A stretch of 64,000 nt of DNA. Origin: Lepidodermella squamata (taxonomy: Eukaryota; Animalia; Gastrotricha). The position numbers and the translations under genes were made by a program. The stretch covers positions 3,038,001 to 3,102,000 of the forward strand of contig JBLDXI010000019.1 of assembly GCA_047495785.1 (NCBI GenBank), written 5' to 3'. The notes beneath the pieces are model-generated. The model was not told the origin of the DNA, searched no databases, and saw nothing but the letters and a program-made list of their open reading frames with translations. The stretch's first letter is position 1, and every line of letters begins with the position of its first letter. Below, in pieces: positions 1 to 64,000 of the stretch.

Positions 1-78
1 TTTGTTAATAATTGAATTTATTGAAATCCTTTCGACAACATGACAGCCGAAAAACTGCTCAAAAGGAATTGGAATTCT

Positions 79-436
79 TCAGTCTTTGAATAATCCAGTG
101 TTCATCATTTTGCGAGCATAACTTTGCTGTAAAATGTAAAATGTTAGCTTCCCTCCACAGATATTTCTCGACTTCCATAACTCGAGGCACATATGCATTT
201 GAATCTCACGCCGTTTCGCTCGTATATGTCGTAAGAGGTCGGAGAGCAGTTGCAAGTTTTCATTTGCCATAGCTGTAGAAATTGCAGATTCTGTGGATAA
301 GAGAATAAGTGAAGGATAAAACAAATCGTAGGAAATAACTCAAATCTGTCGTCTGATCTCCAGATCTTGATTTACATGACACAATGCACAGTTTGGTAAT
401 AAGAACCAGGGAACACAATGTCGAAATAAGTTTCAT
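79..436 (-). CDS. Small secreted C-x9-C family protein A (minus-strand subfamily), 2 exons (436-340, 290-79)
   Basis: MKLISTLCSLVLITKLCIVSC signal peptide; phase-1 intron 339-291 (GT..CACAG, donor weak); exon 2 ends CLELWKSRNICGGKLTFYILQQSYARKMMNTGLFKD. Confidence 0.75.
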
Positions 437-1706
437 ATTCAAATAATTATTTAAATTATCTCTATTGAATTAAGAATGAGAGTGCGAGATCGCATAAGTT
501 TGCTTATATCCAGCGCGCACAGGAAACGCTCGACGAAATATGATCGACACCTTGGGTATATCGGTAACAAATTTCAGGTATCAGGTCTGGTAAGGTCCGT
601 TTTCTGGCTATTTCACAGACGTTTCGGCTGATGAAATTGGAACATATTCTTCTCATCTCGCGCACTCACTAAATATTATTGTCATCAAGGAACCCCAAAA
701 TCACTATCTAAAGGACCTCATTTCCGAAGTCTATGGGCGTGTGATGATATTACTCACCCCATTCACGTGAGTTCAGCGGGATCCGTGTCATTTGTCAGTT
801 TGAGAACATATAGAGACAATGATCATCAGATGATTACTCGTGTCTCGTGTCAACAAAAACTTCCGGCTTATTTCAAAATTTGTAGATCGAAAAATATTGG
901 TGCACGAAACATTCATTTATGTATGTCGTTTTTAATTTTTACCTTTGTCGGGTTGTTCCAGCTAAAATCAGCGCACTTTGCAAAAGAAACAGGTATCAAG
1001 CGAGGATGACGACGGTCAGAGCGCAGATCAGGCCCGTTGGCAAACGAGAACTGAGGAGGAAAACCCATTTCATCGAAGGCAGCGGAAACAAGGAACGTCC
1101 TCTTACTCGTGATAGAATTTCGACAATAATGAAATAGCAGTTTGCTTTGCTGGACTTGAAGACAACGAAGTATTTTCATCATTCATCCACATTTCTTAGC
1201 ACTGCTCTAAATGTCGAAATCGTATACATAACGTCGAAGATCCATTTGGTATTTACCTATCGCCTATCGACTGGTAAAATGACATAAACAAGGTTAAATC
1301 GGACTTTCCGATAGCCCCTGTGTCGAGATACGAGATTTCAATGCAGATATAACGTTCGTGGCGCGGAAGAACAAGCAATTCAAGCAAAAAACATAGTGCT
1401 AATGATAGGATATTTTTTGCTTGAAGTGCTTTCAATGTTGGCCTTAACTTGTCCTTAACTTGTCACGTCCATTTGAAATTATTTAAATCAGTTTCAGGCG
1501 TGAAAGCGGGAGATGTTCTGGTTTTAAATAAGTATTCCCGTGACACCGGAAGATAGCAGCTGGTCAGGCGCGTTGTTGATATTGAGGGTGAGAATTTATC
1601 GATTATTCTGCCCTCAGACAATGCTTTGAAATCGGTCTATACATGATTAATTTTATCTTAGATAGCCACGTTAGCCCGAGGTCTCAACTGGAATTTCGCA
1701 TCGATT

Positions 1707-2081
1707 ATGAAGCCGACGATTGTGCTCTTATCAGCTCTGTTCACCTTTTTTATTATTGAATCGGCTCGGACTGCTCCGTTACCACTAGGAGATGCTGAAA
1801 TCAACACAGAAGAGCAGTTGGCCAAACTAAGTGGGTAGAAGCTTTCTTCAAACATTTTATATTATATACTTTTTACAGGAAAAAAGGTTATGAAGATCAT
1901 TCAACGCCGCGATCTTGAGGCTCTGGCCCAGCTGGTAATAACAGCCAGGCACAGACAACGTCAAAATCGGATGCGAAAATGCGTTGATCAACTAGGTTCA
2001 GCATCCATTTGCAAACACACTGTTGCCTTCTATTTTTGGGCTCAGCTCTTAGCAAAGAATATTCTAGCTGGTAAACAATGA
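1707..2081 (+). CDS. Small secreted C-x9-C family protein B, 2 exons (1707-1830, 1879-2081)
   Basis: MKPTIVLLSALFTFFIIESARTAPLPLG signal/pro segment; phase-1 intron GTGGGT..TTACAG; CVDQLGSASICKHTVAFYFWAQLLAKNILAGKQ; AATAAA after stop. Confidence 0.85.
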
Positions 2082-2130
2082 TGATTTCATAATAAAATGT
2101 AGGTACTACCGAATTCCATAACCATCAGGT

Positions 2131-2476
2131 TTATTTGAGATCATTGCCTTGAAGTATTCTTCTAGCTATGAAGTTTTGCTGTAGATAAAACGGTACAGAT
2201 CCTCTGCAGAGTGATTCAGATTTGAGGATATCCAGACACCTCCTGTAATTTATCACCCGCAGTTCAGCTTTCAAAGCGATCAACTTATCAAAATTTTCAT
2301 CAGCCAGCATTCTGCTGATTATAGTTTCTAAAAAATGGAGTTGTTATAGATGAAAGCGACGATCGCGGTAGTAATCTCTTACTTATTTTAGCCGGGCGAG
2401 CAATAGAGGGCTTGGCAATCAGGAAAATGGAAGGTAAAACAAGGATGGCTAGCCGAAATGCGTTAGTAAAGGGCAT
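2131..2476 (-). CDS. Small secreted C-x9-C family protein C (exon 2 absent from ORF track), exons 2476-2383, 2327-2131
   Basis: TATATAA upstream (~2517-2524); MPFTNAFRLAILVLPSIFLIAKPSIARPAKI; intron GTAAGA..TTTTAG; KTIISRMLADENFDKLIALKAELRVINYRRCLDILKSESLCRGSVPFYLQQNFIARRILQGNDLK*. Confidence 0.85.
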
Positions 2477-3815
2477 TTTTTGCGAAATGATTTTTTCGAC
2501 AATCGCATCTATGATGTTTATATAGCGCCTCAAGTCAGCGTTAAAGCATCCTGCCATTTGTCAGTGGAGACACGTCGGTGGTCACTTTTGAGAAGCAAGT
2601 GCTCTTAGGCCTTTAAAACACGACCGACAGAACTGGGCATAGCACAACACATTAGTGTCAACAACATGTAAAATGGTGGATGCCTCTTTAGCTGTATTGC
2701 ATGAGTTGGGCGAGGAGTTGGGCGAGAAGGTTACTGATTTACTCAAGTTTCAAACACGAATTGACTAAACAGACTGTAAGCTTGCTATCTTCGATGAAAC
2801 GCAAGACGCATTGGACATACGGCGGCGGCGCTATCAGTGAGTCATAGAGACAATGACTTTGAAATAGGGCAATGCATTTTTTTATCTGGTTCGTCATTGC
2901 ACTGATATAAAGAGGATTCAAGGTGGGCTTCAGTTAAGCTGTCTTCTTTTTGAGCTGCCATTTCAATTGCCTATACCACCACCAAATCGTGGCACTTAAC
3001 GATGGGCAAAGCCGAAGGTTTAGGTTTCAATCCAGGATTTATTATTCAACTGTTGGATTCATTCATTTTAGGCAGAGATGAAAGGACATTGAATAGCTAC
3101 TTATTTTTGCACATTTCAGCTCCAGGGCGGTAACTAACTGAGAATTCGCGACATATTCTTTCAATTCTGCGAAATTTCTGGGCCATCACTCGGAAACTAG
3201 CGGTTTATTCATTTCCATTGAAAAAACTGAAGTATCTTCGACTTTGATTTTGCAGGTTAGTGATGCTTGCCGTAACTTAAATGAAAATCCCACTGGCAAA
3301 TATTTAGCCTGTGTGGATTATTGGTCTTTTTGCAGCTTATACCTAAATGGATGGCTACTTTTTTCCTATTTCCTATTACACGTCTTGTGAGAAAAATGCT
3401 GTCAAATAGATTTTGCGTTTGCATTTTGATTTTCAAACTTTCAATGATGGCGTGGTATCCGTGCAACTCGGGACCGTAATTCACAAGAGAGCCACATACA
3501 GGATCGATACTATCACGTCACGTATGAATCAGGCGTGGTATGATTCACGCCCCGATCAATCTCTCACACAGCCCAGCCACCGCTCTCGGTAATTTGATTT
3601 CGCGCCTCTAATACTCACACATTCACAAGCATAGTGTAGAAAAAACTGTTAGATATCACATTAGCATACGTATTATTAGCCGTGATTGATGGCTCACTCG
3701 CTAACAACTGCAGCGAATGTGTAAATAATAACAAAACATGATATTTCCGCTTTTTTCGGCCTATTGCAAAGATTTCCTAAGCCAAAATCAACCTCTGATT
3801 ATCCGCATATAAGCT

Positions 3816-5142
3816 ATGGATCACAGGGGTCGTTATTTTTACAACCAGGCTCCTCAATACCAGCATTTAGAGGCGATTGAAGATGCATCACCTGATTATG
3901 AGATTAACGAGCTCGAGAGTAGTACAAACACTCCTAGAATCGACGAAAATTCAGAGCTAAGGCAGCATAAACTGGTATGATTACTTTTCAGCGATCTCAC
4001 GTCATGCATTTGAGCTAAATTTCTAGTACCACGAGCTACTTCTAGCCATACACCGAGATGACATGCCAGAATTTGATAGATTGATCTACCTCACCTCGAA
4101 CATTCATGATTTAGGCTACGTCCTATTCAAACTTAACGGCGATGATATAGACCAAAGTGGCGATACAATCATCCACAAAGCAGCGAGAATGGGCCGGACG
4201 AATCAAGTTGCTAAACTCATGCACATTTACCTCAAAATGCATAGCGCTGAAGTGAGGGAAAATTCAGTTTCAAGAGTCATGTGCAAATTGCTGAACCGCA
4301 AGGGCGAGACGATTCTCCACTCAGCTGCAGCAGCTGGTCGGCCTCATGTCATCGAAACCATCTTTAAAACTATCTACTCCCACCAACCTCCGCCTGTTAC
4401 ACCAGACACAAGCTCCTTGAAGGACCGTCGCAAAAGTTTCCAGAGGGGTTCAAGCCGTAGTTCGGAACGAAGTGGGGTCGATATTGATGAATTCATCAAT
4501 CATCAACAGGAGCAGGTGGAGAGACGGACAGCTTTACATCTAGCGGCTAGTTACCAGCCTCTTGGATCGAATAACGCGACAGATATAGCGAACTACGTCA
4601 ATCAGGGCACCTACGGCGGGGTTAACTCCTCCCCCGGCTATGGCTACGCTTCCTCGTCCCGTAATTCTGGCCAATACATGGCTGCAGATATGCTGATTCA
4701 TCACGGCGCGAATGTTGACGAGATTGATATGCATGGTTTGAACGCGTTTCATCTTTCTGTGATTTATGGCAATCTCGAGGTTGCGAAACAGCTGTTTTCG
4801 ACTCAGCCGAGTTTGATTAACGAGGTCACGAGTGACGGCTGGCAGAGGACGCCACTTCATCTGGCCATTCAACAGGCACAGGCTATTTTTCAAGCCACCG
4901 TTGTGCCATCTTGCCAAACGTCATCGGCTACTTTGTTCCGCGGTTGTTCCCAGCAGCCTCAGTATAGCGAGTCTATGCAGCGAGTGTTGGACATGATTCA
5001 TTGGCTGTTGCAAAACGGCGCTGATCGCCAGAAGAAAGATGCAGCCGGCAGGTTGCCACAACATGTCTTGATCATCGGAGATGTCTCGCGAGAAAAGAGA
5101 GAACTTATCAAAGCTTTGAACCGTTTCGGACTTTATCAATAA
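3816..5142 (+). CDS. Ankyrin-repeat protein, copy 1 (exons 3816-3974, 4027-5142); lacks the DSGxxS motif
   Basis: About six ANK motifs (GDTIIHKAA, GETILHSAA, RTALHLAA, LNAFHLSV, RTPLHLAI, GRLPQH); exon 1 MDHRGRYFYNQAPQ joined in frame by GTATGA..TTCTAG intron; collinear paralog at 29385. Confidence 0.9.
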
Positions 5143-5181
5143 ATAATCTTTATTGTTTTCTAGCATTTTCTAATTTGAATC

Positions 5182-5351
5182 CAGTGATCCGACTAGGTCC
5201 AGCTCTGAGGGGAGTAAATAGAGCCATTTTGGGCCCAAAATTAGCAAATCAACAGGGGGGACCCTTACGTTTTTTAGAAATTTTCGAACGCCAGGGGGGT
5301 TTGTTTACCCCCCCCTTCCCCCCCCCCCCCCCCCCCGTACTCGGAGCACTG
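5182..5351. mobile_element. hAT-type MITE, 170 bp
   Basis: TIRs CAGTGATCCGA / TCGGAGCACTG flanked by perfect 8-bp TSD TTTGAATC (5174-5181, 5352-5359). Confidence 0.8.
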
Positions 5352-5777
5352 TTTGAATCCAGCGGGAGGAGACTATGAAGGGCTAATGAGGAGAAGGGTA
5401 ATATTAGGTATTGCGAAATGTCCGCCTCTGAGTAACGTCAACTTCGCATGCAAGATACTAGTGAACGAGGAGTGCAACTTGATGAATGTCAGCGAGGAGA
5501 ACCTCGCTTTTGCGGGGTTTGCCGTCTGCTTTTTTCCAGCATTGCGTACGGCTGAACGGCTCTTTCCAGGTGATCAGGCTGGATTCCAAACGTTTCAACA
5601 TGTTTTCAGACAAACAGACTTCAGTCCCTCGTGAACCAAAATGAGACAATGAGAATGGAGGCTTTATGATTTATTGAGAGCAGTATGGTGGTAAAAATCA
5701 AAGCAAACAGTGAAAAGATACATGTAAAATATTAGCAGTGCAATTTTACAGAGTCTGTTTTTAGGATCTGAAAACAT

Positions 5778-5852
5778 TTATAAGCCTTCTAATAGTTTAT
5801 AGTTTTCCTCGCCACGTTTAGCCTCCTGATAGTTGCCTTCAATACTCAGCAT
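5778..5852 (-). pseudogene. Relic of a GEENYQEA-repeat precursor paralog
   Basis: Reads MLSIEGNYQEAKRGEENYKLLEGL*; NYQEAKRGEENY matches the 48.2-49.2 kb array with only synonymous differences; no signal exon found. Confidence 0.7.
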
Positions 5853-5990
5853 TTTATTTTGAAGCTTTAGACTTCAGAAGATCAAAGACAGAGATAAGTT
5901 TACGAAGGTGCTCTCAAAAAACACCGATAGATGAACAAGTTTACAGTCAGGCGCTAGGCCAGCGTGATTCAAGTTCACATATACATGAAA

Positions 5991-6341
5991 TCATGATTGA
6001 TCACTAATAATTCGTTGAGCTACCACTTGCTGCAGCATGTAGTACGGAACCTTTCTGGCGCAGATAGCCCTTGACTTGAGCAATTCAGTGCATCGTTGCA
6101 TTCGCAATTTCAGCCGTGCGACCTTAACCGTGCGGATAAAGGCGATAACTTTCACTGCTTCCTCGTTGGTAATAGCTTTCATTATCTTCGTTTCTAAATA
6201 TACAGATATAGAAATGGAATTGCGATATCGTTTTATCCCCATAACAAGCTTACTTATACCGCTGATCATCAAATCCCGTTCAGAATCCAGAGCGTAACTT
6301 ATCGTCAAAAGTAGAGGCAGGACCTTCAAGATCCCAGTCAT
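5991..6341 (-). CDS. Small secreted C-x9-C family protein D, exons 6341-6254, 6193-5991
   Basis: MTGILKVLPLLLTISYA signal; 60-nt phase-1 intron GTAAGC..TTTAG; CTELLKSRAICARKVPYYMLQQVVAQRIISDQS. Confidence 0.85.
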   Translation of the reverse strand: MTGILKVLPLLLTISYALDSERDLMISGISKLVMGIKRYRNSISISVYLETKIMKAITNEEAVKVIAFIRTVKVARLKLRMQRCTELLKSRAICARKVPYYMLQQVVAQRIISDQS

Positions 6342-6967
6342 ATTGACCGAGGCTGTATGTGAAAAGTTTTGGTACATGTTTATTTGATACAAACCATTCT
6401 TCGACTGAAATGAATATGTATAGGTCTCAGCGCTGTCCTTAAGCCCTAATTAGCTTTCGAGGATTCTTAGGTGAGCCAATATCGCATCTAGTAAAAATTC
6501 TTTGGCAGAGAAGCGGTGACAAGAACTGTCTGTAATTGCCTATATTTTGTCATAAGATGATAAGACGAGAACCGCCCATGAAATCAAGGGAAAGTGTTCT
6601 CATTATTTTTCCCAATTTGCCAATTTCCATCGAAATACATACTGAATCTGAATCATACCTGAAATCATAAGATATATCGTTCGGAAGACTTCATTGAGTT
6701 TACCTCGGAATTCGGCATCAATTGAAGCTGTATGGGTCTAATCATACGGCGATGCATGAATTTCTCTCAAGGAACTCTGTAAATCGGTCTATGCATTGAC
6801 AGTGAATCCAATCTACGGTATGCCTAACAAAAAATTCACTTCTATTCCCACATAGGAACATTTTTATTACACTTACAACGGTTATGATACTATCAGTCAA
6901 AATGAATCGGCTATCAAATAATAGAATTAATAATTAATAATTTTATTCCTAATGTTTAGAATAAAAG

Positions 6968-8134
6968 CTATCCAATGAGACAAAGAATAGCGATGAGATT
7001 CGTTAGAAAGTAGGCTGTGAATGCAGCTGAAAAGGCGAAAAAGTCTATGAGTATATACAATTGGACCGGCCTCTTGATAAACCGAACGTGAACTCCCTTC
7101 TCAGCGATTTCTGGACGAAATGAAATGAAACCACACATCGCTGCTGCATAAGCAACGCAGGCTGTAGCCAGTACGGTTTGGCTCAGACTGAATGTTGCAG
7201 CGATCACTGGCTGGGGCGTTTTTGGCAGACTAGCCTGAACGTTGTCCTGCAGGACGAAAATCGATAACACTACAGTGCAGGCGAATGATGGCCTATCTGG
7301 CGCCTCAGCGGGTATGAGGAACGAAGAAAGAATTAAGAAGCTAAGGATCAAACTAGGCGCGTAAAGGCTCATCAAATAGTATTGAGGTTTACGCTTAAAC
7401 GGAAACTTGAAAATTGCCTCGGAGAAGTTAACTAAAGGCCTCCCGGAAGGAATAGAGCTATGAACGGTAGATCGCCAGGAATCATCGTGCTCCCACCCAG
7501 CATTGATGGGCATGAAAGGATAAGCAAAAGAAATATATTCAGTTTTAGCTATATAAGAATATCGATCCTCCTGTCTGAGTTCAAATATGAATTGGCACGT
7601 TTGTTTATCGAAAGGAAAGAGACTGACATCTTTAGTGCAATATGCTGCAAATTGTCCGCCAATAACTCCTGATACTCTCCCATTTTCTGCAAGGAACACC
7701 TTAACAGACCGTGCGAAACCATCAGTCATATCTGAGACGCCAAGGGAATTACTAGCATGAATAGACGGCCACCAGTAAAGGTTTGGATCTTCTTTTGTCA
7801 GCTCTTTAATTAAAACCGGCCACCGCACCTTACCAGAGCTAGAAATATTGCGATAGAGGTCTCGAATACATTCGGATTCCCATACGATAACTAATGAGCC
7901 CGCGATTGTGATCGTTTCTGCAAGGTCGTCGATTTCCACAAATTTCTTGGGTTGCAAGCTGACGGTGACTTCTGTTGGCTTAGCATCCAACTCCGTTGGT
8001 GAGTTGACAGTTGGTCCTACCCTACAGTTAGCCAAAATTGTATCGGTTGGCTTGAAATTCCGAACATCCACATCAGCTGCGAATGCTGAAGTGAGAAAAA
8101 TTGCCAAACTTGAAGCGCGTAGCATGCTTAGCAT
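6968..8134 (-). CDS. Intronless divergent Cys-loop (pentameric) ligand-gated ion channel subunit
   Basis: Signal peptide from M at 8134; RVGP, WWPSI, C-x13-C loop CTKDVSLFPFDKQTC, KRKPQYY then four hydrophobic TM segments; very short M3-M4 loop; no vicinal Cys. Confidence 0.9.
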   Translation of the reverse strand: MLSMLRASSLAIFLTSAFAADVDVRNFKPTDTILANCRVGPTVNSPTELDAKPTEVTVSLQPKKFVEIDDLAETITIAGSLVIVWESECIRDLYRNISSSGKVRWPVLIKELTKEDPNLYWWPSIHASNSLGVSDMTDGFARSVKVFLAENGRVSGVIGGQFAAYCTKDVSLFPFDKQTCQFIFELRQEDRYSYIAKTEYISFAYPFMPINAGWEHDDSWRSTVHSSIPSGRPLVNFSEAIFKFPFKRKPQYYLMSLYAPSLILSFLILSSFLIPAEAPDRPSFACTVVLSIFVLQDNVQASLPKTPQPVIAATFSLSQTVLATACVAYAAAMCGFISFRPEIAEKGVHVRFIKRPVQLYILIDFFAFSAAFTAYFLTNLIAILCLIG

Positions 8135-9139
8135 CGAGATGGACAATTCTAGCAATTTATCTACCGATATCGAGCGGGAAACTAAACAAACTGCAGATTT
8201 TAAAGGCAAAATTGACCATTGTTCCAATTAAACAACTAAAACCCGCATCACGAAGCACGTGCGCTTATTGCGGAAACGCAGTGATTGCTCATCACATTAT
8301 TGTACATCTTTTATTTACACAGGTACAGATCACATTATAAATGGAATATATATTTGACATTTTAAAAACCGTGGCAAAGTATTGGACCCGGATCAGCATT
8401 ATTTTCCAGGCATGATCTGCGCAGCGAACAATTATCGCACTGCTTCCGATGCCGAAGCAAACGTGAATTCGATGACAGTTTTAAAATTTAAATTTTTTTT
8501 AATTCTCTTCTGACCCAGGAGTCAGCCAACCGCAGTTATTGACAGAGAACATGGCGAACTCAAACTTTCCGCGCTCTATATTGAAAAGCGAAGAGGATGT
8601 CTATATGGGTGTCCAGTGAGCAACGCTACGCTCTTTATCTCATATTGAAATATCCCCGAGGTCAGAACGTTCAATAGCGCTGTGCATGAATCTAAGATGT
8701 CGGTTAATACTTGGCATTCCAGGTTTCGAAAGGGGGAAGAGAGAAGAGGGCTTCCTAAAAAGGGAGTGTCCTTTTGATTTTTCCATTGCAAGGATACAAT
8801 GGCTATAGCATAGTCTAATTTCATAAATCATCCATATTATCGGCGGATTACTCTACGCGATACCATAATATGAGCACGACGTAAAATCGTCCTGCATTTG
8901 CGTGATAGACAGATTCAATGATGGCCGCAGAAGCCATGAGAGCTTCCTTATTTTCTACCTGGACGAGCTATGATTTTCAGTTAAGCGGATTGCTGTAGGG
9001 AAGGAACACATGCGTGAACGTGACGGAATTCTTCGCGTTAATCAGAATCCTTTAAAATCGAGATGGCGCTTCAGTGTCTTCACAGAATAAAAGTATATAA
9101 AAGGCTTTAAAAACGGCCATTCTCATATTCTGTTAAATC

Positions 9140-9516
9140 ATGCACTACCCTTACTTCACCTTATTCACAGTCTGTCTTGCTTTCGCTACGGTTGCGAGCA
9201 AGCCTTTTGGGGGCGTCAAACGCGCAGATTCGCAAAATCTTAGTGAGATGAGTACGTTTTATATTATTTGTTATTGTGTCTCATCCTTAAACTTCAACAT
9301 CTTTTAGAAGGTTACATCGCTGATTTGTACGCTAGCAAAGACTTGAATTCGCTCTTTCAGCTTGCGAAGGTGCTTGAAAAAGAGCGACTGCTCCGGAAGA
9401 CGGAGAAATGTCAGCAATTCAAATCTCAGCGAGACATAAGACGATGCTTCGATGCCTTTGAGTTGAGTGTCGACGCTGGACCACGCTATGGCATGATAAG
9501 ATCATCAAATCTATAG
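9140..9516 (+). CDS. Small secreted family protein E (C-x11-C variant), exons 9140-9251, 9308-9516
   Basis: TATATAAAA at ~9094; MHYPYFTLFTVCLAFATVASKP; phase-1 intron GTACGT..TTTTAG; YIADLYASKDLNSL..CQQFKSQRDIRRC; AATAAA downstream. Confidence 0.8.
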
Positions 9517-9591
9517 TTGTTATCTTCAATTACGCTAGTAATTTTATTTCAATAAAAGTGTAAATACTTCGTCATTAGCTTTGATGACAAT

Positions 9592-9978
9592 CATGGATTT
9601 AATTTTGTTTGATTTACCGCTGAAATCAAGGACCCCCTTCAATCAATCAAAATCAATTGCCGTCCCGATATTTTCCAGGACTAAATGAATCAAATCAAAT
9701 CATCAACACCCTTAAATCGTGAAACATCGGGATTTTTAGGAAGCTGGGGGCTTCCAAATGTCAAGAAATGAATAAAATAACGCGAACTTGAAACCACCGT
9801 CCTCTTCTAAAGCAAATATTCACCAAAAAGGAGGAAAGATCTTAGTTTCGCGGTATCAAGTTTTTCGATTGCATCACCAAGTGTAAATCAAAATCTTTCC
9901 CCGCGTAAATCAATCAATTCAAATCAAAATCTGTGAAAATAGGGTATATAAATCATATCAAATCAAATCCAAAGCACC
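9592..9978. mobile_element. Non-autonomous element with AAATC-rich repeats
   Basis: 9-bp direct repeat GATGACAAT at 9583-9591 and 9979-9987; imperfect inverted ends (GGATTT.. / ..AAATCC). Confidence 0.5.
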
Positions 9979-10891
9979 GATGACAATAAGCTGGAAAAAT
10001 GTGCGTTATTTTCAGGATTTTTCATAATTCAGATAAATGATAGCAGGTCTCCTCTTTTAATCGATCTGATGTAAATATTTCAACTCGGCCTGTATAGAAA
10101 TTTCGTAATTGCTAACTTTTATTCCTAGCACCGGAGTGGTTCTTAATAGGAAAGCACTCTTCAATTCTCATTTTTTCTAACGCTACAGAAAATGAGTGAA
10201 TTATAGCCTTACTTCAATTTCTATAGATTGTTTCACTTCACCTCTAGTTGTCACAATAATATCAACTCGTTCTTTCGGTCATCACAATCTTTAACGCCGA
10301 GCAATACTCGCATAGGTCACATAGATTCTTGAAATCTATGGGGGCTTTTGGGGTTACTCCCAAGGGAGTTACTCACTTGGGGGTTACTCCCTTTGTAAAT
10401 AGCCAAACAATATCAACGTATCAACGATTTCGTAAATGATTTTTTCATTGAATTCTGATCTTTCCTGGGCGTTATGGCTCCTGGAATTAACGAGTTAATT
10501 AATGAAACATCGAATCGTAAAAATTGGCAATCCAGCGAAAACTGCCCGCCGCCCACAAAGAGTGGCCCGCCCTCTGTTGAATAGGCTGATATTGTGCTTC
10601 AGATGAATCGGCCATTCTAATTAATTACTAAGTACACTAGGATAAATGCAATAAGATAGGATTACGTCATCTCTAAGCCTACGTGACCACTTACTGGAAA
10701 TCGTAGGAATCGATATACGACACATCGAACATTCCAAAATTGATTAATCATGAACATGATCCGGATTTAGTAGCTGATATTACTGTCCTATATCCTATAA
10801 ATTCGCTATGGAATCTCGAGCCAGTACAAGTCATTAGAACTAATCTGCTCTTCGAAAGTGCATAAAGCTGAATTTTTACTGCAGTGCAGCA

Positions 10892-11211
10892 ATGTTTCTT
10901 CAGATCACGATAGTTTTTGCTCTCCTCAACATTTTGAATTCGAATGGAAACCTGATCCCATCAGGTGAGGCTGGCGTCGACAATCAAGTGATCAAGCTAG
11001 GTATGTAGGTATTCAATCTTGATAACAAGACATCTGACCAGTGCTTTGAATTTTAGAAAATTTGATCTCGGATTTGTATGCTAACAAGAACGTCGATTCA
11101 CTGATCAATCTGAAGAAAGCATTTGACCGAGAACGGCACCACCGAAGGTGCCGCAGTCTGGTCGTAGAATTCGATATTCGCAAATGCCTCAAGGGGAAAC
11201 GCGTTCAATGA
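10892..11211 (+). CDS. Small secreted family protein F (C-x11-C variant, not in ORF track), exons 10892-11000, 11057-11211
   Basis: MFLQITIVFALLNILNSNG; intron GTATGT..TTTTAG; ENLISDLYANKNVDSLINLKKAFDRERHHRRCRSLVVEFDIRKCLKGKRVQ*; clear paralog of E. Confidence 0.85.
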
Positions 11212-11434
11212 GACAAGCGGCGAGCTGGACTGAAATACCGCGATTGAACTCCAGGGTTTATGGGGACGAAAGATACATTTTACATAAAAGTGAAAAATAT
11301 TGACGACTGAGGTCGAAGGATGATAATAAATTGCCGCTGGTGCTTTGAACCTCATTCTGAATTTCTAGCATTGACTTAGTTTACTGGCAGTTTATGGTCA
11401 ATGAAAATAAGTCGGCCATGAAAATAAGTTTTAT

Positions 11435-11806
11435 TTATTGCTGGTTCGCTTTATTCCCCAGCAGAATCCGTTGAGCTAGTATTTGATGGCTGACATAAAA
11501 TGGGAGCTGGCCCTTGCAAATAGCTCGCGAAAATAGCTTTTCAATGCAATCTTCCAATCGCGCCTTGTTTTGCCTGATTTTAAGAGAATGAATCATAGCT
11601 ATGAGGTCCGACTGCTCACCATTTTCAATGGCTTTCTGAATCCGATCATCTACAGGAAAAACATGCGAATCATCGCATTCATTGATGAAGAAATTCCAGA
11701 GCTTACGTATCATGTATATCCTTGGAATCGGATCAACAAATGAGACCCCACAATTAGTAATGGTTGGTAATACAAATACAAGGAAGAGGAAATAGCAAAA
11801 TATCAT
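11435..11806 (-). CDS. Small secreted C-x9-C family protein G, exons 11806-11707, 11649-11435
   Basis: MIFCYFLFLVFVLPTITNC signal; 57-nt intron GTAAGC..CTGTAG; CIEKLFSRAICKGQLPFYVSHQILAQRILLGNKANQQ. Confidence 0.85.
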   Translation of the reverse strand: MIFCYFLFLVFVLPTITNCGVSFVDPIPRIYMIRKLWNFFINECDDSHVFPVDDRIQKAIENGEQSDLIAMIHSLKIRQNKARLEDCIEKLFSRAICKGQLPFYVSHQILAQRILLGNKANQQ

Positions 11807-12192
11807 TTTCTGCAGAATCAGATCTGGAGAAGCCTGAGATTTTAAATTACGAGAGTTAGAGTTAGACATGGCAAGCCAAGTCACGCTAATAATTGTGTAT
11901 TTTCATTGATTAGCCAGAACATATTTCCCTATTACTACTCCTGGATGAGCATACATTTCAAAGCCAAATTATTGAGGGCTATCACGTTTCACTTATTTAT
12001 GAGCTTCAGAAATCTGGCCCAATACGTGAGATGGGGTCTCTAAGGCTTGTTCATGAAAGCTGCATTCATCCTCAGTCTGAAATCTGACACTGAAACGCCT
12101 TTTCGCGTATCTAGGGTCTGAAAAACATATCAGTCTAAAAAATATCTTCAGAAATTAATTAGAAAATACAATCAAACATTGCGGTACATCTT

Positions 12193-12540
12193 TTATTGCG
12201 TATGCATAGCTCTACGAGCTAAAATCTGCGGCATAAAATAGAACCCTATTTTTCCCTCGCAGATTCTACGAGATTTCCAAATAAATTGACACAGTTCGAG
12301 CAATTTCTTGCGTCGGTGAAATCGAATAGATGAAGCCAGTTGACTGAGTTGGTCGTAACTTTTACTTTCGAACAGTGTTGCTATATGATTTTCTGCAACA
12401 AAAAACAGGTATGTCATTCCGATGTTGACTGAAATCTTACGAATATCAGCCACAGTTTCCAGTCTGCGATCCATGGGAAGGCATGAAACAGGCCAGTTCC
12501 AAAGGACTAAGCTTGACAAGATGCAACCGATGATTTTCAT
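12193..12540 (-). CDS. Small secreted C-x9-C family protein H, exons 12540-12441, 12392-12193
   Basis: MKIIGCILSSLVLWNWPVSC signal; 48-nt intron GTAAGA..TTGCAG; CQFIWKSRRICEGKIGFYFMPQILARRAMHTQ. Confidence 0.85.
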   Translation of the reverse strand: MKIIGCILSSLVLWNWPVSCLPMDRRLETVADIRKISVNIGMTYLFFVAENHIATLFESKSYDQLSQLASSIRFHRRKKLLELCQFIWKSRRICEGKIGFYFMPQILARRAMHTQ

Positions 12541-14192
12541 GTCGTTGAGCTTAGAATTGAACTACCTCTCATGTGCTAGCTGTCTGACTAAGCTAATAAT
12601 GATCAATCTAGGTATTGCGGGGTCATTGCGTGGCGCGGAGTCTGGACCTACCTCCGCCCAGCAGCTATCAGCTATATAGACATTTCGCTTGTGAAAACAA
12701 ACATATTTGTTGTCAAGAATTGATGTAAAATTGCGCTACTCATTGTAGGCGTGGTCATTGTTTTCATTATATTTTATTAATGATAGACGTTGGTCTTCGA
12801 ACACATTGTAGGTGAGCACAACTGCTAAGCGGAATCGGAAAATTCTAGTAGAGAGTGTGATTCATTTTTCCACTACTTTATCACTTCAAATTTTCCTGCG
12901 CCATTTCCAAACACACACGTGATCACGAGCGCACAATTAAGCAAAAATCACCCATGGGTGAAATGAAATGTTGTGAACAACGTCCCACATTTTGAATAAC
13001 GTACAAATGAAAACAGTTACGTATGACAATGTCCCGGAGTATCGTTTTGGACGCGAATCAAGTTTTTGCTTCACATCTTTCACCATGTCCACGCATAATG
13101 GAATTAGGGCTCGAATCGAATGTTAGCTTAGTGGTAAAAGTTAGTTGGTCAAATCCATGCCACTTTGTACGCTGTCAAACAAAAAAGATAAATGGGCGAC
13201 AACAGCGGGACATCGTACTTTTGAAAAATTTTGTCCATTCGATCCACGAGGGACGCGTCATGTTCAAAAACGGTGCTGCGACACGCAATTAGGTATGTCA
13301 AACTAATCAGGACTCTGGTAGACGATGATTTGTTGGCCAATGTCATTACTCCCACATATTGAATACACCACGAGCAAAAGGCCTATAATTGATCGAGAGA
13401 TATCGAGGCGCGGGGAATGTAATAGGCTGGTAACGAATTTTATGAATTTGAAGAAATAGATATTGGAGGGCGGTCTCTGAATGTTTGATGTCCGGTCGTG
13501 ATACCCCCTACTCGAGAACATTGTATTATGAGAGATTTCAGGCAAGCAGTGGTTAATGAATCGCATCAGGATATAAGGTGTCAGATTTACAAGCACACGC
13601 CAGTAGTCCATTAATGAATTTGTCCAGTTTTCTGGTTTCGAGTTGTCAAACAAAAGTCTCCCATTAACGTCAGAATATATTCAACTACAGACAATAGTAA
13701 TCAAATCTAGCATATTTATATAGAGGAATCAATCACCGCTGGATGCCTAAACGTCTATGAATATCGGTTTGTCGCTACTATACGTTGTTAAAGATGTCAC
13801 GCGACATCTAGCCAGGTTTGATGCGTTGTCAATAATTCAACACGGCCAAGTAATTAACAGCGTTATTTATACCTCATTTATCCCTTTGAAAGCTCCACAT
13901 TCAAAGCTATGCTCTATATTCTGACATCTGCGGCGCAAGATTTGATTGTGTGACCGTGTCTAATTTTCAGAATTTTCAAAACATTTATGCTTAGCGAGTG
14001 ATGCTTGATGTCACACGAATGGAGAACCGCTAATATGTTTGGCTAATCTCAATTACGGCTCTGCGGATCGTCACCGATCACGGCTAATGAGTGGTGGCAA
14101 TTTAAAGCTGATATCATTACGATCGAGCCAGAACGCAAAATCACTTTTGCCTTCGATAACTTGTACAGCTAATATTTCTGAATATTTTGGAA

Positions 14193-14573
14193 ATGCATAC
14201 AATTTTCACAATCGTGCTCGTGATCGCCATTATTTCAGCTCTGAATGCAAAGGGAATGCCAATGGAAAGAGTAAATATATTCACGAAATCACAGCTCAAA
14301 GATTTCAGTAAGTTCGACTCCCAGCTTTATTCCAAATAATTTACTGACAATTGAATTCCCCTTTAACCAGGAAACAATCTTGCTATCCTCAGTAAAGGCA
14401 GCGATGGAAGAGCTGTTCTGCTTTCACTTCTTTTTGCTTATAAACGTCGCGAGAAGCAGTTTCGCTGGGAAAAGTGTATCGAAAGACTGGGATCACGAGC
14501 AGTTTGCAATAACACCATTGCCTTTTACATTTGGGCGCAGATGCTTGCGAAAGAGATTATGGCTGGGAACTGA
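14193..14573 (+). CDS. Small secreted C-x9-C family protein I (not in ORF track), exons 14193-14307, 14371-14573
   Basis: MHTIFTIVLVIAIISALNAKGMP; intron GTAAGT..AACCAG; CIERLGSRAVCNNTIAFYIWAQMLAKEIMAGN*. Confidence 0.88.
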
Positions 14574-15975
14574 ACTAATTCGAGCGAATTCGAGTTCCAA
14601 GTCCTAGACTAGACTGGAAAATATAGCACACTGTGTCTTTCTACACCATATCACATCATGCGACAGAATAAAAAATATTGTTATTCAAAATACCTATTTT
14701 ACGCATTTTTCCCGTTGAAACACAATCGGCTAGATCTTAATAAGTATTCATAGTGACGCCGAAGTTGAACGCTCAAGATGAAATCCAACAGTGCAGCCTG
14801 CAGGAATAGTTCTTACACGCTGAATTTTGGGTTTTCGACAAGGCTTTGGTGAATGAGGACAATAGGCGAAAATGAGCAAGTTTTACCGCAAGAACGACAA
14901 GTTTTTATTTTAGATTTATCTCGAGACTCAATTTCGGCGTCACTGTGGCCTTCTTTATTCCATTGCGCATTTTAGGTATATCCGCTTCTGAGTCGAAAAC
15001 GTTTAACAAGTCTTAAACAGGAGCCAACGTTGCCAACGGTGCTACCGCGGGAAACGAGGATATCGTACCGCCCAGTTTGCAAAGCCAAGGTTGAAAATCC
15101 CAAAAAGACCATAGGGGAACATTTGGTCATAGAATATGGTCCAGAAAATAACCCCTAGTTGGAGGATTGTATTCGATAGCAGGCAACAGGGACAAGACAT
15201 TTTTGCCAAAGCAGATGCTAATGAATAAAGTTTGCTCCCCATCCATCACATACCTTCATTCTGCACATATTTCACAGACATTCGTTCTCCCCAGACACAT
15301 GTCCGTAAATTACGGGGAGAAAACTTTAATCATTAGTTCTAGCATTATTTTGGCGACTCCGACTTCAAAACTGGCTCATTTCAGGCTTTTAGAACAAACG
15401 AAGTCTCCAATCTTGTGGTCAGTCGGGAGCAGATGTCCTATGAGTATTTGCGGTTAAAAAGCTCTTCACTGGTGAGAGAAAGACATGATACCTTCTACGC
15501 CTGCCTGTGTACAGCCTTTGTTGTGGTGTCTGGTCCACTTTTACAGAAGCTGACCAAGCTGAGCAAAAAACCCGTTCAACCGTCAGTTACGCTTCGTGTT
15601 CAATTCGTCCCGGTAATCAACATCGTTTTTCATTTTTTTCTATACCATACCGTCTGATATTAAACGAATCAATGATTGTAATAAATAAGCAATACTTGGC
15701 GGGGTAATAAAATGAGATCACATTTTATAATCCGCCAACCCATCAGTCAACTTGTTTTACGTTGACAAATTTACGGCAGACATAGAATCAGTTTGTTCCA
15801 GCATTTAATGCGATTATATAAATTGGACCAGTTGAAGGTCTACGCTCATGCCACGTATGCGTATGGGATGTTCAATGATGAAAGGAATTTGAACTACCTA
15901 TTTAAGGCCTGCGGGTGAAGGAAGGGAAGGCATATCGGGATTGCAGTGGTACATTTTTATTGTGAATTACTCAAG

Positions 15976-16349
15976 ATGATGCATTCCGTTGTTATTGTTG
16001 CGACCCTATTGTACACCAGTCATGCAGCTCCCCTTCCAGTCGGGGGAAACGAGCAGAACGCTACTGGGCTAATGGAGAAATTAGGTATATTAGTTGATAG
16101 CTTACGGCTTACGTCGCTAAAACTGGTAAATGAAATTTTTCACCAACAGAATATCGCGTGAAAATGCTGGTTCAGCAGAAAGACTTGAAAGCTTTAGCAG
16201 TCTTGGTGCGAGATGCTCGCGAACGTCAGCAGCAACTCCGCATGGCTAAATGTCTTGCCGAGCTTCATTTTTCAGCGATTTGCAACCAATCGGTCGGCTT
16301 CTACCTTTGGGCCCAAATTCGAGCGAGGGACATTCTCTACGGCAACTAG
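15976..16349 (+). CDS. Small secreted C-x9-C family protein J, exons 15976-16084, 16150-16349
   Basis: MMHSVVIVATLLYTSHAAPLPVG; intron GTATAT..CAACAG; CLAELHFSAICNQSVGFYLWAQIRARDILYGN*. Confidence 0.88.
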
Positions 16350-17156
16350 ACGCTTTTCCTCCGGGAAGTTAAAAATTTGATGTTGTGTCGAGTGTCATCC
16401 AAGAATAATGTCTCAAAAGGGTCACAATTGCTTACAGAAAAGAAGGAATATCCAAGTAGAATAAATTGGTACTTGATATTATTTGATCATAATAATTTCC
16501 CGATTTGCAGCAATGTATGATTCGCAAATCAGCTTGGAACTGTTCCCGGGTAAATGATTACAGAATGACTTCCATTAATATGCGTAATCAACAATCACTA
16601 ATCTGCTTTACCCTGATAGAGGCTGTTCTTCATTTCGTTCTTCGGCCAAAAATGATGCCGCCTTCACTTGATGGGCCAAATTTGCGACGACATGGCATGT
16701 CCGTATACCATGTTAAAAAGCTACAGGGAAAAAAGTATAACACCTCCGGAAAAAATGCATTGAAATGGACCCGAACGCCCCTTCATTTGGTGTTAATGAA
16801 ACTTAATCATGTTGTATGAGCTGGAATGAAGTGATCCAAATTGGTCAGATTTTCACTAATTTGCTTTTAATTCAATCAGCCAAAGGCCTTTCGATCTGAA
16901 ATAGGAGTCGAGTGGCAGGGTAACAGAAGCTGAGTATTATGCTGCCCATAACAGACTTAGCTGTAAATTTTGAAATAAAACGGAAACATGTTCATCAACT
17001 GCCGTCTACTCAGTTGGCTGATGTATACTTGTATGCCGGCTAATTCCTATTATCTTGATGATTCTTTTTCTCGATCCTAATTTTAGCATTCGCTTTCAAT
17101 CGCTTTCGAATCACTTTCAAATAAAAACGTTGGATCTCTGTCGTTTTGTCGTAATA

Positions 17157-17654
17157 CAGTAGTTTTGCGTTAAGCCGGACTCCGCGCCAGAAGATTTAGT
17201 CCGGCTTAATGAAAGTCCGCTTTATTGTAAGCCGGGCTGGTCCGGTTTATAAAAAAAAAGTGCATTTCTTTACAAATTATCCAAGAATATAAGCGCCTAT
17301 TAAGTAATGAGCTATTTAGGTGTGTAAAAAGTTCGATTATCGCGATGGAATTAAGGTTTTGCCATATCGACAAATTATTTTTCAATGCTGCGATCATTTT
17401 TGCTATCAAAGCCACTCAAAAACAGCGTAAAGAGGGTGTTTCTGCGCTCTAGATGAAAATTATCCTGTAAGCCGGACTTTTTTGAGTTAAATTCACTAAA
17501 AATCAGTCCGTTATAACGCAAGTCCGACTTGTGATAGTCCGGCTTATTGCAACCATTTGCATGTAAGACGCTAGTCCGCCGCACGAGCCAAGCAAAATGG
17601 TCCGGCTAAGCGCAAGTCCGGCTTATGATCGTCCGGCTTAACGCAAAACTACTG
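17157..17654. mobile_element. Tc1/mariner-type MITE
   Basis: 24-bp TIR CAGTAGTTTTGCGTTAAGCCGGAC, TA on both sides, internal TAAGCCGGAC/GTCCGGCTTA repeats. Confidence 0.85.
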
Positions 17655-17865
17655 TATATGTAAAAGACACAGCTTCACAGCAGTTCAAAATCGTCCATTT
17701 GGTGTTTTTAATTATTGATTTCTACTCCTCTGGTCGACATCGGAATGAGTGGCAATTCCACCCTGCTAACAACAAGGGAAGGTTGCCTCAAGAGGTTGCC
17801 CCTTACACCTTTCATGCTTGCATGCTCGAAAACTTGTTCAGCCCCGCAACATCATGATACAGTCA

Positions 17866-18900
17866 TTAATTATTTATTTATTTATTTTATTTATGAGCAT
17901 TAATATCCAAGGGATGTAGGACAGCTCAGCTGAAAAAGAAGCATGATTAGTACAATTAGATTCGACGTGAAGAGGTCATTATGTAGATATCAACAAAGAA
18001 AGTTAGGAAATTAGGAAAAAGACAATGACATGCATACCAGTATAAAAATATCGTATTTAGACTCAACAAGGAATTAGAAATTAATCATCAGTAACGGTAT
18101 TTACAATTTCACCGCTTGCCTCGATGACGTCACAACCTTCCTCAGTGTTTGCAGTAGGTTCAAACAGTAAATAATGATAAGTTAGGTTCCGGCATTGATC
18201 CGCGCTGGTAGCTAAGCGAATTTCGTTCGGCAAGCCATTCCAGAACGTGGCGCCACGGTATCGAAGGCATCGCATCGAAGTATCGGTCTTCACGCGAGGG
18301 ACAACCAGCAGGTTGTTCGATGCATTTATGTTGACTTGCCTCCTTGTGACCCCAGCGGTTTTCTCTTGCAGTTTGAAGAACTCGGCTAAGGCAGCCGGTG
18401 CTTCGCCATTGATGCAGCGCCATATCATGGTTGCCAGATGAACTTTCCTTTTACCATCAAGGTCTAGCCATTTTAGCTTTTTCCTCAGGGATTCGATGTC
18501 ATCGTTTTCATTCGCATGACAAATTATGCGAATGGCTTTGTCCTGTCGTCGTTGAAGGCGCTCTAAGTTAGTTTTTGCCGCTTGGGCTAGGACGCTGTCA
18601 CAGTACATTAGGTGACAGAAGATGACACCATTAGCCATCAATTTGAGGGTTTTTCGATCAAGGAATTTAGCCGCAAATTTTAGAGCAAAGAGACCACCCC
18701 TGGTTTTGTTACCCACATGTTTGAGCTGTTCAGTGTGCAATAGTTTGTTGTCAATAATATAGCCCAGGACTTTGAGCGATGTGGTGATTTCAACTCTCGT
18801 ATTTTCGATTTTGATGGAGATTTCTGGGGGAGGTGCATCGGGATCAGTGGCTATGATTATCATCTGCGACTTTTTTCCATTGACTAGTAAGCTATTTGCT
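17866..18900 (-). mobile_element. 5'-truncated non-LTR retrotransposon (LINE) 3' end
   Basis: ORF 18081-18863 has RT thumb/C-terminal motifs (LKVLGYIID, HLMYCDSV, LQRRQDKAIRII, LKWLDL, FWNGLP); (TAAA)n-like tail at ~17866-17894. Confidence 0.85.
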
Positions 18901-19346
18901 ATTAATTGTCAGTGTTTTTATGACTAATTTCTCTTTAGGGGCGAATCGCACATTTATATCAAGTACAGCTCCAAATCACTGTCAATAATTGATGGCTGAT
19001 GTAATTTAATAATCTATCTGATTGCCAGTAATTGAATTCCCCACATGTGCGGGAGCGCGTTGAGCTGCTTTCATGTCCTAACAAAATATAAATAGGCAAT
19101 GTCCATAATGAATCATCTCTAGTTGTTCCATTTTTAAGAAACAAATCGCGGCTTCGATAATTAAAAAAACCCATCGGAATATCTGCGTCCCATCGTAAAT
19201 TCGATGCCCAATTTCCGAAGATGGGAAAAATGAAGAAGTTTTATGCTGAACCGTAAACTGGACCAAGCTTCGATTATCGTTAGGAACTCGGAAGAGCGTG
19301 AAAAGTGTTGCCACAAAAGGTTTCTTCCTGAAAGTGATTTCTTATA

Positions 19347-19499
19347 CAGGGTGGTTAAAAAATTCCGCAGAAGGCAAATTCGATGCGCATCAATTTCATG
19401 AGGAGCTTCAAGAATTTCAAGCATTATTTCGCCAACGCAACTCCTCATCAAAATGATGCGCATCGAATTCGCCTTCTGCAGAATATGTTGGCCATCCTG
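19347..19499. mobile_element. Small hairpin MITE (Tc1/mariner-like ends)
   Basis: TA-CAGGGTGG...CCATCCTG-TA with ~60-bp imperfect inverted arms. Confidence 0.7.
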
Positions 19500-20719
19500 T
19501 ATGAGACAGGCATGTAAAATTAGGCCCTCACAACTTCTGTTGCGTCGCAAATTAGGTGCGAGGGGCGACTACGCTACGTAATTTGAAATTACGTTTAATG
19601 GTCGATCGTACCTTCCATAATAATCTATACATAGTAAAGTGGTTGTTTTGGCATTTCAAACATCATTTTTCAAAAATATTGTCCAGCTTGCGTAAGGGCC
19701 CTTCTCCAGAGCGCGAAGTAGAGGGGTGTGTTCCTGTACGCCAGTGTGAGAAACCCTCAAAAACCCTCAAAAGCAGCGAGGAAAGTAGCACGAGGGACGC
19801 CAGGGACGATGAGGGTAGTACCAGGGACGCGTACTTGGTAGGTTTGAGGGTCGGGGCGTCCTCGCCAGGGACGCTGAAGTCCCCGGTAGGTTGGCTGGTG
19901 AGCGTAGTTGTATCGCAAAATGAGTGTAGCAAAGGCTATTTTCAGCCTTATTTACGGCAAAATATGCTTAGCTTTGCTCGCTTCGCTCGCGATAATCATA
20001 GCGCATGCTAATTTGAAATTTGCGCTCGACTTTCAGAGCAGAACAGAAGTATTAATTTAAGTAACTTCATTCGTAACCAACTTGGAAAAATAAATTGTAT
20101 TCATCACAAGTTGATAAGTTTCAATTCCGTTATAGGTGAATTAAGGTCAATTTTGTTTTTTTATTTTTGAAATTGTACGAGTTTTTGACATTTTCAGGCC
20201 ATTCTTGCTGTAAAATCTCTAAAAATTGCTCGCTTCGCTCTCATAACACAGTTCCAAAGTAACATTCGAAGTTCCCAATGGAAATTTCAGGCTAATCAGG
20301 GGCGAAAAACGGAATTCGCAGACTAGAGTTCTCGATACTAAGTTATTAGAAATAACCTAGGTGTTCGCGAGCGAGCATAGCGAGCGAGCGGCAAATTATT
20401 TTACAGATAAACTGCGTCCCTGGCAGGTTGGCCGGCCTACTTTCCTCGCTGCTCAAAAGGCCCTGAGCAGCAAGTGCACGTTTTTTGCGAAATACTGCGA
20501 AGTTCCAGTGGGAATTGCAGGAAACTGCCCAAAAACGCCGTTTACTGTCATTTTTCACATTTTTTCAAAACTTACTGCAGTTTTTAAAAAAAACTGGAAG
20601 TTAAAGCAGGAATCCGCAGTCATTTCGCGAAATTGAATAAATTAAATCAATTGAATCAATTCGCGTGAAGTTTTTTCATGAAACTTGAGAAATTCGCGGC
20701 ATTTTATTTGCGACCCGAA

Positions 20720-21606
20720 CACTCTATCGGCCGAAGGTTTTCGCGTGTACCTTTCCTGTAGCGCCGGGGTTTTTTCGATGTACCTACCAAAAAATTCGAC
20801 CCCCAGATTATTATATTTTCTTGAAGGTCACGGAAATCTAAGATCATTGGTCGATGTCCCGGATTTTTCCGGCTCATCCTTATTACGTAATAACAAAAAA
20901 CACTTACTCATATTTGAGTATACGGCGCCATCGTGCAAACTGCTTACTCACCTATGAGTATACGGCGTTTTCCAGCAAATCTCGTTTACTCACCTATGAG
21001 TATACGGCATCAGGTCTTACTCAGGTTTACTCTCATATGAGTATACGGCCTTAAAGCTCAAAGTTGCTATACTCACCTATGAGTATTTAGCGCTAGCTTG
21101 GAAACATTGCAAGACCAAATTATGCAGCTATCATGTGGTTTTAGGGTTTGGTTGTTGAAAAGACACTACCAGCGATTTTTTGGAATTTTTTTCTTGGATA
21201 GCGTGCCTTCTAAAAATGAGCTGTTTCGAACGAAAAATACTTTGAAACATGGCGCATCTCATGTAGGTAAAATGAAAAAATTAGCTAATTCTGAAATTCG
21301 ATAATCTATCTATAATCGATAATCGATAATCGATAATCAGTGATTTCTTATTCAAGGAATGAGTATAGGGTGATTTTGACTTCAGATTTGACATCTACGG
21401 GTGTGACTTGTGTCTTGGGGTGCATCATGGGTATTTTCAGATGCACAGGTCTCACGTAAAAAAATCGCAAAAAAGCAACACTTCTATGTACTCATATATG
21501 AGTATACGGCGAATTTCTGCAAATTGGAGGCTACTCAAATGTGAGTATATAGCGAATTTCTGCAAATCCGAGAATACTCACATATGAGTATTTGGACGAT
21601 AGAGTG
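20720..21606. mobile_element. Non-autonomous TIR element with palindromic subterminal repeats
   Basis: Ends CACTCTATCG / CGATAGAGTG (right end followed by TTAA); about 8 copies of TACTCA-N3-4-TGAGTATACGGC at 20905-21090 and 21490-21590. Confidence 0.65.
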
Positions 21607-22139
21607 TTAACTTCCATGTGAAATATTTCTTCGTCGCGCAGTTAAAAAACTTTCGATGATTTTTATTTATTTTCACTGCGAAGTGAGAAGTATAGTGAAC
21701 GAAAGTGAACGAAATTGGATGTCTCGACGTTTAGTTTTCATTGCGGAAAATTCCCTGGTTCAAAAAACTGCCTTCTACTTTTCGGGATCAAACTGTTTTT
21801 ATTTATCATAAAATGTCTCGTTTTCCCCCGATTTTTCCTAATTTTTCCTAATTATTTACCTGAATCCTGAAAATAACCGAATTTTTATCGTTTTCAGCAT
21901 GAACCATCAAGAATATAAGAATGCCAGCAAAATTCGATAATTCAGATATTTCGTAAAAGCCAAATTTTTAATGACTGAAAATTGTCGTTCTAAATAAAAG
22001 CTGAAATAGGGCAAAATCATTGTTATTAAGGCGCTCGATTGTTGTGCACACAAGCCTCAGGGTGTTGCGTAATCACGCCATGCTTCAAAAATGTGGCTTT
22101 TTGCTTCATTCCAATCATCTTATTTTAGTTTTAAATTTC

Positions 22140-23196
22140 CATAGAGATGATAGAGTGCTCACTCCCCACCAAAACCATACAACGCTATGGGGGCCATATG
22201 GCAGTGGATTAACTCATTGTCCTGGAGTACAAAACTGAACTAATTACAAATCGATCGGTCACATAAATCGCTGGCGCCAGCGCTTCGATTATCGGTGGCA
22301 GGGTCGGGGTTTGGGTCATCGCTAAACTGAGAGACGGCCGATTTTTTTATACTAAATTTATTCAGGTAGGATTTTTAGAAGTGGACGATAGGCGACCGTA
22401 AAGTCAACGTCCCTTTTCGACCTTTTACCTTTGAAGCGGTCCACACCTGGATCTAAGGTGAAATTGAACGACCTTTTGAAGCCAAGTTATTCATCAGGTG
22501 GGGGCGATTATTTTGACACCTGATTTAGATCTGGAACCCCCATATTTTGATCGGTGGAAATTTTCGAATTTAAATCACTCTTAAAAAGAACTTTTTGACT
22601 GTTTTCAGCAGTTTTTCACTGCGTAAACACTGTTGCGTAATTATCAAAAAAGAGTTTTTTTGCGCAAAGCTTATTTTTGAACATCCAATTTTGATGACTC
22701 ATGGTCGTTCGCTCGCACAAATTTACGATTTTTGGCTTAAAGAATTGCTTTTTAAGGGTGAATCCATTTTGAAAATTTGCAACGGTCAAAATATGGGGGT
22801 TCCAGATCTAAATCAGGTGTCAAAATGATCGCCCCCACCTGATGAATAACTTGGCTTCAAAAGGTCGTTCAATTTCACCTTAGATCCAGGTGTGGACTGC
22901 TTCAAAGGTAAATTGTCGAGAAAAGACGTCGACTTCTCGGTCGCCTATCGAGCACTTCTAAAAATCCTACCTGGATAAATTTGGTATCGAAAAATCGGCC
23001 GTCGCTCAGTTTAGCGATGACCCAAAGCCCGACCTGCTAACCGATAATCGAAGCGCTGGCGCCAGCGATTTATGTGACCGATCGATTTGTAATTAGTTCA
23101 GTTTTGTACTCCAGGACAATGAGTTAATCCACTGCCATATGGCCCCCATAGCGTTGTATGGTTTTGGTGGGGAGTGAGCACTCTATCATCTCTATG
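22140..23196. mobile_element. 1.06-kb foldback element with 8-bp TSD (hAT-type)
   Basis: Inverted arms of ~460 bp starting CATAGAGATGATAGAGTGC; perfect TSD TAAATTTC at 22132-22139 and 23197-23204. Confidence 0.88.
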
Positions 23197-24208
23197 TAAA
23201 TTTCAAAACATCATTTCCTATGTCCTATTTAGGAAGAATTTTTCGTCCGGCCTCAATTTCGCATTTTGAGCTTCATCAATCCCCGCCGCCTTGCTACCAG
23301 GTGTGTCGACCATGCAATTTGAACAAGTCAGATAATTATCGAATTTTCAAGGTAATTTTGATATTAATTCGATTTTCTTTAATTTACCCGCAATTTTCAA
23401 AGGTTTGTCCCGCGAATCGATTTAGCTGTCGAACGTCGAACCAGTCTTAACGAGCCGGTCAACAATTCGTAACGGTAATATCGATGAACAATTAACAAGG
23501 TATTTTCGTGTTTAATTAATTTCAATTATTAATTTCAATCAATTTCTATAGTTTCGTCCGACCTGCTCCAGTGGCGGTTTCTGCATCAGTCTCAGCCGTT
23601 GTTCGATCATGGCGTCTCGTGAAACACTTAACCTGACAATTTTTCAATTTTTTTTTCATTGATCAGTTTTGATGAATAAAATGATACTTGCATCGACGGA
23701 AGGGTAAAACTGTCTTTTTTAAAGCAGAGAGTGGAAGCCGCATTGTTAATAGTGAATGTGAAGAACAAATGGCCCCAAGTGAAAGTTCTATTAGCGATGA
23801 GCAAGTGACAGCGCAGTAGAAACCATCTCTCACCAGAAAATCTCTCACCGCGGGAAACCACTCGGAAAAACTGTCCAGCTCGGCAAAAAACTAGACTTTC
23901 AACAGAATACTGCCCACAGACAAACTCTCGCTAATTTGCATATTTAGTTTTTTTGATTGAGGCAGTTAAAAGGCCCGAAATTGTCGCTCAGGGGGGTCGT
24001 AAAATGTAGCCCTGAAATACCCCTGGATCGAGGATCCACGGATCTCGAGAAAGCCACGGTTGTAAGTTCGAATACTATAGGATGTGACTTTTTTTTATCA
24101 AAAAAGTCTTTAGCAAAAAACCTAAAATATCCGAAAACAATTCTCGCTGGAATCTAGATTTCACTGAATTTTAGTGAATGAGGGAATTTCAGCAAGGACT
24201 CGGTGACG

Positions 24209-24671
24209 TATATATATGTCGTATCGTATAAGGCAATCCCTCCAATGGCCCATAGAGATATCTCAATGAGCAATCCGAAAATTGCTTTTTGCCTGTTGTT
24301 TTCATCAGCCTTCAGGTTTTTGAATTATAATCTATCACATATTAAAGAGCCCGAATAGCCCCATCGATTGGACTGCTAATTGATTAATAAAGAGTTTAAA
24401 TGGAAGCCAGAAGGCCAGAAGACAGTTACTGTGAAAATACGCTGGCTTTTTAAAAACTCGTCATAAATCACGCAGATACGGAACAAAGTATTAGGGAAAG
24501 TGGGTTCTGCTGGATAGGCGAAGGGCTATTCTGTAATCTTGCTTGGTTTCCAAATTTAAGAAACCGATTAAAATAACTGAAAATGACGTTGGGAACAATT
24601 CGGATTGCTCATTGAGATATCTCAATCGGCTATTGGAAGAAATTGCCTTATAAGATACGCGGCATATATAT
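24209..24671. mobile_element. MITE with ~70-bp imperfect TIRs in (TA)n
   Basis: GAGATATCTCAATGAGCAATCCGAA at ~24255 is inverted at ~24600; TA runs at both ends. Confidence 0.65.
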
Positions 24672-25181
24672 CAAGCAATTCTTAACTCATTATTATTCGG
24701 CAGAGGGTTGATTTTGGAATACTATTGAGCTTGAGTGGTACAGCCAATTTAGACAACGACTCATAGCTGCCCTCTGCCCTAAACTTCATGTCCCCAGTGG
24801 ATAGCGCGGGGCTCTGCATCGGTTGCTCCAATTTTATCGGACCAAGGGATCGCAATTTCGATTTTGCATGCTTTTCCACTCGGATAGCCACTGTGGTTCC
24901 GGGAAATTAGTGTCGAGAACAGCGAAGCAATCAAAATATTCCACCTACATCAAATAAAGCTGAGCTTTTTCATGTTAGCTCATCGCATAACCGGACTATA
25001 ATTGGAACATTATAAAGCTTCATACCCGGTCAATTACTTTGTTACTCTTCATTAATAACAGACAGTATTTATGTCAGAAACGATTTGTATGAAATTCCAT
25101 AGGCGGTCAAGTATATAAGTAATGTAAATATTAATATTTGACCAGGAGCTGCTCTTGAACATTTCTTTGTTATTTTAAGTT

Positions 25182-25614
25182 ATGAATATGCTCTCTTGGA
25201 CAATACTTTGTGTAATTCCAACTGCCAACATCGCTTGCGATAGATCTGGAGTTCAATCATTTCATCATTTGATAACTGAGCCCATCGTTCCTAATCAGAC
25301 CCACCTCCTCGAGCTAAGTACGGAAAATCATAATTATCAATGCCTTTTCTAACAATTAGTGTGTTTTCACAGAGTACTTTGTTGACAAAGTTGCGGATTT
25401 CGGCAGGTTGGATTTGATGAAAGATTTGATCCAAGCTGTTCAAAACGAGCGTCTCAGCCGAGCCGCAGCAAAAAAGGATAAGATGCTGAAGAAGCGCAGC
25501 AAGAGCAAGAGATCAAGGAAGCCTGTCAATAATTTACACAAGCTACCGTCGCCCAGAATGATAAAGCTACAGGAAAAGAGTCCATTACGCCATTCACCAG
25601 TTTATTCCGCGTGA
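25182..25614 (+). CDS. Small secreted family protein K (Cys-less, Lys/Arg-rich tail), exons 25182-25317, 25373-25614
   Basis: TATATAA at 25112; MNMLSWTILCVIPTANIA; same phase-1 intron GTACGG..TCACAG; KYFVDKVADFGRLDLMKDLIQAVQNERL then KKRSKSKRSRK tail. Confidence 0.72.
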
Positions 25615-25822
25615 CGCCATTGTTTTTGTGATTCGTTTCCACGGCGAAATAATTTCAGTAAAAAATAACCGTAATAGTATAACATTTACATATGCTCGAT
25701 TAGACTTCTCAAGTCAGTGAATTAGACATTCGACAACTGCTAGTTCGCATTGGCTATAGTCGTTCCAAGATATCTAACTGCGGGTTCGTAGCACATTTAC
25801 AGCACTTCTATTTCGTATTATA

Positions 25823-26267
25823 CCGTATTTTACGAATATTAGGCAGGACCCAAATATAGGGCAGAACCGGAATAAAGGGCAGAGGGTAATGGTCATTTGA
25901 AATAATATAGGGCAGAACCGTATTAATAGGCAGGGCCTTATATGAAGTGGCTTATATGAGCGCCTGCTGGATAAGTGGTTAAAGTTGGATAGGTTGCGAT
26001 TTTTCATCGGTAAGTGCAATAATCGTCCTTTATCCACCTTAATCCACTTGAGCAAACATTTCACGCGTGTAGTCACAGGTGGAAGGCAGTAGCTATAGTG
26101 GTTATTCGGCGGTTTTCACTGTTGATCTAGGTACTCTTCAAGAGACTGATTAGGTTCGAAAAATTAAAGGGCAGAACCGAAATTAAGGGCAGACCCTAAA
26201 TACAGGGCAGGACTTGAACCTCGTTTGAAAAAATACAGGGCAGGGTCTTATAATTCGTAAAATACGG
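25823..26267. mobile_element. pogo/Tigger-type MITE
   Basis: TA-CCGTATTTTACGAAT ... ATTCGTAAAATACGG-TA; internal AGGGCAGAACCG repeats. Confidence 0.85.
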
Positions 26268-26756
26268 TAATTGAAACACAAACCCTTATGAAATTAGCCT
26301 TTTTCTGAATCCAATCGAGGCAGATCATTCAGGAGAATGAATTGAGTCATGAAATTACATAGAAATTTCAGAAATTTAATTGTCTTCAATTAAGTCGAAA
26401 ATGTATTGTAAATAGTGCAACGTACTAGCATCTAATTTGTACGCTGTGATTAATTCTGCTCATCGCCGCTTAAAATTTACAATTGGGACAATTACAAACG
26501 GGAAATGCTTCAAGTGTGCGTTAATTTGCAGCCTGATGCCTGAAATATTCTGAGTATTTTGCAACTCGTTTGCAATAACAGAGCAACGAACGACGTTGTA
26601 ACATGTACGTTGTGATAAGTTTGTTCCCGCGAATGGGTAAAATGGGTTCTATTTCATTACAGCTTCTAATTGAGCAGGTCGATTGCCATTGACAAGCGCG
26701 CTGTATGCATCATAGCATTATCATAACATGTCCTGTTTATAAATTGTGATTGATGT

Positions 26757-26779
26757 CCCGGTAAGACTAAAGCTATAAA
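26757..26779 (+). promoter_or_regulatory. Core promoter CCC(A)GGTA-N~12-TATAAAT shared by genes L, N, O
   Basis: Same arrangement at ~26757, ~35613 and ~40283, ~55-60 nt upstream of each ATG. Confidence 0.55.
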
Positions 26780-26831
26780 TCCACCGAAAAGCGCTCTCTT
26801 GTTTCGAATCCGCGAATTTTGAGGCAAGATA

Positions 26832-27180
26832 ATGAAAGTCTACTTGATAGTATTACTAGCATTTTTCGCGGCAGTAAATGCATCACCGCTACATATCGGG
26901 GAAACTACTGAACTTGTTATGCTAAGTAAGCAGTGTAACCATATATTGTAGCCCTCTTTAATAATGTTAATCCATTATAGGGCAACATGTCGCTAAGCTG
27001 GTTGAAAAAAGCGATACAGAAGGGCTAACCTTGTTGGTTTCAGCGGCACGACACAGGCAGCAGCGAATGCGCATGGGCAAATGCTTGGCCAAACTTGGTT
27101 CGTGGTCCATCAGTAACCACACAGTTGGCTTCTACTTGTGGGCTCAACTTCTGGCAAGAGACATTATGGCTGGAAACTAG
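26832..27180 (+). CDS. Small secreted family protein L (second Cys replaced by Ser; not in ORF track), exons 26832-26925, 26981-27180
   Basis: MKVYLIVLLAFFAAVNASPL; intron GTAAGC..TTATAG; CLAKLGSWSISNHTVGFYLWAQLLARDIMAGN*. Confidence 0.88.
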
Positions 27181-28032
27181 TTGACTGCTATTGTCAAGCC
27201 GTATTCATTTTTTCCTCGGCGAAATAAACTGCAATCATGAATATTCATTTTTTTAATTCGTGCATCGCTGGAATGAAAAACATATTATCACAGCCCAACA
27301 GTAACTGCCCAACAGTAAGAGAAAATAATCTTTAAAAATCGACATTACAAGCATTACCATCGAAAATAGTCCTGATTCCTGATACATTTTTGCGATCGCA
27401 TATATTTCATTACCCTTCTTCGGATTCTTCTCGTCGCTCAGCCAAATTCTAATAATGTATTCGAACCACTGGGTGCTCACATGACAAGACATAAATCAGC
27501 AACGTACAACAGGATTTAAATAGCGAATGTAACATCTGCTGGCCTTTTGACATTGAGCTGATTAGATAGACGGCTACACACCTAATTTTTTTAATTGATT
27601 TTGATCAAGGTATAAGTAATTATTGTCACAAATTCCGATCGTTGTTGTTATGATGTTCCAATATAAGACACAAAAAGGCATCAGTAATTGAATCTTTCGA
27701 TTCGGACAGACGTCTCACAATCAATCAGAGGAGACGTTTGATCAATTTGCGAAATTTATTGTCATCTTGACTATAATTTCGTGATCTTGGTTTCGAGAAA
27801 GAAAGGATAGGTCTATGGCTGAGATCGAATTTCTCAGAAAACCCATGCCGTCCCGACAGTGATTGGTTGGATTAAAAAGGCATCTCTATTACTTCAGCCA
27901 ATCTTTCCAACGATTATATATCCCCTATTATTTAGGAATGGGCAAACCGACCATCCATCGAATCCTTTCGGAAATAGCCTATCGCAGCAGCAAGATGATT
28001 AATTTTTTCCTCTACGAACCCGTTAAATGAAA

Positions 28033-28682
28033 GGTTGTATGACAACTGAGCAACGACAACTGTGAATACGACAATTCGACAGCGACAATTCAACAAACGT
28101 CAATTCGGCAATATTTTTTTATTCGATCGAAAACGACAACTCGGCAAACGACTATTCGGTAGTGAAAATTTATCGTACCCTAGGGCGACAATTCGGCAGA
28201 AGACAACTCGACAAATCACTAATACTGAAACGACAACTCAGCATTAGCCATAGATCATAGATATCAAATTTTAAGAGCCACGCAGTACACATACAATAAC
28301 CGTCAGATACATATTTCAAGCCTGTCGTAAAAACCAGGGTCGAAATGGGCATGCTCGCTCCGATCGCATAGCCTTCTTAACCATGATATTCTTGCTCAAT
28401 CTAGGACATTAAATTTTGTCCCGTTCACTGGTTTAATCTCAATCTTTCTCAAACGTGGCAGAAATTTATTCTTGCCGAGTTGTCGTTTCCTCATATTAGT
28501 GATTTTCATCATGTCGAGTTGTCGTTTTTCCGAATTGTCGAAGTTGGACACTCTGCTCAATATTCGTTTGCCGAATTGTCGTTTTCGGTCCTTAAATATT
28601 TTAGTGTCGAATTGACGTTTCCCGAATAGTCGTACCGAGTCATCGCATGTTTAATAGTCGCTTGCTCAGTTGTCGCCACACC
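28033..28682. mobile_element. Non-autonomous TIR element with ACGACAATTCGGCAA subterminal repeats
   Basis: Inverted ends GACAACTGAGCAA / TTGCTCAGTTGTC; near-perfect 8-bp TSD AAATGAAA/AAATGGAA; second copy at 37325. Confidence 0.8.
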
Positions 28683-29384
28683 AAATGGAATAATCCTAAA
28701 CGTTAAAACACATATCCAAAGAAATTCTAGTTACTCCAGTGTCGTTACGGCAACTGTTATTTATAAATAACAGCGGGCTTCTGTTGTTTATAACAATAAA
28801 ATATATATGTAGGGTTGCTCAAAACTAAATATATTAGTTTTGACTTTCTCTTCCAGACTTTCTAGCGGTTTCTAACAAAAAGGTTAGCAAGTAGTTCCAA
28901 AAAGGTCTTCGACACGTATCATTCAGCCGTCAATTGTTTCACCTGCGCGCAGATTTACCGGCATAGCCAACTCGTTAGCCAGCGGTTTACTGTCAGATAT
29001 AACGTTTTGATAAAACAGGTTTTTCATTCTAGAACTTCTCTCGTATTTGATTCAATATTTAATACCTGAGGGACCGAATAAATACGCGATTAATAAAATG
29101 CAAGCGTCAAAATTCGGCATCTCATAGCATAATGAAACTCTAGCCTAATGCAAAGCCATCACTATAGAGATGTGAATACTTGCTTCTTGCAATCACCCGC
29201 GGTCATTTTGTAAATAGCAATGCTAACTGCGGGTGCTATTAGGCGCAAATGTAAGCAAATATCGCTACCCTCAGGCGCGATCAACGATCATCTATAGATG
29301 CGTGAATAAACAAATAAACGCGTTAGAAATCGGAAAGATCTGAGCTACTTTTTTGCACCTGCTTTCTCCTTACGAGTCATTGCG

Positions 29385-30738
29385 ATGGATCCAAGAGGTT
29401 ACTACTACTACAACCAAGCACCCCAGTTCCGACACTTGGAGTCGGTACGATCCGATAGCGATAAAGTTACAACTGATGATGCAATCAGCGAAGTGGACAG
29501 TGGACTCAATTCAGTAGTTCCTAATATCTCAGCTGAAATCAGACAATACAAATTGGTATGCTTTTAGCACTGAAATTTTATACCATTAATCAACTTCTCA
29601 ATTAAAGTATCACGATCTCGTTCTTGCTATCCATCGCGATGATGCATTTGAGGTGGATCGCCTCATTAACTACAACGCAAATGTGAGCAACCCGGATAAT
29701 ATTCTCAACATGGAGTACATCCTATTCAAAATTCATGGCGATGACATTGACCTAGGCGGTGATACCATCATCCACAAAGCCGCACGAATGGGTCGGACCA
29801 ATCAAGTGGCCCAACTAATGAAAATGTACTTCAAACTTCATGCGAACGATATAAGAGATACGTCAGTCTCTCGAGTTTTATGCCAATTGCTGAATAGAAA
29901 GGGAGAAACGATTTTGCACGCCGCGGCTGCAGCTGGCAGGCCACATGTTGTCGAGATAATCTTCAAAACAATTTACACCCATCAACCACCTCCTGTAACT
30001 CCAGAAAGGACTCCGCCGAGTCGTCGGAAATTGCTGAGGACCATGTCAAGTCGAAGCTCTGAGCGGAGTGGTGTTGATATTGATGAATTCATCAATTGCC
30101 AACATGAGCAGGTCGAAAGAAGGACCGCCTTGCATCTAACAGCTAGCTACCAGCCCCTTGTTGCTAATAACCCGACAGATATCGCGAATTACGTCAGCCA
30201 AGGCAATTACGGCGGGGTGAATTGCTCGCCTGGGTATGGCTACGCATCACTGAACAGGAACTCCGGCCATTGCATGGTTGCAGATTTGCTCATCTACCAC
30301 GGGGCGAATGTTGATGAGATTGATATGCATGGCATGAACGCTTTTCATCTTTCAGTCATGAATGGCAATGTCGAAATTGCGAAGCAGCTGTTCGATCAAC
30401 AGCCAAGTTTGATAAATGATGTGACAAGCGACGGCTGGCAGAGGACCCCGCTTCATCTTGCGATACAGCAAGCTCAGGCGATTTTTGAGCTAACCGTTGT
30501 GCCTTCTGCTTCAACTTCACATGCGTTGACGTTTCGAGGGTGTTCTCAGCTGGCACAGTACCCCGAAAGTATGCAACGGGCTTTGGATATGATTGATTGG
30601 CTAATGCAAAACGGTGCGGATCATCAGAAGCGTGATGCGGCTGGCCGATTGCCGCAGCACACCTTGTTAATTGGGGACCCATCTCGTGAGAAAATAGAAC
30701 TGATCAGAGCCCTGAATCGATATGGGCTATATCAATGA
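29385..30738 (+). CDS. Ankyrin-repeat protein, copy 2, IkB/Cactus-like layout (exons 29385-29555, 29608-30738)
   Basis: Exon 1 encodes DSGLNS (29496-29513); 52-nt GT-AG intron joins in frame to about six ANK repeats; ends RYGLYQ. Confidence 0.9.
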
Positions 30739-31806
30739 ATCCTTGTAAGCATGCATTGTCGAGCAAAATATTGTTTAGTGAGATATAATTGTGAGTCGTT
30801 GTGGTTTGTGATTGTTGAGAATAAATTCGTCAACTTTAGGTCATAAGTATTAGGTTTTCTGAAGAGAGAGATACCGATTTTTTTATTTCTTATTTTCCCG
30901 AACGAAGCTCGAAGCTCGAAGGCACATTTACAGATCCACGGCGGTCTCCTCCAGGCAATGAAAAGCTGCGAAAGGCTTGTTTTCGATTTTCGATGCGAAT
31001 CAATTGCGCGCTCCCAATTGGTCGATTCGAAATAAACGGGGGAATCTCGCTAATGACACTGCAAAACAGAACAGCCGTAGACTTATTCCTACATATTCCT
31101 AGCTAATAATCTAGATATTAATCTAATAATCTAAAATTAGTTTTACCTCCGAAGAAACCACTATTTTGATCATTTTCTACCTGGGATTCAAAGGATTTGT
31201 TCACTTGAGATTGAAGCAAATTATTCGTGAAAAGCGGCGCCCCTAAGGTGACTCCATTAGCTATTCTGAGGCTCTACATAGTGGAATCTGTTATCTTGGA
31301 AGTTGAAACTGTCTGGTGTCTAATTATCCAGGAACAGTGTATCCGTCGCGCTCTTCAGAATCTGCAGAATCTGTGTGAAACGTGTCAGATTCTTCAGAAT
31401 CGACTGAGTATCTCAGTAAAAGAACGATTCGAGCACGTTGAGTTCAGTGGATTTTATAGAAGGTTGGCTGGGGAAGCGATAAACATGTGGACAGCTGACA
31501 GACCTGATTGTCGCTTCAAGAGCTCCATATTATGACGCAATTCGACTAAGTGTACACGAATCTCGAGCTGCTGTGCCAAGAAACGAACGAAGTGTATGAT
31601 AAAGATAAGTCCTTAGTCGCTTTAGTTGGTCCGAATCTACCAAGGGCTAAGTCTTCCCAATCGATGGTTACCCACGTTCGCAACTATCCTGCAGACAACT
31701 TTATGAAACAAGCGGACAACCGAATACACCCAGTGTTCATGAGGAAAGTAAATATTAATATTTGTCCTGAAGTTGCTTTTGAAATTGTCTTCGAAAGGTT
31801 TGAAAA

Positions 31807-32288
31807 ATGCTCCCTTGGTCTGCGTGATTCCAACTGTCTGCATCGCTTGCGTAGATCCGGTGTTCAATCATCCGGCGTTCCTCGTCAGACCTACCTTTCC
31901 GAGCTAAGGAAGCAAAATCGTAATAATCAACTTACTTTTTCAACGATTGAACCGGTTTTAAAGAGTACTTCGTTGAAAAGTTGCGGATGTTGGCAGAGAG
32001 GATTTGGTGAAAGATTTGCTACATGCTGTTCAGAACGAACGCATCAGCCGAGCCGCAGCCAAATAAGATAAGATTATGATTAAGCGTGGCAAGACCAAGA
32101 GATCAAGGAAGCCTGACAACAATTCAGCCAAGATTCCGTCACCCAGAACCACTAACCTAGAGACTAATAACAATCAGCCAACACCCTTAAATCCACACGA
32201 CCCCCACGTTTATCGGCAATCATCGGCAATCATCGGCAATCATCAAAATGGCTTTGTGTTACTCGCTTCAGCTCAGAAAAGCTTTTAA
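31807..32288 (+). pseudogene. Pseudogene copy of gene K
   Basis: Aligns with 25182-25614 including upstream GTAAATATTAATATTTG; early TGA, donor changed to GG, frameshifts. Confidence 0.8.
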
Positions 32289-32647
32289 TGTCAATAATGT
32301 CAGCGCGGGACCTACAGGGTGACTTTTTTATAGTGGCAATATAACTAATACTTGCGAAATCGTGCATTCATATATGAGTACTGTTCGCAAGAATGACCTG
32401 GTTTTGTACGAGCAACGCGTCCCATATTAGCAAAAGATGTTTTTTGCAGTGATTTGGCGTGCGGCGCGTTTCAGTACTTGGCACTGTTCTCTCGGTTTTA
32501 TTAGTGGCTCGGGTTGCAAGAGTTTGAAGAAATCGACAGCAACTGCGTGGGGCAATAAAAAGCTAGGGCATTGCGCAGCTACCATTCAGTCCTAAAATTT
32601 GCCGGTGCATATGGTTAGCTTATAAGAAATTCGTTTGTTTTTCGTAA

Positions 32648-33063
32648 ATGGTTAATTCGCCAAAAGCCAAAAGCTCGCCCGGAGGTGGCTCTGGAATACA
32701 GCGAAAAAGAAAAAGGACATGGGAGTTAGATCCTGGCGTAACGCTCGATAACCTTCCTCCCATGCCAGGTCTTCCCACAAAAGACATTTTACTTGATTTG
32801 CGTGAGTATTTTAAAAGAATATTTAAGAAATATTGCTAAAAAAATGTTGTAATTTAGCCAAAGAAAACTCGAATTGGGGAGACCACGAGGTCAACGTGTG
32901 TCGCGCATTTGTTAAATTTCTACGAGTCACGGGCCGCAAAGCCACGAAATTCAATTTGCGCGTATATATCGAATTTATCGACAGCATTTATCGCGCTCGA
33001 TTGCCGGGTCGCTCTGCGACTTCCATCGTCGCCAAGGCTCGTTCTCTCCTTGAGGACGATTAA
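32648..33063 (+). CDS. Second transposon-borne gene, 119 aa, NLS plus Myb/SANT-like segment (exons 32648-32801, 32858-33063)
   Basis: Two adjacent ORFs join in frame via GTGAGT..ATTTAG; RKRKR; WGDHE...LPGRSATSIVAK resembles Myb W-x-x-x-E...LPGRT. Confidence 0.65.
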
Positions 33064-33201
33064 AAAAACTGGTGTTGAGTTGAGAAGGTGAACTATTGCG
33101 CGATTCTGAAAGAAATAAATTGACGACATTGGAAAAAAACCGATTTTTTTATTCAAATTTCTGAACTTTTAAAACCATCCTCACACAATCACACCTTGAA
33201 A

Positions 33202-34314
33202 CTAGCGAAAAAGCTGTTCAAAATGCTGGCCGCCATGCGCAATGCATGATCGAACGCGCTCCTGCCAATTTCTCCGCACATTAGCCAACGCTTCCTGCGT
33301 AACCTCTCCACAGGCGACTCGGATTCTTTCCTTCAGTTCATCCATACTGTCGATTCGCCCCCGATAAACTTTGTCTTTGAGGTGACCCCATAGGTAAAAA
33401 TCGAGTGGCGTTAGATCCGGGGAACGAGGAGGCCACGGTACCGGACCTCCGCGCCCAACCCACCGGTGCGGAAATCGTCGATCCAACCATTTGCGCACCT
33501 TGAGAGACCAGTGTGATGGGGCGCCGTCCTGCATAAACATGCTTCTAGGACCCACACGTTCTCGAATCAGCGGCCACAGCCATTGAACGAGCATCTTCAA
33601 ATATTTCGCGCCATTAACACTGCCCTCGAAAAAATAGGGACCAATTATCGTGTCGCGAAAGATTCCACACCAAACGTCGACGCGTTCTGCACCCTGGTCT
33701 TGATTATCAATTATCTCATGTGGGTTGGATGTCGACCAGTGACGGAAGTTTTGCACGTTCACCTTACCACTTAAGCGAAATTTAGCCTCATCGCCAACCA
33801 GTATGTCCCACACGAAACCGATTTCAGATTCACATTGAGCGTCAAACCACCCCGAAAAATTTAATCGCAGTTCGAAATCGGCGGGCTTAAGTGATTGCAC
33901 ATGGCGCAATTTATAAGGGTGAAATCCATTTTTTTTCAAAATTAATCTGATTCTTTCAGGGCTATAATTCAGCTCTCGACTGGCATCGCGAAGTGACTTG
34001 TTGGGATGTTGCGTAAAGTAATTGATAACCACATTTTCGACTTGATTCGTTGGAAGTTGATTTCTAGGCAAATCCGTCATCACCCCTAATGCAGAAAAAA
34101 TAATTCCGATTAATCACCTTCGTGAGCTAAGTAATGAATTATTACCTGTGTTTACAAGGCGCGTGTAGTTTCTTTTAACCGTGTTAACAGATGGCTTCGG
34201 TCTAGTAGGATGTTTAGATCGAAATAATCGTGCCGCCAGACTCGCATTCTTTTTCTCATGATATAGCAGCGCCATTTCCGCGCGTTCGACAGGTGAGTAG
34301 TAAGAACCAGGCAT
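33202..34314 (-). CDS. DD41D transposase, exons 34314-34146, 34085-33202
   Basis: N-terminal HTH region; GDEAKF, QDGAPSH, WPPRSPDLTPLDF with 41 residues between 2nd and 3rd Asp; ends GGQHFEQLF. Confidence 0.93.
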
Positions 34315-35693
34315 TTTTTTTTCAGAGAAAATTTTGCACTGACAGATGTGACTAACGACAATTATTCGTGCACCTGTTAAATTGTTTCGCATTCGTTGGG
34401 GCTCAACATGACCTAGGTCGCGGCGGCACTGTTAATTATTACGCGCTCAATCACTGCCAAGTTTTTTTACATGTAAACATGTCTAATCTGATTCTACAGG
34501 ATATCGACATCGGGCTGTGCAAGTACTCGCTATACAAGCGTAATGCAGTACTACACGCAAATATTGCTAAGAAAGATTATTGCCACTATAAAAAAGTCAC
34601 CCTGTATAATTGAACCGGGAACCTGCGCTATTTCAAAAGTACAGCGTATAGTACTTCTCATCGCGCTATTTTCGTTACTGTTGCGCATCGATTGCGCAAG
34701 CTGCCCTCTCTTGGGTGAATAAGCTTTCAAATAAATAATAAATAAAATCGAACTTTATTTCCTTTTACCTTCGTCTTTACCGGGCAACGTTAATTTGCAA
34801 AGACTATGCATTTCGTTAGCATCGAATTTTTCACGCACTGTGAACGACAAACGCTCATGAAATCATGAAATTATGTAGTTCCTGCAGAACTAATTACCGA
34901 GACAGATCATCCGGGAGGGTGGAGCCATTTGGACTCAAGTGACTTTTGTCCTTGTTTAAATAAAAAATCATAAAATGTCCTAAAAAGTCGGAAATGCCTA
35001 GTAAAAGAGCAACGTACTAATTTGTCGTCTAATTTTTACGCTGCGATTGATTTTGCTCAGCCGAACGGGCGAATGGGCCGCTTTTCATTATATTAGAATA
35101 CCGTAAAAAACGAAATTGGGTGCCATGTTTTTATAGTTTCAAACCAAGAGAAATGCGAGGGTTTATTACAGAGTTTATTAATACTGAGTACCGAGGCCGC
35201 AATAAAAATCGTGCATGGCACTCGCCTGCTTTGTAATTCAGCCAGAATTGCTAGAGCTAAAGCTAAGTGTTTCCTGAAATTTGATAAAAACAGCAAGACG
35301 CGGCCAAACTTCTGAATATTCTTGCTCACTTCGTGACTCATATGTAACGATAGGCAAAACACTGCTTCCTTGTCGGGCTGGGGCGTACCTCATGCCTATA
35401 GCGTAACGGCACGTTTAGGACTCGGGCGACCCTCAACAATAACAGAGCAACGGACGAGCATGTACGTTGCGATATGCGATATGTTTGTTCAACCGAATGG
35501 GTAAAATGGTCTGTATTTCTTTACTGCGTTTATAATTGAGTAGGTCGATTACAAATGACAAGCTCTTTGCGTCCATCATCATAACGTCCCGTTAATTAGT
35601 CGTGAGGATTGTCCCAGGTAGATGGAAAGGTATAAATCGACTGATGAGCGCTCTCTCGCTCCGGATCCACTGATTTACTTTTGCTGCAAAACA

Positions 35694-36228
35694 ATGAACG
35701 TCTACTTGATTGTTATTCTAACGTGTATCATGACAGTAAACGCATCACCTCTACCAGTCGGGCAAAGTACGGAGAACAGTGTGGTCCAACTTGCTATGCT
35801 AAGTAAGCTTTTTAACCATGTATTTTAGCCCCCATCAATTAACTATTCCATCTTTCATCGAATACTAGCCATGGCTGGCCGAGCTCGAAGAATAGTGAAA
35901 AAATCGGGAAATTATTCGAGGGGGCTTTTATTCGAGGTAATTTTAGAACCCCGAACCATCACATCATCACTTAAATCAAGCTGATAAGCTGGTAGGAGCA
36001 GCTTTACACATGTTTTATTTCACTGTAGGGCAACATGTCGCTAAGCTGCTTGAAACAAGAGACATCGAAGGGATAGCCTTGCTGGTTTCAACGGCACGAC
36101 AAAGGCAGCAGCGAATGCGAACGGGCGAATGCTTGGCCAAACTGGGTTCATGGTCGATCTGGAACCACACCGTTGGCTTCTACTTGTGGGCCCAACTTCC
36201 GGCAGGAGACATCATGGCTGGAAACTAA
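35694..36228 (+). CDS. Small secreted family protein N (second Cys replaced by Trp), exons 35694-35802, 36029-36228
   Basis: MNVYLIVILTCIMTVNASPLPVG; intron enlarged to 226 nt by an insertion; CLAKLGSWSIWNHTVGFYLWAQLPAGDIMAGN*. Confidence 0.8.
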
Positions 36229-37324
36229 CAGCCAGCACTTGCTAAGCCTTATTCCTTTATTTCTCGTAAAAAAATAAACTTGGATTAGAAATATTCGTCT
36301 TTTTCAAATTCATCACGGTTCTTTGAAAGGCTTGCATTTTTGAGGAAGTTTAAAAATGAAATTCGAAATTATTGCTGATTGAGTTTTGCGATCGCAAATA
36401 TTTCATTTGCTTACACTTCATCAGTTCTTTCGATTCTTCTCATCGCTCGTTGCCTAATTATTCTAATAATTATGCATCGGAACCACGGAATGCTCAAACG
36501 AAAAGGATCTTAGACCACGAGGCAGGAATGGAGTGAATGAAACATCATCTGCTAGCCTATTGACTATTGACGGTGAACTGATGAAATGGACGGCAATATA
36601 ACTAGTTTTCAAAAAATTTTGATTGAGGTAATTGATTCTCCGCAGATTCCGATCGGTTCCGTTTTCATGTTGCAATACACGACACTAATGTAAAATTGCA
36701 TCATGTTTATTGAATCGGCGTTCGATTTAGACAGGCGTCTCATAATCGATAGCAGGAGACCTTCAATTTAGGGCTGCAAATAGTGCACCACCATGCCACC
36801 ATTGGTGGTGGGGACATTTCCAAGTCAAAACGCTGATTTTGTTGGAAGTTACCGCCGGAGGCGATTTTTGAAAATGTTTGAATTTTTGGTTGAATTTTCA
36901 ACAATAAAATGATTTCTCAAATCGACATCATATTCATAAGTCTAATTTTGATTTCCCATTTCTCCATATAACTATTTAATTGTTTGGAATTTGGGGAAGC
37001 AAAATATTATATTCGGAATCTGCGCAAAAAATTGGGTTGCTCAGTTTAATTGCGCACAGTTATCGTAAAAATTTGTGAAGAAATGTTAAGGTAAATAAAT
37101 TGAACGTAATACGCGTGAGACTCTCACGCGCAAGCACCTCACGCCCTCGTGTGCGATCCCTAAATGCGCACGGTGGAGCGCGTTGTTGGCTGGCGCTTGC
37201 TGTTGTTGGCTGTTATTATTATCATGTTATTATTATCTGAGTGCACGGCCGGTCGCGTGTCGTTTTTATTATTTAGAGTGCAAAGGTCGCACGCTCCGTC
37301 GTTGCTGCCATTTGTCTTCTCTGT

Positions 37325-37850
37325 GGTTGTATGCAAATTGAGCAACGACAAATGGGTATACTACAATTCGGCCGCGAATTGAACAAAGGTCAATTCAGCA
37401 ATATTTTGTTATTCGATCGGAAACGACACTTCGATCGGCAAACGGCTACTCGGCATTGAAAATCCATCGAACCCTTAAGCGACAATTCGGCAGAAGACAA
37501 TTCGACAAATCACTAATACTGAAACGACAACTCCGCAATAGCTATAGATATCAAATTTCGAGCAGAGCCACATTACACTTAAAATAACCGTCAGATACAT
37601 TTTTCAAGCCTGTCGGAATGGGCTTGCTTGCTCCGCTTGCATGGCCTTTTTATCCTTGATAAAAATCCTTTTATTTTTGCTCAATCCAGGATAATAAATT
37701 CTGTCCCTATCGAATTCAGGCTATCGAATTGTCGAAATAGGACACTCTGCCCAATAATCGTTTGCCGAATTGTCGTTTCGAATTGACGTTTGCCGAGTCG
37801 TACTGAGTCGTCGCATGTTGAATAATCGCTTGCTCAGTTGTCGCGACACC
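37325..37850. mobile_element. Second, internally deleted copy of the 28033-28682 element
   Basis: Shared ends and internal sequence (GACAAATCACTAATACTGAAACGACAACTC). Confidence 0.75.
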
Positions 37851-40359
37851 ATCAAAACCACGACTTAGGGCTTGGATGCTATGCTCTTTGACCTTGCCTC
37901 TGTGCGTGTTCGCCACGTGTGGACGTGCCACGTCGATCAAGTGCATGATTTTTTTGGTTTCCCGAAATCTTAATTTTGCCTGTATATTGATTCAAGTGGG
38001 TGTATCCCCACTTGCGCATTCCCCTTTCCGGATACAGCCAAATTAATTATAATATAATATGCCACCTAAAGGATTATTCGACAAATCCTGTTAAAGAGGC
38101 TAGATCAAGAGCAAGACCATCCATCTAATCAATCACGCTTAATCAGTTACTAATTGTACCAAGTCTCTCGCTCTTTCAAATGGCAATATCCATTTCAGCG
38201 TAGGATGCACGATGGACATATCATATTGCGTCATTTCGCTGTGTGGACTTAGTTTGACCATTTTTTTATCACCGAATTTGGAAACCGGGTTTTTAAATTT
38301 AGGCGACCAGTTTCAAAAAGCAAAGAGATGAGCAGGTAACAAATCCGTCAAAAGTCATATACAAATTAATGCATTTCGAAATTTCGAAACTTTCGCTACT
38401 AGGTATGGCAAGCATAAACTGAAAATCCCCATATAAGCAAACATATACTATGCCGAGACCCGGTATCAAACTTTAGGGGCATTTGGATTTTCAGTCTTAT
38501 GCTCTGTCATTTCGTTTCGTACACGAAGCTTACGAAGCTTATTAAATGTAGCTCAAACATTTTTGATGGCACAAGCCACACTGAGCATTGCTTCTTCTGC
38601 AACTTGACAGCCGCACATCTCCGATAACTCATCCTTTCCTACCATGCAACCTTGATTTTCCAAAAATTTGTCATTGCGTTACTTCGCCTGTATACGCTTG
38701 AAATCAGAAGCTGTGAAACGATTAACGCTAAATTAGTTAAATTAGTTCGCAACAGAATCCTACCATGACGGATTGTCCATAGAAGACAATCATTATGCTT
38801 CGATTTTATTTCCGACTGATTTCAATTGATTTCTAAAATGTTTAAAAGCTTAGACGCGTTTAACAAGGGAAGGTCTAAAATTAACGCTCTATACGTTGAA
38901 ACAATAGACACCAAAATCAAAATTTGTCAAAAATTAATTACCGTATTTGTTCATATAGCAGCCCGGGCTACTAAAATTGAATCATTCATGTTTGATGTTT
39001 AACATCAAATTTTTTTATTTCGACGGGCCAATTTTTTTCATTCAAATAACTCGAAATCAACCCGAGATCTGTCGCGCGAGCTCGAAACATGTGTTCTCTT
39101 TCATATTTAGCCAAAAAATAAAAATAACAACGAATGCTTTCCTTAGCTGAAATATTTCAAAATTTCGGAAACTTTTTTTAAAAATCAAGTTTTGGGGTAA
39201 TTTTCAAAAATAAATAGCCTATCGTGGTCTACTCCTTGAGACCAGTAAGAAGATATTTTCAGATCGAAAATCGGAGGCCCAGGTGATGAGTTATCCTCTA
39301 CGATACTTTTACATGGAAAGATGCAGGGCGATTTTTTCAATTTCAATTTTTTGCACTTTCGTAAAACACACTTTTCGATGTCTTTTTCTCGCTTTTGTGT
39401 GCTTGGACACGGATTAAAAACCATTGTTTATTAATCCAGTTTCGCCTCCTTCCCTTGGCGTTTAACAATTGTGAACATTTTTCCGCGTTCACTTATCAAC
39501 TCACAAAACCTAGCTCACAAAACCTAGCGAACGAGCTTCGTGTACGTTACGACGGGTTCGTTCACTCAAATGGGTTAAATGGGTTGCATTTTCATTACGA
39601 ATTATGACAAGCGGTATGCGTATTTCGTTAGCGGCGGACTAAAACGACCATTGAGATGACACATCCTAACTTAGCTCACTATAATGGTGCCACATGTTCG
39701 TTCGGTGCCACACGAGGATTGAAAGTAAATCTCGAGAGTTAAGCTCTAAAAAACTCGAAAAGTTCCTCGATCAGCTTGATTAATCAAGCCGGCTTCGAGA
39801 ACTAAGTAATATGTCTCCATTAGAATTGGATGATTCAAAACATTTTATAACCATTCGTCTTGCGGCTTGGATAACAACCTTTTCCCGGTTTGACACAAAT
39901 AATTGCTCGAGATGGCTCGAGAGGAGATACCGCGTCTTGTCAAGCCGGAGATCCGATTGCAAAATTCAATGACTTGTGCCAATTGAAGTATTAGGTATGA
40001 GAGTCTAATTGTTTCGCATGGTAAGAATCAATTTCAACTAGAATTGTTTTTACATAAATGTTCTATGGTAATTGTTTTGTATTTTGAACTTATGCAGTCA
40101 TGTGTGCTGCAGACAACATCTCTGGGTCCGCTGCAAAAGCTTAATTAGATAAACTGAAGAGACATGGCGAGAGTCATTGATGTGACAAAATGTTCCGAAT
40201 CCATAAATTGATTTGTTCCTTGTTACGAATATTAAATTTCCTATTTTAGACCAGGTCATCGTTAGGACAGGAGTACAGGCTGCCCAGGTATGGCAGATGA
40301 CTATAAATTGACGGATAAGTGTTCACATGTTACGAAACCACGGATTCCGCTGCAAAAAA

Positions 40360-40734
40360 ATGAAATTTTATTTGCAAGTTTTACTAACATTATTCATATC
40401 CTCTGTGATAGTCAACGCATCACCTCTACCCATCGGGAAAAGTACCCAGAATAGTGCAATGGAACTTGCCATGTTTAGTAAGCTTTATAAGCCTAGAATG
40501 TAGCACCTGTTAATGATGTGATTTCCCAATATAGGGCAACATGTTACTACTCTGGTTGCGAAACGCGATATCGAAGGGCTAGCTTTGTTGGTTTCTGCGG
40601 CACGACAAAGACAGCAGCGAATGCGCATGAAGAAATGCTTGGCCAAACTTGGCTCTTGGTCGATCTGCAACCACACAGTCGGCTTCTACTTGTGGGCTCA
40701 ACTTTTGGCACGAGAAATTATGGCTGGAAACTAG
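40360..40734 (+). CDS. Small secreted C-x9-C family protein O (not in ORF track), exons 40360-40477, 40535-40734
   Basis: TATAAAT at ~40302; MKFYLQVLLTLFISSVIVNASPLPIG; intron GTAAGC..ATATAG; CLAKLGSWSICNHTVGFYLWAQLLAREIMAGN*. Confidence 0.9.
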
Positions 40735-40871
40735 TTGCTAGTATTTTCAAAGCCACATTCATTGATTTCTTGGCCGAAATAAACTTGGAACATGGAGTAA
40801 TTGCACTAAATATGTTACATTGAAATGAATGTCATTCGCATATGGTATCGAAATATCAATGAGAGTCTACT

Positions 40872-40935
40872 GTTATAAAGAACGTTGATGCTCCAGTTTA
40901 CGACACAGCCATGAAGTTAAAGCTAAGTCTTCGTG
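40872..40935 (+). pseudogene. 5' fragment of a family gene resembling Q
   Basis: TATAAAG followed by GCCATGAAGTTAAAGCTAAGT, matching GCCATGAAGTTAAGGCTGAGC at 51252; no continuation. Confidence 0.4.
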
Positions 40936-42590
40936 AGTTATGGATATAGGATAGAATCGCATGAGTCGCATCCGCTTTTCAAATTCCGCGATTTCATTTA
41001 CGCCGAATTTTTTTTCCGCTACGATCATTTTCGCCTCACGTCTTTTCCGCTACAAATAAATTTCCGTCAGTCAATTCCTAAATTCCTAAATTCCGTCAAT
41101 TCCTAAAAACCGAGACAAATGGAAAATTGGAGAAACAAACACGTATAGCTAATAGCTAATAACTAGATAATTCCCCTTAGTTTTATTTGACATGATATAG
41201 GCATAAGATACGACCGAAATTCAACCAAATCATTACAATAATCTGTCGGCAGTTTATTTCATGCATTTATTTTTATACTGGTGCTTTTTTATACTGGCTG
41301 CTAAACCACTCGCAGCCGCTGAACGGTTTCACTACGAAAGGGAAACCTCTGAAGTAATATATCGGTCAGAAGTTTTCAACACCCTTTTTTCTTTTTTTTT
41401 AAACCTCATCTCTCAGTGGCTTTTTTGTTGAAATTATCTGGTCATTGAGTTGAAAATCATTTAAAATCACTTGTGGAATGAATCGGAGGCATAGCGGATC
41501 TGTCAGTTGGCTAAACTCTTGATAGCTTAAGTGTGAAGGCCTGAAGCTTGAAAAGGCGTCTTCTTACAATTGGTCTGTTCGAAATTCATGTGAAATATAT
41601 TAAAAACCCAAATGAGCTAGTTAGACGCGGGAGATCTCGTAAGTCGACCCTGTTAATGCGACGCACGACGCACTGAAATTCATAAAATTGCGGATCTAGA
41701 ATTAGCGGAAATAACTGCCAGAGATCGGGATGAATGGCAATTAGTGTGTAATAGCATCGAAAATTATGAATTTTTGGGCAGAAGAAGGTTGCTCGCGACC
41801 GATCTGATGGCCCCTGAAACCGATCGCCTGTCGTCAGCCGTCCCCTAAACCCTTAGGGTAAGGCTCTTTTCTACTTTCTAATATTAACATCACATGCCTA
41901 CGGAGGACGAAAAATAAAACTGATTCATTTGGTCATTTTGGTCATTGAGAGAAATCGTTTACTATGAAATTCGACCCGAAATTCGTTTTCATTAGAACAT
42001 AGAAGCTATTTCTTTCTGCTGTACGCTTTATGTTGCAGTTCTATGGACCCTTTTCATCTATCAATCAAACTCTGTTAATGAATTGGGACCCCAGTGAGCT
42101 TACAAGGCGAGACATGAGTCTGCAACGTACATCTCGAGACAAGAGACAATAGCGGATTGAGAGCTGTTGGCCAATTTACCCTTAGCGGATGCAGTAAGAA
42201 GCTACTTACCCAGTTTTTTCATTGATGTTGATTGAGGTAATTGATTCTCAACAGATTCCGGTCGTTTCTGTTTTCATGTTTCAATGCAAGACACAAATGT
42301 AAATTGGCAGCAATAATTGAATCGGCCCTATTTCAATTTAGACAGGCGTCATATTAGCGATCGCAGGAGACCTTTGATCCATTCGCATAATCAAATCGTC
42401 ACCCTGAACATTAATTTTGCGAACTCATGGGCTAGGATCTAATTTCTCAGAAACCCATGCCCTGAAAGAGACTGGTGGCAGCTATAAAAGGTGGCAGCTC
42501 TACTCCTAAACTTCCCACGGATTTCCTAGTGTGCTAGCAAACTGTTAGCGAGTTGCATAACTTTTTCATCGTGAAAAACTACAAATCGAG

Positions 42591-42885
42591 ATGTATTATT
42601 CAGCCATCAAATTGTTCACTTGCTTGCTGGTGTTCGAATGCGCTTTCGCTCAACTTTCGTTGCAAGTGCCCCAAGCCAGCCATGGATCGCTGCTGGTGGA
42701 TTTGAGTATTTTTTCATTCCTATTTCCCATCTCATTGTTTTTAACGGCAATTCGTTCAAGAGAACGGCATTGACCAGATGACAGCAGCTCGCAATATTAT
42801 TCTGCTGCTGGACTTCATGAAAGCGGTAGGGAAGGAACGAATCGAAAGGCAGAAGCTGAAGTGTCTAAAAAATTGGTGCAATTGA
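42591..42885 (+). CDS. Small secreted family protein P, divergent, possibly frameshifted in the A-run at ~42867-42872 (exons 42591-42705, 42761-42885)
   Basis: TATAAAA at 42483; MYYSAIKLFTCLLVFECAFA signal; phase-1 intron; KNGIDQMTAARNIILLLDFMKAVGKERIERQKLKCLKNWCN*. Confidence 0.65.
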
Positions 42886-43524
42886 TTTGTGAAACTCAGG
42901 ACCACCGCTGGGCCAAAAAACCACGAACGGCAAAATATGATTCGGCTATTATAAATTGAGTGTGATTTGATTGTGACAGCTTACTTCTCAATATAAATGA
43001 TCCCACAATGGTAATGCAAGTCTATCACCTACTGATTTGAGTTGCTTTCTGTCTCCTCACCTCTTCTAGCACTAGCGTTCCTCTTCACGTTCACCGTAAC
43101 CGATATACCTTAACCTGCTGATATTTTCATCATTTTGCCTCTCCCACCGTTGTTGTGCCGTGTTTGTCAATTGTCATGTGTTGTCATTTTTTTGTTGGTT
43201 TTGTTTCGCTTTTAATTTTTTTTTTCTTTTTTTGTTTTTGTATTCAATGTACCATGTCGAATAAGGATAATAAAAATTTGTTCGTTCGTTCGTTCGTTCG
43301 TGTTACAAAAACAAACAGAAAAGAACTGCAGATTAGGTTATAAAATATTGCGATTATGATATTTTATTATGATTAGACATGCATCAAAAGACTTTAAAAA
43401 GCAGTCACCCGCGGTTATTTCGTAAATAGCAATGCTGTCTGCGAGTTATTTTGGGCGCAAATGTATGCTTATATCGCTACCCTCAGGCGTGATCATCAAT
43501 AGATGATAGATTTTGCTGAAATCG

Positions 43525-43922
43525 CACCTGCTTTCTCCTTACGAGTCATTTCTGTGGATCCAAGAGGTTACTACTACTACAACCAAGCACCCCAGTTCCG
43601 GCACTTGGAGTCGATACATAGACATAATTTAAGATGGACTGCCTACTCACGAGAAAAGAGCGGAACACCGTGGGTCGCAGATGTTCAGCTTAATCATGAA
43701 AAAAGCTCAAAATTTCGATGGGAAAGTAAACAAAGAAGGGCGATAAAATTACAACCGATGACGCAATCAGTGAAGTGGACAGCGGACTCAACTCAGTGGT
43801 TCCTAATACCTCGGCTGAAATCAGACAATACAGATTGGTATGCTTTTACCGCTGAAATATTTATGCCATTAATCAACTTCTCAATTAAAGTATCACGATC
43901 TCGTTCTTGCTATCCATCGCGA
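43525..43922 (+). pseudogene. Extra broken copy of ankyrin gene exon 1/intron
   Basis: Tandem duplicate of the 29355-29640 segment; ATG changed to GTG, ~130-bp insertion, frameshift. Confidence 0.85.
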
Positions 43923-43964
43923 TGCTACTTTTTTGCACCTGCTTTCTCCTTACGAGTCATTGCG

Positions 43965-44373
43965 ATGGATCCAAGAGGTTACTACTACTACAACCAAGCA
44001 CCCCAGTTCCGACACTTGGAGTCGGTACGATCCGATAGCGATAAAGTTACAACTGATGACGCAATCAGTGAAGTGGACAGTGGACTCAATTCAGTAGTTC
44101 CTAATATCTCAGCTGAAATCAGACAATACAAATTGGTATGCCTTTAGCACTGACATTTTATACCATTAATCAAGTTCTCAATAAAAGTATCACGATCTCG
44201 TTCTTGTTATTCATCGCGATGATGCATTTGAGGTGGATCGCCTCATTAACTACAACGCAGATGTGAGCAACCCGGATAATATTCTCAACATGGAGTACAT
44301 CCTATTCAAAATTAAATCACGTGAGAAAATAGAACTGATCAGAGCCCTGAATCGACATGGGCTCTATCAATGA
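43965..44373 (+). CDS. Ankyrin gene copy 3 with in-frame 945-nt deletion of all repeats, 118 aa (exons 43965-44135, 44188-44373); may be a pseudogene
   Basis: Exon 1 near-identical to copy 2 incl. DSGLNS; splice sites intact; EYILFKI joined to KSREKIELIRALNRHGLYQ*. Confidence 0.6.
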
Positions 44374-45829
44374 ATCGTTGTAAGCATGAATTGTCGGATC
44401 GTTGTATTTTTGTGTTTGTTGACAATAAATTCGTCATGAGGATTAGGTTTTCTGAAGCTTCATTTTTCCCGAACGAAGCTCGGAGCTCGAAGGCACATTT
44501 ACGGATCCACGGCGGCTTCCTCCAGGCAGTGAAAACCTGTGAAAGGCTTGTTTTCGATTTTCGATTAGAATTAATCGCGCGCTGCGCTTCCTATTGGTCG
44601 ATTTGAAATAATCGGGGGAATCTCGCTAACGCCGCTGCAAAAGAAAACAGTCGTCGACTTAACATAAGTATTCCTAGCTAATAATCTAGACCAATGCAAA
44701 TTAAAGAGCCACATTTCCCCTCTCCACATGCTGTTAATAAAGATTTCAAGTGAATTATCCAATCAATTTCCAAAATAATTAAGTTTCCCACAATCCAGAA
44801 TTCAATTACTGGATAAATTAATCATTAAGCAAAGGCTTCGAAATTCAACCTGTGTGGTTCAAAAGTTCTAATGGCATGAACTTGAAAAAGAGAATTAGAA
44901 AAATTTCAACCTTGCTGCTATCAAATCAATCGGCAAAAATGCAGATTTAATGTAATTAAATGCGCGGAAATTTTCTACTTTCTCCTATCATTAAATTACT
45001 CGTTGCTGCTTTGTTTTCATTCATAATACTGCTATCGTTCGGTTTGTTGAACTAAGCGTAAGATGCGACCGCAATGCAAACTGAGCTGGCTGCAAGGCAT
45101 TCATAATTTCGTGTAGTAGCGACCAATTCATATCGTTCAAGGTTTTTTACTGCAAAGAGAAAACTAATTAGAGCTAATTTTATTGCTATGTATTATTGCT
45201 ACTTCATAATACAAACTAAAACCCCGAAGGCGAACTGCCCTTAGCAGTCCAACGGCTCATCTCAAAGCGGGAAAGAATCAAAATTGAATTGGATTGAATC
45301 AAAAAAGTTCTCCACTAAAAATACGCTCCAGAAGCTCTCAAAACAGCGGAATAGATTCTCATTTTATTGTCTGGCCCGCCCGTGCTGGGGGATGACCCCC
45401 CCCCCCTCCAGCCTTCGACGGAAATTACTGGAGGAAATAATAATAATATGTTGTATTTTTGCTCAGTGTGTTGTGTTTCTTCTACAAAACTTTTCACGTC
45501 CTAAATGTGACTGATGTAACTGTCTTGCAATTATATGTTGTTTTCCTTCTACTTTGTCCGCAAGCCTCCCTCTCTTGGGTGTAACAGCTTCTAAAAAAAT
45601 ATAAATAAAAAGATTGTGTGGATCAGTAGAGCAGCTAAAAGCAGTCAAACATGAATTTCAACGAAAACTAAGCTGTAAGCTGTAAGCCATAAAGTTGCAG
45701 TCAATACGCAGTACGAGCGGCAATACAGTAAACAGTAAGGTCGTACGGTAAGAGCGCAGCCAATCAAACCCATTTCCAAGATTTTAGAACGTTTAATTTA
45801 GACGCAAAAGCTATGATAATGAGGATTAA

Positions 45830-47050
45830 TTGTGGAGAAACCACTATTCTGATTATTTTCAACCTGGGATTCAAAAGATTTTTTTTCTGAGTTTCTACAG
45901 TGGAACCTGTCATCTCGGAAGTTGAAACCATATCATGTCAAATTATCCAGGAAACGTGTATCCATCGCGCTCTTCAGAATCTGTATGAAACGTATCAGAT
46001 TCTTCAGAATCGTAGCCCTTGATGGTGTTTCTTGCAATATCAATGAAATAATAGTTGATGGTAGTCAGATTGAATAATATGAATCTCGATTCTATTCATC
46101 ATTCATCTACCCTCGAGTCGTTAAATGATAAGAAAAGTTGCAATTCGATTGGATAAATATAATAGTGGCATGAATTCTGTTGGTAAACACCTGACTTGTC
46201 GATGAAGTAAGTGGAATAACTTCAGCATTTACACCTTCAGCAGCCCTGGGACACAACACTCTCCATAAACTCAAGCAGAAGTCAAAAAAATTTTATTCTG
46301 CATTCACTTGAAAATACAATACAGCCAATTATTTTTTAGCGTTGCGTATTATTCATTGAAGTCTTCATTTTCAGGATAGTTATTCTCGAAATTTCTTTAT
46401 CAGCTCATGACTTTTTGTAAAAACGCCACGTAAGAATATCCGCTTCGCTTTCATCAGTGAATATTAGCAATATTTACTTAGTCACTTTACTGACGGTAGC
46501 CAGGCGTAGGAGTCGCGTTTATGCCTAAACACACAAGCCAGTAAGCCATTGTCACCCACGCAAAATGAAGCTCGTTATACCATGTGGAAGGGAAATGTCT
46601 CCTTTGCAACCATATATCAGCTATCAAATGATGATGATGATGATGATGATGATGACAAATGTTCGGCAGATCGACTGAGTATCTCAGTAAAAGAACGCAC
46701 GAGAGTCGAACATCCGATTTGAGCACGCTGAGTTCAGGATTTCTTTATAGAAAGTTGGCTGGGGAAGCGATAAACATATGGCCAGATGACAGGCGTGATT
46801 GTCGCTTCAGGAGCATCATTCAAGCTCCATATTATGACGCAATTCGACCAAGTGTGCACGAATCTCGATGTGCTGTGCGAGGAAGGCGGTGATGAAGTGT
46901 ATTGTAAAGATAGTTGTAAAGATTGTAAAGAAAGTCCCTTAGTCGCTTTGGTTGATCCGAATCTACCAAGCGCGAAGTCTTCCCAATTGATGGTTGCCCA
47001 TGTTCGCAAATATCCTGCAGACAACTTTATAAAACAAGCGAACAACCGAA
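45830..47050. repeat. Duplicate of 31150-31730 degenerate sequence, interrupted by a ~650-bp insertion ending in (ATG)n
   Basis: Collinear matches (e.g. GGCTGGGGAAGCGATAAACAT; CCGAATCTACCAAG); insertion ~46013-46670; (ATG)9 at ~46628-46654. Confidence 0.75.
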
Positions 47051-48081
47051 TGCCAAATGTTCATTGCCTTGCAGTTAAATTATAACTTGAATCGCTGAAT
47101 TGTTGATGTGACGTATATCCCCAAAATGCAAAACCCGCCGCAGTAACTAACTGCAGGATTATAGCTTGATCCGCTTTGGAAAGAATAGCATTGATGATAT
47201 CGGAGAGCATTGGGTATGTGTTACGCCAGCGTGGGCAGCTATCATGCGACCCACAGCAACAGGACTCGAGCTGTTGAGCTATAAGCGACAAGTTAGTCGG
47301 TTAGTTGTTGAAAGATGTCCATTTCTGGACACCCAGGAAGACCGAGTATTGTGATTTCTAAAACTAATTAAAGAAAGGCAATTATTAACAAGATTATGTT
47401 ATGAGGAAATTTTCTAGTGTCAGTCGGTATGAGAGTTACCTGGATTCGCAGAGACATTGGGAGCGTGCAACGTAAACTCGATGCATTAGTTGCATGATCG
47501 GCGGATTGCTTCTTGAGCAGAAACCCAAGACATTATTTTGGAAGGAAGATAGTAGTGTAGCAAGGCAGCTATACGACTGTCGAACCGCGACCAATGTTTC
47601 GTGGATTGTCATATCATTCAGTGCGCTAAACATGTCATTTCGAGACAAAGACAGAGCAAAGCTTATTCATCATTAGTCAAATATTATTGTCTTTTTCCGC
47701 GCTAAAAATTGATTACAGACTTTTCGATGAAAGATAACGCAAGCTTTTTTAAATTTAAGAAAAATAATTGCTTATTAATAATTATTCAAACATTATTGTT
47801 TATTTTTCGCGCTAAAAAGGGGGTTTTGCGACGAATCCACGTGCATAGAAATGACAGCTGAACTTGCTTGGATTGCTGCCACCAGGATGAAGTTGTTAGC
47901 GGCACCCTGGATCGCAAGCAACGACGATTCATCATGCGCAGCTACTGAGATGAACACGCTGGCAGGCCTATAAAACACGGCTAAAACTGATGAAAAATTC
48001 ATTCTTTCTCAGCATCAACTTTTCATCAAAAACAATTTCATTTTCGAATCTTTCATCAGTCGTTTAATTCAAAGCTAAAGA

Positions 48082-49174
48082 ATGATGTTCAAGCTTACGA
48101 TAGCAGCCTGCTTAGTAAGTTTTAGAATTAATTTCTGATCTTGATTAACATTTTATGAATCAATTTTTGAAATAGGTGGCAGCAGTCATTTCGAATCCCC
48201 TCATGGAAGCCATGAGAGGCGAAGAAAACTACCAAGAAGCCAAGCGTGGTGAGGAAAACTACCAGGAGGCCAAGCGTGGCGAAGAAAACTACCAAGAAGC
48301 CAAGCGCGGTGAGGAAAACTACCAGGAGGCCAAGCGTGGCGAAGAAAACTACCAGGAGGCCAAGCGTGGTGAGGAAAACTACCAAGAAGCCAAGCGTGGT
48401 GAGGAAAACTACCAGGAGGCCAAGCGCGGTGAGGAAAACTACCAGGAGGCCAAGCGTGGCGAAGAAAACTACCAGGAGGCCAAGCGTGGTGAGGAAAACT
48501 ACCAAGAAGCCAAGCGTGGTGAGGAAAACTACCAGGAGGCCAAGCGTGGCGAAGAAAACTACCAGGAGGCCAAGCGTGGCGAAGAAAACTACCAGGAGGC
48601 CAAGCGTGGCGAAGAAAACTACCAAGAAGCCAAGCGCGGTGAGGAAAACTACCAGGAGGCCAAGCGTGGCGAAGAAAACTACCAGGAGGCCAAGCGTGGT
48701 GAGGAAAACTACCAGGAGGCCAAGCGCGGTGAGGAAAATTACCAAGAAGCCAAGCGTGGTGAGGAAAACTACCAGGAGGCCAAGCGTGGCGAAGAAAACT
48801 ACCAGGAGGCCAAGCGTGGCGAAGAAAACTACCAAGAAGCCAAGCGCGGTGAGGAAAACTACCAGGAGGCCAAGCGTGGCGAAGAAAACTACCAGGAGGC
48901 CAAGCGTGGTGAGGAAAACTACCAGGAGGCCAAGCGCGGTGAGGAAAATTACCAAGAAGCCAAGCGTGGTGAGGAAAACTACCAGGAGGCCAAGCGTGGC
49001 GAAGAAAACTACCAGGAGGCCAAGCGCGGTGAGGAAAACTACCAGGAGGCCAAGCGTGGCGAAGAAAACTACCAGGAGGCCAAGCGTGGTGAGGAAAACT
49101 ACCAGGAGGCCAAGCGCGGTGAGGAAAACTACCAGGAGGCCAAGCGTGGCGAAGAAAACTACCAGGAGGCCTAA
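48082..49174 (+). CDS. Prohormone/neuropeptide-like precursor, 343 aa, 32 x GEENYQEA separated by KR (exons 48082-48114, 48176-49174)
   Basis: TATAAAA at ~47968; spliced signal peptide MMFKLTIAACLVAAVISNP via GTAAGT..AAATAG; 30-bp repeats differ only at synonymous positions. Confidence 0.92.
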
Positions 49175-51254
49175 TCATTTTGATTCAACTCGACAACAGA
49201 CTTTGTAATTTATTCCCCTGCAAGGGAAGAGACATGATCTAATTTCTTCAAATATTCACTCCGATTCATTTTAATTGCTTCCATCTTATTAATCATAAAT
49301 TCTTATAAAAAAACCATTCTCATTGGTGGTTGGCAAAATATAATATCTGTTGAAATCTGTTATGCAAAACTATAAAATCGTTCTACCACGGCAATAAATA
49401 ATGCAGTTACTATTTCTAACACGCTAAACTTGTTTTTTGAAAGATTAAGATCAAGGAGAGAGCAATAAAGCTTGTAAAGGTGTAGCACAGCTGCGACCAC
49501 TGGAAGTACAGGGTGTAAGGATGTGCTGGCCGGCATCGCGCCATCGAACTAACTAGCTTGTGTGATAATTGTGTGATAATCAATTAGGCAGTGCGATGTT
49601 CGCATTAGTTATTTCTCTATGATATTTAAGGCCATGAATGGCAGATCCTCAATGTTCGATTCGTTCTCAACTCTCAACAAAGTAGTAAAGAGTAGTGCCT
49701 GGCCAAGTCTTCACATTTCCCAGACACAGGGTGAGCCGCCATGGGTGACCACACCTGCGAAATTGCAGCACGAAGTAAATATCGCGACTTCCGCACTAGA
49801 ACAGTGTGCCGGAATAAAAACAAAAGGCGTAAAACTAACTTTTTGCATCTTCGCCAAGTCAGTCGCGTGCCTGATCGCTAGAAAAAAATTTGAACGCCAG
49901 TTTTTTCTGCGCAAGTCGCGATATTTAATACACGCGATATTTCACAGAATTTGATTCCGAATGGCAAATTCGACTCTAACTCGAACAGGATGCCTCCAAA
50001 ACACCGTCATTGGCATTTCTCACCGTTAAAGGGCTGATAAAAATTGGGCCGCCATTGGGTGCTTTGCTGCATCGGCCATGCCGACGATACCGAGATCATT
50101 CACGGGCATCTGGGTTCCTCACAACAATGAAGCGTTGCTACTGCGATGGTGAAGCAGGAATTAGAAGTGGCATTTTCCGCGCGGTACCACACGTTCAACA
50201 GCCGACACTTTTAGAGCCTTAGAGCCAGGATGAGCTAGCGATTATTCAAGCGCTTCGGCAAAATTTTCTTGGTTCCCATTAGACTCGAGGGTAGTTTCGG
50301 CTCTAATTACTGAAATTCTCGTTACCTCTCGTTACCATGAGTACAAGTGCGTCAAGCAAATTGCCAATTCTTGTAACCTCACGCCGTGAATCGACTGCGG
50401 TACCCTCACGTTTGACAGCAACATTATGTTTCCGCTGTTTCGGGTCAAAGTCTATCGTCACCGCACTTGGTGACTTGGTCGCTTTGTCGCCTGTCGGCTG
50501 AGTCGAAAGGCCAAAAAAAGTTTCATAGTCAGTCATTCATAGAACAATAGTAACAGGCGTCGAAGCGGACAAGTGGCTAAGTGCAACCGATTTTTTGGGA
50601 TTTTGTGCGACCGTGCGGCGCTGTGCGCGACGCTAGTCCAGCGATACCGGCCGCTCAAAGTCTGGGAAAAGTTTCTTATTCCCATTTGCACGGAATGATA
50701 GACGACGATACGCCCTCGTACAATCCTTGTTACGAGTAGCGATGACAGTAGGCTGAAAATCCTGAGAGTGTGTTTAAATATTCGATATTTTCGATATTTT
50801 CGATATTTTCTCGATACAAAGACAACACGCAAATATATTCAGGACAGAGAAACTTGTTTTTTTAGTTAATTTAATTACTTAGGATTGGACGAATTCTTAT
50901 TTTCATAGTGTCTATCATGTCACTCAAAGTAAAAAGTCAGACATATCATTTAAATTTCGAGCAGTGAGAAGGCTATCAAAGTAACAAAATTTATATCATT
51001 CCTGGACATTTGAACGTTTGCGACAACTTAGTTTATTAATTAGCTTATGAAGGAAGTATGACAGGCTTCTCGGGAATTAGGCGACAGGATATCTAAAGAA
51101 CAAGACCGAAGAACACTTCTAACAGCAAATTAGATACGTTCCATCTGTTTCAAGTCGGAAAATTCGCAGAAACGCAAAGACATAACAGTAGCGAGGTTCA
51201 AGTTAATAAAACTATAAGAGGCTGGATGTAAACGTATTTTCGGCATGTTGCGCC

Positions 51255-51623
51255 ATGAAGTTAAGGCTGAGCTTCATAATCTTGAGTATTTTTATAATGA
51301 GCGTACCTTCCGTTACTTCCAGCTCTCCATCCAACTTGGCTCTCGAGAAGCGACTCCATGCTGTTAGTAAGTAAGCAAATAGTCTCGCTCTATGCTGTCA
51401 CATCTCTTCCCAATGCTGTCTAGGGAATCGCGTGAGTAAGCTGATGGAAATAGGCGATTCAAACAATCTCAATGTATTGATCAAAGCCTTCCATCGCAGC
51501 ATATTGCGCAGGCGGATGAAGAAATGCGTAACTCAACTCGGCTCTTATGCTGTTTGCAATCACACAGTTGGATTTTACTTGTGGGCCCAAATGCTGGCTC
51601 GAGATATCATGGCTGGAAACTGA
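51255..51623 (+). CDS. Small secreted C-x9-C family protein Q, exons 51255-51366, 51424-51623
   Basis: TATAAG at 51213; MKLRLSFIILSIFIMSVPSVTS; intron GTAAGT..GTCTAG; RRRMKKCVTQLGSYAVCNHTVGFYLWAQMLARDIMAGN*. Confidence 0.9.
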
Positions 51624-52614
51624 ATTTGGATCATTTAACAAAGAAATTCTTTGATTACGATGATTGATAATAGAACTTCTATCCATTGTTTTTTGTTGGC
51701 TACGATAATTATCCCTATGTCTTAGTGTTTCACGCTATTTCAATTCTCTGACTGAAGTGCAGCGATTCTTGACTGGGTAAACAATGCTCTGATGATGCCC
51801 GCTAGAGGCTGATTTCACTTAACTCAAAGTGATTCGTCTACTCTTTCGCGGCACGAATACTTACCTGAATTACCGGAAAACCTAAGTGTGACGTGTGACA
51901 CTCGCAAAGCAAATGTCTTGAAACGTGAAATGAAACAGCCGGAAGAAGGGGTTTTCGGAATAACCGAAAAGCTCCATCCCAAAGCTCTTGCCACCCTGAT
52001 ATTGTTTTCCTGATCTCTAAGACACATCCCCAGCCTGCATGGAATTACCACTGTCGGCCTGCCGCCTTTGACAATTGACGGGGAACTCCGTGACTTTCTC
52101 GAACACGTGGTAACGTGTGACCTTGAACATGCCCAACCTAAGACCTAATTATAACTTGTTCGTGCACATCCTTGACTTGCTGCCCATCTTTGCGCGTAAC
52201 CATGTAGCGCGTCACCCACGCGCGACGACGGCGACGACGGGATGGAGTTGATCATTCATTTGAGATTCATTCGGTAACCGCCACCTACGCTAGGCATAGG
52301 GTCCATATCACGAATCTCGAGCTAATATTTCAGCTCTATTTCAATTGTTTGTTTTATTTATCGGATCAATCCTCACCAAAGATCTTTACAAGACAACATT
52401 TGGCTATCGATAGAGAACCTTATCCGTTGAATTCACGAAGCGCACCTTCAAAAAATTAATTGCGATTAAGAGTTAAGCCTCGCAGAATTTGTTTTCGTGT
52501 CGTTGCTTATTAGTGATTAGGTTAATAATTACAAAGCTTTCACTGTCAATTATCAGAAATTATGATATTCGTCAATCAAAAAATGTTCCACTTGAACGTC
52601 ACTCGCTTGTCCGA

Positions 52615-55600
52615 TTAGAAATTGAGACCATTGGGCTGCATATTAGAAGTTATAGGCGGCAGCTTATGCTGTCCAGCTGCGAACGCTGGCTGTAGACCCC
52701 TTGGGCCCACTTGCAAATTATTGATCATAGCATTAGTGAACGTTTTTTCAAAGTAGGGATTGCCTTTGTCCCAGTGTCTTAATGACGCACCGACAGGTGT
52801 TGACGGCCTCCGCGGATCCATCATGGGCCCCTGATTCACTTTATTCGTGGCATCATTTTTCTTACACAGGCAGTAAGAGATAGCGCCAATGATTACTATA
52901 GCAGCTACACCGCCAACTACCCCGCCAATTATAGCCCCCAAGTTTGTGTTCGGGCTAGCTTCGGACGTTGAATTACTATTACTAGCCTTACTGGAGAGGG
53001 CAGCAGCATCTTCACTGCTGCACGGATTGACGGTGGGCAAACACGTCGAGAACTCAAATGCGCTACCAATTTCAGCAAGCATCATCGACTGGAAATTTGC
53101 ATCACTCATTGCTGATTGAAAATCCGTTTGTCCGATCGAGGCTGGATCGCTCGCCGCCCTTCTGCGCCGTTTCGCACTCATCGACCCACCGGCCTCGCAA
53201 AATTTCTTGGTCGCCGTGGTGCTGATGGTGTATGTTATGCGGAAACAGCATCCATTTTCTTTTTTCGACGTATTTGCGTAGTTCGAATCGACAATATCAT
53301 CAGCTTTGCAATAGTCCGTGTTAGGCACTTGCTTCTTCGTGTAACCAGGGCAACATTTCGTGTAGTTCGCACTACAGACTGAATTAAGCTTCTTCGCCAC
53401 ATTGTTTTTGATCGATCGACGAATCTTGAGGTATTCATCGATTTTCGGCACAGGTTTGACAAGCAAATCGACGCCTTTCTGTTGCTCATCGCTTGAACTT
53501 TGACAACGCGACGGGTTGGCGCATTGTTGGTACTCCTTTGATCCGTCAGCTTTCAGCCGCCATTGCATTCCCAAGCTACATGACGATGAGCAAGTCGACC
53601 ATGCTGTGCTCGACAACCCGCTTGCTGGTGGGATCCAATATGTGAGATATCGATCTCCTTCACCTAAGGTATCGGCCGAGATTGAACTCAAGCTTCCGAT
53701 AGATTGTAGAATAGTGCTATTCGTCGCTTGAATGGTAGTTGTAGTTCCAGGATTCTGAGTCGAAGAACTTGAAGCGGCGATAGATGATTGAAAAATGGTT
53801 GAAGTAGCTACAGCTTTTGATTGTGTTGGAGCTGCTGATGAGCTTGACACGATAGCTGCGGTCGACTCTCTAGTTGAACTCGATCCGGAACTCGCGGTTG
53901 AAGTTGGTGCAATAGTTGAGGTCGCCGCACTCGATGGCTTGGTTGTCGATCCGGTAGTCGAGCTTGATGAACCCGATGTGGTAACTGTTCGTGCAGTGGA
54001 AGCAGTTGAGGTCGGCAAGCTTGATGTCGTGAAGGCAGTTGAAATGGTAGTACTAATAGCAGCTGTCGATGTTGTTGATGACGAACTTGGGGCCTTAGTG
54101 GATGTAGTAGTCGAGTCTGTAGGAGCAGTAGTTGTTGTAGGTGAAATAGTTGATGAAGAAGACACTGTCGGAGACGTCAATGGATAACTCAGGCCCCAGT
54201 AGAACATATCCTTCACAAACGTGTAGCCTATTTCAAACAAATGTTCAGCATATAGCTGAATAGGATAGCTGAAGCATCATACCAGCACTCCCAATGGCCC
54301 CTGCGAAGCGAAATGTTGCCTGCCCTGTGACAGAAGTGTCGCCCATACCTTGCAGATAGAAATTACTAAAACATGTGGATGCTGTCATAAGGCAGCTGCC
54401 AACAATCGGTGTCATTGATACCTACATTGCAAATTTCGATTTTAATTAATTAATTAACGAGTTTAGTCTCACAGTCAACGAATCATCGATCAATTGAGCA
54501 GTGAATCGAACCATCAAGTTGCCTGATGCCGTGAACAGACTGCTGCAACCCGTAAAAGCGGGAGCCGATGGGTCTGGCAGAGTTCCACTCCCAGCCGTCA
54601 TCAAATACAACTTCCCGTTAGGTTTCAATTCTTGCCACAGAGAGAACCCGCCACTATAAACGTCTGAGTAAGTTACTGACTTGTCACTGTTTGTGCTAAT
54701 GGCTGGTTAATAAAATTCGATATGAATATAATATGTCAGTAACTGGGCCTGAGCTCACAATAAATCGGGTAAATCGTTGCCATCATAACTACGAACCAAC
54801 CAGGATAAGCTGAACTTCCTTTATATATGAAGTACAAGTCGCTTTCGATTCGCCATTGTCTAGTTTTGAGTATCTGGGAAGAATGATGATTAATTATATG
54901 GCTTCGCCTCTTAGAACTCATCGAAAAAACATACTCCGACTTCGATTCGACCAACTACAGTGTCATTTAGCGGGCTATTCATCTGATATCCATATTCTTT
55001 AAGTTCAACTTGGGAAGTAGAAAACACCGAAGCTCCGGCCGATATTGTTCGGCCTATGCTATCAAAAGATGCTTGAGAATAATAGCCTGTTGTGATCCCA
55101 GATAGGGAGATTGAATTTCCATCCGGCTCTGGGTAAAGTTTTCTTGTAACTGGGAAAGAAGAACAGGAATTATCGCGAACTTGATGATAACGTAATGAGG
55201 CTCAAAATTCTCACTGTTTGAACCAGTGCAAGATGGGAGCTTTGTCGTTGGCGGTATCGCGGTGGCCGAGCTTGCAGCCAGTTGCCAGAAGCTGTACTTT
55301 GCTAATCTGAAACTTGCTACAAGGAAGCTGAATGTTTGCATCAGATTGAAAATATAATTTACCGAAATCCAAGTTGTGAGCCACAAAGCGAGGTTTAGCA
55401 ACGCCGCTTGATATTATATTCTTGGCTCCAGTTGCAGTTGCGTAGGAGAAGCAAACTGATGCTGGCGTAGTTCCATCTACGGGAAGCGAAGCTATAGCGA
55501 CCTGAAATGAAACCAACGTAGCAAATGGTTTGAAATCTTTAAATAAATCAGGGCTAGAATTAGATCAGCGCTCATCAAACGAAGAGTCGTGAGTCGCGCT

Positions 55601-56537
55601 AACCCCCGAGTGTCAAACAATATCGACTGAAAATCGGCCAGTGTGGCTAGCACCGTATTATTCTCAGAATTAGCTATTTCGGTTTCTTAGCCTTCAGTCT
55701 TCGCTTTTCTAAAAATACCTCAAACAACAGTTGGGATGGTAACTAACCGTGACTTGATCGTTGCTCAGTTGAATAAACAAGCGGAAAGCCGTTGATCCCG
55801 AAGTTGTAGGGAACACGTTATTAGCCCCACATCCCGTGGTCGAAACTGCAACAAACGGACCCAGAGGGATATCGCCAACAGCAGCTGTAGTAGACATCGA
55901 AGCGTAGACGCGACCCCCGAAACCAAGCTCCATCCATATCGCTAGTCCCGTTATACCAGTCGCCGCAATTTGCCGTCCTCGGTTCGTGGAACCTGTGAGC
56001 AAAGCAACATTCATCCAAAAACAAGATCACACTCATTGAAATGTACTTGGTTCCCATCCAGATGATGTTGAGGAGAAGGTTACGCCAAACATGGCATAAT
56101 TAGCTGAATTGTATTGATATTCCGTGTGGACATCAACCTCAGCGCGCCAGTTGGACGTTCCAAGTGGGTAACTCTGAAATAGTCGAATCGTAACACAAGT
56201 CAATCCACCATAATGGAAAAATCTCACGTTGGCATGAGACAGCCGTCCGAAATATCGCGTTTGATTCGTAAAGTCAATGTACGAATCGTTATGAAATCCG
56301 ATTTCATACGTACTGAATGTAGTATTGCTTGAACTTGCCGCCGTGAACGAAACACTTGGCTGAAACGTTGGCGTTCCAGCAAAAAGATATGGCAAGGGCA
56401 GGGATGCTGTGTCGGGATCTTGGGTCGAAGCTAGAATCAAACCGGGATTTTCCCGTTTCTTGATTAGTTATTCTGTTTTCTTTTGAAGACTTACCAAGTG
56501 CTAGGGAAGTAGCCAGAAAAGTTACCTCTAAAAACAT
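52615..56537 (-). CDS. Multi-exon type I membrane glycoprotein: unidentified ectodomain, Ser/Thr mucin stalk, TSP1-like motif, furin site, TM, short tail
   Basis: Signal exon MFLEVTFLATSLAL|GTAAGT; ORFs 56033-56440, 55709-56014, 55211-55516, 54446-54628 bounded by splice sites; WSTCSSSCSLGMQWR; KRRRR; GAIIGGVVGGVAAIVIIGAISYCLC. Middle exons not fully resolved. Confidence 0.75.
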
Positions 56538-57419
56538 TGTGCTTCGATGATTGGAAATTGTCTTCAACAAGCGCGGTTAAATGCAGCCTGTTGTGATTAA
56601 TAATGGAAAATATTTTTATATATTCATCAACCGCGAGAACGCGGTTAAAAGGCTTTTAGAAGAGTTCGAGTGGGAGTAGAATTCCCGATAGTATTCACTC
56701 TTTTCGGACCCAAAATGATAGCGCACTTACTATGGAAGCATAACAAACTCACACTAAACAAATCCGAATTCCCATATGTGACTTAAAAAACCAGCAGCCC
56801 TCGGCTAAAAAATGATCCATGGTCTAGGCGACAGAATTTGTAATAGTTCGGAGGGCAACAATTAGGGCAAAATCAATATTACAAACCGCAGCAGATGGTG
56901 ATCGATTTCAGGCCGTCTAAATTGAATGCCACGAAATTATCAGCTTTTTCAGGGCTTCAGGCTTTGAACTTATTTTCGTAATTAGTTGACGAAATCGAAT
57001 ACGAATAGTAAATTGCAAATTTCTCACCTAATTTAAATTTAAATTTTTCTTTTAAACCTCCGGATATTTTAAAGATTTATAAAGATCTCTGTCCGGGTTT
57101 AGCAAATGAAAATAAATAGGATTGATAATATCGAACTTCAGGTGAAGATGAACTCATCGCGGTTAAGTTTTCTGCTTTAGCATTACTAACGAGCTAGAAG
57201 CTAGAATAACGGAAGCAGTGCTGATTTCTGATAACGATTTCCTCAACAATTTGATCCTTATGTCTTGCCAACAATCAATTTATTTCGAATTTGGTTAATC
57301 ATTCAAATCTGACAGCTGCAATATCTATCATCACTTCAATCATAAGACATTGTTTGGTTAATTAGTTTCATTTATTCCGAAAACATGGCTACAAATCATT
57401 AGTATGTTCAGTCATGGTT

Positions 57420-58571
57420 TCACTTGGCGAAGACTCGGCGTGCCCTGTAGTACTTCTTGCAGGAATTGCTAGTCTCTTCTTGGTAGCAGCAAGCATACCA
57501 CGAAACCTCATCCTCGAAGTAATGTTCGCGCTCGCTCATGAAAGTGCTGTAATGCTGAGCCGATCCAGCACCTTGCTGCCAGTCGGTAACCAAAATGCCA
57601 TTGCTGTCGTAGTAGCACTCTTGGCCAGATTGTACGTGATAGCCTTGAGGAGCCGAAGTTTCAAAGCAGGAATAAGTCCTCTGGCTAGAAAGGGTAGCTC
57701 GAGAGAACGTGGTGGCATAAAGCTTCTCGTTTTTACGCATGAAGATTTTACCGTCGATCGAAGCCACGTTAGCACTGCAGCTGACAGGCGCATTGATCCA
57801 AGGGGTCCATTGGAACCAGGCCTGGCAAACGCCCTCCTTGAACCTGCCCAAGCTGTTGCTGTACAAATGCAGAGCTGGGACGAAGGGTGAGAAAACGGCA
57901 GCTTGGTCCTCAAAGGCGTGCACCAAGCCGTTGCGCAACTTCCACGGCTTGATAGAAAGAGCTACGTATGAGCTGGCTAACATAGGATCCTTGATGCCAA
58001 TGGAAGCAAGGCTTGGCATTTGGATACTGTGGACCATGCTGGGACTGTAGGGTATGCCTGATGCAATTAGGACACGTTCTTCGAAAAGGCGAGTCTGAGG
58101 ATCAAACCAGACAAGGGAGATATTGACGAGCGACAGTTCGTTCGTCAGAGCGATCGGTGTTAGATCTCCGCTCGTGATATCGATTGTAGATCCTGGGACG
58201 ATATTTACAATCTCAGCAGCAGGCTGAGATGGGATGATAGTTACGGGTTCTGCCGGCAGGCCGACTCTGTTGCCGTCAGTCTTTATCAAGGTGACTTCGA
58301 CTGTCGTTGGCCCCAAGTTGTCAAGGAAGGGCGGGTAACAGATAGCTCGAGGTACGCCGAACAGAGGCGCATCAATGAGGCCAGTGAAAGTCTTCCCGTC
58401 CAGTTTACATTCAATTGTATCCGAGCAATCTTTGATACAATCGCCTGTGAAAACCAGAGGTTCATGGCCCATTATAGATACCTGCGTTGCTTCGCTTTTG
58501 AAGTTGCCGCAAGCATCCGAGAATGCAGACCCGAGAATAAGAAGGCTAGCTACAATTGTAAGCTTTATCAT
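57420..58571 (-). CDS. Intronless secreted IPT/TIG + AMOP-domain protein (SUSD2/Mesh-like fragment)
   Basis: Signal MIKLTIVASLLILGSAFSDA; CKLDG..AICYPP..GP; AMOP-like SGQECYYDSNGIL..GAGSA..HYFEDEVSWYACC..CKKYYRAR; no TM. Confidence 0.8.
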   Translation of the reverse strand: MIKLTIVASLLILGSAFSDACGNFKSEATQVSIMGHEPLVFTGDCIKDCSDTIECKLDGKTFTGLIDAPLFGVPRAICYPPFLDNLGPTTVEVTLIKTDGNRVGLPAEPVTIIPSQPAAEIVNIVPGSTIDITSGDLTPIALTNELSLVNISLVWFDPQTRLFEERVLIASGIPYSPSMVHSIQMPSLASIGIKDPMLASSYVALSIKPWKLRNGLVHAFEDQAAVFSPFVPALHLYSNSLGRFKEGVCQAWFQWTPWINAPVSCSANVASIDGKIFMRKNEKLYATTFSRATLSSQRTYSCFETSAPQGYHVQSGQECYYDSNGILVTDWQQGAGSAQHYSTFMSEREHYFEDEVSWYACCYQEETSNSCKKYYRARRVFAK

Positions 58572-59331
58572 TATTAGACTTGTAATAGCAGAGGAGAATG
58601 ATGGTAGCAAATGATGTTTTCTGAGCAATTATATACCCATTTTATCCGCGCTACGGCCTTCGGCGAATTCCGGTGTGCAAAAAATGAGCGATGTCACACC
58701 CAAAATACTTGTAAATCTGCGTAATAACGAGATAAGAAACTGGTTACACCCTTTCCGCCGTTGAGTTACCATAAAAGCGATAAAAGCCTTTATAAGAAAT
58801 ACGAGATAGTAGCGAGAAATGTAAACTAAAGTTTGATGGCCTGCCGCTACCTATTAGCAAACGAATGACGAAGGTTGATGAGAAATCTTCAAGTCGGTAG
58901 ATAACGAATTACGGGAATTTCTTCGTTCTTTTATCAGCAGGTAATTATTCTTCATCCGGAATTCGCCAAACACTGTGAAACGTTGCCGACAACTCAACTT
59001 ATACACATTATTCACCTGAAATTGTAAAATAAAGCTAAACTCATATTCACATTTCATTCGCAAGTCAACATATAGCGATTAGATAACATCATCACAAGTG
59101 AGGCATACGTTTCATATACATATCCGTGAGTCGGCTATTGCAGATGTAGATGTAGCACCTATATCGTACTGGATGTAACACTTACCTACGTCAAAATGGG
59201 CTCACAAAAAGCCGACCCTATACAGTTATGTAGTTGCTCATTTGCGAGGCAAACTTCGCCTCAAAATCCACACCTGTAGTCTCTATCCTTCACTGGTACT
59301 AACAAGAATGTGATTCCGTAACTCGAATTAA

Positions 59332-59760
59332 CAATTCAACTGCCAAAAATGAACTGCGGGGTCAGATATTTGGTTCCTAATCATGAGTCTGTCAACATTT
59401 CTTTTATTTCGGGTCAACGATGCGTCGTAGGGCAAAATTTAGGGCAAAAGACAACAAGGAACGCACATAAAACAGTGAAGTTTCGATTGTTGCGAAGAAA
59501 TCTGGGTCGAAAAATTAGGTCTAAATCTTGGGTATGATTTTTGACTTTATTTCGACCAAAGCCAAGATTTCGACTTTATTTAACAGTCATTTTCAAAGAC
59601 CTGCTCAGACCTGGTGGCCCTAAATTGTGTGTCAACAGATCCGCCGGGTCATGGCCTACATTTTGCCCTAATACGACGTATCGTTGACCCGAAATAAAAC
59701 AGACTCAGGATTTTGATCCAAATATCGAAACCTCGCAGTTCATTTTTGGCAGTCAAAGTG
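59332..59760. mobile_element. piggyBac-type MITE
   Basis: TTAA at both ends; inverted ACTGCCAAAAATGAACTGCG and TTTATTTCGGGTCAACGAT. Confidence 0.8.
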
Positions 59761-59830
59761 TTAACGCTAGTAAAATTGATATCACCCTATTTTAGTAGAG
59801 GGGAACGGGACCCGAAATAACCATCGATAA

Positions 59831-62796
59831 TCATATGGCAATTCTACCATAGTGTAACGACGGCATTATGAAGAACATAATAACAGGTGTAGACAATATG
59901 CAGGTCAGGTAGGCAATCATCACAAGCCGATCTGTGACGTTGGCCAGATACATCCATTTGCCTCGAACAATTTTTGTATGCCTCGATCGCTTGATCATCA
60001 TCAGCGCCTCCTCAACCAGCAAAGCTGATAGGTGAAACACACATTTTTGGGATACATATCAATTCAATGAAGCATACCTTGCCTTCGTTGTCGAATAGTT
60101 TTGTCAAGTTGCAGTTGGCTCAATTGCCTTTCTTCCGCCTTCCTCCGCTCAAAGGTAACAGCAGCAGCCGATAGTTCACTCAACTTTGGTAGATTGCAAT
60201 GAGAATTACTTTGTTTTTTCTTATGACGACTGGGCACAGGGACCTTCCGATTACTAGCAGCCGTCGAAGCTAAATTCGCGGCTGCCTCTATGGCGGCTAA
60301 ATGGTCCACCGGTCCATTCCCGTGGCTTTCAACGATAATTCTCGTAAATTGGTCGATTCTAGGCGGAGGGACCGGTGGGGCTGGAAGGGGTGGTAAAGGC
60401 GGCAATTTCTTTGCAGGATCTCCTCCGTTCATTTCTTTCGTTTTTTCCCCTTCGATAATTTTGGGTGGCCTACGCATGCTGTTCTCCTCCTCAGAGCTAT
60501 CTGAGTCCTCCAAAACTACCCTAGCCGGAGTCCTGGGGCGTGAAGAGCTCGATTCTGAAGTCGGGGTCTTAGCTAAGCCATTGGCGATTGGCTTCGATTT
60601 TTTAGATTCGTTGCCTTCATCTTCACTCTCCAGAGCATCGACTGCTTTTTCAGCAGCTTCAATTATCTTTGCTGGGTCAAAGCCTATCACCTGTCCAATA
60701 GTAATCGCTAGCGATAGCAAACGTTCCGGCATGGGCTGAAACGGGAAATCCGGGAATTCGTTATTGATAGGACTAACAATGCTCACATTCTTCTGCTCCC
60801 GTTGCCATAGCGACATGAAGACGAAACCTTCGCCTAATATAGCCATTCCGATGAAAGTCATCTGAAACACAGAAAGCGTGTATAACCGTAATATAAGTCT
60901 TAATATTTCGGTTTCGTCACCTGCATGATGATGTACATGGATAATAGGGGGATATTGTCTGCGGTACGGGGCATGTCTCCAGCAACCATCAGTTGAAAAA
61001 CGGAATAGGCCAAAAGACAGGTGAAACTACGCCAAAGATTGCGAGATGCCCTCACAGTTCACTGAAATCTTACCTTATAGGAATCTAGAGGAAAGAAACT
61101 AAACAATTTAATGAAAATAAAGCAAACGTTACCTTCTCCATCTCGTCCTTATAGAAAAACAATTATTTACGAAAATTACTCAAGGCTAAAGGTTTACCGT
61201 TGGCAGCATGAAAATAACCATTTCCATTATTCCTGAAATCAAACAATTATAAGAAATACTGAATCCAGAGATGAATTGGGGATTCTCACCAATTATGACG
61301 GATGGAAGGATAACATTCATCTTGTAATAGGCCGTTTTTCTCCGGAGATGAAGCGAAAAAGTGATCTAGTGACAAAATTATGACCTTGGAATTTTTTGTT
61401 GGATAAGATTACTCTACTGAAGTATTCTCCAGGAACTTCGTAAGTGATATTGCTCAGGACCTGTGTTAAAGGCTATGCGATGGAAGGTATGTGCTATTTT
61501 TCAAGATTTACAGATGCCTCCATCCCAACCAACAGCCATTGTTCGTTTTCGACCCAATGAAGAGTGGACGCTAAAAATTTACAGTAATATGAATGACTCT
61601 CTCATTGAAATAGTCTTCATCAAAGCCAATACTTGCGTTCTCTTCAGGAATCGTAAAAACTTGCCACGCAGTTGTGTAGAGCCAAGATTCAATCAGAAGC
61701 TCGCAAATTTGCTCGTCATAAGGAAAGTACCTTACAAAATAAAGAGTTTCTACATATTTTCATTATTTCATGTTCGAAACAAACTTCAAATCAATGTCGC
61801 ATAAAGTCGTGAATGTGCCTTGAAGCCATTGGTGAAACAATGAAACGCGAAAATTCAGCAGGAGTAAAGGCTTACTTTCCTGTCAAATTTCCACACAAAA
61901 TCATTCCAATAAATTCAGAGCTCATTATTAGGCTTACCGGATAATATTGACACAAGCCATTGCTTATAGAACATTACTAATTAGGTTTGATTATCTGAAT
62001 TTCGAAACAACTCACCTGTTAACTTGAATCTTGTGCCCCCTGTTTGAAAATTATTTTGCACCAAACCGTGAAAAATCCTTGAAACTTACGCCGTCCTCAC
62101 GACTCCATAAATATCGCCTGTAATCGAAAAATGTAAAGATGGCGTTAGCCTAGGAAAATTCCTACCTGTATTAACCAAAGCTACATCCGGCCACCACAGC
62201 TTTTTGAGTTAAGTTTCAGAACAATCATTCGAGTAAGGCATATTTTACCTCTTCAGCTGTGATATTTAAGGAAAATGTGTTCAGCCATTCCGATATATAG
62301 AATTCCTAAGCATACCTGGTACCAGGAACTTCGGTACACAGCTCATGTTTGTATTGTTGTAGATCATGAAGTCGTCTCTCCAAGCTATGATCAAGTAACC
62401 AGTCAGAATCATGGTTTCATCCTTCTCAACCTATTGAAACAAAAATGTGAAACATCGCAGATAGCTGACTTCATATTTTCATACAATGTTATTAACTCGC
62501 TGAAGTACCAATGAAATGTCAACTTCGACTGGTTCCGTTGCATCCTTTCTCGGTCTTATTTGCTTTTTGTAATTGGCGAACAGATAGTTGTAAATTTCCT
62601 TCTCGCTGACTGAAATGACGGATTTTCTTGAAATTACTTTGCAAAATAACTTAGCTATTTTACCAAGGCATTTTGCTAGCTCTTCGGAAGTGTCTCTTAC
62701 TAGAAGATCCGAGGTGACATTACTTGAATTTTGAGCCATGATGCCGTGCACGGCCCCAAATAAAACAAGAATCAGCACGTTAAGTTTTGTTGTCAT
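59831..62796 (-). CDS. Non-alpha nicotinic-type Cys-loop receptor subunit, many small exons
   Basis: Signal peptide; YKKQIRP, LWWPD, spliced CDIDLKYFPYDEQIC, ENEQW, LRRKTAYY, M2 EKIPISFTCLLAYSVF, long Pro-rich M3-M4 loop, M4 WMYLANVTDRL; loop C has no CC. Confidence 0.9.
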
Positions 62797-64000
62797 GCTC
62801 TAATGTTTCGATAATTCACATATGACTATAATGACTGGGGTTTTTCTGGAAGCCTCGATTTTATTTGATGTAATTCGATACCATTTACAGACGATTTTGA
62901 GCTACGGATTTGTATGCGTAGAGAGTAGACGGGTCAATATTTACTCGTGTTAGCACGAGTTAGTTCAGCAAAATACAATAATTCGGTGTAAATATAGGCA
63001 AATATAGCGAATTCTTATATTCTTGGCTAGGAAAAATATAGGTTCAGCAGGTTCATAAAATTGGTGCCACCGTATACCGTATATTTGATTTTATTTCTCG
63101 ATGAAAACAATGCGATTAAAAGAAAACATCTTCATGATTTTACTTTTTGAGGGTGGGAAGGTGGAAAATCTTTGGATGTATGACTTTGAAGTACTTCGAA
63201 GCTTCCATAATTATATATCATTAGCTCTTATCGACGTGACGATATCGAATAGGGCCAATTTTCGCACCTGAAGATACGTTTTTTCAAATTCGATTCATTA
63301 CCAAATTTAGCCATGAATAGTTCTTTGGCAAAACGCTCGAATCACGTGATTTTTCAAGACGACAGACGAAAAAAGTTGTGCTTTTAATGACCATAATATC
63401 AAAGCTTTGAAGCAAGGGTGAATAGTTTTGTTCGTAGCCTCATCCAGTCCTATCGCAATCCACGGTTTATCGACAAGCTTCAGGTACTCAGCTCCGTAAC
63501 TGACTGATGCTCCATATATAGATAACACCCACAGTGATTCCTTCAACCATAACGCCAGCTTTGATCATTCCCAAAATACTGAACCTTTCCGTCTGGTACA
63601 TCACAGCATTCGGAGGCGAGGCGAGAGAGCGTTGTAGGAAACATGAAAAAGAGTGAGTTTACATTCCGATAATAAGCGAACACCAAAAAACTGTGAGAAA
63701 AACATGAATTGTCAGGTGTTTTGGACGCATTAAAGTCGATTAATTTTCCCTGTGAAAACATTGGTTCACAAGCTAATCCAGGTTCCTACTTATGATTAGC
63801 CACTATTCAACCGATCGATGTGGATTTTACAGGAACACCTGACAAAAAGGCTTTCTTAGAAATAGAGCGATAAGGATTAACTAGGTCTACGCGCACAGTC
63901 GAGCAGTGAATCACCCCTTGACATCGCCAAGACGGCGGGACACCCACGCTAATATCCTTGATTCTCAACAAGGGTTCTCGATAAGGCTTCTCTTACCGAA

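Follow-up and report, generated by a model that had tools for sequence, protein, structure and literature searches.

The 64-kb window, by which we mean the whole stretch of DNA analysed here, carries a cluster of genes from a previously undescribed family of secreted helical proteins, which we find at at least 150 loci in the genome and for which spliced transcripts were seen from three of the five genes tested. The structure of the genes, their transcription and splicing, the selection on them, the very large size of this taxon-restricted family in an animal genome of 121 Mb and its lack of known relatives are shown by the data. The explanation built on them, to which we give a probability of roughly 0.55, is that the genes encode a folded, cationic, secreted helical mini-protein, a reading we prefer to that of a prohormone because the entire exon-2 product comes out of AlphaFold as a single confident domain. 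Invertebrates often have taxon-restricted families of small secreted proteins; at this number of loci the present one ranks among the largest gene families of its genome, it is absent from Pfam and the Protein Data Bank, and its confident, compact predicted fold has no detectable structural relative. It stands as a well-documented orphan, and identifying its binding partners would explain a sizeable part of the lineage's secretome.

Genes of the window and their transcripts

The original prediction placed sixteen two-exon genes of one family in the window. At all sixteen positions we recovered a two-exon model in which a hydrophobic exon for the signal peptide is joined through a GT..AG phase-1 intron, mostly of 48-65 nt, to one further exon. 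Common membership held for twelve core genes, which share the C-terminal module; three others (g9140, g10892 and g42591) are divergent relatives, and the gene at 25182 is doubtful. The genes are as follows.

g79, minus strand, exons 436-340 and 290-79: core member, 49-nt phase-1 intron
g1707, plus strand, exons 1707-1830 and 1879-2081: core member, 48-nt phase-1 intron
g2131, minus strand, exons 2476-2383 and 2327-2131: core member, 55-nt phase-1 intron, motif Gln replaced by Asn
g5991, minus strand, exons 6341-6254 and 6193-5991: core member, 60-nt phase-1 intron
g9140, plus strand, exons 9140-9251 and 9308-9516: divergent relative, C-x11-C tail
g10892, plus strand, exons 10892-11000 and 11057-11211: divergent relative, C-x11-C tail
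g11435, minus strand, exons 11806-11707 and 11649-11435: core member
g12193, minus strand, exons 12540-12441 and 12392-12193: core member, 48-nt intron
g14193, plus strand, exons 14193-14307 and 14371-14573: core member
g15976, plus strand, exons 15976-16084 and 16150-16349: core member, 65-nt intron
g25182, plus strand, exons 25182-25317 and 25373-25614: doubtful member, Cys-free and Lys-rich
g26832, plus strand, exons 26832-26925 and 26981-27180: core member, second Cys replaced by Ser
g35694, plus strand, exons 35694-35802 and 36029-36228: core member, 226-nt intron
g40360, plus strand, exons 40360-40477 and 40535-40734: core member, exon-2 product modelled
g42591, plus strand, exons 42591-42705 and 42761-42885: divergent relative, shortened tail ending in C-x4-C
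g51255, plus strand, exons 51255-51366 and 51424-51623: core member

The three divergent relatives match only the first half of the family profile, and weakly (E 0.01-0.2). Of these, g9140 shares the exon layout and the N-terminal helix pattern (profile positions 3-36, E 0.012) and g42591 keeps the same helix pattern (E 0.15-0.23). The gene at 25182 is alike in exon layout but lacks any match to the core-family profile; it has a paralogue of its own at 31815-32162 and probably belongs to another family. An additional pseudogene and fragment that had been proposed did not materialise, since tblastn at E<0.01 returned no such copy of the core family from the window. For g79, which falls in a minus-strand clade that has FY-x3-Q without the Trp, a 103-nt intron at 375-273 is a possible alternative.

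The module itself is as had been described. Its C-x9-C spacing is exact in the aligned exon-2 peptides of the twelve core genes, with the second Cys replaced in g26832 (by Ser) and g35694 (by Trp); the latter gene may be a decaying copy, because its motif Arg has also become Gly. The motif said to follow the second Cys is exact in eleven of the twelve, g2131 being the exception. Basic clusters do lie ahead of the first Cys, and both the alignment and dN/dS show the N-terminal halves to be more diverged than the module. Against a profile of the twelve exon-2 peptides the core genes score E 1e-22 to 7e-35, which is circular because the profile was built from the same peptides; independent support comes from its matches to at least 138 further genome loci and to 63 public proteins. 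Mature proteins of the window contain two Cys in 12 of 16 cases, one in g26832 and g35694, none in g25182 and, by a crude signal cut, three in g11435, and the net charge of the gene products runs from +2 to +13.

Evidence for transcription comes from one run (X1, a small contig set from one sample), in which five genes were tested and splicing was confirmed for three, g10892, g12193 and g15976, while g11435 and g14193 had no covering contig in this single small run. Coverage is exon-only, with GT..AG joints at the predicted introns. The joint in g10892 skips 56 nt with GT..AG ends, and its transcript carries poly(A) and a cDNA adaptor at 11349; the joint in g15976 confirms the 65-nt intron; the contigs of g12193 break off precisely at 12392 and at 12441, with sequence of the other exon in their loose ends. 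Spliced transcripts, whose absence the original prediction had named as evidence against it, are present in these contigs. Of 62 upstream regions, 21 have a TATA box (5.8 expected), placed around -46 to -60, and TGTCAC is weakly enriched; the motif search returned only these two and no tissue-diagnostic element. Neither the nematode spliced leader SL1 nor a spliced leader of rotifers is present.

Genomic expansion, selection and the search for relatives

A profile search of the genome placed the family at 150 or more significant loci, spread over 32 contigs, this being the number of scored matches (all at E<=1.3e-8) among 324 first-look candidates. Frames are intact and stop-free in 148 of these 150. 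Every one of 70 sampled loci gave a model with a signal-peptide exon; the phase-1 intron measures about 48-67 nt in 50 of them, and 11 are intronless. The C-x9-C spacing is kept in 68 of 68 sampled copies from this genome and in 48 of 55 public ones. Growth by tandem duplication is borne out by the local clusters in the genome, which on the contig of the window include two further members just upstream and four about 120 kb downstream, and by the family tree, which shows 11 label changes against 29.6 when shuffled; expansion is mainly through local tandem duplication. The copies are under purifying selection, with dN/dS of 0.13 in the C-terminal module and 0.44 in the N-terminal half across 44 paralogue pairs, and old duplicates on contigs C25 and C26 have dN of about 0 at dS 0.23-0.36. 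Even in the faster-evolving half a D-x3-L-x2-L helix pattern is conserved, and it reaches distant public relatives.

Searching 1.84 billion proteins gave 63 matches, one of them a false match to a repeat protein. The 20 that we looked up are all unnamed metagenome or read-archive proteins of the same layout, and their clusters have no NCBI or UniRef counterpart; the public relatives have a median charge of +7 and a pI of 9.6. That the family is unrecognised and lineage-restricted, as had been claimed, agrees with every search for a characterised relative, and a significant match to such a family was the other result that the original prediction had named as refuting it. Pfam gave no match for eight exon-2 products at E<=10 and none for a set of 62 members of the family at E<=1; a sequence profile search of the Protein Data Bank matched only de novo designed helical bundles; and neither a word-index search of 5.8 billion proteins nor a feature search of the ESM Atlas returned a known family. 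By shape, the ESM Atlas gave either no match or a TM of at most 0.51 on generic helices, Foldseek against the PDB gave nothing at E<=0.001 for either of two models, and the best VIA-align scores for the two (Z 5.0 and 4.2) lie under what the tool itself gives as noise for helical proteins. A literature search on the motif strings and on secreted family expansions yielded nothing relevant.

Predicted fold and competing interpretations

AlphaFold models the exon-2 product of g40360 as one helical mini-domain with a pLDDT of 92.4 and the relative P0001 at above 90 over residues 50-123, although short helical hairpins can score this well even where no true tertiary fold exists. Each gene encodes a precursor of about 100 residues; on the preferred mini-protein reading, removal of the signal peptide leaves a product of 60-90 residues, strongly cationic at pI 9-10.6. 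In the predicted fold a first, short helix is followed by a long one of about 27 residues; next come a tight turn that includes another short helix and then the C-terminal helix, which would pack back through the conserved FY-x-W / IM residues. Of the invariant C-x9-C pair, one Cys falls where the long helix ends and the other in the short helix; the two most likely form a single disulfide stapling the turn. The conserved C-terminal module would be the structural core and is probably a common binding face, the faster-evolving N-terminal helices would give each paralogue its own specificity, and the probable role of the proteins is extracellular, as ligands or as binding proteins. Copies are added by local tandem duplication and then kept by purifying selection. 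Secretion, the disulfide, the fold, the mature N-terminus and the extracellular binding role are all inferred. Besides the caveat on AlphaFold confidence, several observations count against this reading: two intact copies lack the second Cys, the conserved basic residues at -4 and -1 from the first Cys also resemble a convertase site, two of the five genes tested had no RNA cover, and the gene neighbourhoods gave no informative partner. A homodimer prediction scored 0.00, which in a run without controls speaks neither for nor against binding. The family could also yield a new helical scaffold, small and disulfide-stapled.

The convertase resemblance underlies the strongest rival, which we regard as doubtful. 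Here a convertase would cut after R-x-x-[K/R] just before the first Cys and free some 32 residues as a peptide in which an amphipathic helix comes after an 11-residue disulfide ring; the N-terminal half would serve only as a pro-region. Conservation of the R-x-x-[K/R] sequence at this point keeps the cleavage idea alive: of the 68 copies sampled, 61 (90%) have Arg or Lys at -4, 54 (79%) have Lys or Arg at -1, and 53 have a dibasic pair within 12 residues upstream of the first Cys. The module is also far better conserved than the remainder, and a near-invariant Gly close to the C-terminus is followed by Lys or Arg in 13 of the 68. However, P1 is mostly Lys rather than Arg, only 13 of the 68 have a complete R-x-[KR]-R site, and most copies end in G-N, G-Q or G-S-E, so that no amidation is possible. 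The basic residues also sit inside a confidently predicted, single continuous helix that spans the basic cluster and the first Cys; release of a C-terminal looped peptide, in the form first suggested, is not supported. The helix pattern of the supposed pro-region is itself kept under purifying selection (omega 0.44), g9140, g10892 and g42591 retain that half without the loop module, g10892 being expressed, and a set of 150 to 300 hormone genes would be without precedent.

Were the product processed, its closest likeness would be to calcitonin, CGRP and amylin (IAPP; PF00214), which have an N-terminal disulfide ring and an amphipathic helix and are cut after a basic site. Their ring is C-x4/5-C, whereas all 68 copies here have C-x9-C; their amide signal finds a counterpart, G[KR] after the module, in only 13 of 68; and here there are hundreds of copies, with an upstream half that the models fold as one unit with the 'peptide'. 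Pfam finds no match to PF00214 or to any other hormone family. The original statement that insulin, calcitonin, defensins and CHH do not fit stands on Cys pattern as well as on Pfam: insulin/relaxin, CHH/ITP, defensins and saposin-like proteins have six or more Cys, against 0-3 here, and none is matched.

A role in host defence overlaps the mini-protein reading on structure and differs from it in the target alone, in that the folded cationic helical proteins, released into the gut or onto surfaces, would act there as antimicrobial effectors or on membranes. A strongly positive charge and a high pI throughout our own and the public members, small size, a secretion signal, amphipathic helices, large tandem arrays and the TATA-box promoters, which are typical of regulated or inducible genes, all agree with it, and chemokine-like and antimicrobial mini-proteins likewise are small, basic, secreted, disulfide-stabilised and clustered by tandem duplication. 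We nonetheless consider it unlikely, given strong purifying selection, near-invariant polar Ser, Asn, Gln and Gly in the module, old paralogue pairs unchanged at the protein level and pairwise dN/dS with no sign of diversifying selection. Unlike those families, the proteins here are predicted to be all-helical with a single disulfide, and neither Pfam nor the structure searches found similarity to a known antimicrobial family.

That the loci are chance open reading frames, or decaying copies spread by a repeat element, is hardly credible: only high copy number and the retroelements near some clusters favour it, against RNA that is spliced and polyadenylated, dN/dS well under 1, almost universally intact frames and the same architecture conserved in other organisms.

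Partial likenesses and neighbouring genes

Two further groups resemble the family in part. Twin Cx9C (CHCH) proteins of the mitochondrial intermembrane space share the Cx9C spacing in a small helical protein, but they have two such pairs, each inside one helix and bonded between helices, and no signal peptide; here a single Cx9C lies across a helix end and turn behind a secretory signal peptide, and family members give no CHCH match in Pfam. Cestode antigen B/HLBP and the mite group-5/21 allergens are encoded by two-exon tandem genes with the signal peptide in exon 1, and their mature proteins are helical and of about 8-10 kDa. Our family resembles them in exon layout, predicted helical product and tandem arrays; they lack the disulfide module, form far smaller families and are not matched in Pfam. 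The sole structural match, Der p 5, is weak (Z 4.1, rmsd 8.5 over 79 residues) and lies within helical-protein noise.

A bolder extension of the mini-protein reading, which we consider quite improbable, is that the 150-300 proteins make up a diversified repertoire of secreted ligands, with a conserved disulfide-stapled docking face and variable specificity helices, paired with an inflated receptor family, such as the intronless Cys-loop receptor-like genes, which number more than 100 and include one inside this cluster. If true, this would be a lineage-specific system of extracellular recognition or chemical communication built on a new fold. Linkage between the two was considered and rejected: the Cys-loop receptor family is enormous (about 2,300-2,500 first-look candidates; arrays on contigs C23 and C54 contain over 100 close paralogues) and its arrays do not coincide with the clusters of the secreted family, so we take the co-location to be chance.

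Among the sampled neighbourhoods there is no recurrent partner gene. In the window, as in three other sampled clusters, Cys-loop receptor-like open reading frames adjoin genes of the family, and the other neighbours include a K2P channel, a gene with an ANF-receptor domain, nuclear receptors and retroelements.

Gene architecture, expression and family size

The original prediction placed 16 two-exon genes for small secreted proteins in the window, accompanied by a pseudogene and a fragment. Using an exhaustive search of ATG, donor and acceptor combinations, we recovered one architecture common to all 16 genes, which are named here by their window coordinates: an exon 1 of 88-136 nt coding for a hydrophobic signal sequence and ~10-25 more residues, a phase-1 intron, 48-65 nt long except in gene 35694 (226 nt), and a single exon 2 of ~65 codons. 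The ~32-residue C-terminal module, in which C-x9-C precedes the consensus x3-[VLI]-x-[FY]Y-x3-Q-x2-A[RKQ], is present in 12 of these genes; a six-frame motif scan of the window located it at 11 listed places and a profile scan at all 12. The module genes score between E 1e-22 and 7e-35, values that are circular because the profile was built from the same 12 exon-2 peptides, and independent support for the family comes from that profile's matches at other genomic loci and among public proteins. Alignment bore out the predicted substitution of the second Cys in two genes, by Ser in 26832 and by Trp in 35694. The next-best profile matches, genes 9140, 10892 and 42591, align only along the exon's first half, at E 0.01-0.2, and have differing, short, Cys-containing tails. 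Gene 25182 has the family exon layout, no Cys, no profile match and a paralogue of its own, and is therefore not counted as a family member. The additional pseudogene and fragment were not located in our search of the window.

Splicing was checked in RNA using a public run from 2015 (X1), which behaves as cDNA over 10800-16400, with cover confined to exons and, at 11349, a poly(A) tail that runs into a cDNA-synthesis adaptor. X1 skips 56 nt in gene 10892 and 65 nt in gene 15976, both with GT..AG ends, and in gene 12193 its contigs end exactly at 12392 and 12441 with loose ends that carry sequence of the other exon; each of the three junctions agrees with the prediction made from sequence. This run is small, and none of its contigs falls on genes 11435 and 14193. 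In a second run (X2), cover is even across all of 10800-16400, as expected of DNA.

A search of the 121-Mb assembly with the profile of 12 exon-2 peptides returned 150 scored matches, all at E<=1.3e-8, out of 324 first-look candidates; 148 have no internal stop, and they are spread over 32 contigs, mostly in arrays. The family cluster is confirmed and is bigger than first seen. Twenty sampled genomic stretches contributed 71 further exon-2 matches. Among the 70 sampled loci with E<=1e-10 that reach the profile end, the window's 12 included, a hydrophobic N-terminus was modelled for every one, a phase-1 intron of ~48-67 nt is found in 50, and 11, all of one subfamily on contig C3, are intronless; C-x9-C occurs in 68 of 68 copies with a parsable module.

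In a maximum-likelihood tree, copies from one genomic cluster group together: the tree has 11 label changes, the shuffled mean is 29.6 and none of 200 shuffles gave so few, indicating that the family grows by local tandem duplication. The window's minus-strand and plus-strand genes form two separate clades, with 14193 not firmly placed; the former extends just left of the window and the latter takes in four copies ~120 kb to its right. Family members also keep the same order in two pairs of collinear duplicated segments on contigs C25 and C26, namely C25:2023000-2028000 with C26:288000-294000 (L024/L025) and C25:2217000-2226000 with C26:499000-509000 (L020/L021). Exon 2 shows dS 0.23-0.36 and dN ~0 in the first pair, and in the second some copies are protein-identical and others different. 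Both pairs are old duplicates, segmental or homeologous in origin, and not identical haplotigs; they raise family copy counts somewhat.

Genomic surroundings and public relatives

The window is animal DNA, with ~40% G+C and short GT..AG introns, and its other ORFs are of Cys-loop receptor, ankyrin, AMOP and Tc1/mariner type.

Features in the window and at other family clusters
4063-5142 and 29653-30738, plus strand: two paralogous single-exon ankyrin-repeat genes (~360 aa), interspersed with the family
6968-8227, minus strand: intronless Cys-loop receptor-like ORF (419 aa; Neur_chan_LBD and Neur_chan_memb), inside the family cluster
25182-25614 and 31815-32162, plus strand: Cys-free, Lys-rich putative secreted pair (47% identity over 120 residues)
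33202-34083, minus strand: Tc1/mariner-type transposase ORF (DDE_3, HTH_Tnp_Tc3_2)
57420-58628, minus strand: AMOP-domain ORF (402 aa; AMOP E 1.3e-5)
L007:1993-3456, L008:4072-5871, L009:3413-4330 and L009:8165-9154 (sampled stretches): receptor and channel neighbours of other family clusters

The Cys-free pair probably represents a separate small family, since its 25182 copy lacks a profile match despite the family layout. The AMOP ORF is probably a single exon from the gene of a larger extracellular protein. At 48000-49200 composition is strongly skewed (AT skew 0.27) and both strands carry long ORFs in several frames.

Cys-loop receptor-like genes adjoin family members in four clusters. They belong to an expansion of >100 paralogues at E<1e-13 (~2,300 first-look candidates), of which contigs C23 and C54 carry large arrays, and were set aside as an informative partner because this receptor family has hundreds of copies arrayed elsewhere; no informative partner was found among the neighbours of family clusters. 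Genes interleaved with other clusters encode a two-pore K+ channel, an ANF-receptor-domain protein and two nuclear receptors; expanded receptor families are plentiful in these regions, which also hold LTR and LINE retroelements (L010, L018).

A word-index search of public proteins found no relative. When 1.84 billion representatives were searched exhaustively with an HMM, 63 proteins passed E<=1e-3 and 11 of these also passed E<=1e-10. One of the 63 is a repeat-protein false match; the others are 44-201 residues long, and the full-length ones share the signal sequence, the helices and the same terminal module. None of the HMM matches carries the module within a larger protein, indicating that it is a stand-alone domain. 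All 20 clusters looked up derive solely from ENA metagenome assemblies or Logan read-archive contigs, and none bears a name, NCBI accession or UniRef accession; the family is undescribed by every test applied here. On metagenome contigs its genes are intronless, can be tandem and have typical eukaryotic genes, such as those for INTS1 and ribosomal protein S2, as neighbours. Compared piecewise, the INTS1 of one of these contigs shares 49-66% identity with that of this genome, and the source organism is therefore a relative.

Selection, predicted structure and candidate functions

We estimated dN/dS by the Nei-Gojobori method on 44 paralogue pairs (dS 0.03-1.0). It is 0.13 in the C-terminal module and 0.44 in the N-terminal half of exon 2, values that are pairwise averages and compatible with positive selection at single sites. 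C25 and C26 copies differ by dN 0-0.013 at dS 0.23-0.36, indicating that individual paralogues are preserved, beyond the family as a whole.

Two proteins were modelled using AlphaFold2 with family alignments. Confidence was high for residues 50-123 of the public relative P0001 (pLDDT >90) and for the window exon-2 product 40537-40731 (pLDDT 92.4, pTM 0.70), whose predicted helices span residues 2-8, 12-38, 41-44 and 52-62. The basic cluster and first Cys are modelled within the long helix and the second Cys in a short helix past a two-residue turn, and a disulfide joining them is plausible. Foldseek found no match in the PDB at E<=0.001, VIA-align reached Z of 5.0 and 4.2 at best, and an Atlas search gave TM <=0.51 or no match; all fold-search matches were background-level, to generic helical hairpins.

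We favor a secreted, folded mini-protein whose C-terminal module would supply the core and a shared binding face, because the single-domain model is confident, because a D-x3-L-x2-L pattern is conserved and purifying selection acts in the N-terminal half, and because expressed relatives retain that half without the loop module. The original proposal of a prohormone-like precursor, cut to free a C-terminal looped peptide, is weakened but not dead: convertase-type basic residues before the first Cys (Arg/Lys at -4 in 61 of 68 copies, Lys/Arg at -1 in 54 of 68) fit the minimal motif but suit one helix face equally well.

With signal peptides removed by a crude cut, the mature products of the 16 window genes have 59-106 residues, a net charge of +2 to +13 and a pI of 9.2-10.6; 12 contain two Cys, 26832 and 35694 one, 11435 three and 25182 none. 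Median net charge and pI are +7 and 9.6 across 48 full-length public relatives. A host-defense role fits in part, agreeing with the positive charge, gene arrays and TATA-box promoters but at odds with the near-invariant polar residues and purifying selection. Among the 200-nt upstream regions of 62 genes of the family, taken from the window and L006-L025, 21 contain TATAAA where 5.8 were expected, with a concentration 46-60 nt ahead of the ATG, and 12 contain TGTCAC where 2.4 were expected.

Follow-up and report, generated by a model that had tools for sequence, protein, structure and literature searches.

[quoted passage not shown] Exon 1 contributes 11 codons from the ATG at 48082, and exon 2 (48176-49174, 332 amino acids) contains the leader, the array and the stop. 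By inspection, the signal peptide runs across the splice junction: an n-region (MMFK) is followed by 12 hydrophobic residues, LTIAACL from exon 1 and VAAVI from exon 2, and then by SNP. The 14-residue leader in exon 2 continues the hydrophobic core with VAAVIS and then reads NPLMEAMR. Its junction with the first unit is monobasic (AMR|G), and the leaders of the paralogues described below end in KR or RR. Against a threshold of at least three near-identical tandem cores, we counted 32 identical ones. The original prediction had described a spliced signal peptide and 32 units without amino-acid variation, the last of them ending at the stop without KR, and our re-reading of exons, intron and array matched it exactly, with TAA standing right after the last Ala. 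The coordinates of these features, and of the paralogues, are collected in Table 1.

Table 1. Features of the 32-unit gene, in window positions, and members of the paralogue family, by contig (C) and locus (L) positions in the genome.
Feature	Position	Strand	Remark
Promoter box 1, AGCGGCACCCTGGATCGC	47898..47915	+	about -184 from ATG; conserved in long- and short-form family promoters
Promoter box 2, family consensus AGCGCAACTACTGAAATGAAC, 3 mismatches in 32-unit gene	47935..47955	+	conserved in family promoters
TATA box, GCCTATAAAAC context	47969..47975	+	113 nt 5' of ATG; recurs in family promoters
Exon 1, coding part, MMFKLTIAACL, start of signal peptide	48082..48114	+	82-91% DNA identity to paralogue exon 1
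Intron, 61 nt, GTAAGT...ATAG, GT-AG, phase 0	48115..48175	+	same position in at least 13 paralogues
Rest of signal peptide and short leader, VAAVISNPLMEAMR, single Arg at end	48176..48217	+	conserved family-wide by alignment; paralogue leaders 74-86% identical
Array, 32 GEENYQEA units and 31 KR spacers	48218..49171	+	sequence reading, TRF
Stop codon TAA	49172..49174	+	immediately 3' of final-unit Ala; core-then-stop also in all ten long arrays
3'UTR motif CAAGGGAAGAGAC	49221..49233	+	common to type 2 and type 3 paralogues at equal distance from stop
Poly(A) signal AATAAA	49393..49398	+	221 nt 3' of stop
Type 1 (GEENYQEA-KR)	window gene; C54:1.911 Mb; C2:987 kb		32 units; 29 units with few GEDNYQEA; 21 units
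Type 1b (YRPREEN[LV]QEA-KR units)	C19:2.911 Mb
Type 2 (GEA[AG]YEEA-KR)	C2:867 kb, 885 kb, 893 kb		31, 36 and 48 units
Type 2, further GEAAYEEA gene	immediately upstream of C2:987-kb gene		end alone read
Hybrid, leader VATVAANPLFEAKR, GEAAYEEA units then GEENYQEA units in one chain	G000:C2:994.6-995.05 kb (L057:4624-5049)	-	12 cores
Type 3 ((R)EAGYEEAQR)	C29; C40		24 units; 9 units
Four short forms, 76-89 aa	L010:2128-2334; L011:1710-1904; L013:2268-2462; L058:6081-6302	-; +; -; -
Divergent cargo, family-type leader VASVAANPLYEAKR, then Gln/Gly-rich GGQQG-like repeats	C2:~984.8-985.3 kb (L009:295-810)	-	no acidic units
Truncated copy, 63 aa	C19:2.339 Mb (L002:1501-1750)	+	Tyr to Cys or Phe in two units; frame enters unrelated sequence

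We examined how the array varies at the nucleotide level. TRF described it with a period of 30, 31.6 copies and 90% nucleotide matches. The 30-nt unit occurs in eight nucleotide variants that differ at six columns, all of them third codon positions and all synonymous; finding no non-synonymous column among the six has a probability of about 3e-5 given 5.3 synonymous sites per 30. The variants follow the order ABCBDEFBDEBDDCBDFGBDCBDFGBHBDFBI, in which a 7-unit (210-bp) block is duplicated with one mismatch. This duplication is a recent unequal exchange laid over older synonymous divergence, and together with the six synonymous columns it bears out the higher-order pattern of codon variation claimed earlier. 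In three GEENYQEA arrays at different loci, the majority units differ from each other at 2-3 synonymous sites and encode an identical peptide. Across the 78 units of the GEENYQEA arrays we counted 10 synonymous and 5 non-synonymous variant alleles, the latter mostly singletons, which gives a per-site non-synonymous/synonymous ratio of 0.11. Together these counts show that purifying selection acts on the peptide. The array is also open in the +2 frame (window 48246-49208) and in frames of the minus strand (48128-49178), and one alternative frame would give a strongly cationic repeat (KKTTRRPSVA-like, with K+R at 39%) that could mislead gene callers. These extra open frames are an artefact of the 30-nt period. 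The GEENYQEA frame alone is invariant in amino acids and joined to the signal exon; the other open frames vary.

The gene carries upstream and downstream elements that it shares with its paralogues. Between -200 and -1, paralogue promoters are 66-76% identical to that of the 32-unit gene, against 48% for a shuffled control. When we searched the genome for box 1 at two or fewer mismatches, 10 of the 12 matches were family promoters; at three mismatches the counts approach those of the control. Box 2 gave 13 matches at three or fewer mismatches, compared with 2 for a reversed-pattern control, and 10 of the 13 lay at family members. The two boxes are essentially private to this peptide family. 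Of the 15 family promoters listed, 10 (9 of 14 distinct genes) have a TATA box between -107 and -119, and all long-form paralogues have AATAAA or ATTAAA at +209 to +225. All ten codons of the unit are those preferred by the actin and tubulin genes of the genome (AAC, TAC, GCC, AAG, CGY and GGY), and the array has a GC3 of 0.67, against 0.64 for the actin and tubulin genes and 0.48 for the window's ordinary genes. This codon use suggests that the 32-unit gene is highly expressed.

Elsewhere in the window we found ankyrin genes, a Cys-loop channel, an AMOP-domain gene and a mariner transposase. The channel and the AMOP domain, together with the tyrosylprotein sulfotransferase (TPST) and furin genes described below, identify the genome as that of an animal. 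The published assembly of the species was built from HiFi reads of MDA-amplified DNA (PMC11660948). Two of the ankyrin-repeat genes are intronless paralogues lying about 25.6 kb apart (4063-5142 and 29653-30738, both on the plus strand), with similar small ORFs near them (5991-6392 and 11435-11884, minus strand), an arrangement that suggests segmental duplication. Two further plus-strand ORFs, at 46786-47085 and 31550-32071, share the motif PNLP.AKSSQ.MV.HVR.YPADNF.KQA.NR and are probably relics of one repeated element; one of them is some 1 kb upstream of the 32-unit gene. A RiPP-like reading was set aside, as the several kb around the 32-unit gene contain no gene for a modifying enzyme. The original prediction had also offered the peptide as an anionic partner for cationic proteins of a surrounding cluster. 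This proposal found no local support: we found no cationic secreted genes in the 64-kb window or in those paralogue flanks that were read, and the promoter boxes occur essentially at family members alone. A functional pairing with cationic proteins would need no linkage and stays a remote possibility.

DNA and protein searches of the genome, followed by reading of the loci, revealed at least 14 paralogues in tandem clusters, with 9-48 copies per long array. At least 13 of them retain the signal cassette, with introns of 52-68 nt at the same position. The 32-unit gene has the most homogeneous KR-type array of the family. One gene combines GEAAYEEA and GEENYQEA units in a single precursor, as multi-peptide precursors do. 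The four short forms possess the family promoter, signal exon and intron, followed by two or three degenerate Tyr units whose basic sites are weakened and by a C-terminal tail, Ser-rich and only weakly amphipathic, that ends in NF[VQ]; they may represent the ancestral form of the family. In the Gln/Gly-rich gene the secretory cassette appears to have been reused for a different cargo, and the truncated copy is likely a pseudogene. The family is, as judged from these alignments, a conserved secretory cassette with divergent cargo, a pattern familiar from gland effector families. Two loci on contig C2 have further peculiarities. The 21-unit GEENYQEA gene (C2:986.5-987.3 kb, minus strand) departs from the others in its signal exon, MMYKLALTAFL, and has no family promoter; it begins about 130 bp past the stop of the upstream GEAAYEEA gene, a spacing that may reflect read-through or an operon-like arrangement. 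The 36-unit GEAAYEEA gene (C2:883-887 kb) recurs with the same predicted protein and flanks at C135:3.5-7.5 kb, on a contig of 15.8 kb, and this second copy probably reflects a haplotig left uncollapsed or a duplication in the assembly.

We then compared the junctions between units across the family. KR occupies all 31 internal junctions of the 32-unit gene, and a dibasic pair is present at 252 of 253 internal junctions in the ten long arrays of the family. All ten arrays end with a core followed directly by the stop, although this ending may be a single inherited feature and not ten independent observations. The dibasic pair is kept through a one-residue shift from AKR|G in type 2 to AQR|R in type 3, with KR|R intermediates occurring in type 2 arrays. 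It is also kept in type 1b, in which the uncleaved unit has a net charge of +1, compared with -1. Because the pair survives both the shift and the change of charge, it is the cut site that is conserved rather than the charge. The intact chain carries -1 per 10 residues and the octapeptide without KR carries -3; a role as polyanion alone would give no reason for a Lys and an Arg to be retained in every unit.

The genome encodes enzymes that could process such a chain. At least ten loci with a convertase P-domain (P_proprotein) are present, and an ORF on contig C28 matches furin with E = 1e-66. Two of these P-domain loci in the 121-Mb genome lie 8 kb apart (C46:1,076 kb and 1,084 kb), and the convertase repertoire may be expanded. 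The earlier description of a KR-punctuated precursor is thus upheld by the dibasic junctions, by ten paralogous arrays with the same core-then-stop ending and by furin/PC-type convertase genes, and cleavage at the dibasic sites is what these features predict. A TPST gene is also present, with exons at C21:1457.2-1458.3 kb that match TPST1/2 structures (E = 2e-26 and 4e-22). Since furin-like convertase and TPST genes are both present, cleavage and tyrosine sulfation are both possible. The Tyr of GEENYQEA has Glu at -3, -2 and +2, with neither Cys nor an N-glycosylation sequon; its context is less favourable in having Asn at -1 and, in the precursor, K/R at +4/+5. From this context the residue is a plausible sulfation candidate. 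The predicted mass (M) of GEENYQEA is 938.362, or 1018.319 when sulfated (sulfate +79.957 Da), and these exact values make cleavage directly testable by mass spectrometry. In all 32 units Ala precedes the basic pair or the stop and there is no Gly, which agrees with the earlier view that the octapeptide is not amidated.

To find relatives outside the genome, we searched with exon 2, since exon 1 (11 amino acids) is too short to search. A word-indexed protein search with exon 2 (332 amino acids) and with the leader joined to four units (54 amino acids) yielded no candidates, and an exact-product look-up of exon 2 yielded no match; neither blank carries information on expression. Nothing in the 32-unit gene or its paralogues scored above the Pfam cut-offs, whether as a neuropeptide family or as Granin. 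An exhaustive hmmsearch with a nine-member family profile against 1.84 billion representatives returned 341 matches at E < 1e-3. Those inspected were rejected as unrelated periodic repeats of 5 or 10 residues (for example pentapeptide-repeat proteins and a YPETTRPEKT mucin-like protein), and neither the unit pattern nor the leader start was seen among the best 150 of the 341. The best score in the ESM atlas, 0.85, was uninformative; degenerate back-translated DNA patterns had no matches in metagenome contigs in either of two scans, and the peptide strings led to no paper in the full-text literature. Two look-alikes were discarded: P0016 is an ORF over a (AGAAGTACCA)n microsatellite, and P0026 (GNDGYHSAKR x8) lies on a satellite-rich metagenome scaffold, lacks a signal exon and is not acidic. 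The GNDGYHSAKR-like array, on the eukaryotic scaffold ERZ23487155 (L077:1509-1826, plus strand), has a 30-nt period, and its G, Y, A, K and R stand in the register of GEENYQEAKR. The octapeptide had not been recognised from its sequence at the outset, and Pfam, the exhaustive hmmsearch and the literature strings likewise place it in no known peptide family; as far as the searched collections show, from which near relatives may be missing, the family appears to be an orphan.

Taking these observations together, we consider that the 32-unit gene has about an even chance of encoding a bulk-secreted polyprotein, a gland product that is cut into free octapeptides; the monobasic junction before the first unit counts against it. 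The chain would enter the secretory pathway by its signal peptide and be cut after each Lys-Arg by a furin/PC-type convertase, and a carboxypeptidase would take off the K and the R. Each translated chain would thereby release about 32 free GEENYQEA peptides with a net charge of -3, non-amidated and perhaps sulfated on Tyr. These would act as an exocrine product, for example in defence, in release from adhesion or as a counter-ion, rather than as a neuronal signal. Because at least 14 genes share a homologous, family-private promoter, one dedicated cell type probably makes all the paralogues in bulk, and it is from such production that the exocrine reading is drawn.

The strongest competitor, which we regard as possible but rather unlikely, is that the chain stays intact as a secreted repeat protein of 39.8 kDa with a net charge of -34, a charged helix or polyampholyte that would form part of a matrix, coat, egg-shell or glue, or pair as a polyanion with the polycationic secreted proteins. 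AF2 run without an alignment modelled it as two long helices (residues 7-178 and 187-330, pLDDT 71.5), the spacing of E, K and R permits salt bridges from i to i+3/i+4, and a long polyanion would be a better partner for coacervation than octapeptides. However, pTM was 0.24, long helices are the usual AF2 outcome for charged repeats, so that single-sequence models of this kind are weak evidence, and each 10 residues include Gly and Asn, which are poor helix formers. An intact helical protein is physically plausible, and the model keeps this alternative alive without favouring it. What tells against it is that the intact chain is a weak polyanion with both K and R in every unit, whereas the feature that the family conserves is the dibasic pair itself, through the register shift and even where the unit charge is positive. 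If the chain is in fact uncut, its perfect periodicity would make it an unusual charged protein.

That the gene is a precursor of a classical neuropeptide, hormone or pheromone, with neurons or endocrine cells releasing an octapeptide that acts on a receptor, seems improbable to us, even though its layout matches that of multi-copy neuropeptide precursors, purifying selection on the peptide is strong and the genome has convertases. The number of genes, at least 14 in tandem clusters with 9 and up to 48 copies each, and codon use like that of highly expressed genes make a bulk gland product more likely than a neuropeptide; there is also no amidation signal and no Pfam neuropeptide family. In addition, the shared promoter and signal cassette drives Ser-tailed short forms and a Gln/Gly-rich repeat protein, which gives the family the look of gland effectors. 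That the locus is a non-coding 30-bp satellite, open by chance in several frames, has in its favour that all array frames are open or nearly so. This reading is effectively refuted by the single frame that is invariant in amino acids, with six of six changes synonymous, by the canonical intron that links this frame to a signal exon conserved in at least 13 paralogues and by the presence of a TATA box, a poly(A) signal and promoter conservation.

If the chain is cut as the polyprotein reading predicts, one translation event would provide 32 copies of a peptide that lies outside described families, and there are at least 14 such multi-copy genes, a large investment for a microscopic animal. To our knowledge, Gastrotricha is a phylum with almost no molecular physiology. 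Once the cell that makes the peptide and the molecule it acts on are identified, a new secreted effector or a charge partner of the animal's abundant cationic secretions could come to light; either would bear on reversible bioadhesion.

Several known systems resemble the 32-unit gene in part. Invertebrate FMRFamide and Antho-RFamide precursors carry about 20-36 peptide copies with a C-terminal Gly, often with acidic spacers, and are single neuronal genes. The gene described here is like such precursors in its signal peptide, its tens of identical short peptides, its basic sites and its range of copy number, but its peptide is itself acidic and unamidated, KR is the sole spacer and there are at least 14 paralogues; neither Pfam nor hmmsearch detected sequence similarity to FMRFamide-type precursors. 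Granins and other acidic pro-pieces are dibasic-rich, often Tyr-sulfated and routed through the regulated secretory pathway, and they can neutralise and condense cationic cargo. Acidity and abundant dibasic sites are common to both, whereas the perfect tandem array is unlike granins and has no match to Pfam Granin. The fungal KEX2-processed repeat proteins (KEPs) have a signal peptide and repeated cores with kexin sites of the KR type on either side; they are secreted and form lineage-specific families, and their functions are mostly undescribed (PMC7329392, PMC9769878, PMC6339444). The layout is the same as in KEPs, including those of the alpha-factor type, but the gene lies in an animal genome and is unrelated in sequence, which makes it KEP-like and not a member. 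In Drosophila, Baramicin A is a precursor from which cleavage at furin sites yields several tandem repeat peptides, and it is a bulk-secreted effector rather than a neuropeptide; its gene is immune-induced, its cleavage has been demonstrated, and its peptides are longer and non-acidic (PMC8423362). Both encode tandem peptides at basic sites in one precursor, although in our case the peptides are shorter and acidic and cleavage is predicted from sequence.

A further comparison is with adhesion. Gastrotrichs bear adhesive tubes. They are placed as sister to flatworms (PMC11660948), for which the duo-gland model postulates a small anionic secreted molecule that causes detachment by binding to the Lys/Arg repeats in a cationic cohesive protein; the releasing vesicles of Macrostomum are reported to be protein-poor and polysaccharide-positive (PMC6410801). 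The likeness to this releasing factor is an analogy, that of a small anionic secreted molecule, and the 32-unit gene is known from its sequence alone. By that analogy, the octapeptides, possibly sulfated, might be the gland's small polyanion set against the animal's secreted polycationic proteins, either as a duo-gland releasing factor or as a granule counter-ion. We hold this to be a distant prospect, less probable than the neuropeptide reading; if true, this would be the first genetically encoded peptide system to serve in de-adhesion or as a counter-ion. With no amidation Gly, no sequence relationship and no fungal origin, the gene stands outside the neuropeptide, KEP and Baramicin groups, and yet it would function like a multi-copy peptide polyprotein. 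The family is an orphan with a familiar polyprotein layout.
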